Shown in pieces: positions 1 to 64,000 of a stretch of DNA of 64,000 nt. The position numbers and the translations under genes were made by a program. Position 1 is the stretch's first letter. Every line of letters begins with the position of its first letter. A model generated the notes under the pieces. The model searched no databases and had not been told where the DNA came from. It was given only the letters and a program-made list of their open reading frames with translations. Source of the DNA: Moniliella sp. 'wahieum' (taxonomy: Eukaryota); assembly GCA_003971905.1 (NCBI GenBank), contig RSEE01000002.1, forward strand, positions 806,001 through 870,000, given 5' to 3'.

Positions 1-699
1 AGGCCAAAACGCTCGATGCGGGCAACTAGTTGCTCGGCTCTTTGCTGCACATCCTCCTCCCCGCCCTGGCCGAGTCCAGAGATGTGGAGCCTGCGGGAAG
101 CCATTCACGTGAGATGGGACGGCAGCGGCGGTGCCGATGGTACTGGCGAGAGGCACATGCACCTGCCCGCGACGTTTGGGGAGGGGCGCCAAAAAAAAAG
201 GACGAGGGCGGGTGGTACAGCTTGCACCGATCGCCAGGCTCAGTATGTTCAACGTTCAATAGTTCAGTTTGGATGGCATACCACGTGCCACGTGACATGC
301 ATCATGTCCATCATGCGTCGCCCAGCAAAGAGAATCCTACCAGTCGGGCCCAAGAAAGAAAACTCAACAGGAAAAGGTGGTGGGTGTGCGCGCCGACGCG
401 CCAAGAGGTGTGTCGGGACGCTCCGCTTGCTCTCTAGTATATCCCCCTCTCCACGCTTCAAGCTCGCTCTCCTAGTCATGTCGACATTGAAGAGTTATTT
501 GATGTGACCCTACTGCCGCTCCAGCGCCCTGGGCCCGGCCTATGTAGTCGTCGAGTCTGCTGAACGATCGAAACGACGGAAAAACCTGGCACCCTCCTTG
601 GCACATAACAACGAACTGCACAAGGTCTCCGCGCCACTACCATCATGGGACTAACTCTATCGATGAGGGAAATGGTGCGGTATTAAACGTTTCCCCCTC

Positions 700-2300
700 T
701 CAGAGGTGCCCCCACAGCTTGATTGTCCGATCAAAGCCCACAGCGGCAACGTGTTCTTGATCAGGGGATATGTCAACGCTCATGATCTTGTTGTCTCCTC
801 CTGTCCGGAGCTCACGCTGGAGCTGCCAGTCGTCCGCGGACCAAAGCCGAACCGTACCATCGTATCCGGATGTGGCCAAGAAGAGGCCGTCTGATGGGAG
901 CTGGGTGCCTTCGTCGTCAAAAAGGTCCTGGGTTGTGTCCATCACTTCGGCTGAATCTTCACCCAAGGTAGCCTGGTAGTCCAACCAGGACTGGCGTGCA
1001 TCCGGATTGGGAGGGGGCGGGAGCGGTAGAAGCGCAGGTCTGACACCGTTGATGTATGAGCAGGAATGGTATAGGTGGTGCCCAGTGCACGCAGGTCCCA
1101 GATTCGAACCGTGTCGTCGTCGCCTCCCGTGGCGGCCTGCCAACTGTTCGGAGCAAAGTCGACCGCCAGAACACTGGATGCATGGCCAGATAGAATCATT
1201 GCCGAACGGCCAGTGCGCACATCCCAAATTCGTACCAATCCATCCAATCCTCCACTTGCAACCAACGCCCCGTCATCTTGAAATTCGACCGTGTACACTC
1301 CGGAGTGCCCCTCTTGGGCGTACAGCTCCTTTTGCACAATCGGGTCCCAGAGCCGCCACGTATGGTCAAACCCAGCAGAAGCGAGGAGAAGACCTTGTGG
1401 ATGGAAAGCTACTCGAGCCACGCGCCCCTGGTGGCCCAGCATGCGCGCTAGAGGTGCCGGCGAATCGATGGACCACAGACCAACCGACCCATCGGCACAA
1501 CCAGTCGCAATATTGGCTGCGCTGCGGGGTAGCCAGAATGTGGCTCCCGGGTGCCAAGCTGCCCCAGAGACCCGGTTCGAGTGACCACGATATACCCCTG
1601 TCCCGCCCGCAGGACGGCTGGGGAAAGGAGCCGGGCTCATGCGAGGCACGTCCCATAGTTTCACGCCACCGCTCCAAGAGGTAGTGAGAAGGTGTTGACC
1701 ATTTGGGCTGAAGCGGGCCATGCTGACCGCACGATCATCTCCAAGCTGACTGCCCAAGAGGGATAACTGGCCAGGCTCGAGCGCAGCAAATGTCTCGCGG
1801 CGTTTGAGGGCAATGTCCTGTAACCTCAACTTGGCCAGCTTACGTTCCCTCTCCACTCTCCTCTTTGCCCGCTGGAGAGAAAAGATCGCTGTGCGTTTGC
1901 GGGCAGCAAGGACTGCTTCCATATCGGTCGGTTCAGTGTAAAATTCTTCTTCTTGATCCTCATCGTCCGACATGTGGTCCACGTCCGACCCGTCGCCTCC
2001 CTCCACTGGAGCATTAAAATCCACCGTCTCCCCCGCTGCAGCCCTCGCCTCCCGCGAGCGCATTTCCCTCTCAGCCAAATAAGCGCGCAGACGCTCTCGC
2101 CGGTCGGGCTCGCGTTCACCAAAAAGAGTCATTGGCTCGTGGTACTCCCGCAGGCGGTGGCGCACCACACGGTCATTGGTCGGAACGGCGAGAGTGCGTG
2201 CTAGCTTCTTGAGCGCCAGCGAGCGCAACGCCTCCCTCTCGGCTTGGGCAGCGCGGGTAGCGGTCTGGGCATTGTACGTGTACTGTACATCCTTATCCAT
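700..2300 (-). CDS. PRP4: U4/U6 snRNP protein Prp4 (PRP4 motif + WD40 repeats); frameshift near 1000-1030
   Basis: ORF 942..2300 has VPTNDRVVRHRLREYHEPMTLFGE..DRRERLR (PRP4 motif), EEEFYTE, GSQLGDDRAVS and WD40 repeats. The last WD repeats (ATSGYDGTVRLWS, GFDRTIKLW) continue in ORF 700..1227. Confidence 0.93.
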
Positions 2301-2850
2301 GGGATCTGAACGAGACGAAGGAAGGGAAGAGGGTCAGACGTGGGGATGCCCCGAACGATACGAGGGAGGGAGGGGTGTCGTACCAGCAGCATCCATGCCC
2401 GGTCGGTCCGTTATGGCGCTGGGCGTACCCCAGCCACGCCCTGCCATGTTGCCTGGTTGGTGGTGAGGCCTCAGCCCGAGACCCGAGGCGAGCAGAGCCA
2501 GTCCAGGCCTCAAGTCAACCGACTGGAGAGGTCCCCCCAGCTGTTCTGTCGCGAAGCGGTGCGCGTTATGAACGTTTGAAACGAGTTGCTCGTCTGGGCG
2601 TGTTCAACGTTCAATTGAACGTTCAACCATTCAACCGTTCACCCGCTCAAGTCCGCGCGGCCTCCAATTCCGCTGTGCCTGCGGTGCCTGTGCGGCACGG
2701 TGCGACTGGCCCGTTCATGTGCGCTGGCTGCCACGTGCCAGGCAGTGCTCCCAGGACGCGAATCTCCCATGTGGCGCCCCGCTTGGCGCGCGCCAAGCCG
2801 TTTGGCCCCGCCTCGATCTCACCACCACCTGCTCCCTCTTCTTGCCAAGC

Positions 2851-3710
2851 ATGGGCTTCCGCGCTGCTTTCGTCTTCTCGGCGGTCGCCTTCCTCTACGG
2901 TATGTCCTACTGATGTCCTATTCCCCTTGGTGGCCCCGTGCCCCAAGCACTGCCTTTCGCGCCCCGCAGCACCGGACCAGCTGATCCGTCTGTCCTTGCT
3001 GCCATCGTCTGTATCCCCAGGTGTGCTTTTCATCGCCTCAATCTATGACTTCCCGCTGCTCTATGGCAGCCAAGTCTCGGAAGACAAGGTCGCTGCCGCG
3101 CAAGCGTTTTACCTGTCCATCTATCAGGGACCCAAATCAGTGCAGGCTCTGTTTCATGGCGTGACCGGCGTGGGCATTCTCGCCCTCGTGGCCAAGATCC
3201 ACCGCTGGTCCGAATTGGCCATGTACTTTGACGGAGGCAGTCTGGGTGCGTACCTCGTACCTTTCTTTTCCCCAGACATACCGGTTCGATGCTGACGATT
3301 TCACATCTGGGGGGGACGCAGTGCTGTACATGGCGGCTGTGTGCATGTATCTGGCAGTGACAGTGCCCAACATGCGTCTGCTGTCGGATCCGACCAACGA
3401 GAACTATGTATGGGGATCGGCACTTGCCACCCAGCGTTCCAAGTGGCAAGAAGACTTCGAGAAGGGCTCGGTCAGCACGCCTGCGCCGACAGGGCCGATG
3501 CAGGACAGCGAGCGGTCGAGTGTGTTGCGGATCATTGGTGCGGTCAACACCATGTCGCTCCTGCTTCTGGCGGGAGTGGTGCTCCTGCAAGGCAGCGAAT
3601 GGTACATGGACCGGCAGGAGCGCATCGAAAAGGCGCAGCGCAAGGAGGCGCAGGTCCAGCAGCTCTTGGATGAAGCACGCGCGATCAAGGAGGGCAAAAA
3701 GGACCAGTAG
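2851..3710 (+). CDS. SHR3: Shr3-like ER membrane chaperone for amino-acid permeases; introns about 2900-3020 and 3246-3321
   Basis: Spliced product MGFRAAFVFSAVAFLY|GVLFIASIYDFPLLY..KIHRWSELAMYFDGGSL|VLYMAAVCMYLAV..LRIIGAVNTMSLLLLAGVVLLQG has four hydrophobic segments and a charged tail. Donors GTATGT/GTGCGT, branch points CTGAT/CTGAC, CAG acceptors. Confidence 0.8.
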
Positions 3711-4682
3711 CGCGCGCAAGTTTACGCGCAATCCGTTATCGCCTATGTGAATGTGGATGACATTCCTAAAAACGGAACTCGGTGCTGTATTGTCCGCGAA
3801 GGAAAGGTCCGAGAGGGGTATAAAGAAGGGTCTGCCTTGCTCCCTCGCTGTCATCAAGCTGTCGATTCCGAGCATCGAGAGCTGGTACGCCCTTACCAAG
3901 TTGTAGGGACAGAAAGCATAACAGAAAGAGCTGGAAAGTTGAATGCAAATGAACAGGGGATGACTGGTACAGATATGTATACAGAAAGAGATTCTTTGTG
4001 CCATTTCCGTCGGCCCGCAAGACCCGCCCCTCTGCAAGAATGATTAATGATAGAAGTCATGGTGGCTAAGTATGATGGAAATAAGTTCACTATGCTATCT
4101 TGCACACAGCCCAGGGTCCACGCTACCCCTACCCGCAACCCATTGATCGATGTGTTGGGCTGAGATGTCTACGACATGCGGGGCTCAGCGTCGGGAGATA
4201 ACCGGAGCGCCCGTAACAAGAACGTGTTAGTCATATACCCCAAAGGAAGTATATCAGTCGGTGCGTACTTATAGTTGGATGTGTCGCGGACGACAGCACG
4301 TCAACCCATGGAGATGGGGATGGAGCCGGGCTATCATTTGCTAGTGACGCGGTGAGTTCATCGGTCTGCTATATACTCTGCTATGTATTTGGAGTCGTGG
4401 GTCAATTGGGCAAGGTAACCGTTAAAGCGTCATACGATTCTGGAAAGGGACTCGGAAGGGTGGTGTACACCCATACGATGCATGAGGCGCCAGCGAGGGG
4501 AGAAGAGAGGGGATGGTCTCAACATAATTGGGGGAGAGAGGGTATTAGGTGCGAGAAGAGAAGTATTGGAGCGATTTGGTCTAACCGAGAGACACGGGCG
4601 GGTGTAAAAAATTAATATTTTGCTTAGATGACCACATCACCCAAAAATGCGTAGAATTTGGTGCGGAACGTTTTTGACATTG

Positions 4683-4820
4683 TGGCCACATGAGGTTAAG
4701 CGCTTTGGCCCAAGAGGTCAAGCGCTTTGGCCACATGAAGTCAAGCGCTTGGCCACATGCGCTCAATGGCTTTGGCCACATGCGCTCAAGCCCTTAGCTC
4801 AAATGTGCCCAAACGCTTAG
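4683..4820. repeat. Degenerate 22-23 bp tandem repeat, about 6 copies (consensus TGGCCACATGMGSTCAAGCGCTT)
   Basis: Read directly: tggccacatgaggttaagcgctt / tggcccaagaggtcaagcgctt / tggccacatgaagtcaagcgct / tggccacatgcgctcaatggctt / tggccacatgcgctcaagccctt. Confidence 0.85.
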
Positions 4821-5159
4821 CTGTTGATTGGATGCGTGCTTGTAGGCTCTCCAACCGGCTGGCTGGCATCGATCCAGAACTACTAGATTTATAGGCAGGG
4901 TAGGTATTTTTTAGGTATAGAATGCATTCGAAGATCGCTGGGAAGGAAGCACCACAACGTAGTAGAGCAGCAAGCGGTTCAGAAAGTGGCAGGTTAGTGT
5001 GAGGGGAGTGCGCACTAGGGAGACGCTGGCCAAGTCAGCAGCAGCATAGGGTTAGCGAGAGACACAGAAAATGTGCGACGGACTCACAGGTCAGGCGATC
5101 AAGACGGCCAGTAGCGAGGGCAAGCGGGATGAAGTCGGAATGTACACTGGAGGGCGAAC

Positions 5160-5780
5160 AAGGTTAGGAACAGCGGGCATATAACAGAAGGGACGTACGA
5201 TAACGAAACAGGTCAGATGAGTCGAGGCGAACAAGACGAGACGAACCAACCGTGGGATTCCGTGCATGCAGCAGCTGGGTAGACAGTGTCAGCGGCAGTA
5301 GGACAACTCCAAGCGCGAAGTACGGGGACGTACGATGGCAAGGCAGACCAGCCAAGCGAGAGGACCTTAGGCGAGGCAAAATGGAACCAGACGGACAAGG
5401 CCGAAGGTGAGCGAAACGGTGCATGCACGTCATGCATGCGACCCACCAGGTCAGCAGAAGTGTGGGAATGCGGAGGAAGCGGGCACGTACGATGGCGCTG
5501 CGGATCAGGTTGAAACGAGGGCAAGATGGCCCGCGAGGGGGAGTCTGTGTACGCGGGGTCAGCAACAGAGCGCTGGTGGGCAGAGAACACATACGACAAA
5601 AGCAATGCAGACAGTGAGAGGGGCCGGGGCGAAAGACAGAGGGGGCGTTCACCAGAGATACTGACGAGGCGAGGAGGACGGAGTGTGGCGGGAGAGGGAA
5701 TGGAGACGTACGGCAAGCAATGCAGGCCAGGCGAGGAGAACCGAGCGATGGGGGCGGGACTAGCAAAAGGCGGTCAGTAA
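5160..5780 (+). mobile_element. Degenerate retroelement gag-like relic with CCHC zinc knuckle
   Basis: Purine-rich broken ORFs. At about 5458-5501, aagtg-tgggaatgc..cac..tgc gives KCWECGGSGHVRWRC (CX2CX4HX4C) if one base is restored. It is preceded by a second partial CTSC knuckle. No pol or LTR identified. Confidence 0.45.
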
Positions 5781-6003
5781 GCAGTGCAGGCAGCAACGAT
5801 GGTGATGTTGATGTCCAGGGGAAGAAGATGGTGCTGTTGCGCCGTGGGACAGAGCACTCTGCGTTGTGCTGGCTGCAGAGATGGGATACTGGTTGCTATG
5901 GGCGCAATGAGAGGGGCGGGGCGGTGGTGAGGAGACATGATGCAACCATAGAGGAGCAGGAGGTAAAAGGAGGCGCGCGTGGCGCAGCCAATCTGTGCGC
6001 ACA

Positions 6004-6064
6004 GGCCAATCTGGGCCACGCCAGGGGCCTATAGGCAATCCTGGGCCACACCAGGGGCCTAGGT
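6004..6064. repeat. About 30-bp tandem duplication (aatc(c)tgggccacrccaggggccta x2)
   Basis: Read directly from the sequence. Confidence 0.8.
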
Positions 6065-6199
6065 AAGCTATTATATCTGTCTAACGCCGCAACACTAGCG
6101 GCCCCTGCAGCAGTGTTCGAGGGTCTAATAATCATCAATCAAGCTTCAAGAGCGCCCTCTTGAGTTGCCTATTTGCGACTTGCTGTAGTACTAGTTGTC

Positions 6200-6436
6200 T
6201 GTTGCGACGGTGACTAGTTACTGGCTTCACCGAACGCGACGCACTTGCAGCTTCTCTAGCCCCGAGGCTCCGCGGGCTCCGAAGACTGCTGATGCGCGCG
6301 TAAGTCCACGACGAGTAGCCTAGTTCAGTAGCCCTCGTCCTGCTTCCTACCACCGACGCCTATCTCTCGCCCGCAATCGATCGCCTACGCTACTGTCCCA
6401 AAACGCTTCAGCATCCATTGCGGTCTCCATAGCCGG
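6200..6436 (+). repeat. Dispersed repeat, copy 1 (about 240 bp); homologous to 40993-41270
   Basis: Shared blocks in the same order: tgttgcgacggtgact, actggcttcaccga, ccgcgggct, cgaagactgctgatgc, gtagccctcgtcctgcttcc, tctcgcccgcaatcgatcgcctac, cattgcggt..ccatagc. Confidence 0.9.
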
Positions 6437-6949
6437 GTGAATCGCTGTGCAGGTCACGATTATCCTCACTTGAGCTATACTATGACTAGTGACCTACGGT
6501 GTTACATCAAGTGTTACAATCAGCTTCAAGTGAATGGGCACCACATGACTTTTACAAGCTGGGGCGAAGCCCAGCTGCCCGGGCCCTAGGCCCGTGGTCG
6601 CCTCGTGACTTGTTATGTTCACGCGTTCACGCACGATGCACCAAAGTGCTTGCGATATACGGTGAGACGAACCGCATCAGTATGGTCTGTGTGTTTCGAC
6701 CAGGGGCTATCGCCCCTGGTCGAGGTCAAGGAGCTCCGATGTTGTAACCATTCCATTTAGCTTTGTGTTGGCTTTGTCCATGATCTCCGCAGCCCTAAGT
6801 ATAGCCTCTGTTGCTCTTTCATGCGCCCTTGTATTAGGCGTGTCGTTGGCTGGCGTATTCGACCATCACATGCCAACACTATAGTGCTACCGCATCACCT
6901 ATCAGGTGGCCATCTGGACTGCGCCACTCTCATCTTCAGATAGGGGATC

Positions 6950-8600
6950 ACGCGTCACGAATGTAATACACCTTGGAAGAGCATCAAAGAAGCGGGAGAG
7001 CGTGCGTCTCTGGAGAGGGGGCAAGTTTTAAGGTTAGAGGGGGCCGCGATCGTCTGCCGGACCTGTGACAAAAAAAGCACCCCCAATGCATATCATATGT
7101 ACAACCCATCTCGCCCATCCTTTTACCAAGTCGCCACCGCCATGTTTCGACGTCGGCTCACCAAATGCCGACCGATGGAACGAGCCGCACGCGTGCACTA
7201 TAGGACAGACGCATCTGCTGTACCTTTTCCGCGGCCTGGTCCACGGTGAAGCGGGACGAGAGGTTGCTGTACCAGTTCCCTGCTTGCCCAGTTCGACCGA
7301 TGCCCGGTTTCATGCACTCAAGCACACGAAGGTGCGCAGGTACAGCCACAACGTGGTGCTGGGTGCGAGGATGGGGCCAGTCACGCCATTGACGAGGTGG
7401 CCGAAGAGGCGAGCATGCCCCGGCCACACCTGACGCATGCTCGCCTTCCCTGCTTCCCGTGCCTCCTCGCTGTAGATCTACCATGGCCCGAGGACGAGTT
7501 ATGCCAGACGTAGCCCAGTGTTTCCTTTGGACCACTTCAAGAGCCCACGGCGTGCCCTTTGCCGCCCGCGGGCGCATGACAACCCGCTCGGCGCCCCGAA
7601 TGAGCGTGGTCGAGCAAATCCGCAACCAAGAGACTGCATGGCTAATCGAAATTTCTTGCGCACAATCTTGCACAGCCTTGCCCACCTGAATTTTGTACGT
7701 AGTCCTCACATATCTATCCGGAACCTTGTTACCAGCATTTTCGATTAGCTATGTGATATTCATCAGCGATCTCAACACGGAGGGTATCCCTGACGCAGAG
7801 GGCACCAATATCCGAGCTAGGGGTTGTTGGCTAACCTAAAGACTGGGGTTGGGAAGGATGTGCGCACTATGCTTGTGGCTCTCTCCCATTTGCGGCACTC
7901 CCCATCCTCGAGACCGGAAAAGAGGCCAACGATGAGAAGGAGTTCACGTTTCCGATTCCGGTTTATGACGCTATCGTCGCGGCAGCCGACCTGCATGGTT
8001 TGCTCTTTCCAGGACATGGTACCCCCGCTGCCGGGCAGGCCAGGGCGCAGTTCATGGTAATACGTTCCCACAGCCTTGATTGATATACGGGTTTAGACGC
8101 TGACATGCCTGTTATGGCTGGAACCGTACCGGGCGACCCAGACTGCATATCGATTTGTCGAATGCCTTTCGAGACTCGGCCCCTACAGCGCCATGATCGC
8201 GACGCGACTGAAGCTCCATCTCCTCCTGGCGCATACGTCTGATGTGCTCGAATTGTTCGGCCCTCTCCAGAACACGGACGCTGCCAGATTCGAGGGTCGC
8301 GTGAAGCACATCTGTGCGTCCGTTGCCCATTGCAACTTCTACAAGCTCCCGGGTGACACCTTTTCGTACAACGTCATGATCGCCGAGAAGATTCTGCACC
8401 ACTCTTCACCGGGGTACGATGTGTCTAGTTGATGGCTCGGTGGTGGCTCGGCCTGGGCTCCTCCCGGGTGCTGGAGCAAGGGAAGGAAGAGCCCACTACG
8501 ACTCTGATGGCATCGATATTCCACGAGTAGTCCTGGCCCCGTCCCATAACAGGATTGCAACGAACGGTGCCATGCACCTGTGGGACAAGCGCGCCAAGAA
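6950..8600 (+). pseudogene. Decayed DNA transposase, basidiomycete CMC/EnSpm-like family
   Basis: Collinear motif fragments across frames: HIICTTHLAHP; GREVAVPVP..DARFHA; ET..IEI.RTILH; EGIP..IRARGLLANLKTGVGKDVRTML; KLHLLLAHTSDVLELFGPLQNTDAARFEGRVKHICASVAHCN. The last resembles the K.HLLLH..FGP..TE.FE..R..SVHSN C-terminal motif. Assigned by recall, not by HMM. Confidence 0.6.
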
Positions 8601-9129
8601 GAAGACACCTGCCGTGGCGGCTGTCGGAGGAGGGGCAACAGCGACGACTCTTCGGACAGTGATAATGATTGATGCGAGAACCAAATGGACATGCATTGCG
8701 CGATGAGGATGAGTATAGGTTTGGTGGCAGTCGTCAGTCATCAGTAGCCAGGCCATAGGGTGGTGCGCATCCCGGACCCATCAGCCGGAACTTCTCGAGA
8801 CGTGAGATGGGGCCATGGGCGGCGCTTTGATATGATGCGCATGCGCACATAAGCTTCTTTTGCCGGCGAACGAGCCAGGTGACGGATGACTGTCATGCGT
8901 CCATGCGCAGGGGCATGGCCGAAGCGAAGGGGCGGTTATGGAGTAAGAGGCCAGACGGTGAGGCGTGGGTTGCAAGCCCCAAATGACTGTCGTAACAAGC
9001 GTCGGGTCTCTGCCACCAGCCTCTTAAGCCCCACTCCGCTTATCCAGCCGATCTACTACCCATTTTCCAATCCCGCCATTACCCATATTTCAATTTTTCA
9101 TTTTCACACCCGCCCGTGGACCACAAGGA

Positions 9130-10720
9130 AAAAGTAATAGAACGAGGTTCTTGCCCTACACTGGCTTAGTGCCCTTCCGACGCCGTTGGACTTATCGGTT
9201 GGAAAGAAGGTAGGCACGTCGATCAGGGCCACGACAAAGAGGTGGCGGCCAGGCGCCAGGTTGGCCAAGATGTATGCATTCACTTACATCACCTTGGTCA
9301 GCCAAGGGGGCCAGTCCACCCCGTGTTATCCAACGGGATCAGCTCGATGTACAGCACCCCGGCTTGTGTGTTATGGGGGCATTGGCCACGAAACAACCCA
9401 GCCAAATTCAGTCAGCTGGCTCGCAGGCTCTCAGAGCGGCCTCGCCCACGCGCCATACGAGCACGCTCCGCTGGCCCTTCTCCAAGGCCGCTTCAATCTT
9501 CGTTTTCAACTCTTGGTGACGGTCCCATTCTGGGCCGTTGAAAACTTGTTTTGCTGCTTCTTGGACAGATGATGGAGATAAGGACCTCCTACTGGCTGTG
9601 CTGCAAACTCCTGCAGTGTGTATTGGGAAGAAAGAACGGTGCCGTGCCAGAAGGGATGGAACCTGTTGGCATTCGTCTGTGCACAACCTGGGGCCAAGGG
9701 GCGTAGGGATCAGGGTGAGGGAAGAGGCGCCCATCACTTTGATCTTCTTATACGGCTTATCCTCCCCACTGCCCTCCCGCTCTCCGGGGTCCATAAGCGG
9801 AAGTGTAGAACTCGGAGGGTCGTCGTTGCTTGCCGGGGCTGCCTCGTTCGCCTCCTCCTCTGAAGTGGAGGAGGATGGGACGAGGAAAGGGGACCCAATA
9901 GGTGGGTTTGATGGCCCATTGATTGTTGTGTCCACCTTGTCCTCTTTCTCGGACTCGGTGGGACGGAAGAAATCGTCGTTCAGGCCGAACGGACATGGCG
10001 CCCCCATGTTGACCAGGTCTGCACCTAGGACTCATCGGGCTCCGAGTATTTTTCACTCACCTTCCCGTCCCACTCACCGTCTGAAGATTCGGAGGAGGAG
10101 GAGGCTGTGTTGTCGTCCACGCTTTGCCACGCTTTGCCTCCAAAAAACTGTTTTGGAGATTTTGTTCAAACCGATCGAGGATCGCCTCAAGGTCGGCATT
10201 GAACATGGCGGTAAGCTTCCGCTGAGCCCGCCCCCGCTGATCATGCTCCTATTGGATACGTGGCGGAAAAAGAAAGTACCTCCGCCCGCGCTCGCGGTGT
10301 AAGGTAGCCTTGAGCTTTGACTTCCACTTGGGCTCCGGTTTGGGGGGCGATTTTGAGAGCAGCTTCTTTTTGGTAGGACGGGGGGTATACGAGTCCCCAT
10401 GTGTCCCCTCCCTCTCCCTCATCCTCGTCCCGCAGGCACGAAAACGGGCGCTTGGCCCTTGGGTTAGGTGAAGCAGGCGCGGCGGGGGAGCTGTGGTAAC
10501 GGGGGGTGAATGGACCGTCGGAATCTGTTCGTTCGTGCTAGGATGGTTGCGTGGCCCAGTGTGAGCAAAAGGAAGAAATCCTCGCTTTGCGGGCCGGTCA
10601 AAGACGTCGGATTGGAAGATGTCATCGGCCTCAATATCGGCCCGGGTGCACTTGGCGCTCTGTGGAATGGGGCGGCGCACTGCTGTTGCTGGCGTGGGCT
10701 GCGTTGCTTGATGAAGGCAT
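9130..10720 (-). CDS. Orphan hypothetical gene (fragmented; low-complexity and basic N-terminus, globular-looking C-terminus)
   Basis: Chain of minus-strand ORFs 10249..10884, 10074..10400, 9408..10007 with protein-like text (DIEADDIFQSDVFDRPAKRG; KQVFNGPEWDRHQELKTKIEAALEKGQRSVLVWRVG). Boundaries are approximate. Confidence 0.35.
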
Positions 10721-11061
10721 GATGGTCGTGAGGTGACTGGGGAGCGGGTAGGTCGTAAGGCGACAGGGCAACGGGTAGGGGAGGGGATGGATGGATGGAC
10801 CGTGGTGGTGAGAAGGAGGGCGAGAAGAGGAGGGGAAGCAGTATTTAACTGGATTGGAGTCGGCCGGGGAAGTATTCCGTCCAAGGCGCCTTGCAGCTGG
10901 AGAGTACGGATCTAGGAATGCCCTGGGGATGAAGCTGCGAGGTATGCCCCCGCTGTGGGGATGGCAGAGGAGGCATTGAATATCATCCTCGACTGGACCT
11001 CTTGATGCGAGGGGGGACGCACCCTCACTTACTAGGAGTGCGACGTGACACGTGCGATCAC

Positions 11062-11152
11062 ATGTGACATGGGCTGTGACAGGGGCTGTGACATAGCTGT
11101 GACAGGGGCTGTGACATAGCTGTGAGATGGGCTGTGACATAGCTGTGACATG
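11062..11152. repeat. 11-12 bp micro-array (GCTGTGACA core, about 7 copies) at the head of each 3-kb unit; also about 14065-14157 and 17073-17165
   Basis: gggctgtgacaggggctgtgacatagctgtgacaggggctgtgacatagctgtgagatgggctgtgacatagctgtgacatggg. Confidence 0.9.
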
Positions 11153-11265
11153 GGACGCATCCCCATGGGGGAAGCGGAGTTGAAATGTGCAATGCGAGCC
11201 CGCAGCGCGGTCGTCGGTACGCCGACAAAAGAGCGCGGCTGGAGAGAGTGGCTCGCTTCTGCCGT

Positions 11266-13738
11266 CATGCCCAACACTCGCGCCATTGCCCACCACCATC
11301 GCCGCCACGCCGAACAACTTGGGGATGGAATGTGCGACCGGTGCGGATGGGAAGCCATGCGACGCTTTTTGGCGGCCCCTGCATGACCGCCTCCATCTGC
11401 CCTCGCCGATTCTCCTGGGCCAGGGGCAACGGCGGATGCAAGCCCCAGGCCAGTTGCCGGCGAGTGACCCATCCCCCGTTCGTGGTACCACAAGGCCCAA
11501 AAGTCGACAAGACCACCAGGCCACATGTCCACATGCCCATCCCACATTTCCAAAAGGTACGTCGAACCGCACAGGCCAAACCCTTCTGGTTGGCGATTTG
11601 TAACGTGCTATATCAAGTCTATGTGTGTCTGATCGAGAAAACGTGTTTGACTCTGTACGCGCAGACCGGAAGAAGATCGATCGCAGCCGGAAACGGAGGA
11701 GAATGGAGCTTGTCCCTCCCTCGTCCGAGAAACGGGGGAGAGGATCAGGGTACTTCTGATGGTGGCGAGCAGCCCACACATGCAAAAGCTCATTCATCAA
11801 GGGGAGACATTGTTCCTGCAGCGGAGCCGGAAAAGGGAGCGCCCGACCTCTGGCCATCAGCTTTGGGTGCCCGGCGGGAGGCCCGCCCCCGGCGTTTCTT
11901 GGGATGGGAACCGTGTGGGACGAGCACGGCACGACAGGACCTGACCGACCCAGTGTCGATCGCATTTGGGGATGGCAGAGGGGGTGAGGGGGCACGAACC
12001 ACTTCGGTGCGGACGATCTGTTGGGGACGAAGCAAGGTGCGACTGCGAGCCGCTTCAATGCTGGCGACCACCAGAAGAGGGGTGACCGGAACCAGTGGAT
12101 GCGGGCCGGCCGATTCAGTCTCGGTTGACGGAGGGGACATGGAAAAGGTGTTGGTACTGGGGCGCATACATGTTCGTCAAAGACCGTGTGCGCTCTTCAA
12201 ATGCCAACCCACGCTTCTCCTTATGTTGCGGTCAAGGTATGTTCCATCTCTCCTCTCCTCCTCTATTGTTCCACTGATCTAACCCTTTTCCATTGAACAG
12301 TGGCCTTCTCTTCCTGATTGCCAAGGATGACCGTCGCTTGGCCAGTGCTATTGGGGAGTGTATTCTTTGGTCCTTGACGGCACGGTCTACACTTCGTCGG
12401 CTGCGGAAGCGGAAGGCCTGAGGTCAAGAGGAGAGGCTGCGGGTCGGATTCGGCAAGGAACTGGAGGAGCCAGGCGGCCGGGGTGGTGTCGAGCCAGTCG
12501 GTTGCAGCTGCGTACAGCTTGCCGACGACGACCGCGCCAACGGCACCGGCCAGGCCCGCACGAGCAGTGCGGGTGTTGGGCAGCGGGGGCGTCCCAGCTG
12601 GCACAGGACGAGAGGATGCATCTGAGCTACTTCAAGTGAGGATGGCCAAGATGAAATGTGTTTTTGCGCCCTTTATCGCAGACGCCTGGCTGCTGGGATG
12701 CGGGGTGGCCTGTGACGGATGATGCTGATCGATGATGGTGTCACATGGGGCCCAGGATGAATTCTCCCTGGCGTCTCGCCACTGTCTGCCTGCTGGGGGC
12801 CTGTGACGGTTGATGCTGATCGATGATGGATGGTGTCACATGGGGCCCAGGATGAATTCTCCCCGGCGTCTCGCCACTGTCTGCCTGTGACGGATGAAGC
12901 TGATCGATGATGGATGGTGTCACATGGGGCCCAGGTTGAATTCTCCCCGGCGTCTGGCCACTCGCCTGCAAGAATCCTGTTTCGGTATGTCTGACATTCT
13001 TCACCACGGGGGGCAGGGTAGGGCCTGAGGCCTGAGGGCAGTGTGCTCCCCGCCGTTGGGGTTGAAGACGTCAGGCCGCACGGCAGCAGTCGAGGCAGCA
13101 CAGTGTGCTCAAGCCGAGGCAACGGCCTGAGGCCTGAGGGCAGTGTGCTCCTCGCCGGTTGGGGCAATATTGCCGCAGCAGTGGGGGGGGCGGGGGCATA
13201 AATAACCCGGATGGGTGCAAAACTTCTTGTCTCCCTCCCACCACCTACCTTCTCGAACCGCTCCCAGAGTACCGAAATGCTGCCCCTCCCGCCTCTGCCC
13301 GAGTTCCAGTTCACCTTCCGCCTCTCTCCTCTGACCACGAGCCCGGGACTGCCATCGAACTACACCCCCCGGCTACTGGCTGGCGCCCATCATTCCCATC
13401 CGAGCATCCGAACTTCCAAGTTGGGCACAATCCCAACGCCCAGCCAGGCCCTTCGATTCTGCGCAAGAAGCCGAAGGCGGCTGAGGAGCGGGTGCTGGCG
13501 CCAGCGGTCCCCGGGCCAGGTTCGATGTCAACACGGCCGAGCCTCGCGAGACCGTGCGCAAGCGTCGCCATGGGCCGGTGGTGGTGGAGGTGCAATGCCC
13601 AGAGGTGGCGATGCAGGACGCGTGGGACATGGTCGAGGAGGAGGATTGCCCATCGGTGTTGATGCAGGACGCATGGGACATGGTGGAGGAGGTGCATGCC
13701 CAGAGGAAATGGTGGACGCATGGGACCTGGACCAATGA
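11266..13738 (+). CDS. Orphan gene(s) carried by the 3-kb unit (copy 1; copy 2 about 14271-16744); putative intron 12237-12300
   Basis: Long plus-strand ORFs (11185..12282, 14192..15283, 16160..16744). GTATGT..CTAAC..ACAG is kept in all three copies. The stop codon is followed by a T-rich 3'UTR-like tract. The exon structure is uncertain and this may be two genes. Confidence 0.4.
12708..12962. repeat. About 75-90 bp tandem repeat x3 inside the 3-kb unit (also about 15709-15962)
   Basis: gcctgtgacgg..gctgatcgatgatgg(atgg)tgtcacatggggcccagg.tgaattctccc.ggcgtct.gccact occurs three times. Confidence 0.9.
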
Positions 13739-16700
13739 CTGCCTTTGTTTTCGTTTTGTTTTCGTCTTCGTTTCGTTGTTGTGTTGATCGTTGAAGAATG
13801 AGATTGGTTTGAACCTACAATTGGTTGATAGATAGTGTTGCATAGCACGATGTGAGGCCAAGGGTATGGAAAACGGACGTCTGGGAAGATGAAGTGGATA
13901 GTGGAGAGTAGGGTTCCAGGAATGCCCCTGGGGATGAAGCTGCGAGGTATGCCCCCGCTGTGGGGGATGGCAGAGGAGGCATGAATATCATCCTCGACTG
14001 GACCTCTTGATGCGAGGGGGGACGCACCCTCACTTACTAGGAGTGCGACGTGACACGTGCGATCACATGTGACATGGGCTGTGACAGGGGCTGTGACATA
14101 GCTGTAACAGGGGCTGTGACATAGCTGTGAGATGGGCTGTGACATAGCTGTGACATGGGACGCATCCCCATGGGGGAAGCGGAGTTGAAATGTGCAATGC
14201 GAGCCCGCAGCGCGGTCGTCGGTACGCCGACAAAAGAGCGCGGCTGGAGAGAGTGGCTCGCTTCTGCCGTCATGCCCAACACTCGCGCCATTGCCCACCA
14301 CCATCGCCGCCACGCCGAACAACTTGGGGATGGAATGTGCGACCGGTGCGGATGGGAAGCCATGCGACGCTTTTTGGCGGCCCCTGCATGACCGCCTCCA
14401 TCTGCCTCGCCGATTCTCCTGGGCCAGGGGCAACGGCGGATGCAAGCCCCAGGCCAGTTGCCGGCGAGTGACCCATCCCCCGTTCGTGGTACCACAAGGC
14501 CCAAAAGTCGACAAGACCACCAGGCCACATGTCCACATGCCCATCCCACATTTCCAAAAGGTACGTCGAACCGCACAGGCCAAACCCTTCTGGTTGGCGA
14601 TTTGTAACGTGCTATATCAAGTCTATGTGTCTGATCGAGAAAACGTGTTTGACTCTGTACGCGCAGACCGGAAGAAGATCGATCGCAGCCGGAAACGGAG
14701 GAGAATGGAGCTTGCCCTCCCTCGTCCGAGAAACGGGGGAGAGGATCAGGGTACTTCTGATGGTGGCGAGCAGCCCACACATGCAAAAGCTCATTCATCA
14801 AGGGGAGACATTGTTCCTGCAGCGGAGCCGGAAAAGGGAGCGCCCGACCTCTGGCCATCAGCTTTGGGTGCCCGGCGGGAGGCCCGCCCCCGGCGTTTCT
14901 TGGGATGGGAACCGTGTGGGACGAGCACGGCACGACAGGACCTGACCGACCCAGTGTCGATCGCATTTGGGGATGGCAGAGGGGGTGAGGGGGCACGAAC
15001 CACTTCGGTGCGGACGATCTGTTGGGGACGAAGCAAGGTGCGACTGCGAGCCGCTTCAATGCTGGCGACCACCAGAAGAGGGGTGACCGGAACCAGTGGA
15101 TGCGGGCCGGCCGATTCAGTCTCGGTTGACGGAGGGGACATGGAAAAGGTGTTGGTACTGGGGCGCATACATGTTCGTCAAAGACCGTGTGCGCTCTTCA
15201 AATGCCAACCCACGCTTCTCCTTATGTTGCGGTCAAGGTATGTTCCATCTCTCCTCTCCTCCTCTATTGTTCCACTGATCTAACCCTTTTCCATTGAACA
15301 GTGGCCTTCTCTTCCTGATTGCCAAGGATGACCGTCGCTTGGCCAGTGCTATTGGGGAGTGTATTCTTTGGTCCTTGACGGCACGGTCTACACTTCGTCG
15401 GCTGCGGAAGCGGAAGGCCTGAGGTCAAGAGGAGAGGCTGCGGGTCGGATTCGGCAAGGAACTGGAGGAGCCAGGCGGCCGGGGTGGTGTCGAGCCAGTC
15501 GGTTGCAGCTGCGTACAGCTTGCCGACGACGACCGCGCCAACGGCACCGGCCAGGCCCGCACGAGCAGTGCGGGTGTTGGGCAGCGGTGGGCGTCCCAGC
15601 TGGCACAGGACGAGAGGATGCATCTGAGCTACTTCAAGTGAGGATGGCCAAGATGAAATGTGTTTTTGCGCCCTTTATCGCAGACGCTGGCTGCTGGGGA
15701 TGGGGGTGGCCTGTGACGGATGATGCTGATCGATGATGGATGGTGTCACATGGGGCCCAGGATGAATTCTCCCTGGCGTCTCGCCACTGTCTGCTGGGGG
15801 CCTGTGACGGTTGATGCTGATCGATGATGGATGGTGTCACATGGGGCCCAGGATGAATTCTCCCCGGCGTCTCGCCACTGTCTGCCTGTGACGGATGAAG
15901 CTGATCGATGATGGATGGTGTCACATGGGGCCCAGGTTGAATTCTCCCGGCGTCTGGCCACTCGCCTGCAAGAATCCTGTTTCGGTATGTGTCTGACATT
16001 CTTCACCACGGGGGGCAGGGTAGGGCCTGAGGGGGAGGGCAGTGTGCTCCCCGCCGTTGGGGTTGAAGACGTCAGGCCGCACGGCAGCAGTCGAGGCAGC
16101 ACAGTGTGCTCAAGCCGAGGCAACGGCCTGAGGCCTGAGGGCAGTGTGCTCCTCGCCGGTTGGGGCAATATTGCCGCAGCAGTGGGGGGGGCGGGGGCAT
16201 AAATAACCCGGATGGGTGCAAAACTTCTTGTCTCCCTCCACCACCTACCTTCTCGAACCGCTCCCAGAGTACCGAAATGCTGCCCCTCCCGCCTCTGCCC
16301 GAGTTCCAGTTCACCTTCCGCCTCTCTCCTCTGACCACGAGCCCGGGACTGCCATCGAACTACACCCCCCCGGCTACTGGCTGGCGCCCATCATTCCCAT
16401 CCGAGCATCCGAACTTCCAAGTTGGGCACAATCCCAACGCCCAGCCAGGCCCTTCGATTCTGCGCAAGAAGCCGAAGGCGGCTGAGGAGCGGGTGCTGGC
16501 GCCAGCGGTGCCCCGGGCCAGGTTCGATGTCAACACGGCCGAGCCTCGCGAGACCGTGCGCAAGCGTCGCCATGGGCCGGTGGTGGTGGAGGTGCAATGC
16601 CCAGAGGTGGCGATGCAGGACGCGTGGGACATGGTCGAGGAGGAGGATTGCCCATCGGTGTTGATGCAGGACGCATGGGACATGGTGGAGGAGGTGCATT

Positions 16701-19350
16701 GCCCAGAGGTGGAAATGGTGGACGCATGGGACCTGGACCAATGACTGCCTTTGTTTTCGTTTTGTTTTCGTCTTCGTTTCGTTGTTGTGTTGATCGTTGA
16801 AGAATGAGATTGGTTTGAACCTACAATGTGGTTGATAGATAGTGTTGCATAGCACGATGTGAGGCCAAGGGTATGGAAAACGGACGTCTGGGAAGATGAA
16901 GTGGATAGTGGAGAGTAGGGTTCCAGGAATGCCCCTGGGGATGAAGCTGCGAGGTATGCCCCCGCTGTGGGGGATGGCAGAGGAGGCATTGAATATCATC
17001 CTCGACTGGACCTCTTGATGCGAGGGGGGACGCACCCTCACTTACTAGGAGTGCGACGTGACACGTGCGATCACATGTGACATGGGCTGTGACAGGGGCT
17101 GTGACATAGCTGTAACAGGGGCTGTGACATAGCTGTGAGATGGGCTGTGACATAGCTGTGACATGGGACGCATCCCCATGGGGGAAGCGGAGTTGAAATG
17201 TGCAATGCGAGCCCGCAGCGCGGTCGTCGGTACGCCGACAAAAGAGCGCGGCTGGAGAGAGTGGCTCGCTTCTGCCGTCATGCCCAACACTCGCGCCATT
17301 GCCCACCACCATCGCCGCCACGCCGAACAACTTGGGGATGGAATGTGCGACCGGTGCGGATGGGAAGCCATGCGACGCTTTTTGGCGGCCCCTGCATGAC
17401 CGCCTCCATCTGCCTCGCCGATTCTCCTGGGCCAGGGGCAACGGCGGATGCAAGCCCCAGGCCAGTTGCCGGCGAGTGACCCATCCCCCGTTCGTGGTAC
17501 CACAAGGCCCAAAAGTCGACAAGACCACCAGGCCACATGTCCACATGCCCATCCCACATTTCCAAAAGGTACGTCGAACCGCACAGGCCAAACCCTTCTG
17601 GTTGGCGATTTGTAACGCGCTATATCAAAAGGCTATGTGTCTGATCGAGAAATCGTGTTTGACTCTGTACGCGCAGACCGGAAGAAGATCGATCGCAGCC
17701 GGAAACGGAGGAGAATGGAGCTTGTCCCTCCCTCGTCCGAGAAACGGGGGAGAGGATCAGGGTACTTCTGATGGTGGCGAGCAGCCCACACATGCAAAAG
17801 CTCATTCATCAAGGGGAGACATTGTTCCTGCAGCGGAGCCGGAAAAGGGAGCGCCCGACCTCTGGCCATCAGCTTTGGGTGCCCGGCGGGAGGCCCGCCC
17901 CGGCGTTTCTTGGGATGGGAACCGTGTGGGACGAGCACGGCACGACAGGACCTGACCGACCCAGTGTCGATCGCATTTGGGGATGGCAGAGGGGGTGAGG
18001 GGGCACGAACCACTTCGGTGCGGACGATCTGTTGGGGACGAAGCAGATCTGTTGGGGACGAAGCAAGGTGCACTGCGAGCCGCTTCAATGCTAGCGACCG
18101 CCGGAAGAGGGGTAACCGGACCCAGTCCGTGCGAGCCGGCCGATTCAGTCTTGATTGACGGCGGGGGCATGGAAAAGTGAAGGTACTGGGGCGCATACAT
18201 GTTCGTCGCAGAACAAGGGCGCTCTTCAAATGCCAACCCACGCTTCTCCTTATGTTGCGGTCAAGGTATGTTTCATCTCTCCTCTCCTCCTCTATTGTTC
18301 CACTGATCTAACCCTTTTCCATTGAACAGTGGCCTTCTCTTCCTGATTGCCAAGTATGGCCGTCGCTTGGCCAGTGCGAAGGGGAGTGTATTCTTTGGTC
18401 CGTGACGGCATGGTCTACGCTTCGTCGGCTGCGGGAGGCCTGAGGTCAAGAGGAGGCTGCGGGTCGGATTCGGCAAGGAACTGGAGGAGCCAGGCCGCCG
18501 GGGTGGTGTCGAACCAGTCGGTTGCAGCTGTGTACAACTGACGAACGACACCGGCGCCAACGGCACCGGCCAGGCCCGCACGAGCGGTGCGGGTGTTGAG
18601 GGAGCGCGCAAGCTGAACCGACGGCATTGGCGGGCTGCAGTCCTGAACCACTACCGGGTGTGTGCCGGAGACGGGCCCGGATTCAGGAGGATGGACTGCG
18701 TGGCCTCGGTACTACACAGCGTCCCTTCGAGGCCCTGGCCCTCACTCTTGTCATGGTCGCTCTGATCTTTTGATGCCACAACACACCGCTGCAGCTAATC
18801 CGCGGCACTGCCCAGCAAGGTTCTACCCCTCACTATTGCCATGTCCAATCTGATTTCTGGTGCACTGGCCGCGCTGATTTGGAGCAGACGCGAGGGCGGT
18901 GGTGGTGGTGGCAGCAGACTTGGGTGGCTCGGAAATAGGCTGCTGCACATGTAACCAAAGTGGGCCGGTGAACATTTCACGCACGCCGTGATGGCACCTT
19001 CAACATTCAACCTCCAACTTGAACGTTCAACGTTGGTTCCGCTGTGCCCGGGCGGAACGCTTGCTGAGCCCCAGCGCCTCAGCTGCGCTGGGTCACCTGA
19101 CCATCACGCGCGGGTAAGGGTGACCCTCGACGTGGAGCACGGTATGCAAGGGAGCGCAGGCGGCAAGCGGCAAGCGGCCAGTGTGTGACGCGCTGGTTGT
19201 GTGGCGTGGCCGTCGACATGCCACAGCAGCCCGGCGTCGCTTCTTCTGCCACCACCTCTCGGCCAGCGCGCCCGAGTCTCCTTCCCTCTGCCCGGCGCCG
19301 CCGCTCCCTCGCCCCCATCCCCTCCTTCTACGTCAGCCACGGCGCCCGCC

Positions 19351-22300
19351 ATGGCCGACAAGCCCATCGTCTTCTCCGAGCACGTCCAGCTCACCAGTCT
19401 GGGCGTCGCTCCAGAGGCCATCTCCTTCGCTACGGTCACCCTTGAGTCTGAGAACTTTGTCTGCGTTCGTGAAGATGGCTCCGTGGTCATCGTCGACCTC
19501 AATGACGTGAGCAATGTGTGCGTGATGATCTTCCTTCCCATCCATAAGCAAGCTAACCCTCGTTGCTCTCTTCCTCTCTGCAGCCTCCGCCGGCCCATCA
19601 CCGCCGACTCGGCCATCATGCACCCCACTCAGCGCATCCTTGCCCTCAAGGCGGGCCGTCAGCTGCAGATTTCAGCATAGAAGCCAAGACTAAAGTCAAG
19701 AGTCATGTGATGAACGAGGATGTTGTCTACTGGACCTGGATCAGTGAGTCCACCCTCGGACTCGTCACCGCCCACGCCGTGTACCATTGGCCAATGGAGG
19801 TCGAGGGAGACCCGACCAAGGTCTTTGACCGTCATGCATCTCTCGTCGGCTCCCAAATCATAAACTACCGCACCACCGCCGATGCGGAATGGATGGTCCT
19901 GGTGGGTATTTCGGGCAACACAGCCCCTGGAGGTTTCAAGATCAAGGGCAACATCCAGCTCTACAATAAGCGCCTCAATGTGTCCCAGCCCATCGAGGGT
20001 CACGCCGCAGCTTTTGCCGAACTGAAGACGGATGATGCTCCGAACCCCTACAAACTCTTCACTTTCTCGGTCCGCACTGCCACGGGCGCCCGCCTGCACA
20101 TTGTCGAAATTGACCACCAGCAAGGCCAGCCTGCGTTTGCCAAGAAGGCTGTCGACGTGTTTTTCCCCCCCGAGGCGGCTAATGACTTCCCCGTCGCCAT
20201 GCAGATCAGCAAGCGTTTCGGGATCATCTACCTGATTACGAAGTACGGTTTTGTACATCTTTACGACCTGGAGTCGGGGACGTGCATCTACATGAACCGC
20301 ATATCTGGCGAGACAGTATTCACCTCGGCGCCATACGAGTCAATGAGCGGTATCATCGCCATTAACCGCAAGGGCCAGGTCTTGTCAGTGGCGGCCGACG
20401 AAAACACGTTGGTGCCCTACACGCTCAACACGCTCACAACACTCAACTCGCATTTAAGTTGGCGTCGGGGGCAACCTGCCAGGGGCGGATGACCTGTATC
20501 TTCAGCAATTCAACAACCTGTTCGCTTCTGGCCAGTTTGGCGAGGCAGCCAAAACTGCAGCGAACAGTCCTCGTGGCATTCTTCGAACACCTGAGACAAT
20601 TGAGAAGTTCAAGCAGGTCCCGGCACAGCAGGGCACCCTCAGCCCCATCCTTCAGTACTTTGGCATTCTCCTCGAGCGTGGAAGCCTTAACAAATACGAG
20701 TCGTCGCTGGAACTTGCCCGCCCGGTGCTGCAGCAGGGCCGCAAGCACCTTTTGGAGAAGTGGCTGACTGAGGACAAGATTGAATGCTCTGAGGAGCTGG
20801 GTGATATCGTCCGCCTTAGCGACATGAGCCTGGCCCTTAGCATCTACCTTCGAGCCAATGTGCCCAATAAGGTTGTTGCTTCGATGGCTGAGCGGGCCAA
20901 GTTGACAAGATTGTACTGTACGCACGCAAAGTGGGCTACACTCCGGACTATGCGACGCTTCTGCAGCATATCGTCCGTCGGGACCCCGAGAAGGGTGCTG
21001 AATTCGCATCGACGCTCGTGCAGGACGAATCGGGCCCGCTGGTGGATGTTGAGCGGGTGATGGACATCTTTATGAGCCAAAACATGATCCAGCAGGCCAC
21101 ATCGTTCCTTCTGGACGCGCTCAAGGACAACAAGCCTGAGCAAGGCCATCTTCAGACGCGTCTGTTGGAGATGAACCTGGTCAATGCACCCCAGGTCGCG
21201 GACGCTATTTTGGGCAACAATATGTTTACCCACTACGACCGTCCTCGCATCGCCAACTTGGCTGAGAAGGCCGGGCTACTACAGCGTGCGCTTGAACACT
21301 ATGATGACATTCGTGATAAGGGGTCGTGGTGCACACGTCCCAGATCAACACGGAGTGGCTCGTGGAGTATTTGGGCGACTCACTGTCGAGCAGAGCTTCG
21401 AGTGCATGAAAGAGATGCTGAAGGTCAACATCCGCCAGAACCTGGCTGTGGTGGTGCAGATTGCGACCAAATCTCGGACCTACTGGGGCCAGTGAAGCTT
21501 ATTGAGATGTTTGAGAGCTTCAAGAGCTTGAAGGTTGTACTACTACCTTGGATCGGTGTGAACCTATCGACGGACCCGGAAGTGCACTTCAAGTACATCC
21601 AGGCCGCCACTCGGACCGGTCAAATTCGCGAAGTGGAGCGGATTGCGCGCGAGTCCAACTACTACAACCCGAGAAGGTGAAAAACTTCCTGAAGGAGGCC
21701 AAGCTACAGGACCAGCTGCCGCTCATTATCGTGTGCGACCGGTTTAACTTTGTGCACGACCTGGTGCTGTACTTGTACCAGAAGATGATGCCTCAGTTCA
21801 TTGAGACGTACGTTCAACGGGTCAACTCCGAGCGCACCCCGAGGTGATTGGCGCGCTGCTGGACGTGGACTGTGACGAGGGCGTGATCAAGAAACTTGCT
21901 CGCGTCTGTCACTGGCCCCTTTTCCATCGAAGATTGGTGGCGGAGGTGGAGAAGCGTAACCGGCTGAAGCTCATCCTACCCTGGATTGAAAGCCGCGTCG
22001 CTGCGGGGGAGACGGACCAAGCGCTGTACAATGCGTTGGCGAAGATTTACATCGACACCAAAAACAACCCTGAGCAGTTCCTGAAGGAGAACACTCTGTA
22101 TGACCCCAAGGCCATCGGCACCTACTCCGAGACGCGGGACCCGTACCTGGCCTACATTGCGTACCAAGGTTTCTGCGATGAGGACCTGATCCGCGTGACG
22201 AATGAGAACGGCATGTTCAAGCACCAGGCCGCTACCTTGTGCTACGTCGGGACTTGGCGCTCTGGGACGTGGTTCTGTCGTCGGAGAATGTGCATCGTCG

Positions 22301-24395
22301 CCAGCTGATCGACCAAGTTGGCGACGGCTGTGCCCGAGTCGACCACCCGGAGGACGTTTCGGTGACGGTGAAGGCGTTTATGGCAGCGGACTTGCCACAC
22401 GAGTTGATTGAGCTGTTGGAGAAGATATCCTTGAGCCCTCTGCCTTCAGTGACAACCGCTCGTTGCAGAACTCCTCCTCCTCACGGCGGTGGGACGGACA
22501 AGGGTAAGGTGATGGCTTGATTGAGCGACTGCAAGGGTATGAGGATGAGATTGCGAAGATTAACGATCGAAAACGGGCTGTATGAAGAGGCGCTCAAGAT
22601 TTACCAAAAGGCCGAGCCGAGCGCCGCTAGACGCGATGAATGTGTTGGTGGAGCACATTGTCCATTGATCGTGCGCGCTCTTTGCCAACAAGCTGGATCA
22701 GCCCGAGCTTTGGTCGCGCCTGCCAAGGCTCAGCTGGACGGTCTGCGGGTGAAGGACGCGATCGATTCTTACATCCGTGCCGAGGATCCGTCCAACTTCA
22801 GCGAGGTGATCGAGATCGCTGAGCGTGCTGGGCGGGAGGAGGAGTTGATTCGGTTCCTCCAGATGGCGCGCAAAAAGGCCCGGAGCCGCTGATCGACACC
22901 GAATATGCCTACTGCTTGGCCAAGGCGAACCGTCTGTCGGATATGGAGGAGTTCCTGAGCATGACCAATGTAGCGGACCTTCTCGCTGTCGGAGAGAAGT
23001 GCTTCAACGATGAGTTGTACGAGGCAGCCAAGATGCTGTTCACCAGCGTGTCCAACTATGCCCGTTTGGCTACCACGCTGGTGTTCCTTGGCGACTACCA
23101 GGGCGCGGTCGAGGCGGCTCGGAAGGCTGGCAACACGGCGGTGTGGAAGCAGGTTCATGCGGCCTGCCTCAAGAAGGGCGAGTACAAACTGGCCCAGATT
23201 GCTGGTCTGGCGGTGGGGTGTCATGCAGAGGAGCTCGGGGGCCTGACCCGGGCGTACGAGCGCTTGGGTCTGTTTGACGAGCTGCTCGAGCTTCTCCAGG
23301 CTGGGCTTGGACTGGAGAGTGCCAGCAAGGCCCTCTTCACTCTGTGTGCCCAGAGTCTGGCCAAGTACCAGCCAGCGAAGCTCATGGAGCACCTCAAGCT
23401 CCACTGGTCGCGCATCAACCTTCCTCCTGTTGCGCGGATGTGCGAGCAGTACGCGCTGTACCCAGAGGCGGCCTTCTGCTTGACCAAGGACTCGGAGAAT
23501 GATGAGGCGGCGATGATGACGATGGACCGGGTGGTGGTTTGGGATGACTTGACGCACGATGGGTTCAAAGACTTGATTGCACGCGTATCCAACGTTGAGA
23601 TCTTCTACCGTGCGATCAACTTCTATATCCAGCAGCATCCCCTGCTTCTCAACGACCTTCTTGTTACCCTCGGCGCGACCAAGCGTTGGACCAGGGCGTG
23701 GTGCGCATGCTGAAGAAGGCGATCAGTTCCCTCTTGCTTCGGGCTTCCTTCTCTCGGGACTCAAGCTCGACCTTCCGAGGTGAACGATGCAGTGTTTGAC
23801 CTGTTGATCGAAGAGGAGGACCACGCACAGTTGCGCTCGCTGCTCGGCACCGTCGAGTCGTTTGGCATGCTTGAGCTCGCCCGCCGCCTGGAGAGCTCGG
23901 AGCTGCTCGAGTTCCGCCGGATTGCCGTCTACCTGTACAACCGTCTCAAGCTGTGGGATGAATCGATTGCGCTGTCCCAACGGGATCGTCTGCTGAAGGA
24001 CGCCATTGCCACCGCGAGCGAATCGAACAATGTCAAGGTGGCTAAGTCGTTGTTCGAGTACATTGTCTCGCTCGGCAACTGGGAAGCAACGGCGGCAATG
24101 CTGTACGCGTGCGAATGGCTGCTGGAGGAGGACTATGTTCAGGAGCTGCGCTGGCGCAAGGGAATCCCCTCGGACTTTGTACAGCCCTACATGATCCAGC
24201 AGACGGCACGCGCAATGCGGCGCTCAAGCACTTGGCCAAGCAACTGGCCGACCTGCAAACCAAGTCTGTCCAGAAGGAGGAGGAGGAAGACAACACTCCA
24301 ATCCTGGGCCCGGGTGCGATGGGTCCTCGTATGATCACTGCTGCCCCACTGGGTTTGGGCCGCAGCCCACGGGCATGTACGGCGGCATGTTCTGA
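19351..24395 (+). CDS. CHC1: Clathrin heavy chain (intron 19518-19583; many assembly frameshifts)
   Basis: [107 protein letters not shown]. Confidence 0.97.
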
Positions 24396-24942
24396 TTTTG
24401 ACTACCGAAGCCTCCCCCCTCGTCTCCCCTACTTAATCGTTGGTGTCGGTGCACTGGAATGGTCACGTCGATGACGGACCGCCCACGTCGCCTTCCTAGC
24501 CTATTTTCGTCGTCTCTGTCCCTCGTTCGCTCGAGGCTGTTATGCAAAACATCAGACTTCTAATTTGGTACTTGACGGCGTGACGGCCTTCGAGACCAGC
24601 ATCGTAGAGCACCTGTAAAGAGGACATGGTTACCATGGTGTTGGCCAGGGCGAAGACCGAACAGAAACATTTTGCTGTCCTCAATTGGTGCGCTGCTGCA
24701 ATTCCCCCAGATTCCCCCATTCCCCAATCCAAGCGGGCGGGTGTACGAGTACGCGCGCACAACCCTACTACTAATATCAGCCGAGCCATTTTCCCCATGA
24801 ATACGGCCTACACAGTCCTCCTATGCCGAAATGCCTGATTATGTGCCGCAGCAGAAGTAACCCTACCGTTGTGCGCCTAGCCCGAACGAAGCTGACCTCC
24901 AGCGCACCATCGACGTGCCCCAGCCCACCAAGCCAGCTCAAT

Positions 24943-25488
24943 ATGTGAGTGTTGTGGCAAGGCCCTTGGGCTAGCTACGTCTGCCCCCGTTTCTCGCCCT
25001 GACGGGTCGCTTGAGCCCGTGCTGACCGTTATTCCAGGGACTCGTACGATGCTGCTGAGGCGGCCGCCCTCAAGGCCCGCCGGACGTTCAAGAAGTCCTA
25101 CTACCGCGGGATTGAGCTCTCGAAGCTGCTCGACCTGAGCAACGAGGAGTTCATGGGCATTGTCCACGCCCGTGCGCGCCGTCGCTTCCAGCGCGGTCTT
25201 AAGCGTAAACCTATGGGTCTTATCAAGAAGCTTCGCAAGGCCAAGCAGGAGGCGCCTCCCAACGAGAAGCCTGCGCTTGTCAAGACGCACCTGCGCAACA
25301 TGATTGTCGTGCCCGAAATGATTGGCTCGGTGATTGGCATCTACACCGGCAAGGTCTTTGCCACGGTGGAGATCAAGCCTGAGATGGTGGCCCACTACCT
25401 TGGCGAGTTTGCTATGACCTACCTCCCCTCGGCACATGGACGTCCCGGTCTGGGCGCCCAGGCGGGCCGTTTCATTCCGCTCAAGTAA
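24943..25488 (+). CDS. RPS15: 40S ribosomal protein S15 (uS19); intron 24945-25037 splits the ATG
   Basis: AT|gtgagt..gctgac..ccag|G GAC gives [62 protein letters not shown]. Confidence 0.96.
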
Positions 25489-26490
25489 CTTGGCTCGAAT
25501 TTGCCTGTGGTTCTTTCCCTTGTCGGGCTCTTGTGCCCCACATGTTGAGCGGTTCCCGCGACGGGGCACTGTGATCGAGACCGAGAATGGCTCAAAACGG
25601 TGGTGATCCAAGCCACCCCATCTATGCATCTACTTCCCCCAGGCCGATTTGCTTGGTCTTGTTTTTTTGTGTTTAGAGACCCTTGTCTGTTGGTACTGAT
25701 GGTTGTGTTTCGTTTTGAGGTTGGGCTCTTAAGGGCGAGGAGAGCACTTATCTCTCTCAGGGCCTGGCTCCCGGGAGGCTTAGCCTGCCGCCTGCCCTGG
25801 TGGTGGGCGAGTCCCTTTGGTAGTGCAGGTGCCCGGTGCGTAGGGACCTTGTGGCCCCCGTGCATTCGCAAAGGCAGAGTCCTAGATCCAGCCCGTCTCT
25901 CATGCCGAGTCTGTATGGCTTGCAGAAGTGGGGCCCCTTTGTTGCCAGGTCCACGTGTGAGGTCCGTATGCGTTGGAATGCTATGAGTTTCTTAGGGGAC
26001 AACTACCGCCCTGCTGTGATCCTGTCGGAGTTGCCGACGATTGTAGAGAGCGAAGATGGTTCGGCTGTGACATGTGATGGCCGACGAAAAGAGAAGCGAG
26101 CGAACATACCGAATGCATCCCGAGAGCAGCCAGCCGCATTGACCAAGTTGGAAGACCACGAAAAAGAGCCGGAGTTGGCCCTTGCGCGGCTAACCTCACC
26201 GCGGCCGTGTCAAAGGCGAAGAAGGTGTGAGCCTGAGCGAGCGTAAACTGGTGGGGCCACGATCACTAATCCCTCTCAGCCTGGGAGGCAAATGAACGTT
26301 CAACTTGGGCCGCCACCCACACGCGATGGCCGAACCCTAGCAGCACGGGCGCAGTGTTGGGGACGCGTTCCTCTCGGCTCGCGTCGGGGCGCGTAGAGGA
26401 CGTCGCCCGCCCGGCGGCCAGAGCGCCTCTGCCGCGTCTAACCACCTGCGCTGCCTTCCCGCACCGCCCCCACCAAGCCGCCTGCCCACC

Positions 26491-29400
26491 ATGCCTCTCG
26501 TCCGTCTCGAGACGGAGAACTTCAAGAGCTACCGCGGCAAGCAGGTCATCGGCCCCTTCTACTCCTTCAGCTGTGTCATTGGCCCCAATGGCAGCGGCAA
26601 GTCCAACCTCATGGACGCCATCTCCTTCGTCTTGGGCGTCAAGAGCCAACAGCTGCGCTCCAGCCAGCTCCGCGATCTCATTTATCGCGGTCGCCGCGAC
26701 GAGGACGACGATGGGTCCGACGACGACCAGGCTGACGCTCCGCGCGGCCAGGATCTGGCCAGCGCGCCTCGGTCAAGGCCATTTACCGCGATGGACGCGG
26801 CGCCGAGCATGAGTTCATGCGCACGTACGTACCTCCCCCCCCCCATCTCTTTCATGGCTGACCCTCTGTTGGCTACCTAGTATTTACCTCAGTGGGGGCA
26901 GCGAATACCGTCTGAACGGGCGTGTCACTTCCTACGCCCAGTACAACGCCAAGCTCATGCAGTTTAACATCCTCGTCAAGGCCAAGAATTTCCTCGTGTT
27001 CCAAGGCGACGTGGAAGCGGTTGCCTCTCAAAGCGCCAAAGACCTCAGCAAGTTGGTGGACCAATCAGTGGCTCCCTCGATCTACGCGAGGAGTACGAAG
27101 AAGCCAAGGTTGCCATGGACAAGGCGACCGAAAACTCCACCTTTGCCTTCAACAAGCGTCGCGGCATCAACTCGGAAATCAAGCAATTCCGTGAGCAGAA
27201 GAGCGAAGCAGAGCGCTACGAAGCACTTCTTGATGCCAAAGACGACCTTGTCCGCCAGCACTTGTTGTGGAAGCTCTTTCATATCGACCGGGACGTCAAC
27301 CGCCAAACGGAGACAATTGAGAATTTGAGCGCGCAACTTGCTGAACTCCAAGACCGGGCCGGTGACGAGAACAGAGTGTTATCGCCGCTCGTACAGCCGC
27401 AGGTCGTGTTCAGCGCGACATTCTGGCGCAAGAGACTGCCATCAAGCGACCCAGGCGGAGCTGAGCGAAGCGCAACCGCGACTGGAAGCGGTCGAAACGA
27501 GGATTGAATATTCGCGCCGCGCCATTGAGAATTCCGAACACGTGCGTGACCGCGTTGAAGCTGATCTGGTCAAGCATAAGGACAAGGTTACCAAACTCAG
27601 GCGGATCGCGCGACGGCTCAGGCCGCTGCTGCCACTGCAGAGGCCCGCCGTCAGGCTGCCGCAGAGGCTGCCGGTCTGGCGCTCAACGAGCAAGATCATG
27701 CCGAGTACCTCGAGCTCAAGGCCATTGCCGAAGGCCGGGCCATGCCTGAGCGGCAACAGTTTGCTACCATGGAGCGCTCGCTTCGTGCCGCAACAGAAGC
27801 GATTCGTAGCTTGGAAGACAAAGCCGCTTTGCTCACAAGCCAGCGGGAGCGTCTCCAAGAGGAACAAGATCGTCTACGTCCCCTTCGGTCCGATGCCGAG
27901 GCGCGGCTTTCCCAATTGGATGCTAACCTGGCCCGCACCCGGGCCGAGGCTGAGCAACTTCGCACAGCGCGCGAGGAGATTCGTTCAAGGGAACGCGTGT
28001 TGCAGCAATCTCTTCAGGAGACGCTCAACCGCCTCCTTCAGGCTCAGCGAGACCAGCGAGAATCGGATCGGGCGGTACGGATGCGGGAGACCATCTCGAC
28101 GCTTACACGTCTTTTCCCTGGCGTGCGGGGGCGCATCATTGACTTGTGCGAGCCTACACAAGCCAAGTATGGAACGGCCATCTCGACCGTGCTGGGACGC
28201 AACGCCGACGCGATCGTGGTGGATCACGAGAAAACAGCTATCGATTGTATTGAGTACATGCGCAACCAGCGTGTGGGACAAGCCACCTTTATCCCGCTGG
28301 ATACGATCCAAGTCAAGCCCATCAATGACCGTTTGCGCAGCTTGGTCAAAGGTGCTCGCCTAGCCATCGATGTGATGCGGTTCCCCGGTGCTGTTCTGCG
28401 TGCTGTCCAGCATGCATGTGGGAATGCTCTCGTATGTGATACGATGGCAATTGCCCGGAAAGTGGCGTACGAGCATCGCCAAGAGGGCAAGGCGGTCACC
28501 CTCGAGGGCACCATCATTCACAAAAGTGGTCTCATCACGGGTGGGCAAGACCGCCAGGCCCCTACCCGGCGATGGGACGAGAAGGAACTGATGGCGCTTC
28601 AGCGACAAAAAGAGCGGCGCACGCAGAGCTCAAGGAGCTGCAAAAGCGCAAGGTTGCTCTCGGGATGACAGCACCATCACAGGGCAAATTAATACGATCG
28701 AGGCTGACATGGCCGGTGTGCGAGACGAACTGCGCGCCTTGGAAAGCAAGTTCTGACCTGGCGGAGGAGGAATCAATGGCTGCAGCCCAGATGGAGCAGG
28801 TTTCCCCTCAACTGGAGGAAGCGCGGGCAGCCGTGGCTGCCGAGGAAGCTCGGACGAGCGGGCTGCGGGCGACGATTGCCGCGGCTGAGGACGATGTGTT
28901 TGGGGAATTCTGCGAGCGCATTGGGGTTCCTCACATCCGTGCCTACGAAGAACGTCAAGTTCGCCTGCTCGAAGCCCAGGCGGCTGCCGTCTTCAGTCCG
29001 AGACTCACGTCAAGCACATCACGCACCAGCTCAACTTTGAACTGCAGACGGTGACGGGCGTGGAGGAACGGTTGCGGACGTTGGCACGATCGATCGAGAA
29101 GGAACGTACTAAGATGGAAGCTGCTCAAGTCCAGCGGGACGCGACCCTGTCCGAGGTAGAGGACCTGCGAAACCAGAGCCAGGCTGCGGCCAACCGCCTC
29201 ACACAGCTCCAGGCGGAACACGACGAGGCCAAACAAGCCCTGTCAGCGGCGAAGCGAAGCGCTTCTCAGGCAATCCGGGCACTTGATAGCGCCCATCGTC
29301 AAATCGCCGCGTGCAACGACACGATCGTGCGTCTGGGCTCGGAACGCCTTGAGGTCTACCGCCGCTGCCGCCTTGAGGTGGTGGACTTGCCCTTGAGCCG

Positions 29401-30235
29401 GGGCGACTTGGCCAGCGTGCCCCTGATGAACGCAGCAGACGAGGACGAGCAATGGACGTGGACCAAGACTCGACCGCGCCGGTCCACATTCGCGATTATG
29501 GTATTCGAGTCGTATATGACGATTTGACCGACGAAGAAAAGCGTGATGGCTCTGAGCAGATGGAGCAGACCTTTTCCGAACGGATCGAGGAGGCAACCTC
29601 GGAAATTGACCGTATGGTGCCCAACATGAAGGCCAACGAGCGTCTGGGAGACACGGAGACCAAATTGGCTCAAACCGAACAAGAGTTTGAGCGCTCGCGC
29701 CGAGAGGCCAGAAGGCTAGGGACGAGTTTGCGCGCATCAAACGGAGGAGATGCGACTGTTCAATTGCGCCTACCGTCACATTTCGGAACGAATCGATCCG
29801 ATCTACAAGGAGCTCACCAAGGGACGGGCCGCCCCCATGGGTGGGATTGCTTACCTGTCATTGGAAGATACGGAGGAACCCTACCTTAGCGGGATCAAGT
29901 ACCATGCCATGCCGCCCATGAAGCGTTTCCGGGACATGGACCAGTTGAGTGGCGGTGAGAAGACGATGGCCGCCCTTGCTCTCTTGTTTGCCATCCACTC
30001 TTACCAACCCGCGCCGTTCTTTGTGTTGGACGAGGTGGATGCGGCGCTGGATTCGCAAAACGTGGCCAAGGTTAGCGATTATATTCGGCAGCATGCCAAT
30101 GATGCTTTCCAGTTCATCGTCATTTCGCTCAAGGCGTCGTTGTACGAACGTTCTCAGGCACTTGTCGGCATTTACCGCGACCAGGCCGTCAATTCGTCGG
30201 CGACCTTGACGCTCAATTTGGAGAGTTATGCCTAG
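26491..30235 (+). CDS. SMC1: Cohesin subunit SMC1 (intron 26825-26880; frameshifts)
   Basis: ENFKSY, Walker [37 protein letters not shown], hinge [19 protein letters not shown], signature [29 protein letters not shown]. Confidence 0.97.
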
Positions 30236-30464
30236 CTCTTCTCTCTCCTGTTTTGTGGCTGTGGCTTCCAAGTGCTCCCTCTCCTTGACCAAAATTTGGG
30301 CGCTTCTGTTGTGTGTTTGATCCCTGTTTCTCTTTTTCTCCTGGCTCTGAATGAGTCAGGCTCGATATACACCTGAGATGTTCACTAAACCATAGGGCGG
30401 GCAACCTATTCGATTCGCGTTGCATAGGCTAGGGTATCTCAGTAGAAAAGAGACCTACATAACG

Positions 30465-31360
30465 TCATAACGTCTCGGCCTCCTCGACTCGTCGCTGCTG
30501 CGCCTCGAGCTGGGTGACCTGCCGTTCCATCGCGTACAGCGCTTGGTCCCACTCGACACACAACTCGCTCACCGTATCCACATACTGGCCATACGACGCC
30601 AAGAGGGAGTTCATCTCTTGTTCCAACTCGACCGAGTCGGCCCGGAGGCCCGCCAGGACGTCCGTGTCCAACTGCGCGAGCCGGCGTGCCAGGTCTCCAG
30701 CACTTGCTCTGTCGTATGCGGCCGGGCATCGACGCCATCCAGCGAGTCGGAGGAAGGCATTCCTTGCTCGGCTGGCGCCGCCGCGGACCGAGCGGCCCGG
30801 GGGCGCGTAGGCTCCGAGCCGGAGCGGGTACGCGGAGGGTAAGTACGTCGCGCTTGTCCAACAAACTGCACTCTTCCAATTGACGCGCCACCTCCTTCCA
30901 TTGCGGCAACATTTCCACCAGCAGACTCAGTTGGGCCTCTGTGGGCGGCGCGGGCGCAGACGTGTCCTCGTCGGGCACATGGCCCGACAAGACAAACTCG
31001 GGAGAGAGGTAGGCTTGGTCGCGTGCGTCTGGAGCATGGGCCGGGGGTGCGTCAGAGCCTGCGGCCTGGCAGTGCGTGAGAAGAAGGAGGAGTGAGGGGC
31101 AGACGTACAGTTGGCCAGAAGGCACTGAGAACGGGTCCTGCTGGGCCCGCTCCCACAGTAGCGCGCTGGCTTGGGCTGCGGGCAACGAGGGTGGGGGTAG
31201 CGGTGGCGGTGTCGGTGTCGGTGGGCGCGGTGGGAGGCGGAGGAGGGGCGGGGGGGCGGGGGGGGCCGTGGACAAATGCGTGGAGCGCGCGCTGGCGCAG
31301 GAGGAGTGCGTGGAGCGGGTCGATGGGCTGCGGGAGCGCGGCAGAGGCGGCGGTGTCCAT
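30465..31360 (-). CDS. Probable dynactin subunit 3 (p22/p24, ro10-like); intron about 31066-31108
   Basis: TEAQLSLLVEMLPQWKEVARQLEEC and a coiled-coil C-terminus LEQEMNSLLASYGQYVDTVSELCVEWDQAL..ME.QV..LE resemble fungal DCTN3 homologues. Confidence 0.55.
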
Positions 31361-31847
31361 GGCGAGGCGGAGGGCCAATCAGGTGGCCTCGGCCAGTGCG
31401 GTTGCCAAAGGGAGGTGCAAACCATACCGACCAGAGCGAGCGGAGTGCGCCACGCGGGCTTACGTACGCCGTCGGCAGCCGGCCCTTTCAAATGTCACGG
31501 GCACGTGACGTGTGAGGCATCCCGACGGATCGGCCAGGCACAAATGAAAGTTGATTAATTGTTGATTCATGCATCATGCATCATGGGAATCGATTGGTCA
31601 TTGCGATCGATCACCGGCGGAGGGTACTTGCTGCTCAGATCGCTCAGACAAACATCATGCATCCTGCACATCACAGCGTAGGTTCGTTCAGCAACGTTGT
31701 GGCTACGCAGTGTGGGCACGTACCAGACTACCACGTTCATACGCTGAGCCACCAGGCTACTGTGGTCACTGGTGCGGCAGCAAGCTCCAAGCGGCAAGCG
31801 TCTGATTTTTCCTGCGCTTCACCACCACCACCCCCTCGTGCGCTGCC

Positions 31848-33306
31848 ATGACGGCCCCTGACACCCGCCCGTCGTCCCGCTCGTCATCCGCCAACGACGT
31901 CTTTGTCGACGCCCGCTCCGGCGCCCCGACGCCCACGCCCATCGGCCCACCGCGCGCCTCCGAGGGCGCCGCCACCCTCGTTGATCCCACCCCGCCCAGC
32001 CAACGTTGCAGATCCCACCTCCAAATAGCGCCTCCAACAACACGCCCCAGCCTACCTTGGCCGCCCCTCTGCCCTCGGCGCCAACCTCTCCCAGTGCTGC
32101 CGCCTCAGATGTAGAGAAGGAGCAGCAGCCCCCACATCCCGTCTTTGACGAGGGTGCTCCCCGCCGTGGTGTGCCCAAGCGACCTGAAGAGTATGGCCTC
32201 AAACCAAGAAGCTTGCCTTTGGCGCGCCCTTCCCCGACAGTGGCACCATTAACCCAGTCAAGCCCTCCTGGTGGCAGATGTGGCGCATCCCAGGACCGCT
32301 GAGCCTCCACACCGCCAAGGTTGGTACTTGCTTATCTTTCACATCATTGGTGCCATCTTCATCTCGGCCGGTGCCAACTTTGGGATCGCCTGCGCCATGT
32401 ATCGTAAAAACTCAGATAACAACATCACTATGTGGAAACTCAAAGACAACACAATTGCCGGTGACATGGCAGTTACCATCCTCATTCAGGGCACTGTCAC
32501 CTATGTCATTACCTCCACCATGGTCCATCGCGACGTGTATAAGGGTGTGGTGGCTCCTCTGAGCCGGCCTTGGCCTTACTTGTTGCATCTTCCTTCCACT
32601 CCCAGCCCCAAGGCACCAAGTTCCTGGGCACCCGCTTGCCCTCCCAGGTGCCGGCGGGACAGACCCTGCCCATGGGCCCACTTGTCACCTCCGAAACGGG
32701 CTGGTTCAAAGCATTTTGCCTTTGGTTCGTTCGTTTCATCTTCTGTGGTACCGAGCGCAACGATATCCTTGCTCCTTCCATCAGCTTTGGCCAACGCTGT
32801 CAGCGTTTCCTTTGGACCATTGTTCAGGGCCTTGGCATTTCGGCGTGGTGGTCTGGGCCCCTTTCTGGGGCATTTCCCTTGCATTGTCGCGCCCATCTGG
32901 ACTGGCCACCAAATGGCCCACACCTGGGTCGGCCCAGCGATCAAGTGCACCTACGGTGGCATTCTTGCACTTGTCATTAACCCTTTTATATGTCTCATGG
33001 CCATGGGCCGAGTACAACGTCAAGCGTGCCTACCCGGAGCTACCATTGTGGGAAGAGGACGAGTTGGCCCCAATCAATCGTCAAATGGCAGAGGCAGAAT
33101 CCACCGGATACTCTAGAGACGAGCTGAGCCATCAGTCATCGCCCATACCTGAAGGCCCTTGGTTCTTATTTCCTTTCGCCGCTATATCTTTTTCATCAGA
33201 GGGCGAATCCACCTCATGGACATCATTATCAAGCCTCCTTTTTCGGCCAGGAAGGCTGACCCCTTCGTTTCCACCTTATCGCTATCGGCCCGACGTGGTC
33301 TCATGA
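31848..33306 (+). CDS. Conserved fungal multi-pass membrane protein of unknown function (frameshifted; 3' end uncertain, 33116 or 33306)
   Basis: S/P-rich N-terminus, then hydrophobic segments WYLLIFHIIGAIFISAGANFGIACAMY, IAGDMAVTILIQGTVTYVITS, KCTYGGILALVINPFICLMAMG. Confidence 0.65.
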
Positions 33307-34043
33307 GTTTGGGCGTGCTTGCCAGGCTGCCTTTCTTCTCTGTCTTTTTAATGTACTAGTCTTTTGATAATGTACTAGTTTGGTAGCTCTGTTCGTATCG
33401 CCTCTGTTTGAAGCTCATTTTTGGACACGTGCAACATGCACAGAAAGACCTTCATCTTGGTCGGTATGTACTCAAACGCTGAGCGGATCGCCGAGTGCAT
33501 GCTACTTCATGCGATTGGTACATCTATAGACGAGATATGCTATGTCTCGGGTGTGGATACCAAGAACCGCATTGGCAAAAGCAAGTTTTGCGAATGCGTC
33601 TCTCAGCGCAATCGTCAACTCTGTCCTCGTGAGGGCACCCACCCTTCATCCATATAGCGTCTCAAGCTGGACAAGTCAAATTTGCTTAACACTCCGTTCG
33701 GCCGCATGGCCGACCACAACTTACGAACAGGATGTTGAGAGTTAAATATGCTTCCGAGCGATCGGCTACAGAGATGGTGGGGATGGAGCGGGGGTGTTTC
33801 TGCCTAGCTGGAACCGGCCTAGAAGAAGAGGAGGATGCAATTGCCGCCTTTCCATGTCCTTGGACGGGACATGTGAGCTTCATCACGTGATGCGGCACTC
33901 CTACAATACTTATGTCAGCGGCAGTGCGGAGAGGGCGAGCGGAATGCAAGCCGGCGCGGAATGACAGACAAATTTGAGCTTGACCGAACACATTGCTCTC
34001 AAGTACAACGCCGTGGCCTTTTTTTCCCTTCACCATCTCCGGC

Positions 34044-37000
34044 ATGGACCCCGAGCTCTTCGACTTCTCCGCGCCGCCTAAACCGGCCGAGGTCTACCCT
34101 CGTCCAGCGCGAAGGGAAAACGTCCCGCATCCCAGGAGCCGGACGACAGCCTTCCCTCCAAATCAGCCCGTCGCGACAGCTCTGACGATGGTCAGTCTGA
34201 CGAGGGCGACGATGGCGCTCTCCCCCCGACGCCCAAGCGGCACTAGAAGCCGAAAAAAAGGTCGACGATGCTGTCATTGCCGAGAACAAACGCAATGCCG
34301 ACGATGGCGCCCAAGGGATGGAAGCTGAGGCACCCGAAAACGCAGCATCACGGTGACCGACGACTTCACTGCCGAATCGATCCAAAACATCGCTGCTGCT
34401 TCGGCCGCTTCGGGCGCAGCAGCTGGATCCACTGCCCCCCCTCTTTCCACCCCCGATAGTACCGAGGCTACCACACTTACTACTGGAGAGGGAAAGGCTG
34501 CCGGCAAAGTGCAGCTGCGCCACTCGGTACGGCACCAAGTCGCGGTCCCAGCCGGGGTAGCCTACACCCCTCTTGCCGCCCATGTGCCCCCCAAGGAGCC
34601 AGCCAAGGTGTACCCATTCACGCTTGACCCATTCCAACAAACTTCCGTGTACTGTATCCAGAGGAACGAGTCGGTTCTCGTATCTGCCCATACGTCGGCT
34701 GGTAAGACGGTGGTGGCTGAGTACGCCATTGCCCACTGCCTCAAAGCCAAGCAGCGTGTAGTCTACACTTCGCCCATCAAGGCCCTATCCAACCAAAAGT
34801 ACCGTGAACTCACTGCGGTTCGGAGATGTGGGCCTCATGACGGGAGATGTCACGATCAACCCAAGTGCAAGTTGTCTCGTAATGACGACCGAGGTACGTC
34901 CCCCCCGTCTCCCCCCGTTCCCCTTACGTGCCCCAACCAGCTGCTGACTCTCTCTTACAGATTCTGCGTTCAATGCTTTACCGTGGTTCAGAGATCATGC
35001 GCGAGGTAGCTTGGGTGATCTTTGACGAGATTCATTATATGCGCGACAAGGACCGTGGCGTGGTCTGGGAAGAGACGATTATTCTCCTGCCAAGGCAAGT
35101 CCGTTACGTCTTTCTCTCGGCAACGATTCCCAACGCGATGCAATTTGCCGAGTGGATTGCGCAAACCCACCAGCAGTCGTGCCATGTTGTCTACACCAAT
35201 TTCCGTCCCACCCCCCTTCAGCACTACCTCTACCCTCAGTCCGCCGAGGGAATTTACCTTGTCGTCGATGAAAAGGGCACCTTCCGCGATGAGAACTTTC
35301 AAAAAGCCATGGGCGCTCTCAAGGCCAGCGGCGGCGAAGACCCGAGCGCAGTGACCTCGGGTGCGGGCAAGCGCAAGGGCCAAACCAAGAAGGGCAAGAA
35401 CGAGAACGAGGATGGCCAGTCAGACATTTACAAAATCGTCAAGATGATCATGGTCAAGAACTACAACCCGGTGATTGTTTTTGCGTTTAGCAAGCGTGAG
35501 TGCGAAGCGCTGGCCATGCAGATGAGCAAGCTTGAGTTCAACACGGACGAGGAACGCGACACGGTGAGCACCGTTTTCAACAATGCGATCAGTGTCCTGG
35601 CTCCTGAGGACCAGGAATTGCCCCAGATCAAACACATTCTCCCCCTTCTTCAGCGCGGCATTGGTATCCATCACGGTGGGCTTCTCCCTATTCTCAAGGA
35701 AGTCATTGAGATTTTGTTCCAAGAGGGTTTGCTCAAGGTTCTTTTCGCCACCGAGACTTTCTCCATCGGCCTGAATATGCCGGCCAAGACGGTGGTATTC
35801 ACTAGTGTGCGCAAGTGGGATGGGACTACGTTCCGCAACCTTTCGTCCGGCGAGTTTATTCAAATGTCCGGTCGGGCCGGCCGTCGTGGACTGGATGACC
35901 GTGGTATTGTGATTATGATGTTTGATGAGCAACTGGAACCGGACGATGCCAAGCAAATGATTCGGGGGCAGGCGGACCGGCTCGACTCGGCGTTCCACTT
36001 GGGGTACAACATGGTTCTTAATCTGATGCGCGTCGAGGGAATCAGTCCCGAGTACATGTTGGAGCGGTTTTTACCAGTTCCAACAAGCCGCCTCCATCCC
36101 TGGTCTTGAGCGGGAGCGCGATGCGGCCGAGACCACGGCCAAGGCCATTGTTGTTAAGCACGAACCCATTCTGGCCGATTTGGAAGCCGTGCGCAAACAG
36201 CTGCAGCTGTTGGAGAGTGATTACTTTGCTGCCACTACCCACCCATCTTATGCGCTTCCTTTTATTCAGTCTGGACGCCTTGTACGGGTTCAGCATGGCG
36301 AAGAGGACTTTGGCTGGGGCATCGTCGTTGAGTTCCAAAAACGCCAGCCTCCGCGTAGTAAGGAAGCAGCTGCGGAATTTGAGCGTGCCCAACAAGATCC
36401 TCTGCATGCGGCTGAGGGATACATTGTCGACGTGCTTTTGGTGGTGGCGCCTCCCGAGCCTGGTTCGGACGCTGTCCGTTATGGCAAGGCGCGTTCCATC
36501 CTTGGGCTACCCCCTCCGCCTGGCCCTCCACGGCCCAACGCTGCACCACCCATGCACCCAGTCGGCAAGGGCGGGGAAGGGGAGATGATCGTCGTGCCCG
36601 TGCTCTTGTCTTGTATCCGGGACTTGACGGGGGTTCGAATCGTGATGCTGGATGTGCGTTCGCAGGAAAAGCGGGCGCAGATGCGCAAGAATTTGGCCGA
36701 AGTCCAGCGGCGCGTCAAGGGAAACCCACCCCGTCTGGACCCTGTCAAGGACATGAAGATCAAGGACGATGCGTTCAAGACGTTGCTCAAAAAATGGAAT
36801 TGCTGCGCAAGCGCAGTAAAGAGCTGACTACTTCGCTCGAAGAGGCAGTTTCCAAAGACCTGGTGGTGAAGAAAGAAGGTAAGAAGGGGAAGAAGGTTGT
36901 CTCCACCGACAAGAGTAGCACGCACAAACAGGTTGCGGCTCTCGAGGCTGAATACGCTGCCAAGCTTGATGCATTTGCGCGCGCCGAGGCGTTGGCGGCC

Positions 37001-37624
37001 AAATTGGCTGCGGCGCGCAATGTCCTTCAGCTGGACGAGCTCAAGTCGCGTAAGCGTGTTCTCCGTCGTTTGGGCTTTGTGTCGGAGGCAGACGTCGTAC
37101 TGCAAAAGGGACGAGTTGCATGCGAGATCTCTACGGGAGACGAGCTGTTGCTTACGGAACTCATTTTCTCGGGCGTTTTCAACACGCTGGATCCAGCCTC
37201 ATGCGCCGCTCTTGCCTCCACCTTTGTCTTCCAAGAGAAGAGCGAGACACCCGCGCAGATCCCAGAAGCGCTAGTGCAGCCTCTCCAGGCGCTGCAGGAC
37301 ACGGCACGGAGGATCGCACGTGTAGCGCGGGAGAGTCGATTGGACATTAAGGAGGACGACTATGTGCGTTCCTTCAAGGTGGAACTCATCCAGCCTGTGT
37401 TGCTATGGTGCAGTGGTAAGAACTTTGCCGAGCTCATCAAGCTCACTGATGTTTTTGAGGGTACCATCATCCGCACATTCCGCCGTCTACAAGAACTTTT
37501 GCGCCAACTTGTCGATGCCGCGAAAGCCATCGGGAACGAGGAGTTAGAACACCGGTTCAAGGCCGCCTTGGAATTGCTCGAGCGCCCCAACAGCATCATC
37601 TTCTCCCCATCGCTGTATCTCTGA
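34044..37624 (+). CDS. MTR4: Exosome/TRAMP RNA helicase Mtr4 (Dob1); intron 34894-34960
   Basis: [102 protein letters not shown]. Confidence 0.97.
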
Positions 37625-38499
37625 GCTCCTCCCACATTGTGGCAATTCATTTTTCCCAGAGACGTTAATTGCTTGTCTACAACCGATGCGAAGTGGATAC
37701 GAATAGGGATGCCGAGTACTGGGCACTAAGTGCTAAGTGCCGTTCACACGGTGCATCACGATTTAGGAAGATGATCGATAATCGATGATCGATGACGATC
37801 GAGATGGGTCGAAGTGGTGTGAGCATGTGAGGCAAAGAAGAAAAAATAAGGGAAGCTTGAAGTTTGAGACTTCAACGTGAAGTCTGAAGAAAGATCTGAA
37901 GGTGATATGGGGACAGGGACATGCAAGACAGAGGCAATCGGTTAAATAGCGAGAGTGGAAGGTATCCAATGTGTAACCCTTTTTATTGTGTACCGGCGGG
38001 CGCTCTCGAAGGCGGAGGCTAGAGAGGCTTGGGGCTTGTGTTTTGCTATCCAATCACATGCATCACACGCCACACCCTCGCTGAAGAGGAAGAAGAGGCA
38101 GTACCCCGCAGTATCCGGCAGTGCCAAAGGGACACCCAACAATTAACAACGCCGGCACGCATATCCTGTTCGCACAATAAGGTTTGTGGCTATCTTCCGA
38201 GCGCTCCGACATGCTGTCGATCGATAGATGGCTTGGGCTCGCACAAGACCAATGCACTTATGTGATCTCGTTCGAGCCAATTTGAGGATCGGAACGAAGG
38301 CGCCCGCAGGGTGACCGGTGACATGGTGACACGTGACATGTGACATGTTAACACGAAATGTGAGATCATGAGATATGGTATACGAGGAGACCACCGGGCC
38401 TACGGCCCGGTCAGCTGGGGCTTCGCCCCAGCTTGATGCTGCGTCGCCACCTTAGCCACCGTTCCCCCTTCGCCACCGTAGCCACCGTTCCCCCGGTCC

Positions 38500-39118
38500 A
38501 CCGTTCCACGCTGGAACCCTTCCACGCTGGAGAGACAAAATAATATCACCGATGCTTGCTGGTGGCTGGGACGGGTGGCTGCGCCACCCGGTGGCTTACG
38601 CGATGCTGACCTAAACTGTTGGACAGTAGTGGCACAGCCGTTATGGGACGAGGCGCGGGCCGAGGGCACAGCGCACCGACTACCGCGTGATGGGGCCTGG
38701 AGCACTGGGAGGATCAGGAATGGAGGTCGACCACACGCTGCGCGATACGGGATCTCTGGAGGCGCAGAGCGCGTACTGGAGGGTGGTGCATGAGAGCACC
38801 GCAACCCCCTTGGAACGCCGGGAGAAGGAGCTGCTTCGGCTGCTTGAACAAGCAGAATGCGACAAACGCCAAGTACCAGGGACGCACTCAAGAGCCGTTT
38901 TCCCCCTGGTTTTGACGACGCGAGGGTACTACGGCACCAAGACAGCGGGCAAGTTGTTTGCGCATTGGAAGGAGTTGGCTACTAAGTCTCAGTGGAAATG
39001 GTTCCTCGCTCGGATGTCAACCACGTTCATCCATGTCCACACGCGCTTCCTAGGGTACGGGACCGGATGGCGAGAACCGGAGGGTCCTGATATCCTGGCG
39101 ATCCCCCTGGTTCCTTGA
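38500..39118 (+). mobile_element. 3' fragment of a non-LTR retrotransposon with restriction-like endonuclease (CRE/Cnl1-like)
   Basis: RTDYRVMGPGALGGSGMEVDHT ... LERREKE ... VFPLVLTTRG..G.KT..LFAHWK ... W.WFLARMS matches the R..D / D / K / F.PLV..GG layout of RLE domains. No RT is visible upstream. Confidence 0.6.
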
Positions 39119-40774
39119 CCGTGGTGGCGCTTCCAAGTAACCCCCGCAAGATGAACGGTTAGGTTTAGACGTAGCGCTCCCCCTGTCCCAGCCTTAAGCT
39201 CTGCCAATGAAATGGAGGTGGAGATGGAGGGCGAGGCCCTAGGGTTAAACGTTAAACGCTAAGTGTGAAGCTTCAAGCTTCGCGCTTGACGCTGGAAGCT
39301 CGAAGCCGCGTGCGCGTTGCGCGTTGCTATTTTGCTGCCACGGCCAGCCAAGTACCAAGGGAAGCAAAGGATGCGCTGGTAACTAGTAGAGAGAAGGAAA
39401 CAAGTTCGGCGGAGAGCTGTGAGACATGTGAGATCTGAGAGATCTGAGGAGGTTTACCTAATTATCGATTATCTCGATTAACTACAAGAGGACCGTGACG
39501 CGTGACGCGTGACAAGTCGGCCTTATGATGATTGCACCCGCATGTGCTCGATGCTTTTCAACGTGTACACTGCCCCATGCCCGTTCCGTGACTTTGCAGC
39601 CTCACTGATACTGACCTTAAAGCTTAAGCTTAAAGCTTCAAGCTTAGTTGTCGATTATCGAACATTGCATGATCTAGATAGAGATCATCGATCATCGCAG
39701 GCAGTTTGCTTGGGGCATCTTTCTCCCTTCTGAGATATGAAGAGTAGGATTGGCCAGGCTGGAAGAGGCAGTGACATGTGAGGCATCACCTGAGGCCTGA
39801 GGCTCAGGCCTGAGGAGCCCCTGCCTGAGGCCAGGGAGCAGGATGGTCACCGGTCACCCTCAGGTGTCACGGGCGGGCGCCGCCAGGGGCCCGCCCTGGG
39901 GTTTTTTGGGGTACAATCCCTTAGGCGACGGTAGGTCGACTCACGGTAGTTTCGGGATTAGGCTGGTTGGTGTGTCCGAGCGGAGCTAGGGGCGAGGAGA
40001 GGCCTTTGGTGGGTTAGCTGCACGTGTGGCAAGGCTGCCTCTGCACCGGCTTGGGCCGTAGTAACGTGTCTGAAGCCTCCGGGACTTAGGGACGGGAGGA
40101 GGCAGAGGGGACAAACACTGCCTCAACTGAGACTGGGAATCGCCGCGACCGAAGGAGGGCTCGCGCGATTGGACTGACGAAGGGCTGGAGGACGAGGTCG
40201 GAGGAGATGTCGGACGCTAACAAGAGGAGCTGCCTGTACTGGATCAATTGGCTGGAAAACGGGCAGGAGTCGGACAGGATAGGCGGGAAAGGGACGAAGT
40301 GGAGACGAGAGGATGACGAGAATGGAAGGTGGGGGAAAAGATCCCCATCAACCAGGGGTACAGGCAGGATCAAAAGGGAAACGGATACAAGAGGGGGGTG
40401 TAGAAAGGAAGACATGTCAAAAGCGGGGTTGGTCGCCACAGGCGCGACCGAGAAAGGAAACGGAAACGGGGACGGGACGGCAGATGCCGCCACGGCACTG
40501 GAAGCTCGGTGGCCTTATTTAGGCCGGCCGACTTGGACTTGGGCGGGGGGCGACTATTGTCGCACGGAGCATGACCCTTCGGGCCACGGTACTTAATTTA
40601 GCCAACCGTCATCACACTTGATTGGCCTGCGGTGCACGTCTACTTGGCATGTGCGGAGCAGGCGGGCCTTAGCTTGGCTCGGACCATCTTGGGTCCGCCG
40701 CAGCCCGTGACATCAGGGTTCCAGGCCCTGAGCCTCAGGCTGTTAGACTGTGATCCTGCAGCTGCTCTTATCCC

Positions 40775-40846
40775 GGCTCGATAGCGTAGTGGTAACGCAT
40801 CCCTGGCCAATAGGCGATGACATGGGTTCGAATCCCATTCGAGTCT
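40775..40846 (+). tRNA. tRNA-like gene, 72 nt, apparent anticodon CCA (Trp) in an atypical anticodon arm; possibly a pseudogene
   Basis: Acceptor GGCTCGA/TCGAGTC, D arm GCGT-AGTGGTA-ACGC, T arm ATGGG-TTCGAAT-CCCAT, intact A and B boxes. Anticodon stem TCCCT/AGGCG has a C:C mismatch and the loop GGCCAAT lacks U33. Confidence 0.7.
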
Positions 40847-40920
40847 CTTCTTTCCGTCACTATTTCCCCCGGGCTGTGCCTTCTCACACAGGCCTCAGGC
40901 GCACAACAGTATTTCCCCTT

Positions 40921-40946
40921 TTACTAGTTACTAGTTACTAGTTACT
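40921..40946. repeat. (TTACTAG)x3.7 heptamer repeat built on the ACTAGT palindrome
   Basis: ttactagttactagttactagttact. Confidence 0.95.
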
Positions 40947-40992
40947 ACTCGTATCCAAGACTGGATGCACAACAGCAGAGAAGCAAGCCTGT

Positions 40993-41270
40993 TGTTGCGA
41001 CGGTGACTCGGTGACTGGCTTCACCGATCGCGGCGCACTGCCGGCCTCACTAGCTCACTAGCACCGTGGCACCGCGGGCTGCGAAGACTGCTGATGCAGA
41101 TGCATGATGCGCGCGTCCCGCGTAAGCGCGTAAGCAAGCCAAAGACCAGTAGTGGCCTTCTCCTGTAGCCCTCGTCCTGCTTCCCACGAACCAACGCCTA
41201 TATCTCGCCCGCAATCGATCGCCTACTCCTACGCTTAGAGATCCAATTGCATTGCGGTTCCATAGCGGGC
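40993..41270 (+). repeat. Dispersed repeat, copy 2; homologous to 6200-6436 with several short insertions
   Basis: Manual alignment to copy 1. Confidence 0.9.
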
Positions 41271-42312
41271 GGACCAGGACGTCGCTACACTGTAGCTGTA
41301 GCAAAAAAAAAAAAATATCAAGATATACTCTGTACACAACGTACACAGTACTCGTTGAACGTTGAACGTACTGAACGTTGAGACGTTGAGGAGTACTCGA
41401 CTCGCTCTCGCCCTGAGCGGTGAATATGAATATGAGGTGCATGCCACCCAAAGGGAAGCAGTGCAACCCCATCCTCTGTCCCGTCGTTGCAGATCTCGCC
41501 GGGCCCGGCACGTACTCCCGCAACGGCGATGATCGGTGATCGGTGGTCAGTGACTGGGTGACCAGGAGACAGGGCAAAGCGGTTACGCGTTCCGCGTAGC
41601 GCATACGCGAAACGTACCAAAGGCATCAGCGCGTGAGCATGCCACATGGGGTACTGAGTAATACCTGAGCCTGGCGTTGTCGATAGGTGATAGGGTCGCT
41701 AGCCGGTGGGAGGTACCTGGAGGCCTGGAGCCTGGAGCCTGGAGTGCCGAGGGCGAATAAGCTACATACTGCCACGCGCCACGGCGGATGGCTGGTACGC
41801 GCTATCCGACAGTCGCTTGGTGCCTGTCCCATGTCACATGTCACACTTCACTTAGTCGCTAGCCCACAATCATCGGTGGGCATCACCCACCACCGATCAG
41901 CTCGCTTAAGGCCTTCAGAGCGTTTAGCGCTTTTGCCTCGTTGTAAGGTTGGAAGGCCCCAGTGCGCATCGAATTCTGACCCACAGTTGCGTGCGCTCGC
42001 AGACGGCGTGTGTGGCCCAACCATACAAAGCGGCCGCAACCAATCCCTTCCGTTTGTCCATCTCCCCACTTCATCCTCTCCCACCACCCCACCTCCTCCT
42101 CCCCTTCCCCTTCCCCCTTCCACTTCCCTTTCCCGCGCCCGTTACGCGGCCCCGCCCCTGTAGCCTCTCCGCTGCGAGACATTCTTTTGCCTCTCCCTTC
42201 CTCCTTCCCCTTTCCCCTTCCCCCCCGTCGACGCATAGCAGCAGTACTGTGTACTGCCCTCTGTCGTCTCCCTCCCGTTGCCAGATCTGCTCGCACTCGC
42301 CAGCAAGCAAAC

Positions 42313-44025
42313 ATGATTGCTGCCCCCCACGACACTCGCCTTGTCCGCTCCCACAGTGCCCACTCTGTATCGAGTACCACCCACTCGGCACGCCGTGGCA
42401 GCCTGATGGCAGTCACCAAACGCCACTCCATGCGTCTCCACCCTCCAGCCGCAGCCACATCGGCAGCCGCGTCGACTGCCATGCGTCGCAATTCTTCCAG
42501 CAACCACAATCACCCTGTCTCACACAGCATTTCTGCAGCCGCCCTTCCGCTTGCATCCCACGATGTGCCCAAGAGTACACCCCTGCCCCAGGCCCTGGAG
42601 GCCCATTCCATCTCATCTTCTACATCAATGTCGTCCAAGCCTGCTGTGCTTGCCGATTTGACCGAAACTCCCTTTCCCCCAGCCCTGCCGCCCGCGCTTA
42701 CCAGGCGAGAACGCCTGCGGCGCTCTGCATCATCAAAGATGGACATCTTTGATGATGAGTATGCGGACGAAATTGTGGCTCACATGCTCCGCCTTGAGGT
42801 GAGTGGCCCTTTGCTGTGTACAAGGAAGAGCTTTCATATGAACTGACAGTACTGGTTCTACAGCAGAAAAACAAACCTGATTTGGCCATGATGGACTCTC
42901 AGCCTGAGGTGTCTTGGGTGATGAGAACCTTTTTGATCGACTTCCTCATCGAGATGCATTCCACGTTCCAGTTTGAGCCAGAAACACTCTATGTGAGTGT
43001 GGGGCTACTGGATCGCTACCTCAGCAGGAGGGTGGTGCTCAAAAAGCACTACCAGCTTGCAGGTGCGGCGGCTATGTGGATTGCATCCAAGTACGAAGAC
43101 GCTAAGGACACGGTGCCTTCCGCGAGCGAGTTGGCCGTCATGTGTTGCAACTCGCTGGAGGAGTCGGCATTCCATCAAATGGAGTCCCACATCTTGTCGA
43201 CCCTGAACTATTCCTGTGAGGGGCCCTCGCACGAGACCTGGCTACGCATCTACCTCTCCCGTCACAGTTCGCCGTCCGACTCATCATCCACCGTGAATGT
43301 GGCAGCAGTGGCACGGTTGCTCATGGAACTGAGCTTGTACCATCGTGATCTCATCCCCATCGCGCCCAGTGCAGTGGCGCGGGCAAGTCTGTGGCTCGCT
43401 CAGCTCATTCACTCATCATCCGAACCTCTATCTGCGACGGTGGCGCACGCCAAGCGCGTGCTCGACCCCGAGACGGCGCAGGCAGCTACCTCGCTACACC
43501 AACACCTCGCCACGGACTCCATGTCGGGCATTGTACCGTAAACACTCGGATGCTTACGCTCTTGTCCGCGCCGCGTTTCAACGCACGCGCTCCAGTGGTC
43601 AGATGCTTCTCACGCCTTCCCCGAAGAGCAAGACTGTGCAGACACCGTCGGTCTGTACGCCACCTTACGGAGGCACCGTGGGCCTTCCCGGCATGGAAGC
43701 AGGAGCCATGTCGCCGACACCAAGTTTATGGCTCACACCCGCTCCATGTCGACACTCAATTCCGACGACGATGATGAGGGCCCCCTCACACCGTGTACCT
43801 TCATGTCGCCCCTACCCTCGGCAAATGGGGAGTTGCCCGTGGATCAGGGTGACTGACATTGATCTCGACGTGGTTGGCTTGGGGCTCGGCGGCCCTTCTC
43901 CCAATAAGGGCGCTGCGACCAATAGCTTAGACCTCGTGTTGGATGTTGCCTCTCCGTCCTTGAAGCGAGCCGAGTCGGTGATCCCTTTGTCGGGTCCCCA
44001 GATCGTTGTTAACAATGGGATCTGA
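42313..44025 (+). CDS. G1/S cyclin (Cln1/Puc1/Ccn1 type); intron 42799-42863 (NAGNAG acceptor); frameshift near 43535
   Basis: Cyclin box EYADEIVAHM..QPEVSWVMRTFLIDFLIEMH..PETLY..LLDRYLSRRVVLKKHYQLAGAAAMWIASKYEDAKD.VP..MESHILSTL, with an S/T/P-rich tail. Confidence 0.9.
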
Positions 44026-47000
44026 ATCCCCTCTATCCTGTCCTTCCAACTGGGTTTGATTTGGCGTTTGCCCCCCCTACCCCCGTGCCCCCGTGCCCAT
44101 CCTACTTTGTGCCCCCTATGCCTGTAGATTCCTCCTCGTCTTTTTTAAGAGTGCCCAGCCTTCTTTGTGCTACACATCTCCTTGACCTACTCGTCACACG
44201 TTATTATCAATCAATATCATATTTTTTGTCCAAAAAGCTGTCGGTATCCACAAGAGCATTGCCTTTCTGGGTGCATCTTCTACACTGTGGCCCAGAACAT
44301 TGACAGGACTTGAAGCTTGAGACTGGGTTAAAGAAACGCTGCGCCGAAATCGACTTGCTCATCCGGCGTGTGTTGTGTGTGGCGCCAAGCTCGTTATTTA
44401 GGAAACCAGAGGAACCACCAACAAACCTTTGACCGTCTTGCGCGCCACCTGCATGAGGGAGATTATGCATGTTAACTAAGGTATACCAACTTGTATACCA
44501 CACAGTGTTTCAGGAACGGAGCTACACCCCCAAAGTCCCAATGGCTCCACTCGGCATAAAAAGCGCGGTATAAACAATCCAAGCCAGTGCCGAATTGCCG
44601 CGACGTTTTCCTGAGTGATATAAAGGGGCCGGCGTCCGAGCTAGTGTGTTACATGTTAACTGTGAGCGGCTGAAGGCTGAGGTAGTATATGTCATCGTGT
44701 GCAACGTGGAACCTGCATGACAGCTCCGGTGTCCGCAACTGACTAGGAAATGGGCATATTAGCGGAGCATGCCCAGAGCAGAAAGGAGGGACAAAAACAC
44801 AGCGGCGAGAAGCGAGGAATAGAAGCAGAAGTGAGACACAACCCTCGCAACCAGAGCAAGAACAGAGGCTTCAAGCTTCATTAGGAAAGCAGCGGAGGCG
44901 TCTCACTTGAAGCTTGAAGCTTGACGCGCGACGCGGCAATAAGTCTCAGCACGCACGTTGGGGCAGAAGCTTTAGCAGAAGGGCGAAAATGCATGTGCTC
45001 CCGCATTCTCCCTCTCTGGTTGATGCAGTTGATGAGATTGACGATGAGCTTGAGATCTGAGAGGCCTCCTGGATTCCTGATTGCAAGGGTGAATTCTTAG
45101 CCGAAAACCTTTCCTGAGCGCTCAGACTGTGAGTTGGCTCAATCTATCCTGCAGACCCTACTCGATTCCCACCGGCTCCAGCCTTCAGTACTCAGTGGAG
45201 CCTCGAAGCTGCTCTCCAGGAGCTCGCGCATACCACCCTTACCAGCGGCTTAGTTCACATTTGGGGGAAAGGTTGTACCTTAACGAGATCAATACCTGCG
45301 TTCAAACATCATCTGTTGGACCACTAATAAGAACTCACGACTCAGTACTCGGTACTCAGTGTAATACTCAGTACGTTCAATGAACGCGCATTGCGCGTTG
45401 AATGGTTGAACGTGGAGAAGTCTCAAGTTGGGCCTGCAGGCTGTGCGGATGCAGCGCAGACAGAACGGGGAGGAAAAACAGATGGATAGTGAGTCTCAGT
45501 ACTCAGACTGAGGCCCTGAGGCCTGTGACTAGTGACTGGAGGCATCAGCCAAAGGAAATGGTCAAGTGGCATATGGGTAGTGGGTCTAGGGTCGGTGGCA
45601 GGTGGTGTTGGGTAGTGGCCAAGGAGGAGTGAGTACTGAGTTAGGTCCCTGAGTCTTGAGGGCAAAGTGGGTGGGATGGTGGTGGAAGGATGGGGGCGGA
45701 GGGATGGTGGCGATTATGCTGGCTTTTGCGGCATGGCCGGAGGAGGGAGCGGCCGGGCAGCTGAAGACCAACACGACTAACCTATACTGGCCCTGTGGCT
45801 AGATCCTCGCTTCATCTTTTACCTGTGGCATCTCATCGCTCAGCGATCGCTCAGCGTGGGCATGCTAACTTTGAACGTTTGAATCGCAACTGCTAGCCTT
45901 TGAAATTGGAACGGGCCAACACGGGGACTGTACTGGCAGGGGCGTCTGCGGCCAAGATCGACGGCAGGAATTTTGCGGCGGGGGGCTGGGGTGTGGGCTG
46001 GTGTGTGCTGGTGCCCGCTGGTGTGGGACATCCGGTGGGCAGTGTGTGTGTGGGACGCAGCTGGAATGACTAATGATTAATGAACGTTGAACAGCGTGAC
46101 GGCCTAGGGCGGCCTCTGTCTGCCTGTCGCGGCCTGGCATGGATTGTGTTGATCGATGAGACGGCGCCACAAAGGCGGGATCGTGGATAGGAGAAGGTGG
46201 TGGATATTGGATGCAATCGGCACAGGGTGTGTGCTGCGGGAGGGTAGCTGGTAACCGGGGTAACCGGTAACCGGTAGCCAGCAAGCAGCATCCTGTACCA
46301 CGCAGCCTGCAACCAGGAGTGGGTAGCATGCCGGTAGCTCAGTCTGAATCGGAGAGCAAAGGGCGGCGCAGAGGGTGATGGGATGGCACGTGACGCGTGA
46401 CGCGTGAGGGCGACGCGTGGCATGTGACATGTGACATGTGACATGGGGCATGGGGTGATGCATGATGGTGATGGGGTGCGGCGTGGCGGGCGTGGCGCGT
46501 AGATGGCCGCCGGCCGATGGCCACTGGAGGGCGTGGGCAGGGACTGGCAGGGACTGGATCAAGGCACAATTGGGAGTGAGCGCGGGGAGGTTGAGATCTG
46601 AGAGAGCAGGGTGGTGGGAGAGACACTAGTCACTGGTGCACTACGGGGCGGGTGCGCATGGCGGGGAGCAGTGCCGGGGCAAGCGGGAGTGCCTCGTGCC
46701 TAGCCAAGAGCAGGGCCGAGGACCCAGGCAATAAGCGCAAGCTCGCCCAGCCGCCAGCTGCACGCCCATCCACCAAACCGTCAATCGGGGTTGGACGTTG
46801 GCTGCTCCGCTGGCGCCGAGGCTCGGCGTTCACCTTCGCTTGAACGTTCAACTTGGCGCGCACCGCGGCCGATTGTGTGCACACAGCTGCTCTTGGCTCC
46901 GCCCGCAGCACCACCTGCCTCCTCCACGCGCCAGCCGAGGCCAGCCATCAGCATAGCCGCTCCCGGCTAAACGCCAACACCTGCGTGTCTGCCCTCAGGC

Positions 47001-47074
47001 CCAGTTGCCTCGCCGCCCTCACCACTCGCCTCTCCGCGCCCTCCCTCGCCCCCTCCTCCCCCCCCCCCTGCGCC

Positions 47075-50000
47075 ATGGCCATCACCCAGCTCCAATCCGC
47101 CCGCCGCGCCCCCTCGCCCACCCACGCCGCCACCTCACGCCGTGCCTCGCTTCTCGGCCGTCCTGCCCATCGCCCCCGCTCCACCCAGCCCAGTCTCCTC
47201 CCGCCCACCCCTCGGCTAGCCCCGCGCCTGCCCCCGCCATGGCCATCCGTGCTCATGCCCCTGCCCCTGCCCCTCCGCCCCCCGGCTCAGTTCACGCCAG
47301 TCGCCGCCCCCCACCCGCGCCGCCCCCCTCATCAACCACCACGCCTCTTCTTTGCCCGTCCCGATCGGCCCCGTCCTGCCACCCGCCTGGAAAGAGAAAA
47401 AAAGCGCGAGTTCAACGACCCAGCCGTCATCGGTCCATGGCAGATCGGCGCCCTGATTGGTACCGGCGCTTCTGGTGTTTGTCCCTACACTCTCCATAGT
47501 CATGCTCGTGCTGACCGTCCCAGGCCGAGTGCGCCTCGCCCATCATGCCAAGACGGGCGTCAAAGTCGCCGTCAAGATCATTCCCCGCTATCAGCTCGAG
47601 GCCAAGCTGGCCGCCACGGGCTCAGGCCCTGAGGTCCAGAAGCGTCTCCAAAAGATGGAAATCGGTATTGAGCGTGAAATCATTGTGATGAAGTTGATCA
47701 AGCACGACAACCTGCTCTCGCTCATTGATGTGTATGAGACCAAGAAGGTTCTCTACCTTATTATGGAGTATGTCGAGGGAGGCGAGTTGTTTGATCACCT
47801 CGTCGCTTGCGGCCGCCTCGAGGTTAACACTGCCCGCGACTACTTTCGCCAAATCATGTTTGGTGTAGACCACTGTCACTCTTTCAACATTTGCCATCGC
47901 GACCTCAAACCCGAGAATCTACTCCTGTCCAAAGACAAGCGCCAAGTCAAGATTGCCGACTTTGGCATGGCAGCACTTCAGCATTCGGGCCGCATGTTGG
48001 AGACCTCATGCGGCAGTCCGCATTACGCTTCTCCCGAGATTGTAAGCGGCAAGTCGTACGTGGGTGCCGCAACCGACATTTGGTCATGCGGCATTATCCT
48101 CTTCGCCCTTCTCTGCGGTCGTTTGCCGTTTGATGACCCCAACATGAGCACCCTTCTGCAAAAGGTAAAGGATGGCCGCTTTGAAATGCCACGTCATCTA
48201 CGCGACGAGGCGGCCAAGGACCTAATCCGCCGCATGCTAGTCGTTGACCCACGGAACGCTATACGATGGCGAAATCTTCCACACCCTTGGTTCAACGATT
48301 ATGGCCGCTTGTCATCAATCAACCCTGTGCCGGTGTGTGACCGATTCGGGCCCGATTGAACTCCCCTTGCTCTGGAGGAGGACGACATTTTCCGTGGTCT
48401 TACCTTCCTTTTCCAAGGGTACAGCAAGGAAAAGTTGCAGGCAGAGCTCTGTTCTCCGATGGATACTTTGCCCAAACGATTTTACCGTTTGTTGCTGAAA
48501 AACCAGCTCGCTGCCGAAGAGGAGGAGGAGGAAGAGGAAGAGGATGGGGACTTGGTCACAGGTTCTTCCAACGGTTCGACAGGCACGTATGCCGCCGAGC
48601 ATTCATATTTGGGTAACTCGTCCGCACCGCCGAACTCTCGCCCTCACCCTGACGCTTCCTCCATCGCGTCCAACCCTGCATTCCCGGCTGCCTCTCACCC
48701 AGTTCGAGCCCGGCTCCACTCCCACAAGAGCTGCACACTACCTCGGCCAAGGTGGTTGCCCCCCACTCCCCCTTGACCTCAACTGGCAGTCCACAGATCG
48801 GCGCAATCAAACCCGACTTGCGGCACCCCAATGGTGTGACGCCCCAGGCTGCGGGGGTCGCAGCGGAGGCACTGGCTTCCCTGCATGCTTACAATCTGCG
48901 AGATGGGCCTGCTCGTCGCCCGTCTCTGTCGTCTGCCCCACCCGTTGCCCCATCAGCAGCCGCAGCGATCGAAGCACAACGTCATGTCCCTACCCCCACC
49001 AGCCCTGGATTTGGCGCATACACTCCTTTGGCACCCAACACACGCATTGCCCTACTTCTTCTGCTTCAGCTATTCCGATGAAAGGCCATCGAGCGCTCGC
49101 CGTCTTTCGATCGACCCTTCTTCCCCCCAACCCGCTGTGCACTTTGCGCGTGGGGCCACGCTCAGTGATTCAGCCCAGGCGGGGGCACCGCCATCCCTCC
49201 CGGCCTTACCACATGTCGGAGATGACGCAGCAGCCCAGCGCTTCTTCCACGAAGTGGCAACGGAACTTGCCATTCTTCGTGCAGAGGGAGGGAACTCTGA
49301 GCGTAGCAACCGGCTTCAGGCCAAGATTGACCAAGCCCAAGCAGCCTGTGGCGGACCAATACAGCTTCGAATCCCACATCTGGCCGGCGGGCTTCCATCC
49401 ACTTGGCGTCGCACCAGTTTCCCCGCTCTCTCTCCAGCAGCGCTGCCGTCAACATGGAGGCGAGAGGTCAAGCAGGTTGGGACCGCTTCACCTGCAGGCG
49501 CAAAACTTTCTGTCCCCCCAAGCCCAGCATATGAGGTTGCACGTTTGGGCGGTTCAAGTCGGCGGGGATCTACCAGCAGTGCAATGAGTCGTGGACGGTC
49601 AGATGGTACTACCCCCCGCAGCGATCGGTTCCAGGATGCGGATGAGGACGAGGGAGAGCCCGAACTGGGCGATGGCAAGCCGAGACGGGCTCTTACCTCT
49701 TTAGTCGCCGTACTTCGGTCTTGTCAGGCACGAGTCTACTGCCGCAGGTCATTCTCCTGCGCCTGCCTTTTCCCCAAAGCCTGCATCAGTCTTAAGTTGG
49801 GGTTGCCGAGCCAATCTAACCCCGGGGGATGGGAGAGAAGTGGTGGAGCGGGACGGGAACTCAGTCGGCGGTTAAGTGGTTCGGCAGCCCTGTCCAGCAC
49901 TTCAACGGCCAACTCGGGCGGGACGTCTTTCCTGAACGCCAACAGGAGCGGCACCAGCAGTCCATACTCTCCCATTTCCCCCGGCCTCACTGCCTTGCCT

Positions 50001-51112
50001 CCTCTCACCTTCAACCCCACCAACGAAGGCGACTTTAGCCTAGCCTTCACCGCCTCGGCAAAGAGCCGAGCACCGCGGCTTCTTCGGCTGAGCCCACTGT
50101 GGGGGCAAAGAGCTCCCTTCCGGATTTATCCCTCGGGCTAAGAATGAGCCACACCCCCGATGGGCACGTCCGGCTTACCCACCGGATCCGGCAACAGCTC
50201 TCGTCTTTCCTCTCGCCGCGTCACTGGGTCATCCAATGGATGCGGAAGCCCCGCGATAGGGTCTGCAGCGACGGATCCCAATCCCTTGTTCAGGAGTGGC
50301 TCAGGGGGTAATGATCCCGGGCCGCACGGCCTTTCCTCACCCAATCCTTTTCCCGGTGGTTCTCTTGGCCGTGCGACGGGTATGGGTGCTCTGACCAATG
50401 CTTTGGGTTTGGAGCCTCATCCGAATGGGCCCGGTTCCCGCCCGTCATCGCGCATCTACTCGCGTCCCGCCTCCGCTGCTGGCTCGACCTCGTCCCCTCC
50501 CATTGCGTCTTCGGCACGGGCTGTCAGTGCGGACGCTACGCACGCTATGGGGGGCTCGGCGAACGTGCCTCCGACAAAGCCCCGAGAAAGCCGAGTTGAC
50601 CCGTCTGCAGCAACGCAACCCGGGTCTGGCCATTCGTATTACGGGGCACAAGGATGATCCGCCCTACCCCAGTCCTGAAACGCCGGGTGGCATCCAGAGT
50701 CCTCGCCAAGCTTCGTGGTTTGGCAGCATTTTCAACCGCAAGCCCACGTCCTACCTCTACTCGTCGGAGGATGTGGCGCAAACGCGACAGACGTTGTCGG
50801 CGCTGCTTTCCCAAGTGGCTTCGGTGGCGATGGCGGATACGCCTGTTCCTCGTCTTGCCCGCCTGGCTCGGTATGGTACGTGGTACGGCGACCAGTGCCA
50901 AAAAGACAGTCAAGTTCCGTGCGGAGCTGTGTCCGCTTTCGCTTCCTCTTCCTCTTCCGCTTCCGCTTGCCGGGCGTGGCGAGGAAAGGCAAGGGCCACC
51001 AATGGGCAGCCAAGTGCGCATCAACCTCTTCCATGAACGTGGCTCGCATGCCACCTTTAAATCCCTTCATCTCGCCTTGCGACAAAAGTGGACCTTGGAT
51101 CCGAGCTTGTGA
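47075..51112 (+). CDS. Ser/Thr kinase of the Nim1/Gin4/Hsl1 (CAMKL) family with KA1-like C-terminus; intron about 47476-47523; start uncertain
   Basis: IGPWQIG..IGTGASG|RVRLA, VAVKII, IEREIIVMKL, EYVEGGELF, HRDLKPEN, IADFGMAAL, LETSCGSPHYASPE; C-terminal SWFGSIF..VKFRAEL..HERGSHATFK. Confidence 0.9.
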
Positions 51113-52166
51113 GATGCATGTGACCGGTCAGTGACCTGTGTGACATGTGATCCCACTGCACCAAGTACCACCTTCTTGGTCTTCTTGCACGCCTTTCTTG
51201 CCTTGGCTGTGCCTCGGTTCTTGGCTCTGCTTTCCCGCGCATGTGCTGGCGCATGCTCCTTTGCGCCTCGCCTCGCCCTTGAGTCCCCTCACGCCCCTCC
51301 CCCCTAACACATTGTATCCTACGCAATTCGGTCCACGCTCCGTCCTCGTTCGTCGATTCTGCAGTGCTTCTTGATCCCGTTGGGTCCTAGCTCGTTCGAT
51401 TGGCTCTAGGGCCATGCTTCTCTTATGTCAAGTTTCTGGTCCCTGTTCCCTGTTCCCTGTTCCTGTTCATGCGTGGTTTCGGTTTTTTGCCAGGATGAAC
51501 GTTATGAACTTCCCCCACCCCCAGGTTATTGTGGTTTTAGCCGTTGGCTTATTGGCTCTTGTCTGTTCTGTCTTTGTGATGGTGGTTTTGGGTTAGTTTT
51601 AGGTTAGTGGTGAGGATTTTTGGACCTGCTGCGACGGACTCGGCTTGCAGTGTAGTACTTGTCCCTCCCCACCGTGCGTTATGCATGTCGGCGCTATGGT
51701 GCCCGGGCGAAAAGCTTCTCCTTTAGTGGGCCTGGAACCGAATCGGACAGAGTACTAAGAAGTACGTAGGTCTTCAATCATATAGTAGTACTGCTGTATT
51801 ACCGGAGGCCCGATAGGATGAAGGCAGTCTCGCGCGTGTGTGTTTTGCGCATCATACTAGTCTTCATAAGACATAAGAGGTGGGATGTGGCTCTCTGGGG
51901 GTCAGTGCTCGAGCTTATCCACTGGGGTCTATTGTTGCTCTCTGGGTCCAGGGGCCTAGCTAGTGTGCTGGAGTTGGGGAGTGCGAGGCTCTTCCAGAGC
52001 TAAGGAGAGCTAGACCTCTATGAGCGTGTAGGTTCCGGGCCCGGAAGCCAGTGGAGTCCGGACCACTCACTGAATCATGGACTCTGAGCCACTGGTGGTC
52101 AACACTCTGGTCTGCCTGGCAGGGAGAGGTTCTTCATGACGTCCCGTCCATCCCATGGGCCTGTTT

Positions 52167-54581
52167 CTACCTGTACCGTTCGCAGCAAACAGGCAGATCG
52201 CCCTCAGCGTGTGCTGCATGTATGAAGGAGGGCGTCTTGCGTAACAATGGGCATGCGGGTCGTGATATGGAGAACAGAATGGGGGCAAGCGTAAGGAAAA
52301 TGGGCAAAAGAGGCGCAACCTCAACGATTATAAGGGAAGGTGGGTGCGGGAACAAACAACATATTAGGCCATCAAGACGTGCCAAGGTAGCAACTAGGCA
52401 GGTCTTGGAAAACGAGGGGGGGTGGGCTAAGGACAAGCCAAAGAAGCAGCCGAGGTAGACTTGCACCTCCAGCTCCTCCTCAGGTCCCCGCCCAAGCCCC
52501 CGCAGGTGGGGGGGCACGTGAGCGTGCGAAGCGGGGAGGATGCGGAGGTGGCCCGAGCAAACGCGCGTGCCCACTGCGGGCTCAGTAAGGTGGGCAAAGG
52601 GAGCGTCCAACGCCCCGAAGTTGACGGATGGAAAAATCAGAAGACAACAAGGTGGGGTGGCCCGCAGTGTCTTGGGCCACACGGGCACAGAGCTGGTCCA
52701 AGGCGGCGCGGTCGTCGTCATGGACCAAGTCCCAGAGGGTACGTTGTACCAGCTCTTCTTCCGCCTGGCCCAGCAGCTCCGACGCCTGGGGCGAGACGCG
52801 GATCACCTCGTACTCCGTAGTACAGACCAATTGACACGCCGTCGCCCCGGCCCGCTCGGCCAGTCCAACGGTGACCGGGCGTTACGTGCACCGACCAAGT
52901 GCGCGGGACAAGGAGCGGCAGAAGGTTGGGATAAGGCAGGATACGATACCGCAGCGGGCACGCCGCCGGGCTCCCAACGGTCATCGTACCCCTGCCCCCC
53001 GCCCCCGCGCTAAGGCCAGCTTGGGCGATGCACCGAGATGGTGAACTGGGCACATCCGTCGCAGACCCCGCTACACGGTCCTGCGAGACATGGGGCCCAG
53101 CACCAAACACGGGATGGGAGGTCGAGGTGCCCGGTAGCAAGAAGGTGGTGGGCTAAGACCCCGTCCAGGAGCATGGTAAGAAGGCAAGACAGTTGCCCAG
53201 TCGAGAGGCGACCTCGGCGACTTCGGCCTGGTTGGATCGGAAAGACGATCGGCACTGGCTCGTCGCCCATCGCGTTCCTCGCGCCCGCGCGGGGGCATGT
53301 GCCTCGGGGGCAGTCCAACGGTCGAAACGCCCCGGGGGCAAGGTACGTGCGTGGCTCCGTGCCGGCCGTACGGGAGGTGAAACGTCCGAACGTAATCGTG
53401 GCCGTACAAGGGGCGAGGCCGCCGAAGGAGGCCGAGACTCGCTGTGCCACGGATTGGGCACACTGCGGTGGCGTACCGATACGAGATGGTCAAGGGGAAC
53501 AAGGGAACGTCCCTGGGCCGATGGGGGTACCGAACGAAGAGGAGGCGGGTCGGTACTCGGGGTGCGAGCGTGGCCCCAGGGCCGTGCATAGGGGGAGGGT
53601 ACGTCTCGTGTCCAGGAACCACGGCTTGCGCCGCGACTTGCCGTTGTCCAAGACCGACGCAACGTCGGTTCCGAAGGACGATGGGCCAAGAAGTGGCGCG
53701 AGGGACTCTCGCCCATGGGGAAATACGGTGGATCGCCAGCAGGGAAAGGAGCAGGACGATCCCATTGGGGTTCGGGCAGCAGGCTAAAGCGGGGGGAGTA
53801 GGTTGGTACGGAGGGTGGTTGGACTCGACATCGGCATCCCAACTGGGGGAGGGGGGGATGGCGGAAGTGACAACGGTGCAGGCCTACTACGTGTTTGAAG
53901 CGCGGCGTGCGGCACACCGTAGGTAAGGCCAGTGGACGTGGTCGGGGGGAAACTACTGCCGCTGTCGCCGCCACCCCCATAACCGCTGATACTGCCACGC
54001 CCATCTGCCGTCCCACCGAGGGCCTGCGAAGGACGCCCATCGGACTGACCCTCAGGAGCCAGTAACGAGCGGTATCCATCATATGGCTCGTTAGCGTATA
54101 CTTACTTTGGGGCCGCCCACGCTTTTTATGCTGCACATCCACACAAGTCTCTGCCTTGTCGAGCATCACACATCGTCGGCACGGACGCTAAAGAGGCATC
54201 CTGTTAGTCCTCACCACCGTGAAGAATAAAAGCAAACAGAGGGATCACGTACGGCCAGATCGCAGGCTAAATGACTACGCTTGCAATTCGTGCATGCTTT
54301 CGCTACGCTTTGCCCTCTCCCTGAGCGAGTGGAAGCGGAGGTCGTGGTCGCCTTGCCTTTGCGCCGTAGGGCGGAAGGTTCCGAGCGGGACTCCGCTCGG
54401 GGTAGAGGAGGCTGGGGGAAACTAGGCCCTTGACGAGGCGAGGGGCCAGAGAACGAGGCTCGAGCGGTGGTGACAACGTTGGGCAGGAAATCGTCGTGAT
54501 AGGAGCAGATCCGATGAGGCGAGGCGAAGAAAGGGGGCAGCTGCGTTGAACATCGCCCGGAGTTCCGGGGTGCGAATGCAT
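52167..54581 (-). CDS. Zn(II)2Cys6 transcription factor with PAS domain (Ert1/AcuK/Rds2-like architecture); intron 54188-54252; 3' end approximate
   Basis: Spliced cluster VAKACTNCKRSHLACDLA|RPCRRCVMLDKAETCVDVQHKKRGRP; PAS-like segment VCTTEYEVIRVSPQASELLGQAEEELVQRTLWDLVHDDDRAAL (52582..52830). Confidence 0.85.
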
Positions 54582-57500
54582 GGTCTTGGAGGGTGATGGT
54601 GGGGGAGGTTGGAGATTAAGTGGTTGAGGGCAAGAATGATGAGGTGCGGATCGTGACTAGCAGAGTGGTCGCCAAGAGTAGGGAAAATGGGGTAACGCTA
54701 GATAGGTAACACGAGGGGTTGGGAACTCGAGTGGTAACAAAGTACAGGAGCAGGGACGCTCCCAAGGACTAGGTGATTGAAGAGCGACGTTCCGCGAAGG
54801 AGGATTGAGAGCTTGACCAGAGAACAAAAAGGATGGGCGATGGCTTTCGAATCTGACCCCAGCTCCCCAGTAGTGTCGGAGAGGGGGGGTGATGCAGTAG
54901 GGATCAAAGCCAGAAGGAGTTAGAGGAAAGAGGCCAATGGTGTCCGACGGGCTTGGGATGATGAGAGGGGTCCAAATTGTGAGAGGCGCCTATTGATGAC
55001 AGAGGCCGGGGAGAGATGGAGGAAATGAAGTGTGAGAAGCTCAGGACGGGGTGGGAAGCAAAATTGACAGATCCAGGGGGGGGGAGGGGGACTCCGGGGT
55101 TGGATGTTGACGTTGGTTGGGATGAGGATTGGTTGTTGGGTTTTGCCGCGCCGAGAGGACGTGTGCAGCTGGTGGCTGTGTGGTGGATTATCGGCTGGCA
55201 GCAACTTTTGGAAGCTTCTGGGGCTGGTGCCTAGCCTGATCGATAGGGCGCCTCGGGCCTGAGCCTCAGACGATCGATGACGCTTTTGCCCGCACGTTGA
55301 GCAAGTTCAACGTGTTCAACGTTCGTCCATCGGAACGTGTCGCCATGTCCGGGCTGCAGGATCTGAGGCCCGAGGGCTTGACCGTCGCTCGGACGGTGTT
55401 GGTGCCCACGTCTACGGGAAACGGGTGACAAAGAATGGGTGATCCATGTGCGAGCCTCAGCGCCTCAGCGCTAACTAAGCTCTCATCGGTGACCGGTGAC
55501 CAGGGTGCCGTAACGTGTGACATGTGACATGTGACGTACAATGTGTGATGCACGTGATGAATGATGTGTGATATGCCACACGGATTAAACGTTAAACGTT
55601 AAACATTTAAAAGGCGCCATGGCGTTGAGGTCTAAGGATCTACGATCTAAAAAGGCTTTAAGAAAAGGCCTGGTGGTGGGAATGGAACAGAGGCATCATT
55701 AACGTTTAACATCATTGATCATGCATTAATCTTGTTAGATCTAGCGGCTTCCTGCTGTGAAACGGCGTGTTCAAAGAAGTTAATGAGATGTGAGATATGA
55801 GATCTGAGAGCGACCGCCGGCCGGTGACCGGTGACTAGTGTCGACTAGGTGACTATAGGAAGTTGACCAGGTTTCGCTATTAGCTTGACGCGCAGGAATG
55901 TAGGCAGAAAAAAAGCTGTGATACATGATGCATGTACGTGTTGCATGCCTCTACTTCCACCCTCCTACCGCACCCACCAGAACTTCATCCGTTTCTGTCC
56001 ACCGCTAACGCTTTGATTAGCGCGTTAGCCTCAAGTCATGCTCATGGCTCAGGCGCTCAGCCTGACCACCTGAAGAGATCGATAACCCGCCTCACACCAA
56101 AGCACACACATCCCAAAGGTTCAAGCAGATCGGATCGAGATGTTGCAACGCATGGAGAGGCACGCGGTGCATGGTGCTTGCGGGCAACAGGATTGCAAGA
56201 GTCACGGAGACATTCGGACAGTAGCTACATACCACAGGAACACATATAATTTGCAGCACTCCAAACAGTAGGGACAAAGGAACGCTGCGTGTAGATCGAG
56301 GACCGAGTAGAAGCTATGGTTGCCGCAATAATGATCGGTTATACCCGTTACATACCGGCTACTAGTGGCTATACTCGTAACTAATCACTCTTTACTCCGC
56401 CTCCGTCGATCTCATCTGCTCTCCCGCATTCAATATTCATGGTCTCCGTAAACCGTGTGTGCCTGGTGGGATGACTCGTGACTGATCGCTGTGAACACGC
56501 ATGGTGGCTTGCATGTGATGACGAATGTGACATTGTTTTCATGTCACTCGCATGTCACGTTTTGTCACGATGCCATTATACACGCCACTTCCTAGCATCG
56601 TGGGAACACACGTCGGGGAGTTGGGGGCGTACGCGGGTGTGACCCAATCGAATGTTAATCGAGTTGATCACAGGGCGGAGTTACTCGTGACTCGCGTGAC
56701 TAGTTACGCGTTGCGAGCGGAGTTACGCGTTGCATCTGGTGTCGGTGTGACATGTGACTGCTGTAGGGACTGTGCGGGCGACGGGAAGTGGACTGGAGCT
56801 TGGAATGGCCAATTTAATGAGAAGGTGAAGGTGAAGGCGAAGCTTGAACTTGGCCGTGCTGGCAGTGAAGCTTAAAGGTTGAAGCTAATATATAATAGCA
56901 ACTCTAGTAGCTAGTAACTAGTGACTAGTGTGATGGCGCGGACGTCGGCGATACGAATAGTATGAGATGGTGCATCAAGCTTCAAGCTTCAAGCGCAATA
57001 TGCGGGGTACGTCACAACAACTCAATTAAACACGCACGAGGGAAGAGAATGATTAATGAAGTGAAATTGGAGGTCGGGGATATAGGAGAGTTCCAACATC
57101 TCTTGAACCTTGAACCTTGAAGCTTGAAGTCTGAGGCTGAGGCCTCAGCCTGATAAGCTCGCTCCAATTTCCAATTATGCATCCTGTGTCTCTCGCTCTT
57201 CCCTTTCCTTTTGCTTCTGTTATCTTCCCGATGCCTTCTTTTTCCTCCCACGAACGACCCTGTCTTTCCCCCCCTCTGACAGGACCTTGGTCTCCCTCGT
57301 TCAGCCCCGATTGTTACACCCACATGATCATACACTTTGTGTTACTAATCACTCCATTATGCCGGCCGTTGCCATCCCGTAGCCCCCTCCTTTGCCTGAT
57401 ATACTACCAAGACTTGGAGCTTCACGCTTCATGTGAATGGCGGACATTCGTGAGGGCGAAATGTGCGTCACGCCACGTGTGTGATTCCATTTCCAGATAT

Positions 57501-59027
57501 GTCGGAGGTTAGCAAAGATAGAAGAGTGAAGAAGTGATTTTGGTGTGACCAGTCAGATGTGAATTCACTGTGTTATCATGGAGGGCAGTGACTTGACTAG
57601 TGAACGTATAATGAACAGTGACTAGTGAACCCTCTGTGTATTTTGCAGAGGGGGATCCGTGTTGGTGGATGCATTCATTTCCTCTTATACTCGCATTTTT
57701 TGACACTGCAGCCAACTGAGATATAGTAAAGTGTAACAGTGAAGAGCTTGTTTTGTTTCGCCTGTGTGTGCCATAGAAGTTTCCCCCAACAGTAGTGTCT
57801 CGGACGAGAAGACTTGGATCCAATCGAGACACTTGACACACCCAAACTGAAGTATTGCGTATAGTAAAAAAACTAGTAAAGCTTGAAGCTTAATTGAAGC
57901 TCGAAGCTTGAAGGGGGTTCTATAATCGACGTACCAGGCTCGACGAGTGGCACCGAGAAGAAAGTCCAGGCCGGGGGCGCTGATCGCTGCATTGATCGCG
58001 CCAATATAGGAACCGAGTGACCATCAAATATTCTCTTGTGTGTCTCATGGATCTCGATCAGATATCTCGGATCCCATCAAGCATCTTACTTTTCACACCA
58101 AAACTCCGCTGGTACATCCTCTGATGGGTACTGCATGGTGACATGGTGGCAACCCGCTTCCTAGTGCCTATAAGCTTTTGCCATATTTTCTGAGCCTGTG
58201 TTCTTTGCGTCTGTTGACGACCACACACAGCATTATCACTGCCACAATAAGCGCTCACGCTTGTCTGCCCCCAAAGGCCTAAGGCCTAAACCCTTCTTCT
58301 CTTGGCCATCTCTCCTCTCAGGCCTCAGGCTGAGGCTCTATCCCTATTGGTTTGGCACGAACAAAAGCAGTCCAAACGCCGGACACACTGTATTGAGAGC
58401 GAGAGCTGGTGGTTATTATAGACAAAACAGCGCCTCTTCTTTTTGTCCCACTGCTTTAAAGCTCTGTAAACGATATGGATGCAGAGAGGGGTCGAATAGT
58501 GAAATCCGCGCGCAGATTCACCAGCTACTCACTCAACAACGGCAGGGCATATTTACCGGTCATGCAGGTCATGGGTGCGGCCGCTCGAGATGTGTCGCAG
58601 GGCCGCCGGCAGCAAGGCTACGCGTCCGGAGGGGGAATATAATGGTTAGGCTACTCAGATACCAGGCATCGTCCACGAGGGCATCAGCGCACACGCGCAT
58701 GCGCTTTGAAATTTGAACTTTGAACGGTGAGCGGGGTTGCATTTGCCGCTCCTGACCGCTGTGGCTCTCCCGCCGAGGTGCCAACGGCGGAGCGCGGGCA
58801 CCGAAAGGCCGAGAAGAGCCCGGTCATGTGACCTGGCGTCACAGGTGCGCCCAAGTAGCCCCGGCGATCCGGAGGCCGCGCGCCGGATGTGGAGAATATA
58901 TATAACACTCTGGCTCGACTCTGTCCAAGGGCACTTCCCATCAGCACATCTCGCACCCATCCTTTTCTCTTGCTCTCTCTCGCTTCCCTCTCGACCCCGT
59001 CATCGTACTCCTTTTGCTCATATCGCC

Positions 59028-59581
59028 ATGTCCGAGCTTTACTCCCTTTCTGTGCCTTGGAAGAGAGCACGTACGACTTTGCTCAGACCCAGGGCAAGGT
59101 TGTGCTGATCTTCACTCGGCGACCAAGTGCGGTTTCACACCGCAGCTCGATGGGCTCGGGAAACTGTATGAGGAGTTCAAAGACCAAGGCCTGGAGGTGA
59201 TTGGGTTCCCCAGCAACCAATTCGGGTCCCAGAACCCAGAGGGCGACGAGGACACTGGGTCATTCTGCCAGCTCAACTACGGCGTCCAATTCCCCATGGT
59301 TAACAAGAGGTATGCCCAAGCCCCCCCCTTCCCCTCCCACTCAACCCAGTCTGCTGTAGACCTGAACTCTTCCTCTACTAGCGATGTCAATGGCAACGAC
59401 ACGAATCCTGTGTTCAAGTGTTGAAGCGGGAAAGAAGGTGTGCTGGGTGAACGGATCGTGTGGAACTTTACCAAGTTCCTCGTCGACCGTCAAGGCAGGC
59501 CTACGCTCGGTATGCACCCACCACCTCCCCAGAATCGATCAGGCGACGTCCAGACTGCTGTTGGCCCAGCCTGTGGCGTGA
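59028..59581 (+). CDS. Cys-type glutathione peroxidase (Hyr1/Gpx family); intron 59310-59381
   Basis: ATKCGFTPQ, VIGFPSNQFGSQNP, FCQLNYGVQFP, DVNG, IVWNFTKFLVDRQG. The active-site codon is TGC, not TGA. Confidence 0.93.
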
Positions 59582-60049
59582 TGTTGCCCCCACCTTGGCA
59601 CTTTACCCCCGCGCCCTCATGGACTTCACGTCAGCGTAGATGCATTGGGGTTACGAATCCCTTTTCTCTGCCTTGGCATCGTTCTGGCTACAGCTAGTGT
59701 AGCTGCTGTGATTAGTCCTTTATTGACTCTCCCTCCCCTATTGCTCATGCGATTGCTTCCGAAGCCTGTCTGGATTCGTAGGTGAGGTGAATGGAGGAAA
59801 ATTTGGCAAACCACGTGGCCATCTAGAAAAGGGTAGTTTGTAGTTTTGCTGGGACAGGGACCGGCACACTGAAGGCTATGCATTAACGGGAACTTATGTG
59901 AGTTTTGGTTCGGTAGGGTGATGCCCCTCAAGCTGGGCAAGCTGATAGGTATGCAAGGTTTTGCCTCTGAGTGATGAATAGAGTGTCCACACGACGCTTA
60001 AAGCAAAGGCAGACATGAGGAAGCCAAGAGCATCGTGAGACCTGAGCGC

Positions 60050-60904
60050 TCCGCTTGAGTCATCGGACGAGGCAACTCCGGAGAGAATTGGAAGACGGGG
60101 AGGCCATCGGAGGATTTGGCACTTGCTACCGGGTCGACGGGAGCAAACAAGCCATTGGGAAGGATGGAATAAAAGTGGTGATGGGCCTGGTCGTACAGTA
60201 CAACCGCTTGGTGTGCCCACTCGGGAGTACACCGGCTTGGCGCAGACGGGCCACCCTTGGTTGGGCAAAGTCCTTCTCTAACTCGATCTCAACCTCACTG
60301 CTGCTTTCTGGGCTCAGAGGACTGTGCACATGCCTGGCCTCGTCGATGGTAAAAAGAGGGGCAGGAGTTGGGATCGTTTCTTCTTCGGCCGCGGTGGGCT
60401 CCGGAGTGTGCAACAGGGGATTTGGGGGGACGAACGCGTGGTCCCGCGGGAGGGAAGGGGATCTGAACGTTAAACGTTTCCGGGGCGATTTTGACGCCTC
60501 GGGAGGAACCCCGGGTGGTTCTCCCCAGCATGGCGAGGTGTGTGGGTCTGGCATCGACATAGGTTTCGCGCAGGACAAGTGCCCCCAGCATTGGGTGTCA
60601 CGACGGCAGTGGGGTCAATAGCCAGGTCTTTGTGCACCTGGCTGGCTCTTCGAGCGTCGACGCTTTGTGGTGCGCAGGTGCATCCTGCGGTGGCAGCTGC
60701 GCCGATGAGGCATGCGTGACCAGCCCTCGCGCCGCCACTCGCGCGAGGGGCCGCGCGAAGATAGGAGCAGGAGGGCGAAGGGCCAGAACACCAAGAAGGC
60801 GGGGACAAAACATGGGTTGGGGCGGTCAGTGGCAAGGAAGGCAGGCTGGAGGGGCAGGGGGGGGCTTGGGATCTGGCCCTGGCCTCCTGGATAGTGGACA
60901 GCAT
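60050..60904 (-). CDS. Hypothetical P/S-rich protein (fragmented)
   Basis: Overlapping ORFs 60470..60946 and 60126..60578 with plausible composition (SPRKRLTFRSP, SPESSSEVEIELEKDF); no recognisable domain. Confidence 0.3.
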
Positions 60905-61189
60905 AACCTGCACACTCGACCGCTGTACATATGACGCGCGCCGCACGGCCCACTCGCCGCACTAATTAGTTGTCCCTTGGCCGCTGCGGCGCAGCAGCAG
61001 ACCGTGCGCCGCCTGTGCCACACGGGCGGAACCAGACCCGCCGAGGCGGAATCACTGGGCAGAGTTGCCTGTGGCAGCGCGTCACGTGTGGCCTAGGGTT
61101 GCAGGATTACCAATCGAGCGCGGACGGAGGCGGCCTGTTCTGCGCCTCCATCGCCTTCTCTGCGACTTGCGACTGGACTGGTGGCTACG

Positions 61190-61518
61190 ATGGGTCGCAC
61201 CGAACATGTTGTCGGCTGGGGCGTCGCCGGGCTTACCGTGCGCGTCATGCAGCAGTTCATCAAGCGCCAACACCCCTTCAACAGTACGTCTTCGCTGCCT
61301 CCCCCCCCCCCCCCGCCCCCCTCCGCTCCTGCTGCCCTCGCGTGCGCATCCTGACCTGGCCCGACACAGGCATTGGCGCCCTTGTTGGCTTCACCGCCGT
61401 AGGCGCTGGCCTCGGCTGGAAGGTCTTTGATTTCACTGTCTGGACCACAGAGGAGATCAACAGGCAGAGGCAAGAAGTACTTGCCCGCCGTGCCACGCTG
61501 GCCGCGGGCTCGCTCTAA
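61190..61518 (+). CDS. Complex I accessory subunit, NDUFC2/B14.5b-like; intron 61284-61369
   Basis: Spliced 80-aa product MGRTEHVVGWGVAGLTVRVMQQFIKRQHPFNS|IGALVGFTAVGAGLGW..EEINRQRQEVLARR fits the W..FGL.VR..Q / G..GY / L.RR pattern. Confidence 0.7.
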
Positions 61519-62475
61519 CGCCCTTCCCTCCCCTCTGCTCCCCCATTTCCTCCGCCCCCAAACCTTTCCCCTACATGAGATGCATTGCACCCATCCAGCC
61601 AAGTGAGAGGACAGGGCAGACTGGGAGAGACAGCTGAGGGAGAACACTGGTTCACGAAGGAATGCGTCAAGTGGCGAATTGCTACAGGCGGCAGTCAAGG
61701 AGACAACGTCGTAACATTTGGAAGGTTCTTGCGAATGGCCGCTGGAGCGGCGCAGCCTGGCTCAGCCCCATTGGCCCCGCCAAGAGTTAGGCAAGGCGCG
61801 GCCCATTATAGACCAAAGAGGAGGCACAGTGTAAATGAAGCCGTTAGTTACCAAGGGGGCATAGGTGAGTTGCATGACGGCCCGCAAGTGAGTTGAAGTA
61901 ATACCCGACAGACGTCCTTTAGACGCAAGAACCCTTTGGCCCATTCTTAAGAGAAACACAAATGAGAGCAATGCCATGACCTAGGTCCTGGGTGGGGGAA
62001 GGGACGACAGTATCAGGCCAGGACAAAACCATCCATCCCCATGGTGGGCTACTGCAATGACAAAATCCAGAACCGTTGGCAATGTCCGGTATCGAAGTCT
62101 CCGGGAATTCAACTACGAGCATAAGCGTTTGGCACACCTTCAAAATAGATCAACTTGCCCCCCCCCCTCTCTCCTTCTCGATATGGATTGCGGGCCAGCG
62201 CCCCCGGGCCGGAAAGCATAGCGATAGCACCAGGAAAGGAAATGCAGATGGAACGGGCCCATAGGAGGTAGGTTCAAGTTGAAGCGTGCACTTTTCAGTA
62301 TGATTTTGTCAATGATGACCTGAATATGCACTTCTACTACAACTGCTCTGCGAAGTCAATGGCGGCACACCTTCATTCCTAATACATTGGACTTTGGGAA
62401 TGCGGGGTCTCCGAGCACAAACAATCTATTGGCCTCATCGCATTCCAGGGGGAGAAACAAGATAGGCGGCTGAAC

Positions 62476-64000
62476 TTAGTAGACTTCCAGCACCCAGCGC
62501 TCTTCTTCCTTGAGCTTTTCCAGGTGCTCTTCAGCCTGGGCACGGGTTAGACCCTTAAGTTGCTCCAAACTGGTGAGCACCGCTTCGGTAATGTCAGGCA
62601 CGGGCCAGGTCCTGGGCACGACACAAGGGTGGTTAGTAGGACAATTCAAACAAGAGCGAGGGATAGGAGGGAGGCGACGTACGGTCCACAGAGGTAGAAG
62701 TAACCTTTGTCCTTCTCCTCGGCCTTGATCAAAGCGTCGACAAGGGAGGCTTCCTTGATCGTTGCTCCCGAAGCAGCAATCTCGGGGGCGAGGTAAGAAG
62801 ACATGATCTGGGCATCCTCGGAAATCTTGTCCTGAATGTAGATCTTGTGCTTCTGGTCGCGGGAGAAGGCAAGTCCCAGGCGGGTAAGGATGCCATCTGC
62901 TTGGAACGCCTCCAGCTCTTCTCCGTAGAGGTACTCTTTGCTGCGGTAGCGCGAGCCGAAGTAGTACACCAGCGGACCAATAGGCAGACCCTGGGCTTTC
63001 TGCACCGCACGGGCTTGGAGGAAGGCGCGGAAAGGCGCGGCACCGGTACCCAATCCGGCCATGATGATCGGTTGCTCGGACTGGGGCGGGAGCTTCATGA
63101 CCGACGGACGTACCGAAACCGTGACCTTGTCCCCCGGACGAAGTTTGGAAAGGTAACGCGTGCATTGGCCATAGCGCGACGCTCCGCTCGGTGTCTTCCA
63201 ATCCACCGTGACAATCAGCAGGTGCACCGACTCGCCCACCGCAGCCTGGGCCGAGGCAATGGAGTAGTGGCGCGGCTGGATGTCCTCAATGTGAGTGAGC
63301 AGATCATTGACGGTAAAGTTGGCCAGCACCGAGGGGAACATGCGCAAGACCTCCGCGTACGTCACCGTCTCCACCTCTGCATACTTCTTAAACGTGCTGT
63401 TCCCTTCAGCAGACGCCACAAAGCGCAGCCACTTGGCCTCGTTGACGTTGGCCGCCTTGTCGGCCAAGACAGCGTAAAAGTTTTTGCCCGGGCGGCCAAA
63501 GATGTCTTTGCGTTGGAGTAGCAGCTGGAACACTGTGAGCGACTCGGCTTTGCCCCCCTCGGTCGGGATGCTGATGACCTCGTCGGGCTGGAAGCCGGTC
63601 CAGCGAATGAACTCGCGCACCTCTTCCTCGTCGTTCCAGCCGTGCACACCGAGAGCTCACCAACTTCGTAGGTAAGGTCTGTACCCTTGGTCGACATCTC
63701 CAGATGGAAGACATTACGATCATAGTCCAACGGCGTCAGGCGACGGTTCTCCGTCACCTCGATCTCCCACAGCTTCTCAGAAGCCAGGTCGGCGCGGAGG
63801 GAATCGGCCTTGAGGTCGTACGCTTCCGGGTACAGCCTTTGCCACGCGGCCGAGGCCCAAGACGCAGTCCGGGCGACAGGCTCGGCCACTGCCGCAGCAC
63901 GGTCAGCCAAACGAGCAAAAGCCAGTGTATTCCCAGTCCGTCAAGACGGAACCGACTTGCCCTCTTCCTCCTGGGCTGCGGCCAGACCAGCCGAATCGTA
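62476..64000 (-). CDS. MET10: Sulfite reductase NADPH flavoprotein (alpha) subunit, 3' part; intron 62612-62682; continues beyond the window
   Basis: VTENRRLTPLDYDRNVFHLE, DIFGRP, PRHYSIASAQ, RYGQCTRYL, IMAGLGTGAAPFRAF, EYLYGEE, LAFSRDQ, FYLCGP|TWPVPD, LKEEERWVLEVY. Confidence 0.95.

Follow-up and report, generated by a model that had tools for sequence, protein, structure and literature searches.

Junctions with P nucleotides are left by hairpin-forming DDE enzymes, as in hAT and Transib transposon excision, RAG coding joints and the activity of the fungal domesticated hAT Kat1; the target duplications are 8 bp long for hAT and 5 bp for Transib and RAG, and the footprints of hAT, Transib/RAG and CACTA are heterogeneous. 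TNA targets are used by Tc4/Tc5 and TWA targets by PIF/Harbinger. Outside transposition, structure-forming microsatellites fold via their self-complementary repeats, and template switching at quasi-palindromes creates perfect palindromes. Galileo, a member of the P superfamily, makes 7-bp target duplications with the palindromic consensus GTAGTAC (PMC2775673), and repeated palindromes have been made in vitro by a strand-displacing polymerase combined with a nicking or restriction enzyme (PMC10520511, section 4.7). Full-text literature searches found no published description of TNA-anchored palindromic heptamer arrays, the class of repeat analyzed below, and PMC8120014 and PMC3152781 contain nothing that bears on them.

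The window is a 64-kb stretch of one genome, to which all counts refer. Its non-coding DNA carries TNA-anchored 7-bp palindromic micro-repeats, and the signal is confirmed as real and very strong; the strings cited in the first-pass annotation are all present as described (17 of 17). Exact tandem runs of period 7 and at least 14 bp (at least two copies) number 47, whereas 20 dinucleotide shuffles, the null for all period counts, average 3.65; the corresponding values are 44 against 13.6 for period 6, 10 against 1.15 for period 8 and 5 against 0.4 for period 9. An odd palindrome appears in some rotation of 29 of the 47 period-7 units and is TNA-centred in 28 of the 29; palindromic units make up 22 of 85 at period 5 (about the chance level), 3 of 44 at period 6, 0 of 10 at period 8 and 0 of 5 at period 9. 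The core TNA-xy-y'x'-TNA with the same N on both sides, where y'x' is the reverse complement of xy, is present in 68 arrays (mean 2.52 and maximum 7 in 50 shuffles). Anchored on TNA, 107 cores are found where 7.9 are expected, whereas ANT (10 against 8.1), CNG (21 against 26.8) and GNC (32 against 26.0) stay at background. When spacing and core length are varied, only TNA with a 4-bp palindrome stands far above shuffles (78 against 2.0), the others being TA with a 4-bp palindrome (5 against 2.25), TNNA with a 4-bp palindrome (4 against 0.6), TNA + 2 (6 against 9.0) and TNA + 6 (0 against 0.65). As a natural-DNA control, 271 kb of metagenome contigs, each with a (TSACATG)3 array, contained 13 other rule-obeying arrays, that is, 0.048 per kb against 0.94 per kb in the window; the metagenome contigs matched by the array pattern carry ordinary single-type (TGACATG)n arrays.

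From 200 period-7 runs of at least 12 bp, 71 rule-obeying arrays were obtained, which are as follows (strand given as. throughout).

13022..13037 (.): unit TGAGGCC, core AGGCCT, 16 bp; paralogous copies at 13124 and 16125 in a 3-kb tandem triplication
13124..13139 (.): unit TGAGGCC, 16 bp
16125..16140 (.): unit TGAGGCC, 16 bp
31567..31585 (.): unit TCATGCA, 19 bp = 5 + 2 × 7, first base T, last base y
37774..37795 (.): TAATCGA/TGATCGA, N variable between units
38310..38348 (.): two neighbours, TGACCGG then TGACATG
39244..39330 (.): composite of about 12 successive 7-bp units (one of 6 bp) with changing cores, TAAACGT, TCAAGCT and others
39429..39440 (.): minimal 12-mer TGAGA-TC-TGAGA; identical 12-mer at 45051, 46592 and 55798, with unrelated flanks
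39494..39513 (.): unit TGACGCG, 20 bp
39616..39645 (.): TAAAGCT/TCAAGCT, including one 6-bp unit
39683..39697 (.): unit TCATCGA, 15 bp
39789..39858 (.): TGAGGCC at 39789-39803 and TCACCGG at 39845-39858
40921..40947 (.): unit TTACTAG, 27 bp (5 + 3 × 7 plus 1), 74 bp downstream of tRNA-Trp
41353..41369 (.): unit TGAACGT, 17 bp
41830..41845 (.): unit TCACATG, 16 bp
44906..44924 (.): unit TGAAGCT, 19 bp
46071..46092 (.): two arrays with one common TGA, AATGA-TT-AATGA leftward and TGAAC-GT-TGAAC rightward
46259..46276 (.): unit TAACCGG, 18 bp
46389..46467 (.): three neighbours, TGACGCG (19 bp), TGACATG (25 bp) and TGATGCA (12 bp)
55487..55535 (.): TGACCGG (15 bp) and TGACATG (20 bp)
55585..55604 (.): unit TAAACGT, 20 bp
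55798..55835 (.): TGAGATC (12 bp) and TGACCGG (15 bp)
56886..57129 (.): six-array cluster, TAATATA, TAACTAG, TGACTAG, TCAAGCT (20 bp), TGATTAA and TGAAGCT
58274..58330 (.): TAAGGCC (16 bp) and TCAGGCC (14 bp)
within 247..60478 (.): the rest of the 71, of 12-13 bp, with starts at, for example, 247, 2602, 4039, 6139, 6948, 11060, 14065, 17073, 19022, 26066, 44309, 44647, 44868, 45051, 45185, 45495, 45525, 45630, 46592, 51139, 55699, 56428, 56746, 57617, 57879, 58705 and 60466

The elementary form of these arrays is the 12-mer TNAxy-y'x'-TNAxy, a 5-bp direct repeat split by the reverse complement of xy, exactly the structural rule that had been put forward from the letters. An unbiased scan for 12-mers of the form W(5) + rc(w4w5) + W(5) gave 61 on the + strand, 43 of which have w1 = T and w3 = A where 0.13-0.28 are expected, all other (w1,w3) pairs lying near background. 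Among the geometries of repeat and inverted copy, enrichment is confined to a 5-mer with a 2-nt copy (W = 5, P = 2; P = 0, 1 and 3 give 1, 3 and 1), and the copy is taken from the TNA-distal end of the 5-mer in 43 cases and from the other end in 3. Beyond the core TNAxyy'x'TNA the commonest extension of the periodic match is exactly two bases on one side and none on the opposite side, (0,2) in 12 arrays and (2,0) in 8, and only 3 of 68 are (0,0). Longer spacers are also enriched (14 of 3 nt and 14 of 4 nt, each against about 2.5). In 17 of them y'x' comes first and in 5 it comes last, 3 of these 5 being ambiguous. Since y'x' mostly leads, the variable bases sit between x' and the next T, and these extra 1-2 bases, present at the x'|T junction in 17 of the 28 longer spacers, do not continue the inverted copy. 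Such nucleotides fit what is expected for end joining beside P-type nucleotides. After masking of the arrays (1,725 bases), half-products are at background: there are 187 cases of TNA followed by a 4-bp palindrome where 162 (sd 14) are expected, 157 in the opposite order where 162 are expected, and 178 odd palindromes where 175.5 are expected. The event is one-step in character. The 30 minimal events, 14 on the + strand and 16 on the - strand, have N = G in 12 and N = C in 13, and no flanking motif was found around them. The motif GTCACGGGCGGG has four close matches in the window, all of them expected, and no others.

An exact length of 5 + 7n in the predicted phase is shown by 23 of the 71 arrays (8.5 under the null), including all seven arrays of 19-20 bp and the 27-bp array. 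The simple phase is missed by 31 of the 71, many of which have N differing between units, so that an added inversion-type step or mutation is needed for them; among the cores N is alike in 78 and unlike in 29, 13 of the 29 being G/C swaps. Use of the core is broad, as the first-pass annotation had noted, although the count of ANNNNT palindromes is 15 of 16 rather than its 13, and is roughly proportional to the supply of TNAxy sites (chi-square 28.7, simulated p 0.02, paralogous copies included). N is G in 39, C in 18, A in 10 and T in 4 of the arrays, the background trinucleotides TGA, TCA, TAA and TTA numbering 760, 594, 247 and 260. In single-strand folding of five arrays, TNA lies in a 3-nt loop in each, and the folds are weak (-3.3 to -7.6 kcal/mol, z -0.7 to -1.6).

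Coding DNA is avoided, a single array of the 71 starting in Pfam-supported ORFs (16.4 kb), in line with the intergenic location first reported. The arrays are also clustered, with 24 neighbour pairs no more than 60 bp apart where 7.6 are expected and 1000 placements gave at most 16. Neighbouring arrays that differ in core share no common 7-bp phase and are therefore separate events; at 46071-46092 a single TGA has hosted one event per strand, each with its own flank. Some arrays lie directly upstream or downstream of genes (19022, 26066, 37774). Diverged paralogous copies, 94.7-97.5% identical, carry matching arrays (11060/14065/17073 and 13124/16125). One paralogous pair of arrays differs by whole units, and no 7-bp indels were found at arrays in the 3-kb triplication.

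The arrays resemble hAT, Transib and RAG junctions in combining a short direct duplication, an inverted copy of the adjacent end and occasional untemplated bases. Their 5-bp duplication has the length of Transib/RAG, not of hAT, but the 5-mer has an asymmetric anchor. In footprints of hairpin-forming transposons, P nucleotides are variable and occur at either flank, with loss of bases, whereas here they are always two and on one flank, the target consists of no more than T-N-A, placed at one end of the 5-mer, and events are iterated into arrays. Structured microsatellites and quasi-palindrome switching likewise produce foldable self-complementary repeats and templated changes, but without a single trinucleotide anchor or period, and without a 5-bp repeat and a 2-nt inverted filler arising from a non-repetitive site. 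In maize smut, also a basidiomycete, very short intergenic repeats have been read as transposon scars; they are described as one 10-bp repeat, in contrast to the many sequences, single rule and 7-bp period of the window, which, judged by the Mtr4 identities given below, belongs to a different species. The duplication of Galileo is, like the unit here, a 7-bp odd palindrome, tied in that case to a cut-and-paste enzyme, and retention of both copies would give a tandem 7-bp palindrome; it has one fixed consensus with an A-N-T centre, whereas the arrays have a T-N-A centre, free outer pairs and a minimum of 12 rather than 14 bp (PMC2775673). The in-vitro reaction likewise yields tandem short palindromes with a cutter site in each unit and grows by cutting, copy-back and extension; as described in section 4.7, however, it is a test-tube process with thermophilic bacterial enzymes and long products, in contrast to arrays of 12-27 bp in a eukaryote whose chromosomes offer thousands of potential sites (PMC10520511).

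We tentatively favour, with somewhat less than even confidence, the reading that a sequence-anchored mutational event has left the arrays as its scars, and that they are neither selected motifs nor ordinary microsatellites. One such event would convert a plain TNAxy site into TNAxy-y'x'-TNAxy, lengthening it by 7 bp. The 5-mer starting with T-N-A would flank the junction on both sides, as after a 5-bp staggered break, although the insertion and later loss of something making a 5-bp target duplication may be an alternative source of the repeat. The end in ...xy would then acquire y'x' as a P-type (palindromic) addition, most simply if a hairpin formed there and was opened 2 nt away from the tip, and the two ends would be joined, sometimes with 1-2 untemplated bases. 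Because the product offers three copies of TNAxy, two on one strand and the third on its complement, each event would restore the target, and repeated events, possibly aided by slippage, could build arrays of 5 + 7n. Structure, anchor, geometry, junction position, one-step character and the clustered non-coding distribution are observed; breakage, a hairpin stage, joining of the ends and the very existence of a TNA-directed nuclease or transposase are inferred. Nicking, hairpin formation, off-centre opening and rejoining had been suggested at the outset, and this outline fits the 5+2+5 geometry and the extra bases at x'|T; it sits less well with the lack of a transposase in the window, and two features of the junction speak against break and rejoining. 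A one-sided copy (43 against 3) is not what symmetric cutting of both transposon ends would give, and the fixed 2 nt without nibbled variants is far more stereotyped than the footprints of hAT, Transib/RAG and CACTA. It is possible, if rather doubtful, that this fungal lineage has an endogenous, previously undescribed enzyme, a nuclease or a domesticated or active transposase, that would recognise only T-N-A, cut with a 5-bp offset and take one end through a hairpin, which it would open exactly 2 nt from the tip, leaving a self-renewing 7-bp palindromic scar. Such activity would amount to a new mutational signature, one that keeps supplying intergenic DNA with 6-bp palindromes and short tandem arrays.

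The same product could come from nick-primed copy-back synthesis without a double-strand break, which we regard as unlikely, though the strongest of the competing routes. A nick 5' of the T in TNA would let a polymerase displace and recopy 5 nt, switch to the flap and copy 2 nt (y'x') backwards, ligation to the 5' end of the flap across a T-N-A triloop completing the event. The exact product and its one-sided inverted copy would thus arise in one step without a transposon, the looped TNA of all five folded arrays agrees with the triloop, and an in-vitro analogue exists; yet the extra bases at x'|T are not flap-templated and look more like end joining than nick ligation, nothing dictates a displacement of exactly 5 nt and a backward copy of 2, the hairpins that folding predicts are weak and no nickase was found. 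Hairpin-promoted replication slippage, in which odd-palindrome heptamers fold, stabilise slipped strands and expand, seems distinctly unlikely as the origin. It could add or remove whole units in an existing array, the difference seen in one paralogous pair, and arrays of more than two units (19-27 bp), self-complementary apart from N, do exist; it cannot, however, make the first 12-mer from a 5-mer, for which chance provides about 0.1-0.3 per window. Slippage also fails to account for the lack of enrichment of palindromic units at periods 5, 6, 8 and 9, for the background levels of CNG, GNC and ANT, which would fold as well or better, for unremarkable folding energies and for the preferred boundary phase. 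Nor do the arrays look like ordinary microsatellites, 28 of the 47 units being TNA-centred palindromes, the end phases non-random and other periods not enriched in palindromic units. Geometry and junction exclude plain slippage as the origin, and likewise one transcription-factor motif, in agreement with the first-pass annotation.

Footprints from excision of a Tc1/mariner/pogo-type cut-and-paste element, composed of a 3-bp TNA TSD, xy and y'x' as 2 nt from each inverted terminus, and the TSD again, are very unlikely. Their arithmetic (3+2+2 = 7) is right, TNA is a symmetric target of the kind used by DDE transposases, and the flips of N to its complement (the 13 G/C swaps) resemble mismatch repair in annealed overhangs; but the termini of an element would fix the core, whereas 15 of 16 cores occur according to site availability, a 10-bp footprint with random flanks is expected whereas nearly all arrays extend into the next xy, and the scan of the window for inverted 9-mers found no TNA-flanked element with matching termini. 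We give equally little credence to selected functional elements, whether binding-site arrays or structured transcript signals in promoters or terminators. Confinement to non-coding DNA, clustering, the position of some arrays beside genes and the excess of TGA over TCA on the + strand (39 against 18) would suit them, but only T and A are fixed; the 4-bp core varies freely, so that no single protein site is present, and with N varying as well there is no conserved core of the transcription-factor-array kind. The sharp 5+2+5 boundary and junction-specific extra bases are signs of mutational origin, arrays of protein sites need no palindromic pairing, and there is no match to an Rfam family. An assembly or base-calling artefact is scarcely credible in view of the matching arrays at equivalent places in diverged paralogues and the avoidance of coding DNA, and no error mode known to us would insert palindromic 7-bp segments in a sequence-specific way. 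Other candidates were tried and rejected: a 7-bp target duplication at existing palindromes (the minimal product is 12, not 14 bp, and sequence outside the arrays has no excess of odd palindromes), stop-codon insulators (palindromy is unnecessary for such a role) and CpG-deamination-primed repair (oriented events have N = G as often as N = C).

If genome-wide, the sequence-anchored scars would constitute a clean endogenous mutational signature whose mechanism can be read from anchor, stagger, inverted copy and junction; apart from V(D)J recombination and transposon excision, few examples of this kind are known. One particular enzyme would be implicated, traceable by comparing genomes with and without the signature. 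The signature would also account for the filling of one lineage's intergenic DNA with palindromes that resemble restriction sites and with 7-bp arrays that change fast, material from which regulatory change and strain markers can arise. It would, finally, be a natural counterpart of the test-tube 'cut and grow' synthesis of palindromic repeats.

A search of the 64 kb with Pfam (131 ORFs) and relaxed scans revealed no hAT, CACTA, Transib or other transposase and no nuclease. A TIR pair at 4593/9118 is without a recognisable ORF, the ORFs within 4593-9118 being non-coding in appearance, with no Pfam match even at E up to 1. Scanning the window for inverted 9-mers with flanking direct repeats gave 95 matches, nearly all due to chance or derived from arrays, and no element flanked by TNA with matching termini. 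The sole element with a TNAxy-type 5-bp flanking repeat is a TCAGG-flanked TG...CA element of 848 bp at 39865-40712, which looks like a solo LTR; a single 5-bp flanking repeat has TNA at its start or end by chance in about 1 of 8 cases. LTR-integrase by-products were likewise rejected as a source of the arrays, as the bases beside the duplication would be TG/CA, not rc(xy). At the Rfam gathering score, the sole match in the whole window is a tRNA at 40775-40846, and no array matches. The window is intron-rich, and its best named protein matches are to basidiomycete fungi; the closest matches of an Mtr4 fragment encoded in it have 83% and 77% identity, and the fragment shows at most 68% identity to named fungal Mtr4 proteins and 64% to the maize smut protein.

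The TNA-anchored period-7 arrays of the window, in which two copies of TNA are separated by two bases (xy) and their reverse complement (y'x'), are confirmed as a real feature of this DNA. Every example cited in the first-pass annotation is present as written, and Tandem Repeats Finder returns many rows with period 7. Exact tandem runs of at least two copies were compared with those in 20 dinucleotide shuffles of the window. Of the period-7 units, 29/47 can be rotated into an odd palindrome, in all but one case with T-N-A at its centre (28/29); by chance roughly one unit in nine would be a palindrome, and a quarter of such palindromes would have T..A. No such enrichment is seen at other periods (palindromic units 22/85 at period 5, about the chance level; 3/44 at period 6; 0/10 at period 8; 0/5 at period 9). 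The core with the same N in both anchors occurs in 68 arrays, against a mean of 2.52 and a maximum of 7 in 50 shuffles.

Tandem runs, anchors and core lengths in the window and in its shuffles
Period 6: observed 44, shuffle mean 13.6
Period 7: observed 47, shuffle mean 3.65
Period 8: observed 10, shuffle mean 1.15
Period 9: observed 5, shuffle mean 0.4
Anchor TNA: observed 107, shuffle mean 7.9
Anchor ANT: observed 10, shuffle mean 8.1
Anchor CNG: observed 21, shuffle mean 26.8
Anchor GNC: observed 32, shuffle mean 26.0
TA + 4-bp palindromic core: observed 5, shuffle mean 2.25
TNNA + 4-bp palindromic core: observed 4, shuffle mean 0.6
TNA + 2-bp palindromic core: observed 6, shuffle mean 9.0
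TNA + 4-bp palindromic core: observed 78, shuffle mean 2.0
TNA + 6-bp palindromic core: observed 0, shuffle mean 0.65

TNA with a 4-bp core thus stands out, and the controls that the first-pass annotation had proposed (shuffles, other anchors, other spacings) all came out as it had hoped. The cores vary, as it had described, but its count of 13 of the 16 possible ANNNNT palindromes was too low: 15 are used, and the missing one, AGCGCT, is present only as a partial example at 45115, which the annotation had itself cited. At a threshold of 12 bp, the rule is obeyed by 71 of the 200 period-7 runs.

The periodic match extends beyond the 10-bp core most commonly by exactly two bases and on a single side (type (0,2) in 12 arrays, its mirror (2,0) in 8), and merely 3 of the 68 cores lack any extension, where random flanks would leave over half of them unextended; the smallest complete object is therefore the 12-mer TNAxy-y'x'-TNAxy. 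An unbiased scan of the + strand for any 5-mer W (bases w1 to w5) followed by the reverse complement of w4w5 and by W again found 61 12-mers, with w1 = T and w3 = A in 43 of them (0.28 expected) and the remaining fifteen (w1,w3) pairs near background; the reverse strand gives 46. The extension counts and the scan both match the minimal form put forward in the first-pass annotation. When repeat length was set against the length of the inverted copy, 5+2 alone stood out (43 vs 0.13), the adjoining combinations 5+0, 5+1 and 5+3 holding 1, 3 and 1, and a mirror form whose inverted copy derives from the TN end was found 3 times against 43 for the usual one. Enrichment extends to spacers of 3 and 4 nt between the TNAxy copies (14 of either length vs about 2.5), with y'x' at the start in 17 and at the end in 5 (3 of the 5 ambiguous), so that TNAxy+y'x' behaves as an intact end and the variable bases fall between x' and the next T; these extra bases are not a continuation of the inverted copy. 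Among the period-8 tandem repeats, 8/10 contain TNA (6617, 30458, 41001, 41046, 41119, 41375, 45508 and 55454), and five of the eight read TNAxy + y'x' + 1 base, so that their construction is unchanged except for an extra nucleotide in each unit.

With the arrays masked, TNA followed by a 4-bp palindrome (187 vs 162, sd 14), the mirror half-product with the palindrome before TNA (157 vs 162) and single 7-bp odd palindromes (178 vs 175.5) are all at background, indicating that palindrome and direct repeat are made together and that pre-existing palindromes are not the substrate. The positions left free follow what is on offer: N tracks the availability of TNA (G39, C18, A10 and T4 in the arrays; 760, 594, 247 and 260 in the background), and the core tracks that of TNAxy with a modest deviation (chi-square 28.7, simulated p 0.02), two classes being inflated by paralogous copies. 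The 30 minimal events oriented as TNAxy-y'x'-TNAxy run 14 one way and 16 the other, and have N = G in 12 and N = C in 13; apart from a mild preference for A/T at position -1, their flanks share no motif. At 46071-46092 a single TGA carries two events, AATGA-TT-AATGA on its left flank and TGAAC-GT-TGAAC on its right, so that the anchor is a symmetric trinucleotide, and any one event draws on the two bases to one side of it. On the + strand the anchor N is a purine in 49/71 arrays, irrespective of event direction, which may stem from strand-biased replication or transcription, or in part from paralogous copies.

The array lengths fit 12 bp plus chance extension (27 arrays of 12 bp, 16 of 13 bp, 5 of 14 bp), followed by a second group of seven at 19-20 bp and by one array each of 25 and 27 bp. 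An exact length of 5+7n in the predicted phase is found in 23/71 arrays, including all seven of 19-20 bp and the one of 27 bp, vs 8.5 under random phase. Outside this simple phase are 31/71 arrays, many with N differing between units, and the exact-run test breaks at N wherever units of one array differ there. Across all cores the two N are alike in 78 and unlike in 29, 13 of the latter being G/C swaps; this excess above the level of point mutation suggests inverted copying of the anchor in some events.

The window has a G+C content of 58% and contains eukaryotic genes split by introns:

942-2300, minus strand, PRP4
within the window, an SHR3-like gene
about 19.1-24.4 kb, clathrin heavy chain
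26.3-30.2 kb, SMC protein
34.3-37.6 kb, Mtr4 helicase
within the window, genes for a cyclin, a protein kinase, a glutathione peroxidase and an FAD/NAD reductase
40775-40847, one tRNA-Trp

Two assembly proteins match a 337-residue fragment of Mtr4 at 83% and 77% identity; among named proteins identity reaches at most 68%, Malassezia species being best, then other basidiomycete fungi. On this basis the source is taken to be a basidiomycete that lacks a close named relative. Long C/T-rich (polypyrimidine) tracts with 6-13-bp periodicities lie at 42084-42223 and 47025-47274, upstream of the cyclin and kinase genes. ORFs with Pfam support (16.4 kb) hold the start of 1/71 arrays, and the remaining 47.6 kb that of 70/71. 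The arrays, covering ~1.7 kb in total, are clustered, 24 neighbouring pairs being at most 60 bp apart vs 7.6 expected and a maximum of 16 in 1000 trials of random placement outside gene spans. Neighbours with different cores do not keep a common 7-bp register and are thus separate arrays, not one mutated array.

As a control on natural DNA, 271 kb around (TSACATG)3 in public metagenome contigs (at least 120 loci) was scanned. In addition to that pattern, the listed loci held just 13 arrays that follow the rule with a different core (0.048 per kb vs 0.94 per kb in the window), and three or more core types occurred at a single one of these 120 loci, from which it follows that one rule with many sequences is a property of the window's genome and not of DNA generally. 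Arrays of (TGACATG)n or (TCACATG)n with at least three units are themselves frequent in metagenome contigs (at least 120 loci, G+C 0.31-0.66), some listed loci (L004, L013) carrying dozens of copies.

The facts call for a process that is directed by T-N-A, duplicates 5 bp to either side of a junction, appends to just one end the final two of these bases in inverted copy, sometimes places 1-2 untemplated bases at the junction carrying that copy, and acts in a single step able to recur at its own product. The structural interpretation is confirmed, and it is narrowed to a 5+2+5 event that takes place in one step and has a defined junction. In the simplest scheme, which we favour tentatively as quite possibly correct, a break with a 5-bp overlap would be made, or an element would be inserted with a 5-bp target duplication and lost; a hairpin would then form at one end and be opened two bases from its tip, and the ends would be joined. 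This scheme agrees in outline with the origin proposed in the first-pass annotation, by nicking, hairpin formation, off-centre opening and rejoining. It is weakened by the strictly one-sided copy, by the uniform outcome and by a 64-kb window in which no responsible enzyme or element was found. Footprints of hAT, CACTA and RAG-type cleavage are heterogeneous, unlike the uniform outcome in the arrays. An identical product would result, with no double-strand break, from a nick 5' of T, 5-nt displacement synthesis, copy-back of 2 nt on the flap and ligation across a TNA triloop, which would also account for the one-sidedness; each of the five arrays that were folded placed TNA in a 3-nt loop. The folding energies are weak, however (z scores -0.7 to -1.6), and the untemplated junction bases favour end joining; we hold this route to be less likely than the first.

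Slippage may lengthen existing arrays but cannot found them, which bears out the annotation's doubt on this point. For a transposon that duplicates TNA and leaves 2+2 terminal bases the numbers add up, but the core would then be constant. The free core and the mutational array boundaries speak against selection for a protein site; the annotation had likewise set aside a single transcription factor motif, because the core varies freely. The sharing of arrays between diverged paralogous copies makes an artefact unlikely. We rate the arrays as scars of break repair or of transposon type, and there is a real chance that an undescribed enzyme lies behind them.

Among known things, the arrays come closest in form to the P-nucleotide junction of hairpin-forming DDE enzymes and in behaviour to palindromic repeats grown by in-vitro cut-and-grow synthesis. 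Section 4.7 of PMC10520511 describes short repeated palindromes carrying the nickase site, produced in vitro by Bst polymerase with nickases, an analogue of the nick and copy-back route. Galileo (P superfamily) duplicates a palindromic 7-bp target, but the duplications described in PMC2775673 have one fixed consensus, GTAGTAC, with the centre A-N-T, whereas the window arrays have the centre T-N-A and a free core. A full-text literature search missing most subscription journals gave no description of the TNA rule, which is weak evidence of novelty.

Other repeats and elements in the window are as follows:

39865-40712, solo-LTR-like element of 848 bp, starting TGTCACGGGC and ending GCCCGTGACA (TG...CA), with ~10-bp inverted termini (TGTCACGGGC...)
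4593 and 9118, pair of perfect 13-bp inverted termini, CACGGGCGGGTGT, followed by A-rich stretches
10898-18606, tandem triplication with a unit of ~3.0 kb, copies 94.7-97.5% identical, the third truncated

The 848-bp element is flanked by the 5-bp direct repeat TCAGG and resembles a solo LTR that inserted next to a Pol III gene, tRNA-Trp lying 63 bp downstream of it; its TCAGG flank has the TNAxy form, a single case that proves nothing. The pair at 4593 and 9118 has 23-bp subterminal tandem repeats at 4683-4802, and the 4.5 kb between its termini has no recognisable gene or coding capacity and no flanking duplication. Its termini and the 848-bp element have the terminal CACGGGC(G/T)G in common, and neither can be tied to the arrays. 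The ORFs of the triplication (up to 521 codons) have no Pfam match, and its internal repeats comprise tandem repeats of 84-91 bp (12699-12963, 15707-15962), repeats of 51 bp and 12/23-bp repeats of TGTGACATGGGC. The non-coding segments 6200-6388 and 40993-41226 are about 70% identical over 230 bp and differ by whole repeat units, TGATGCG in one standing against TGATGCA-GATGCA-TGATGCG in the other, and by an 8-bp duplication, CTCACTAG.
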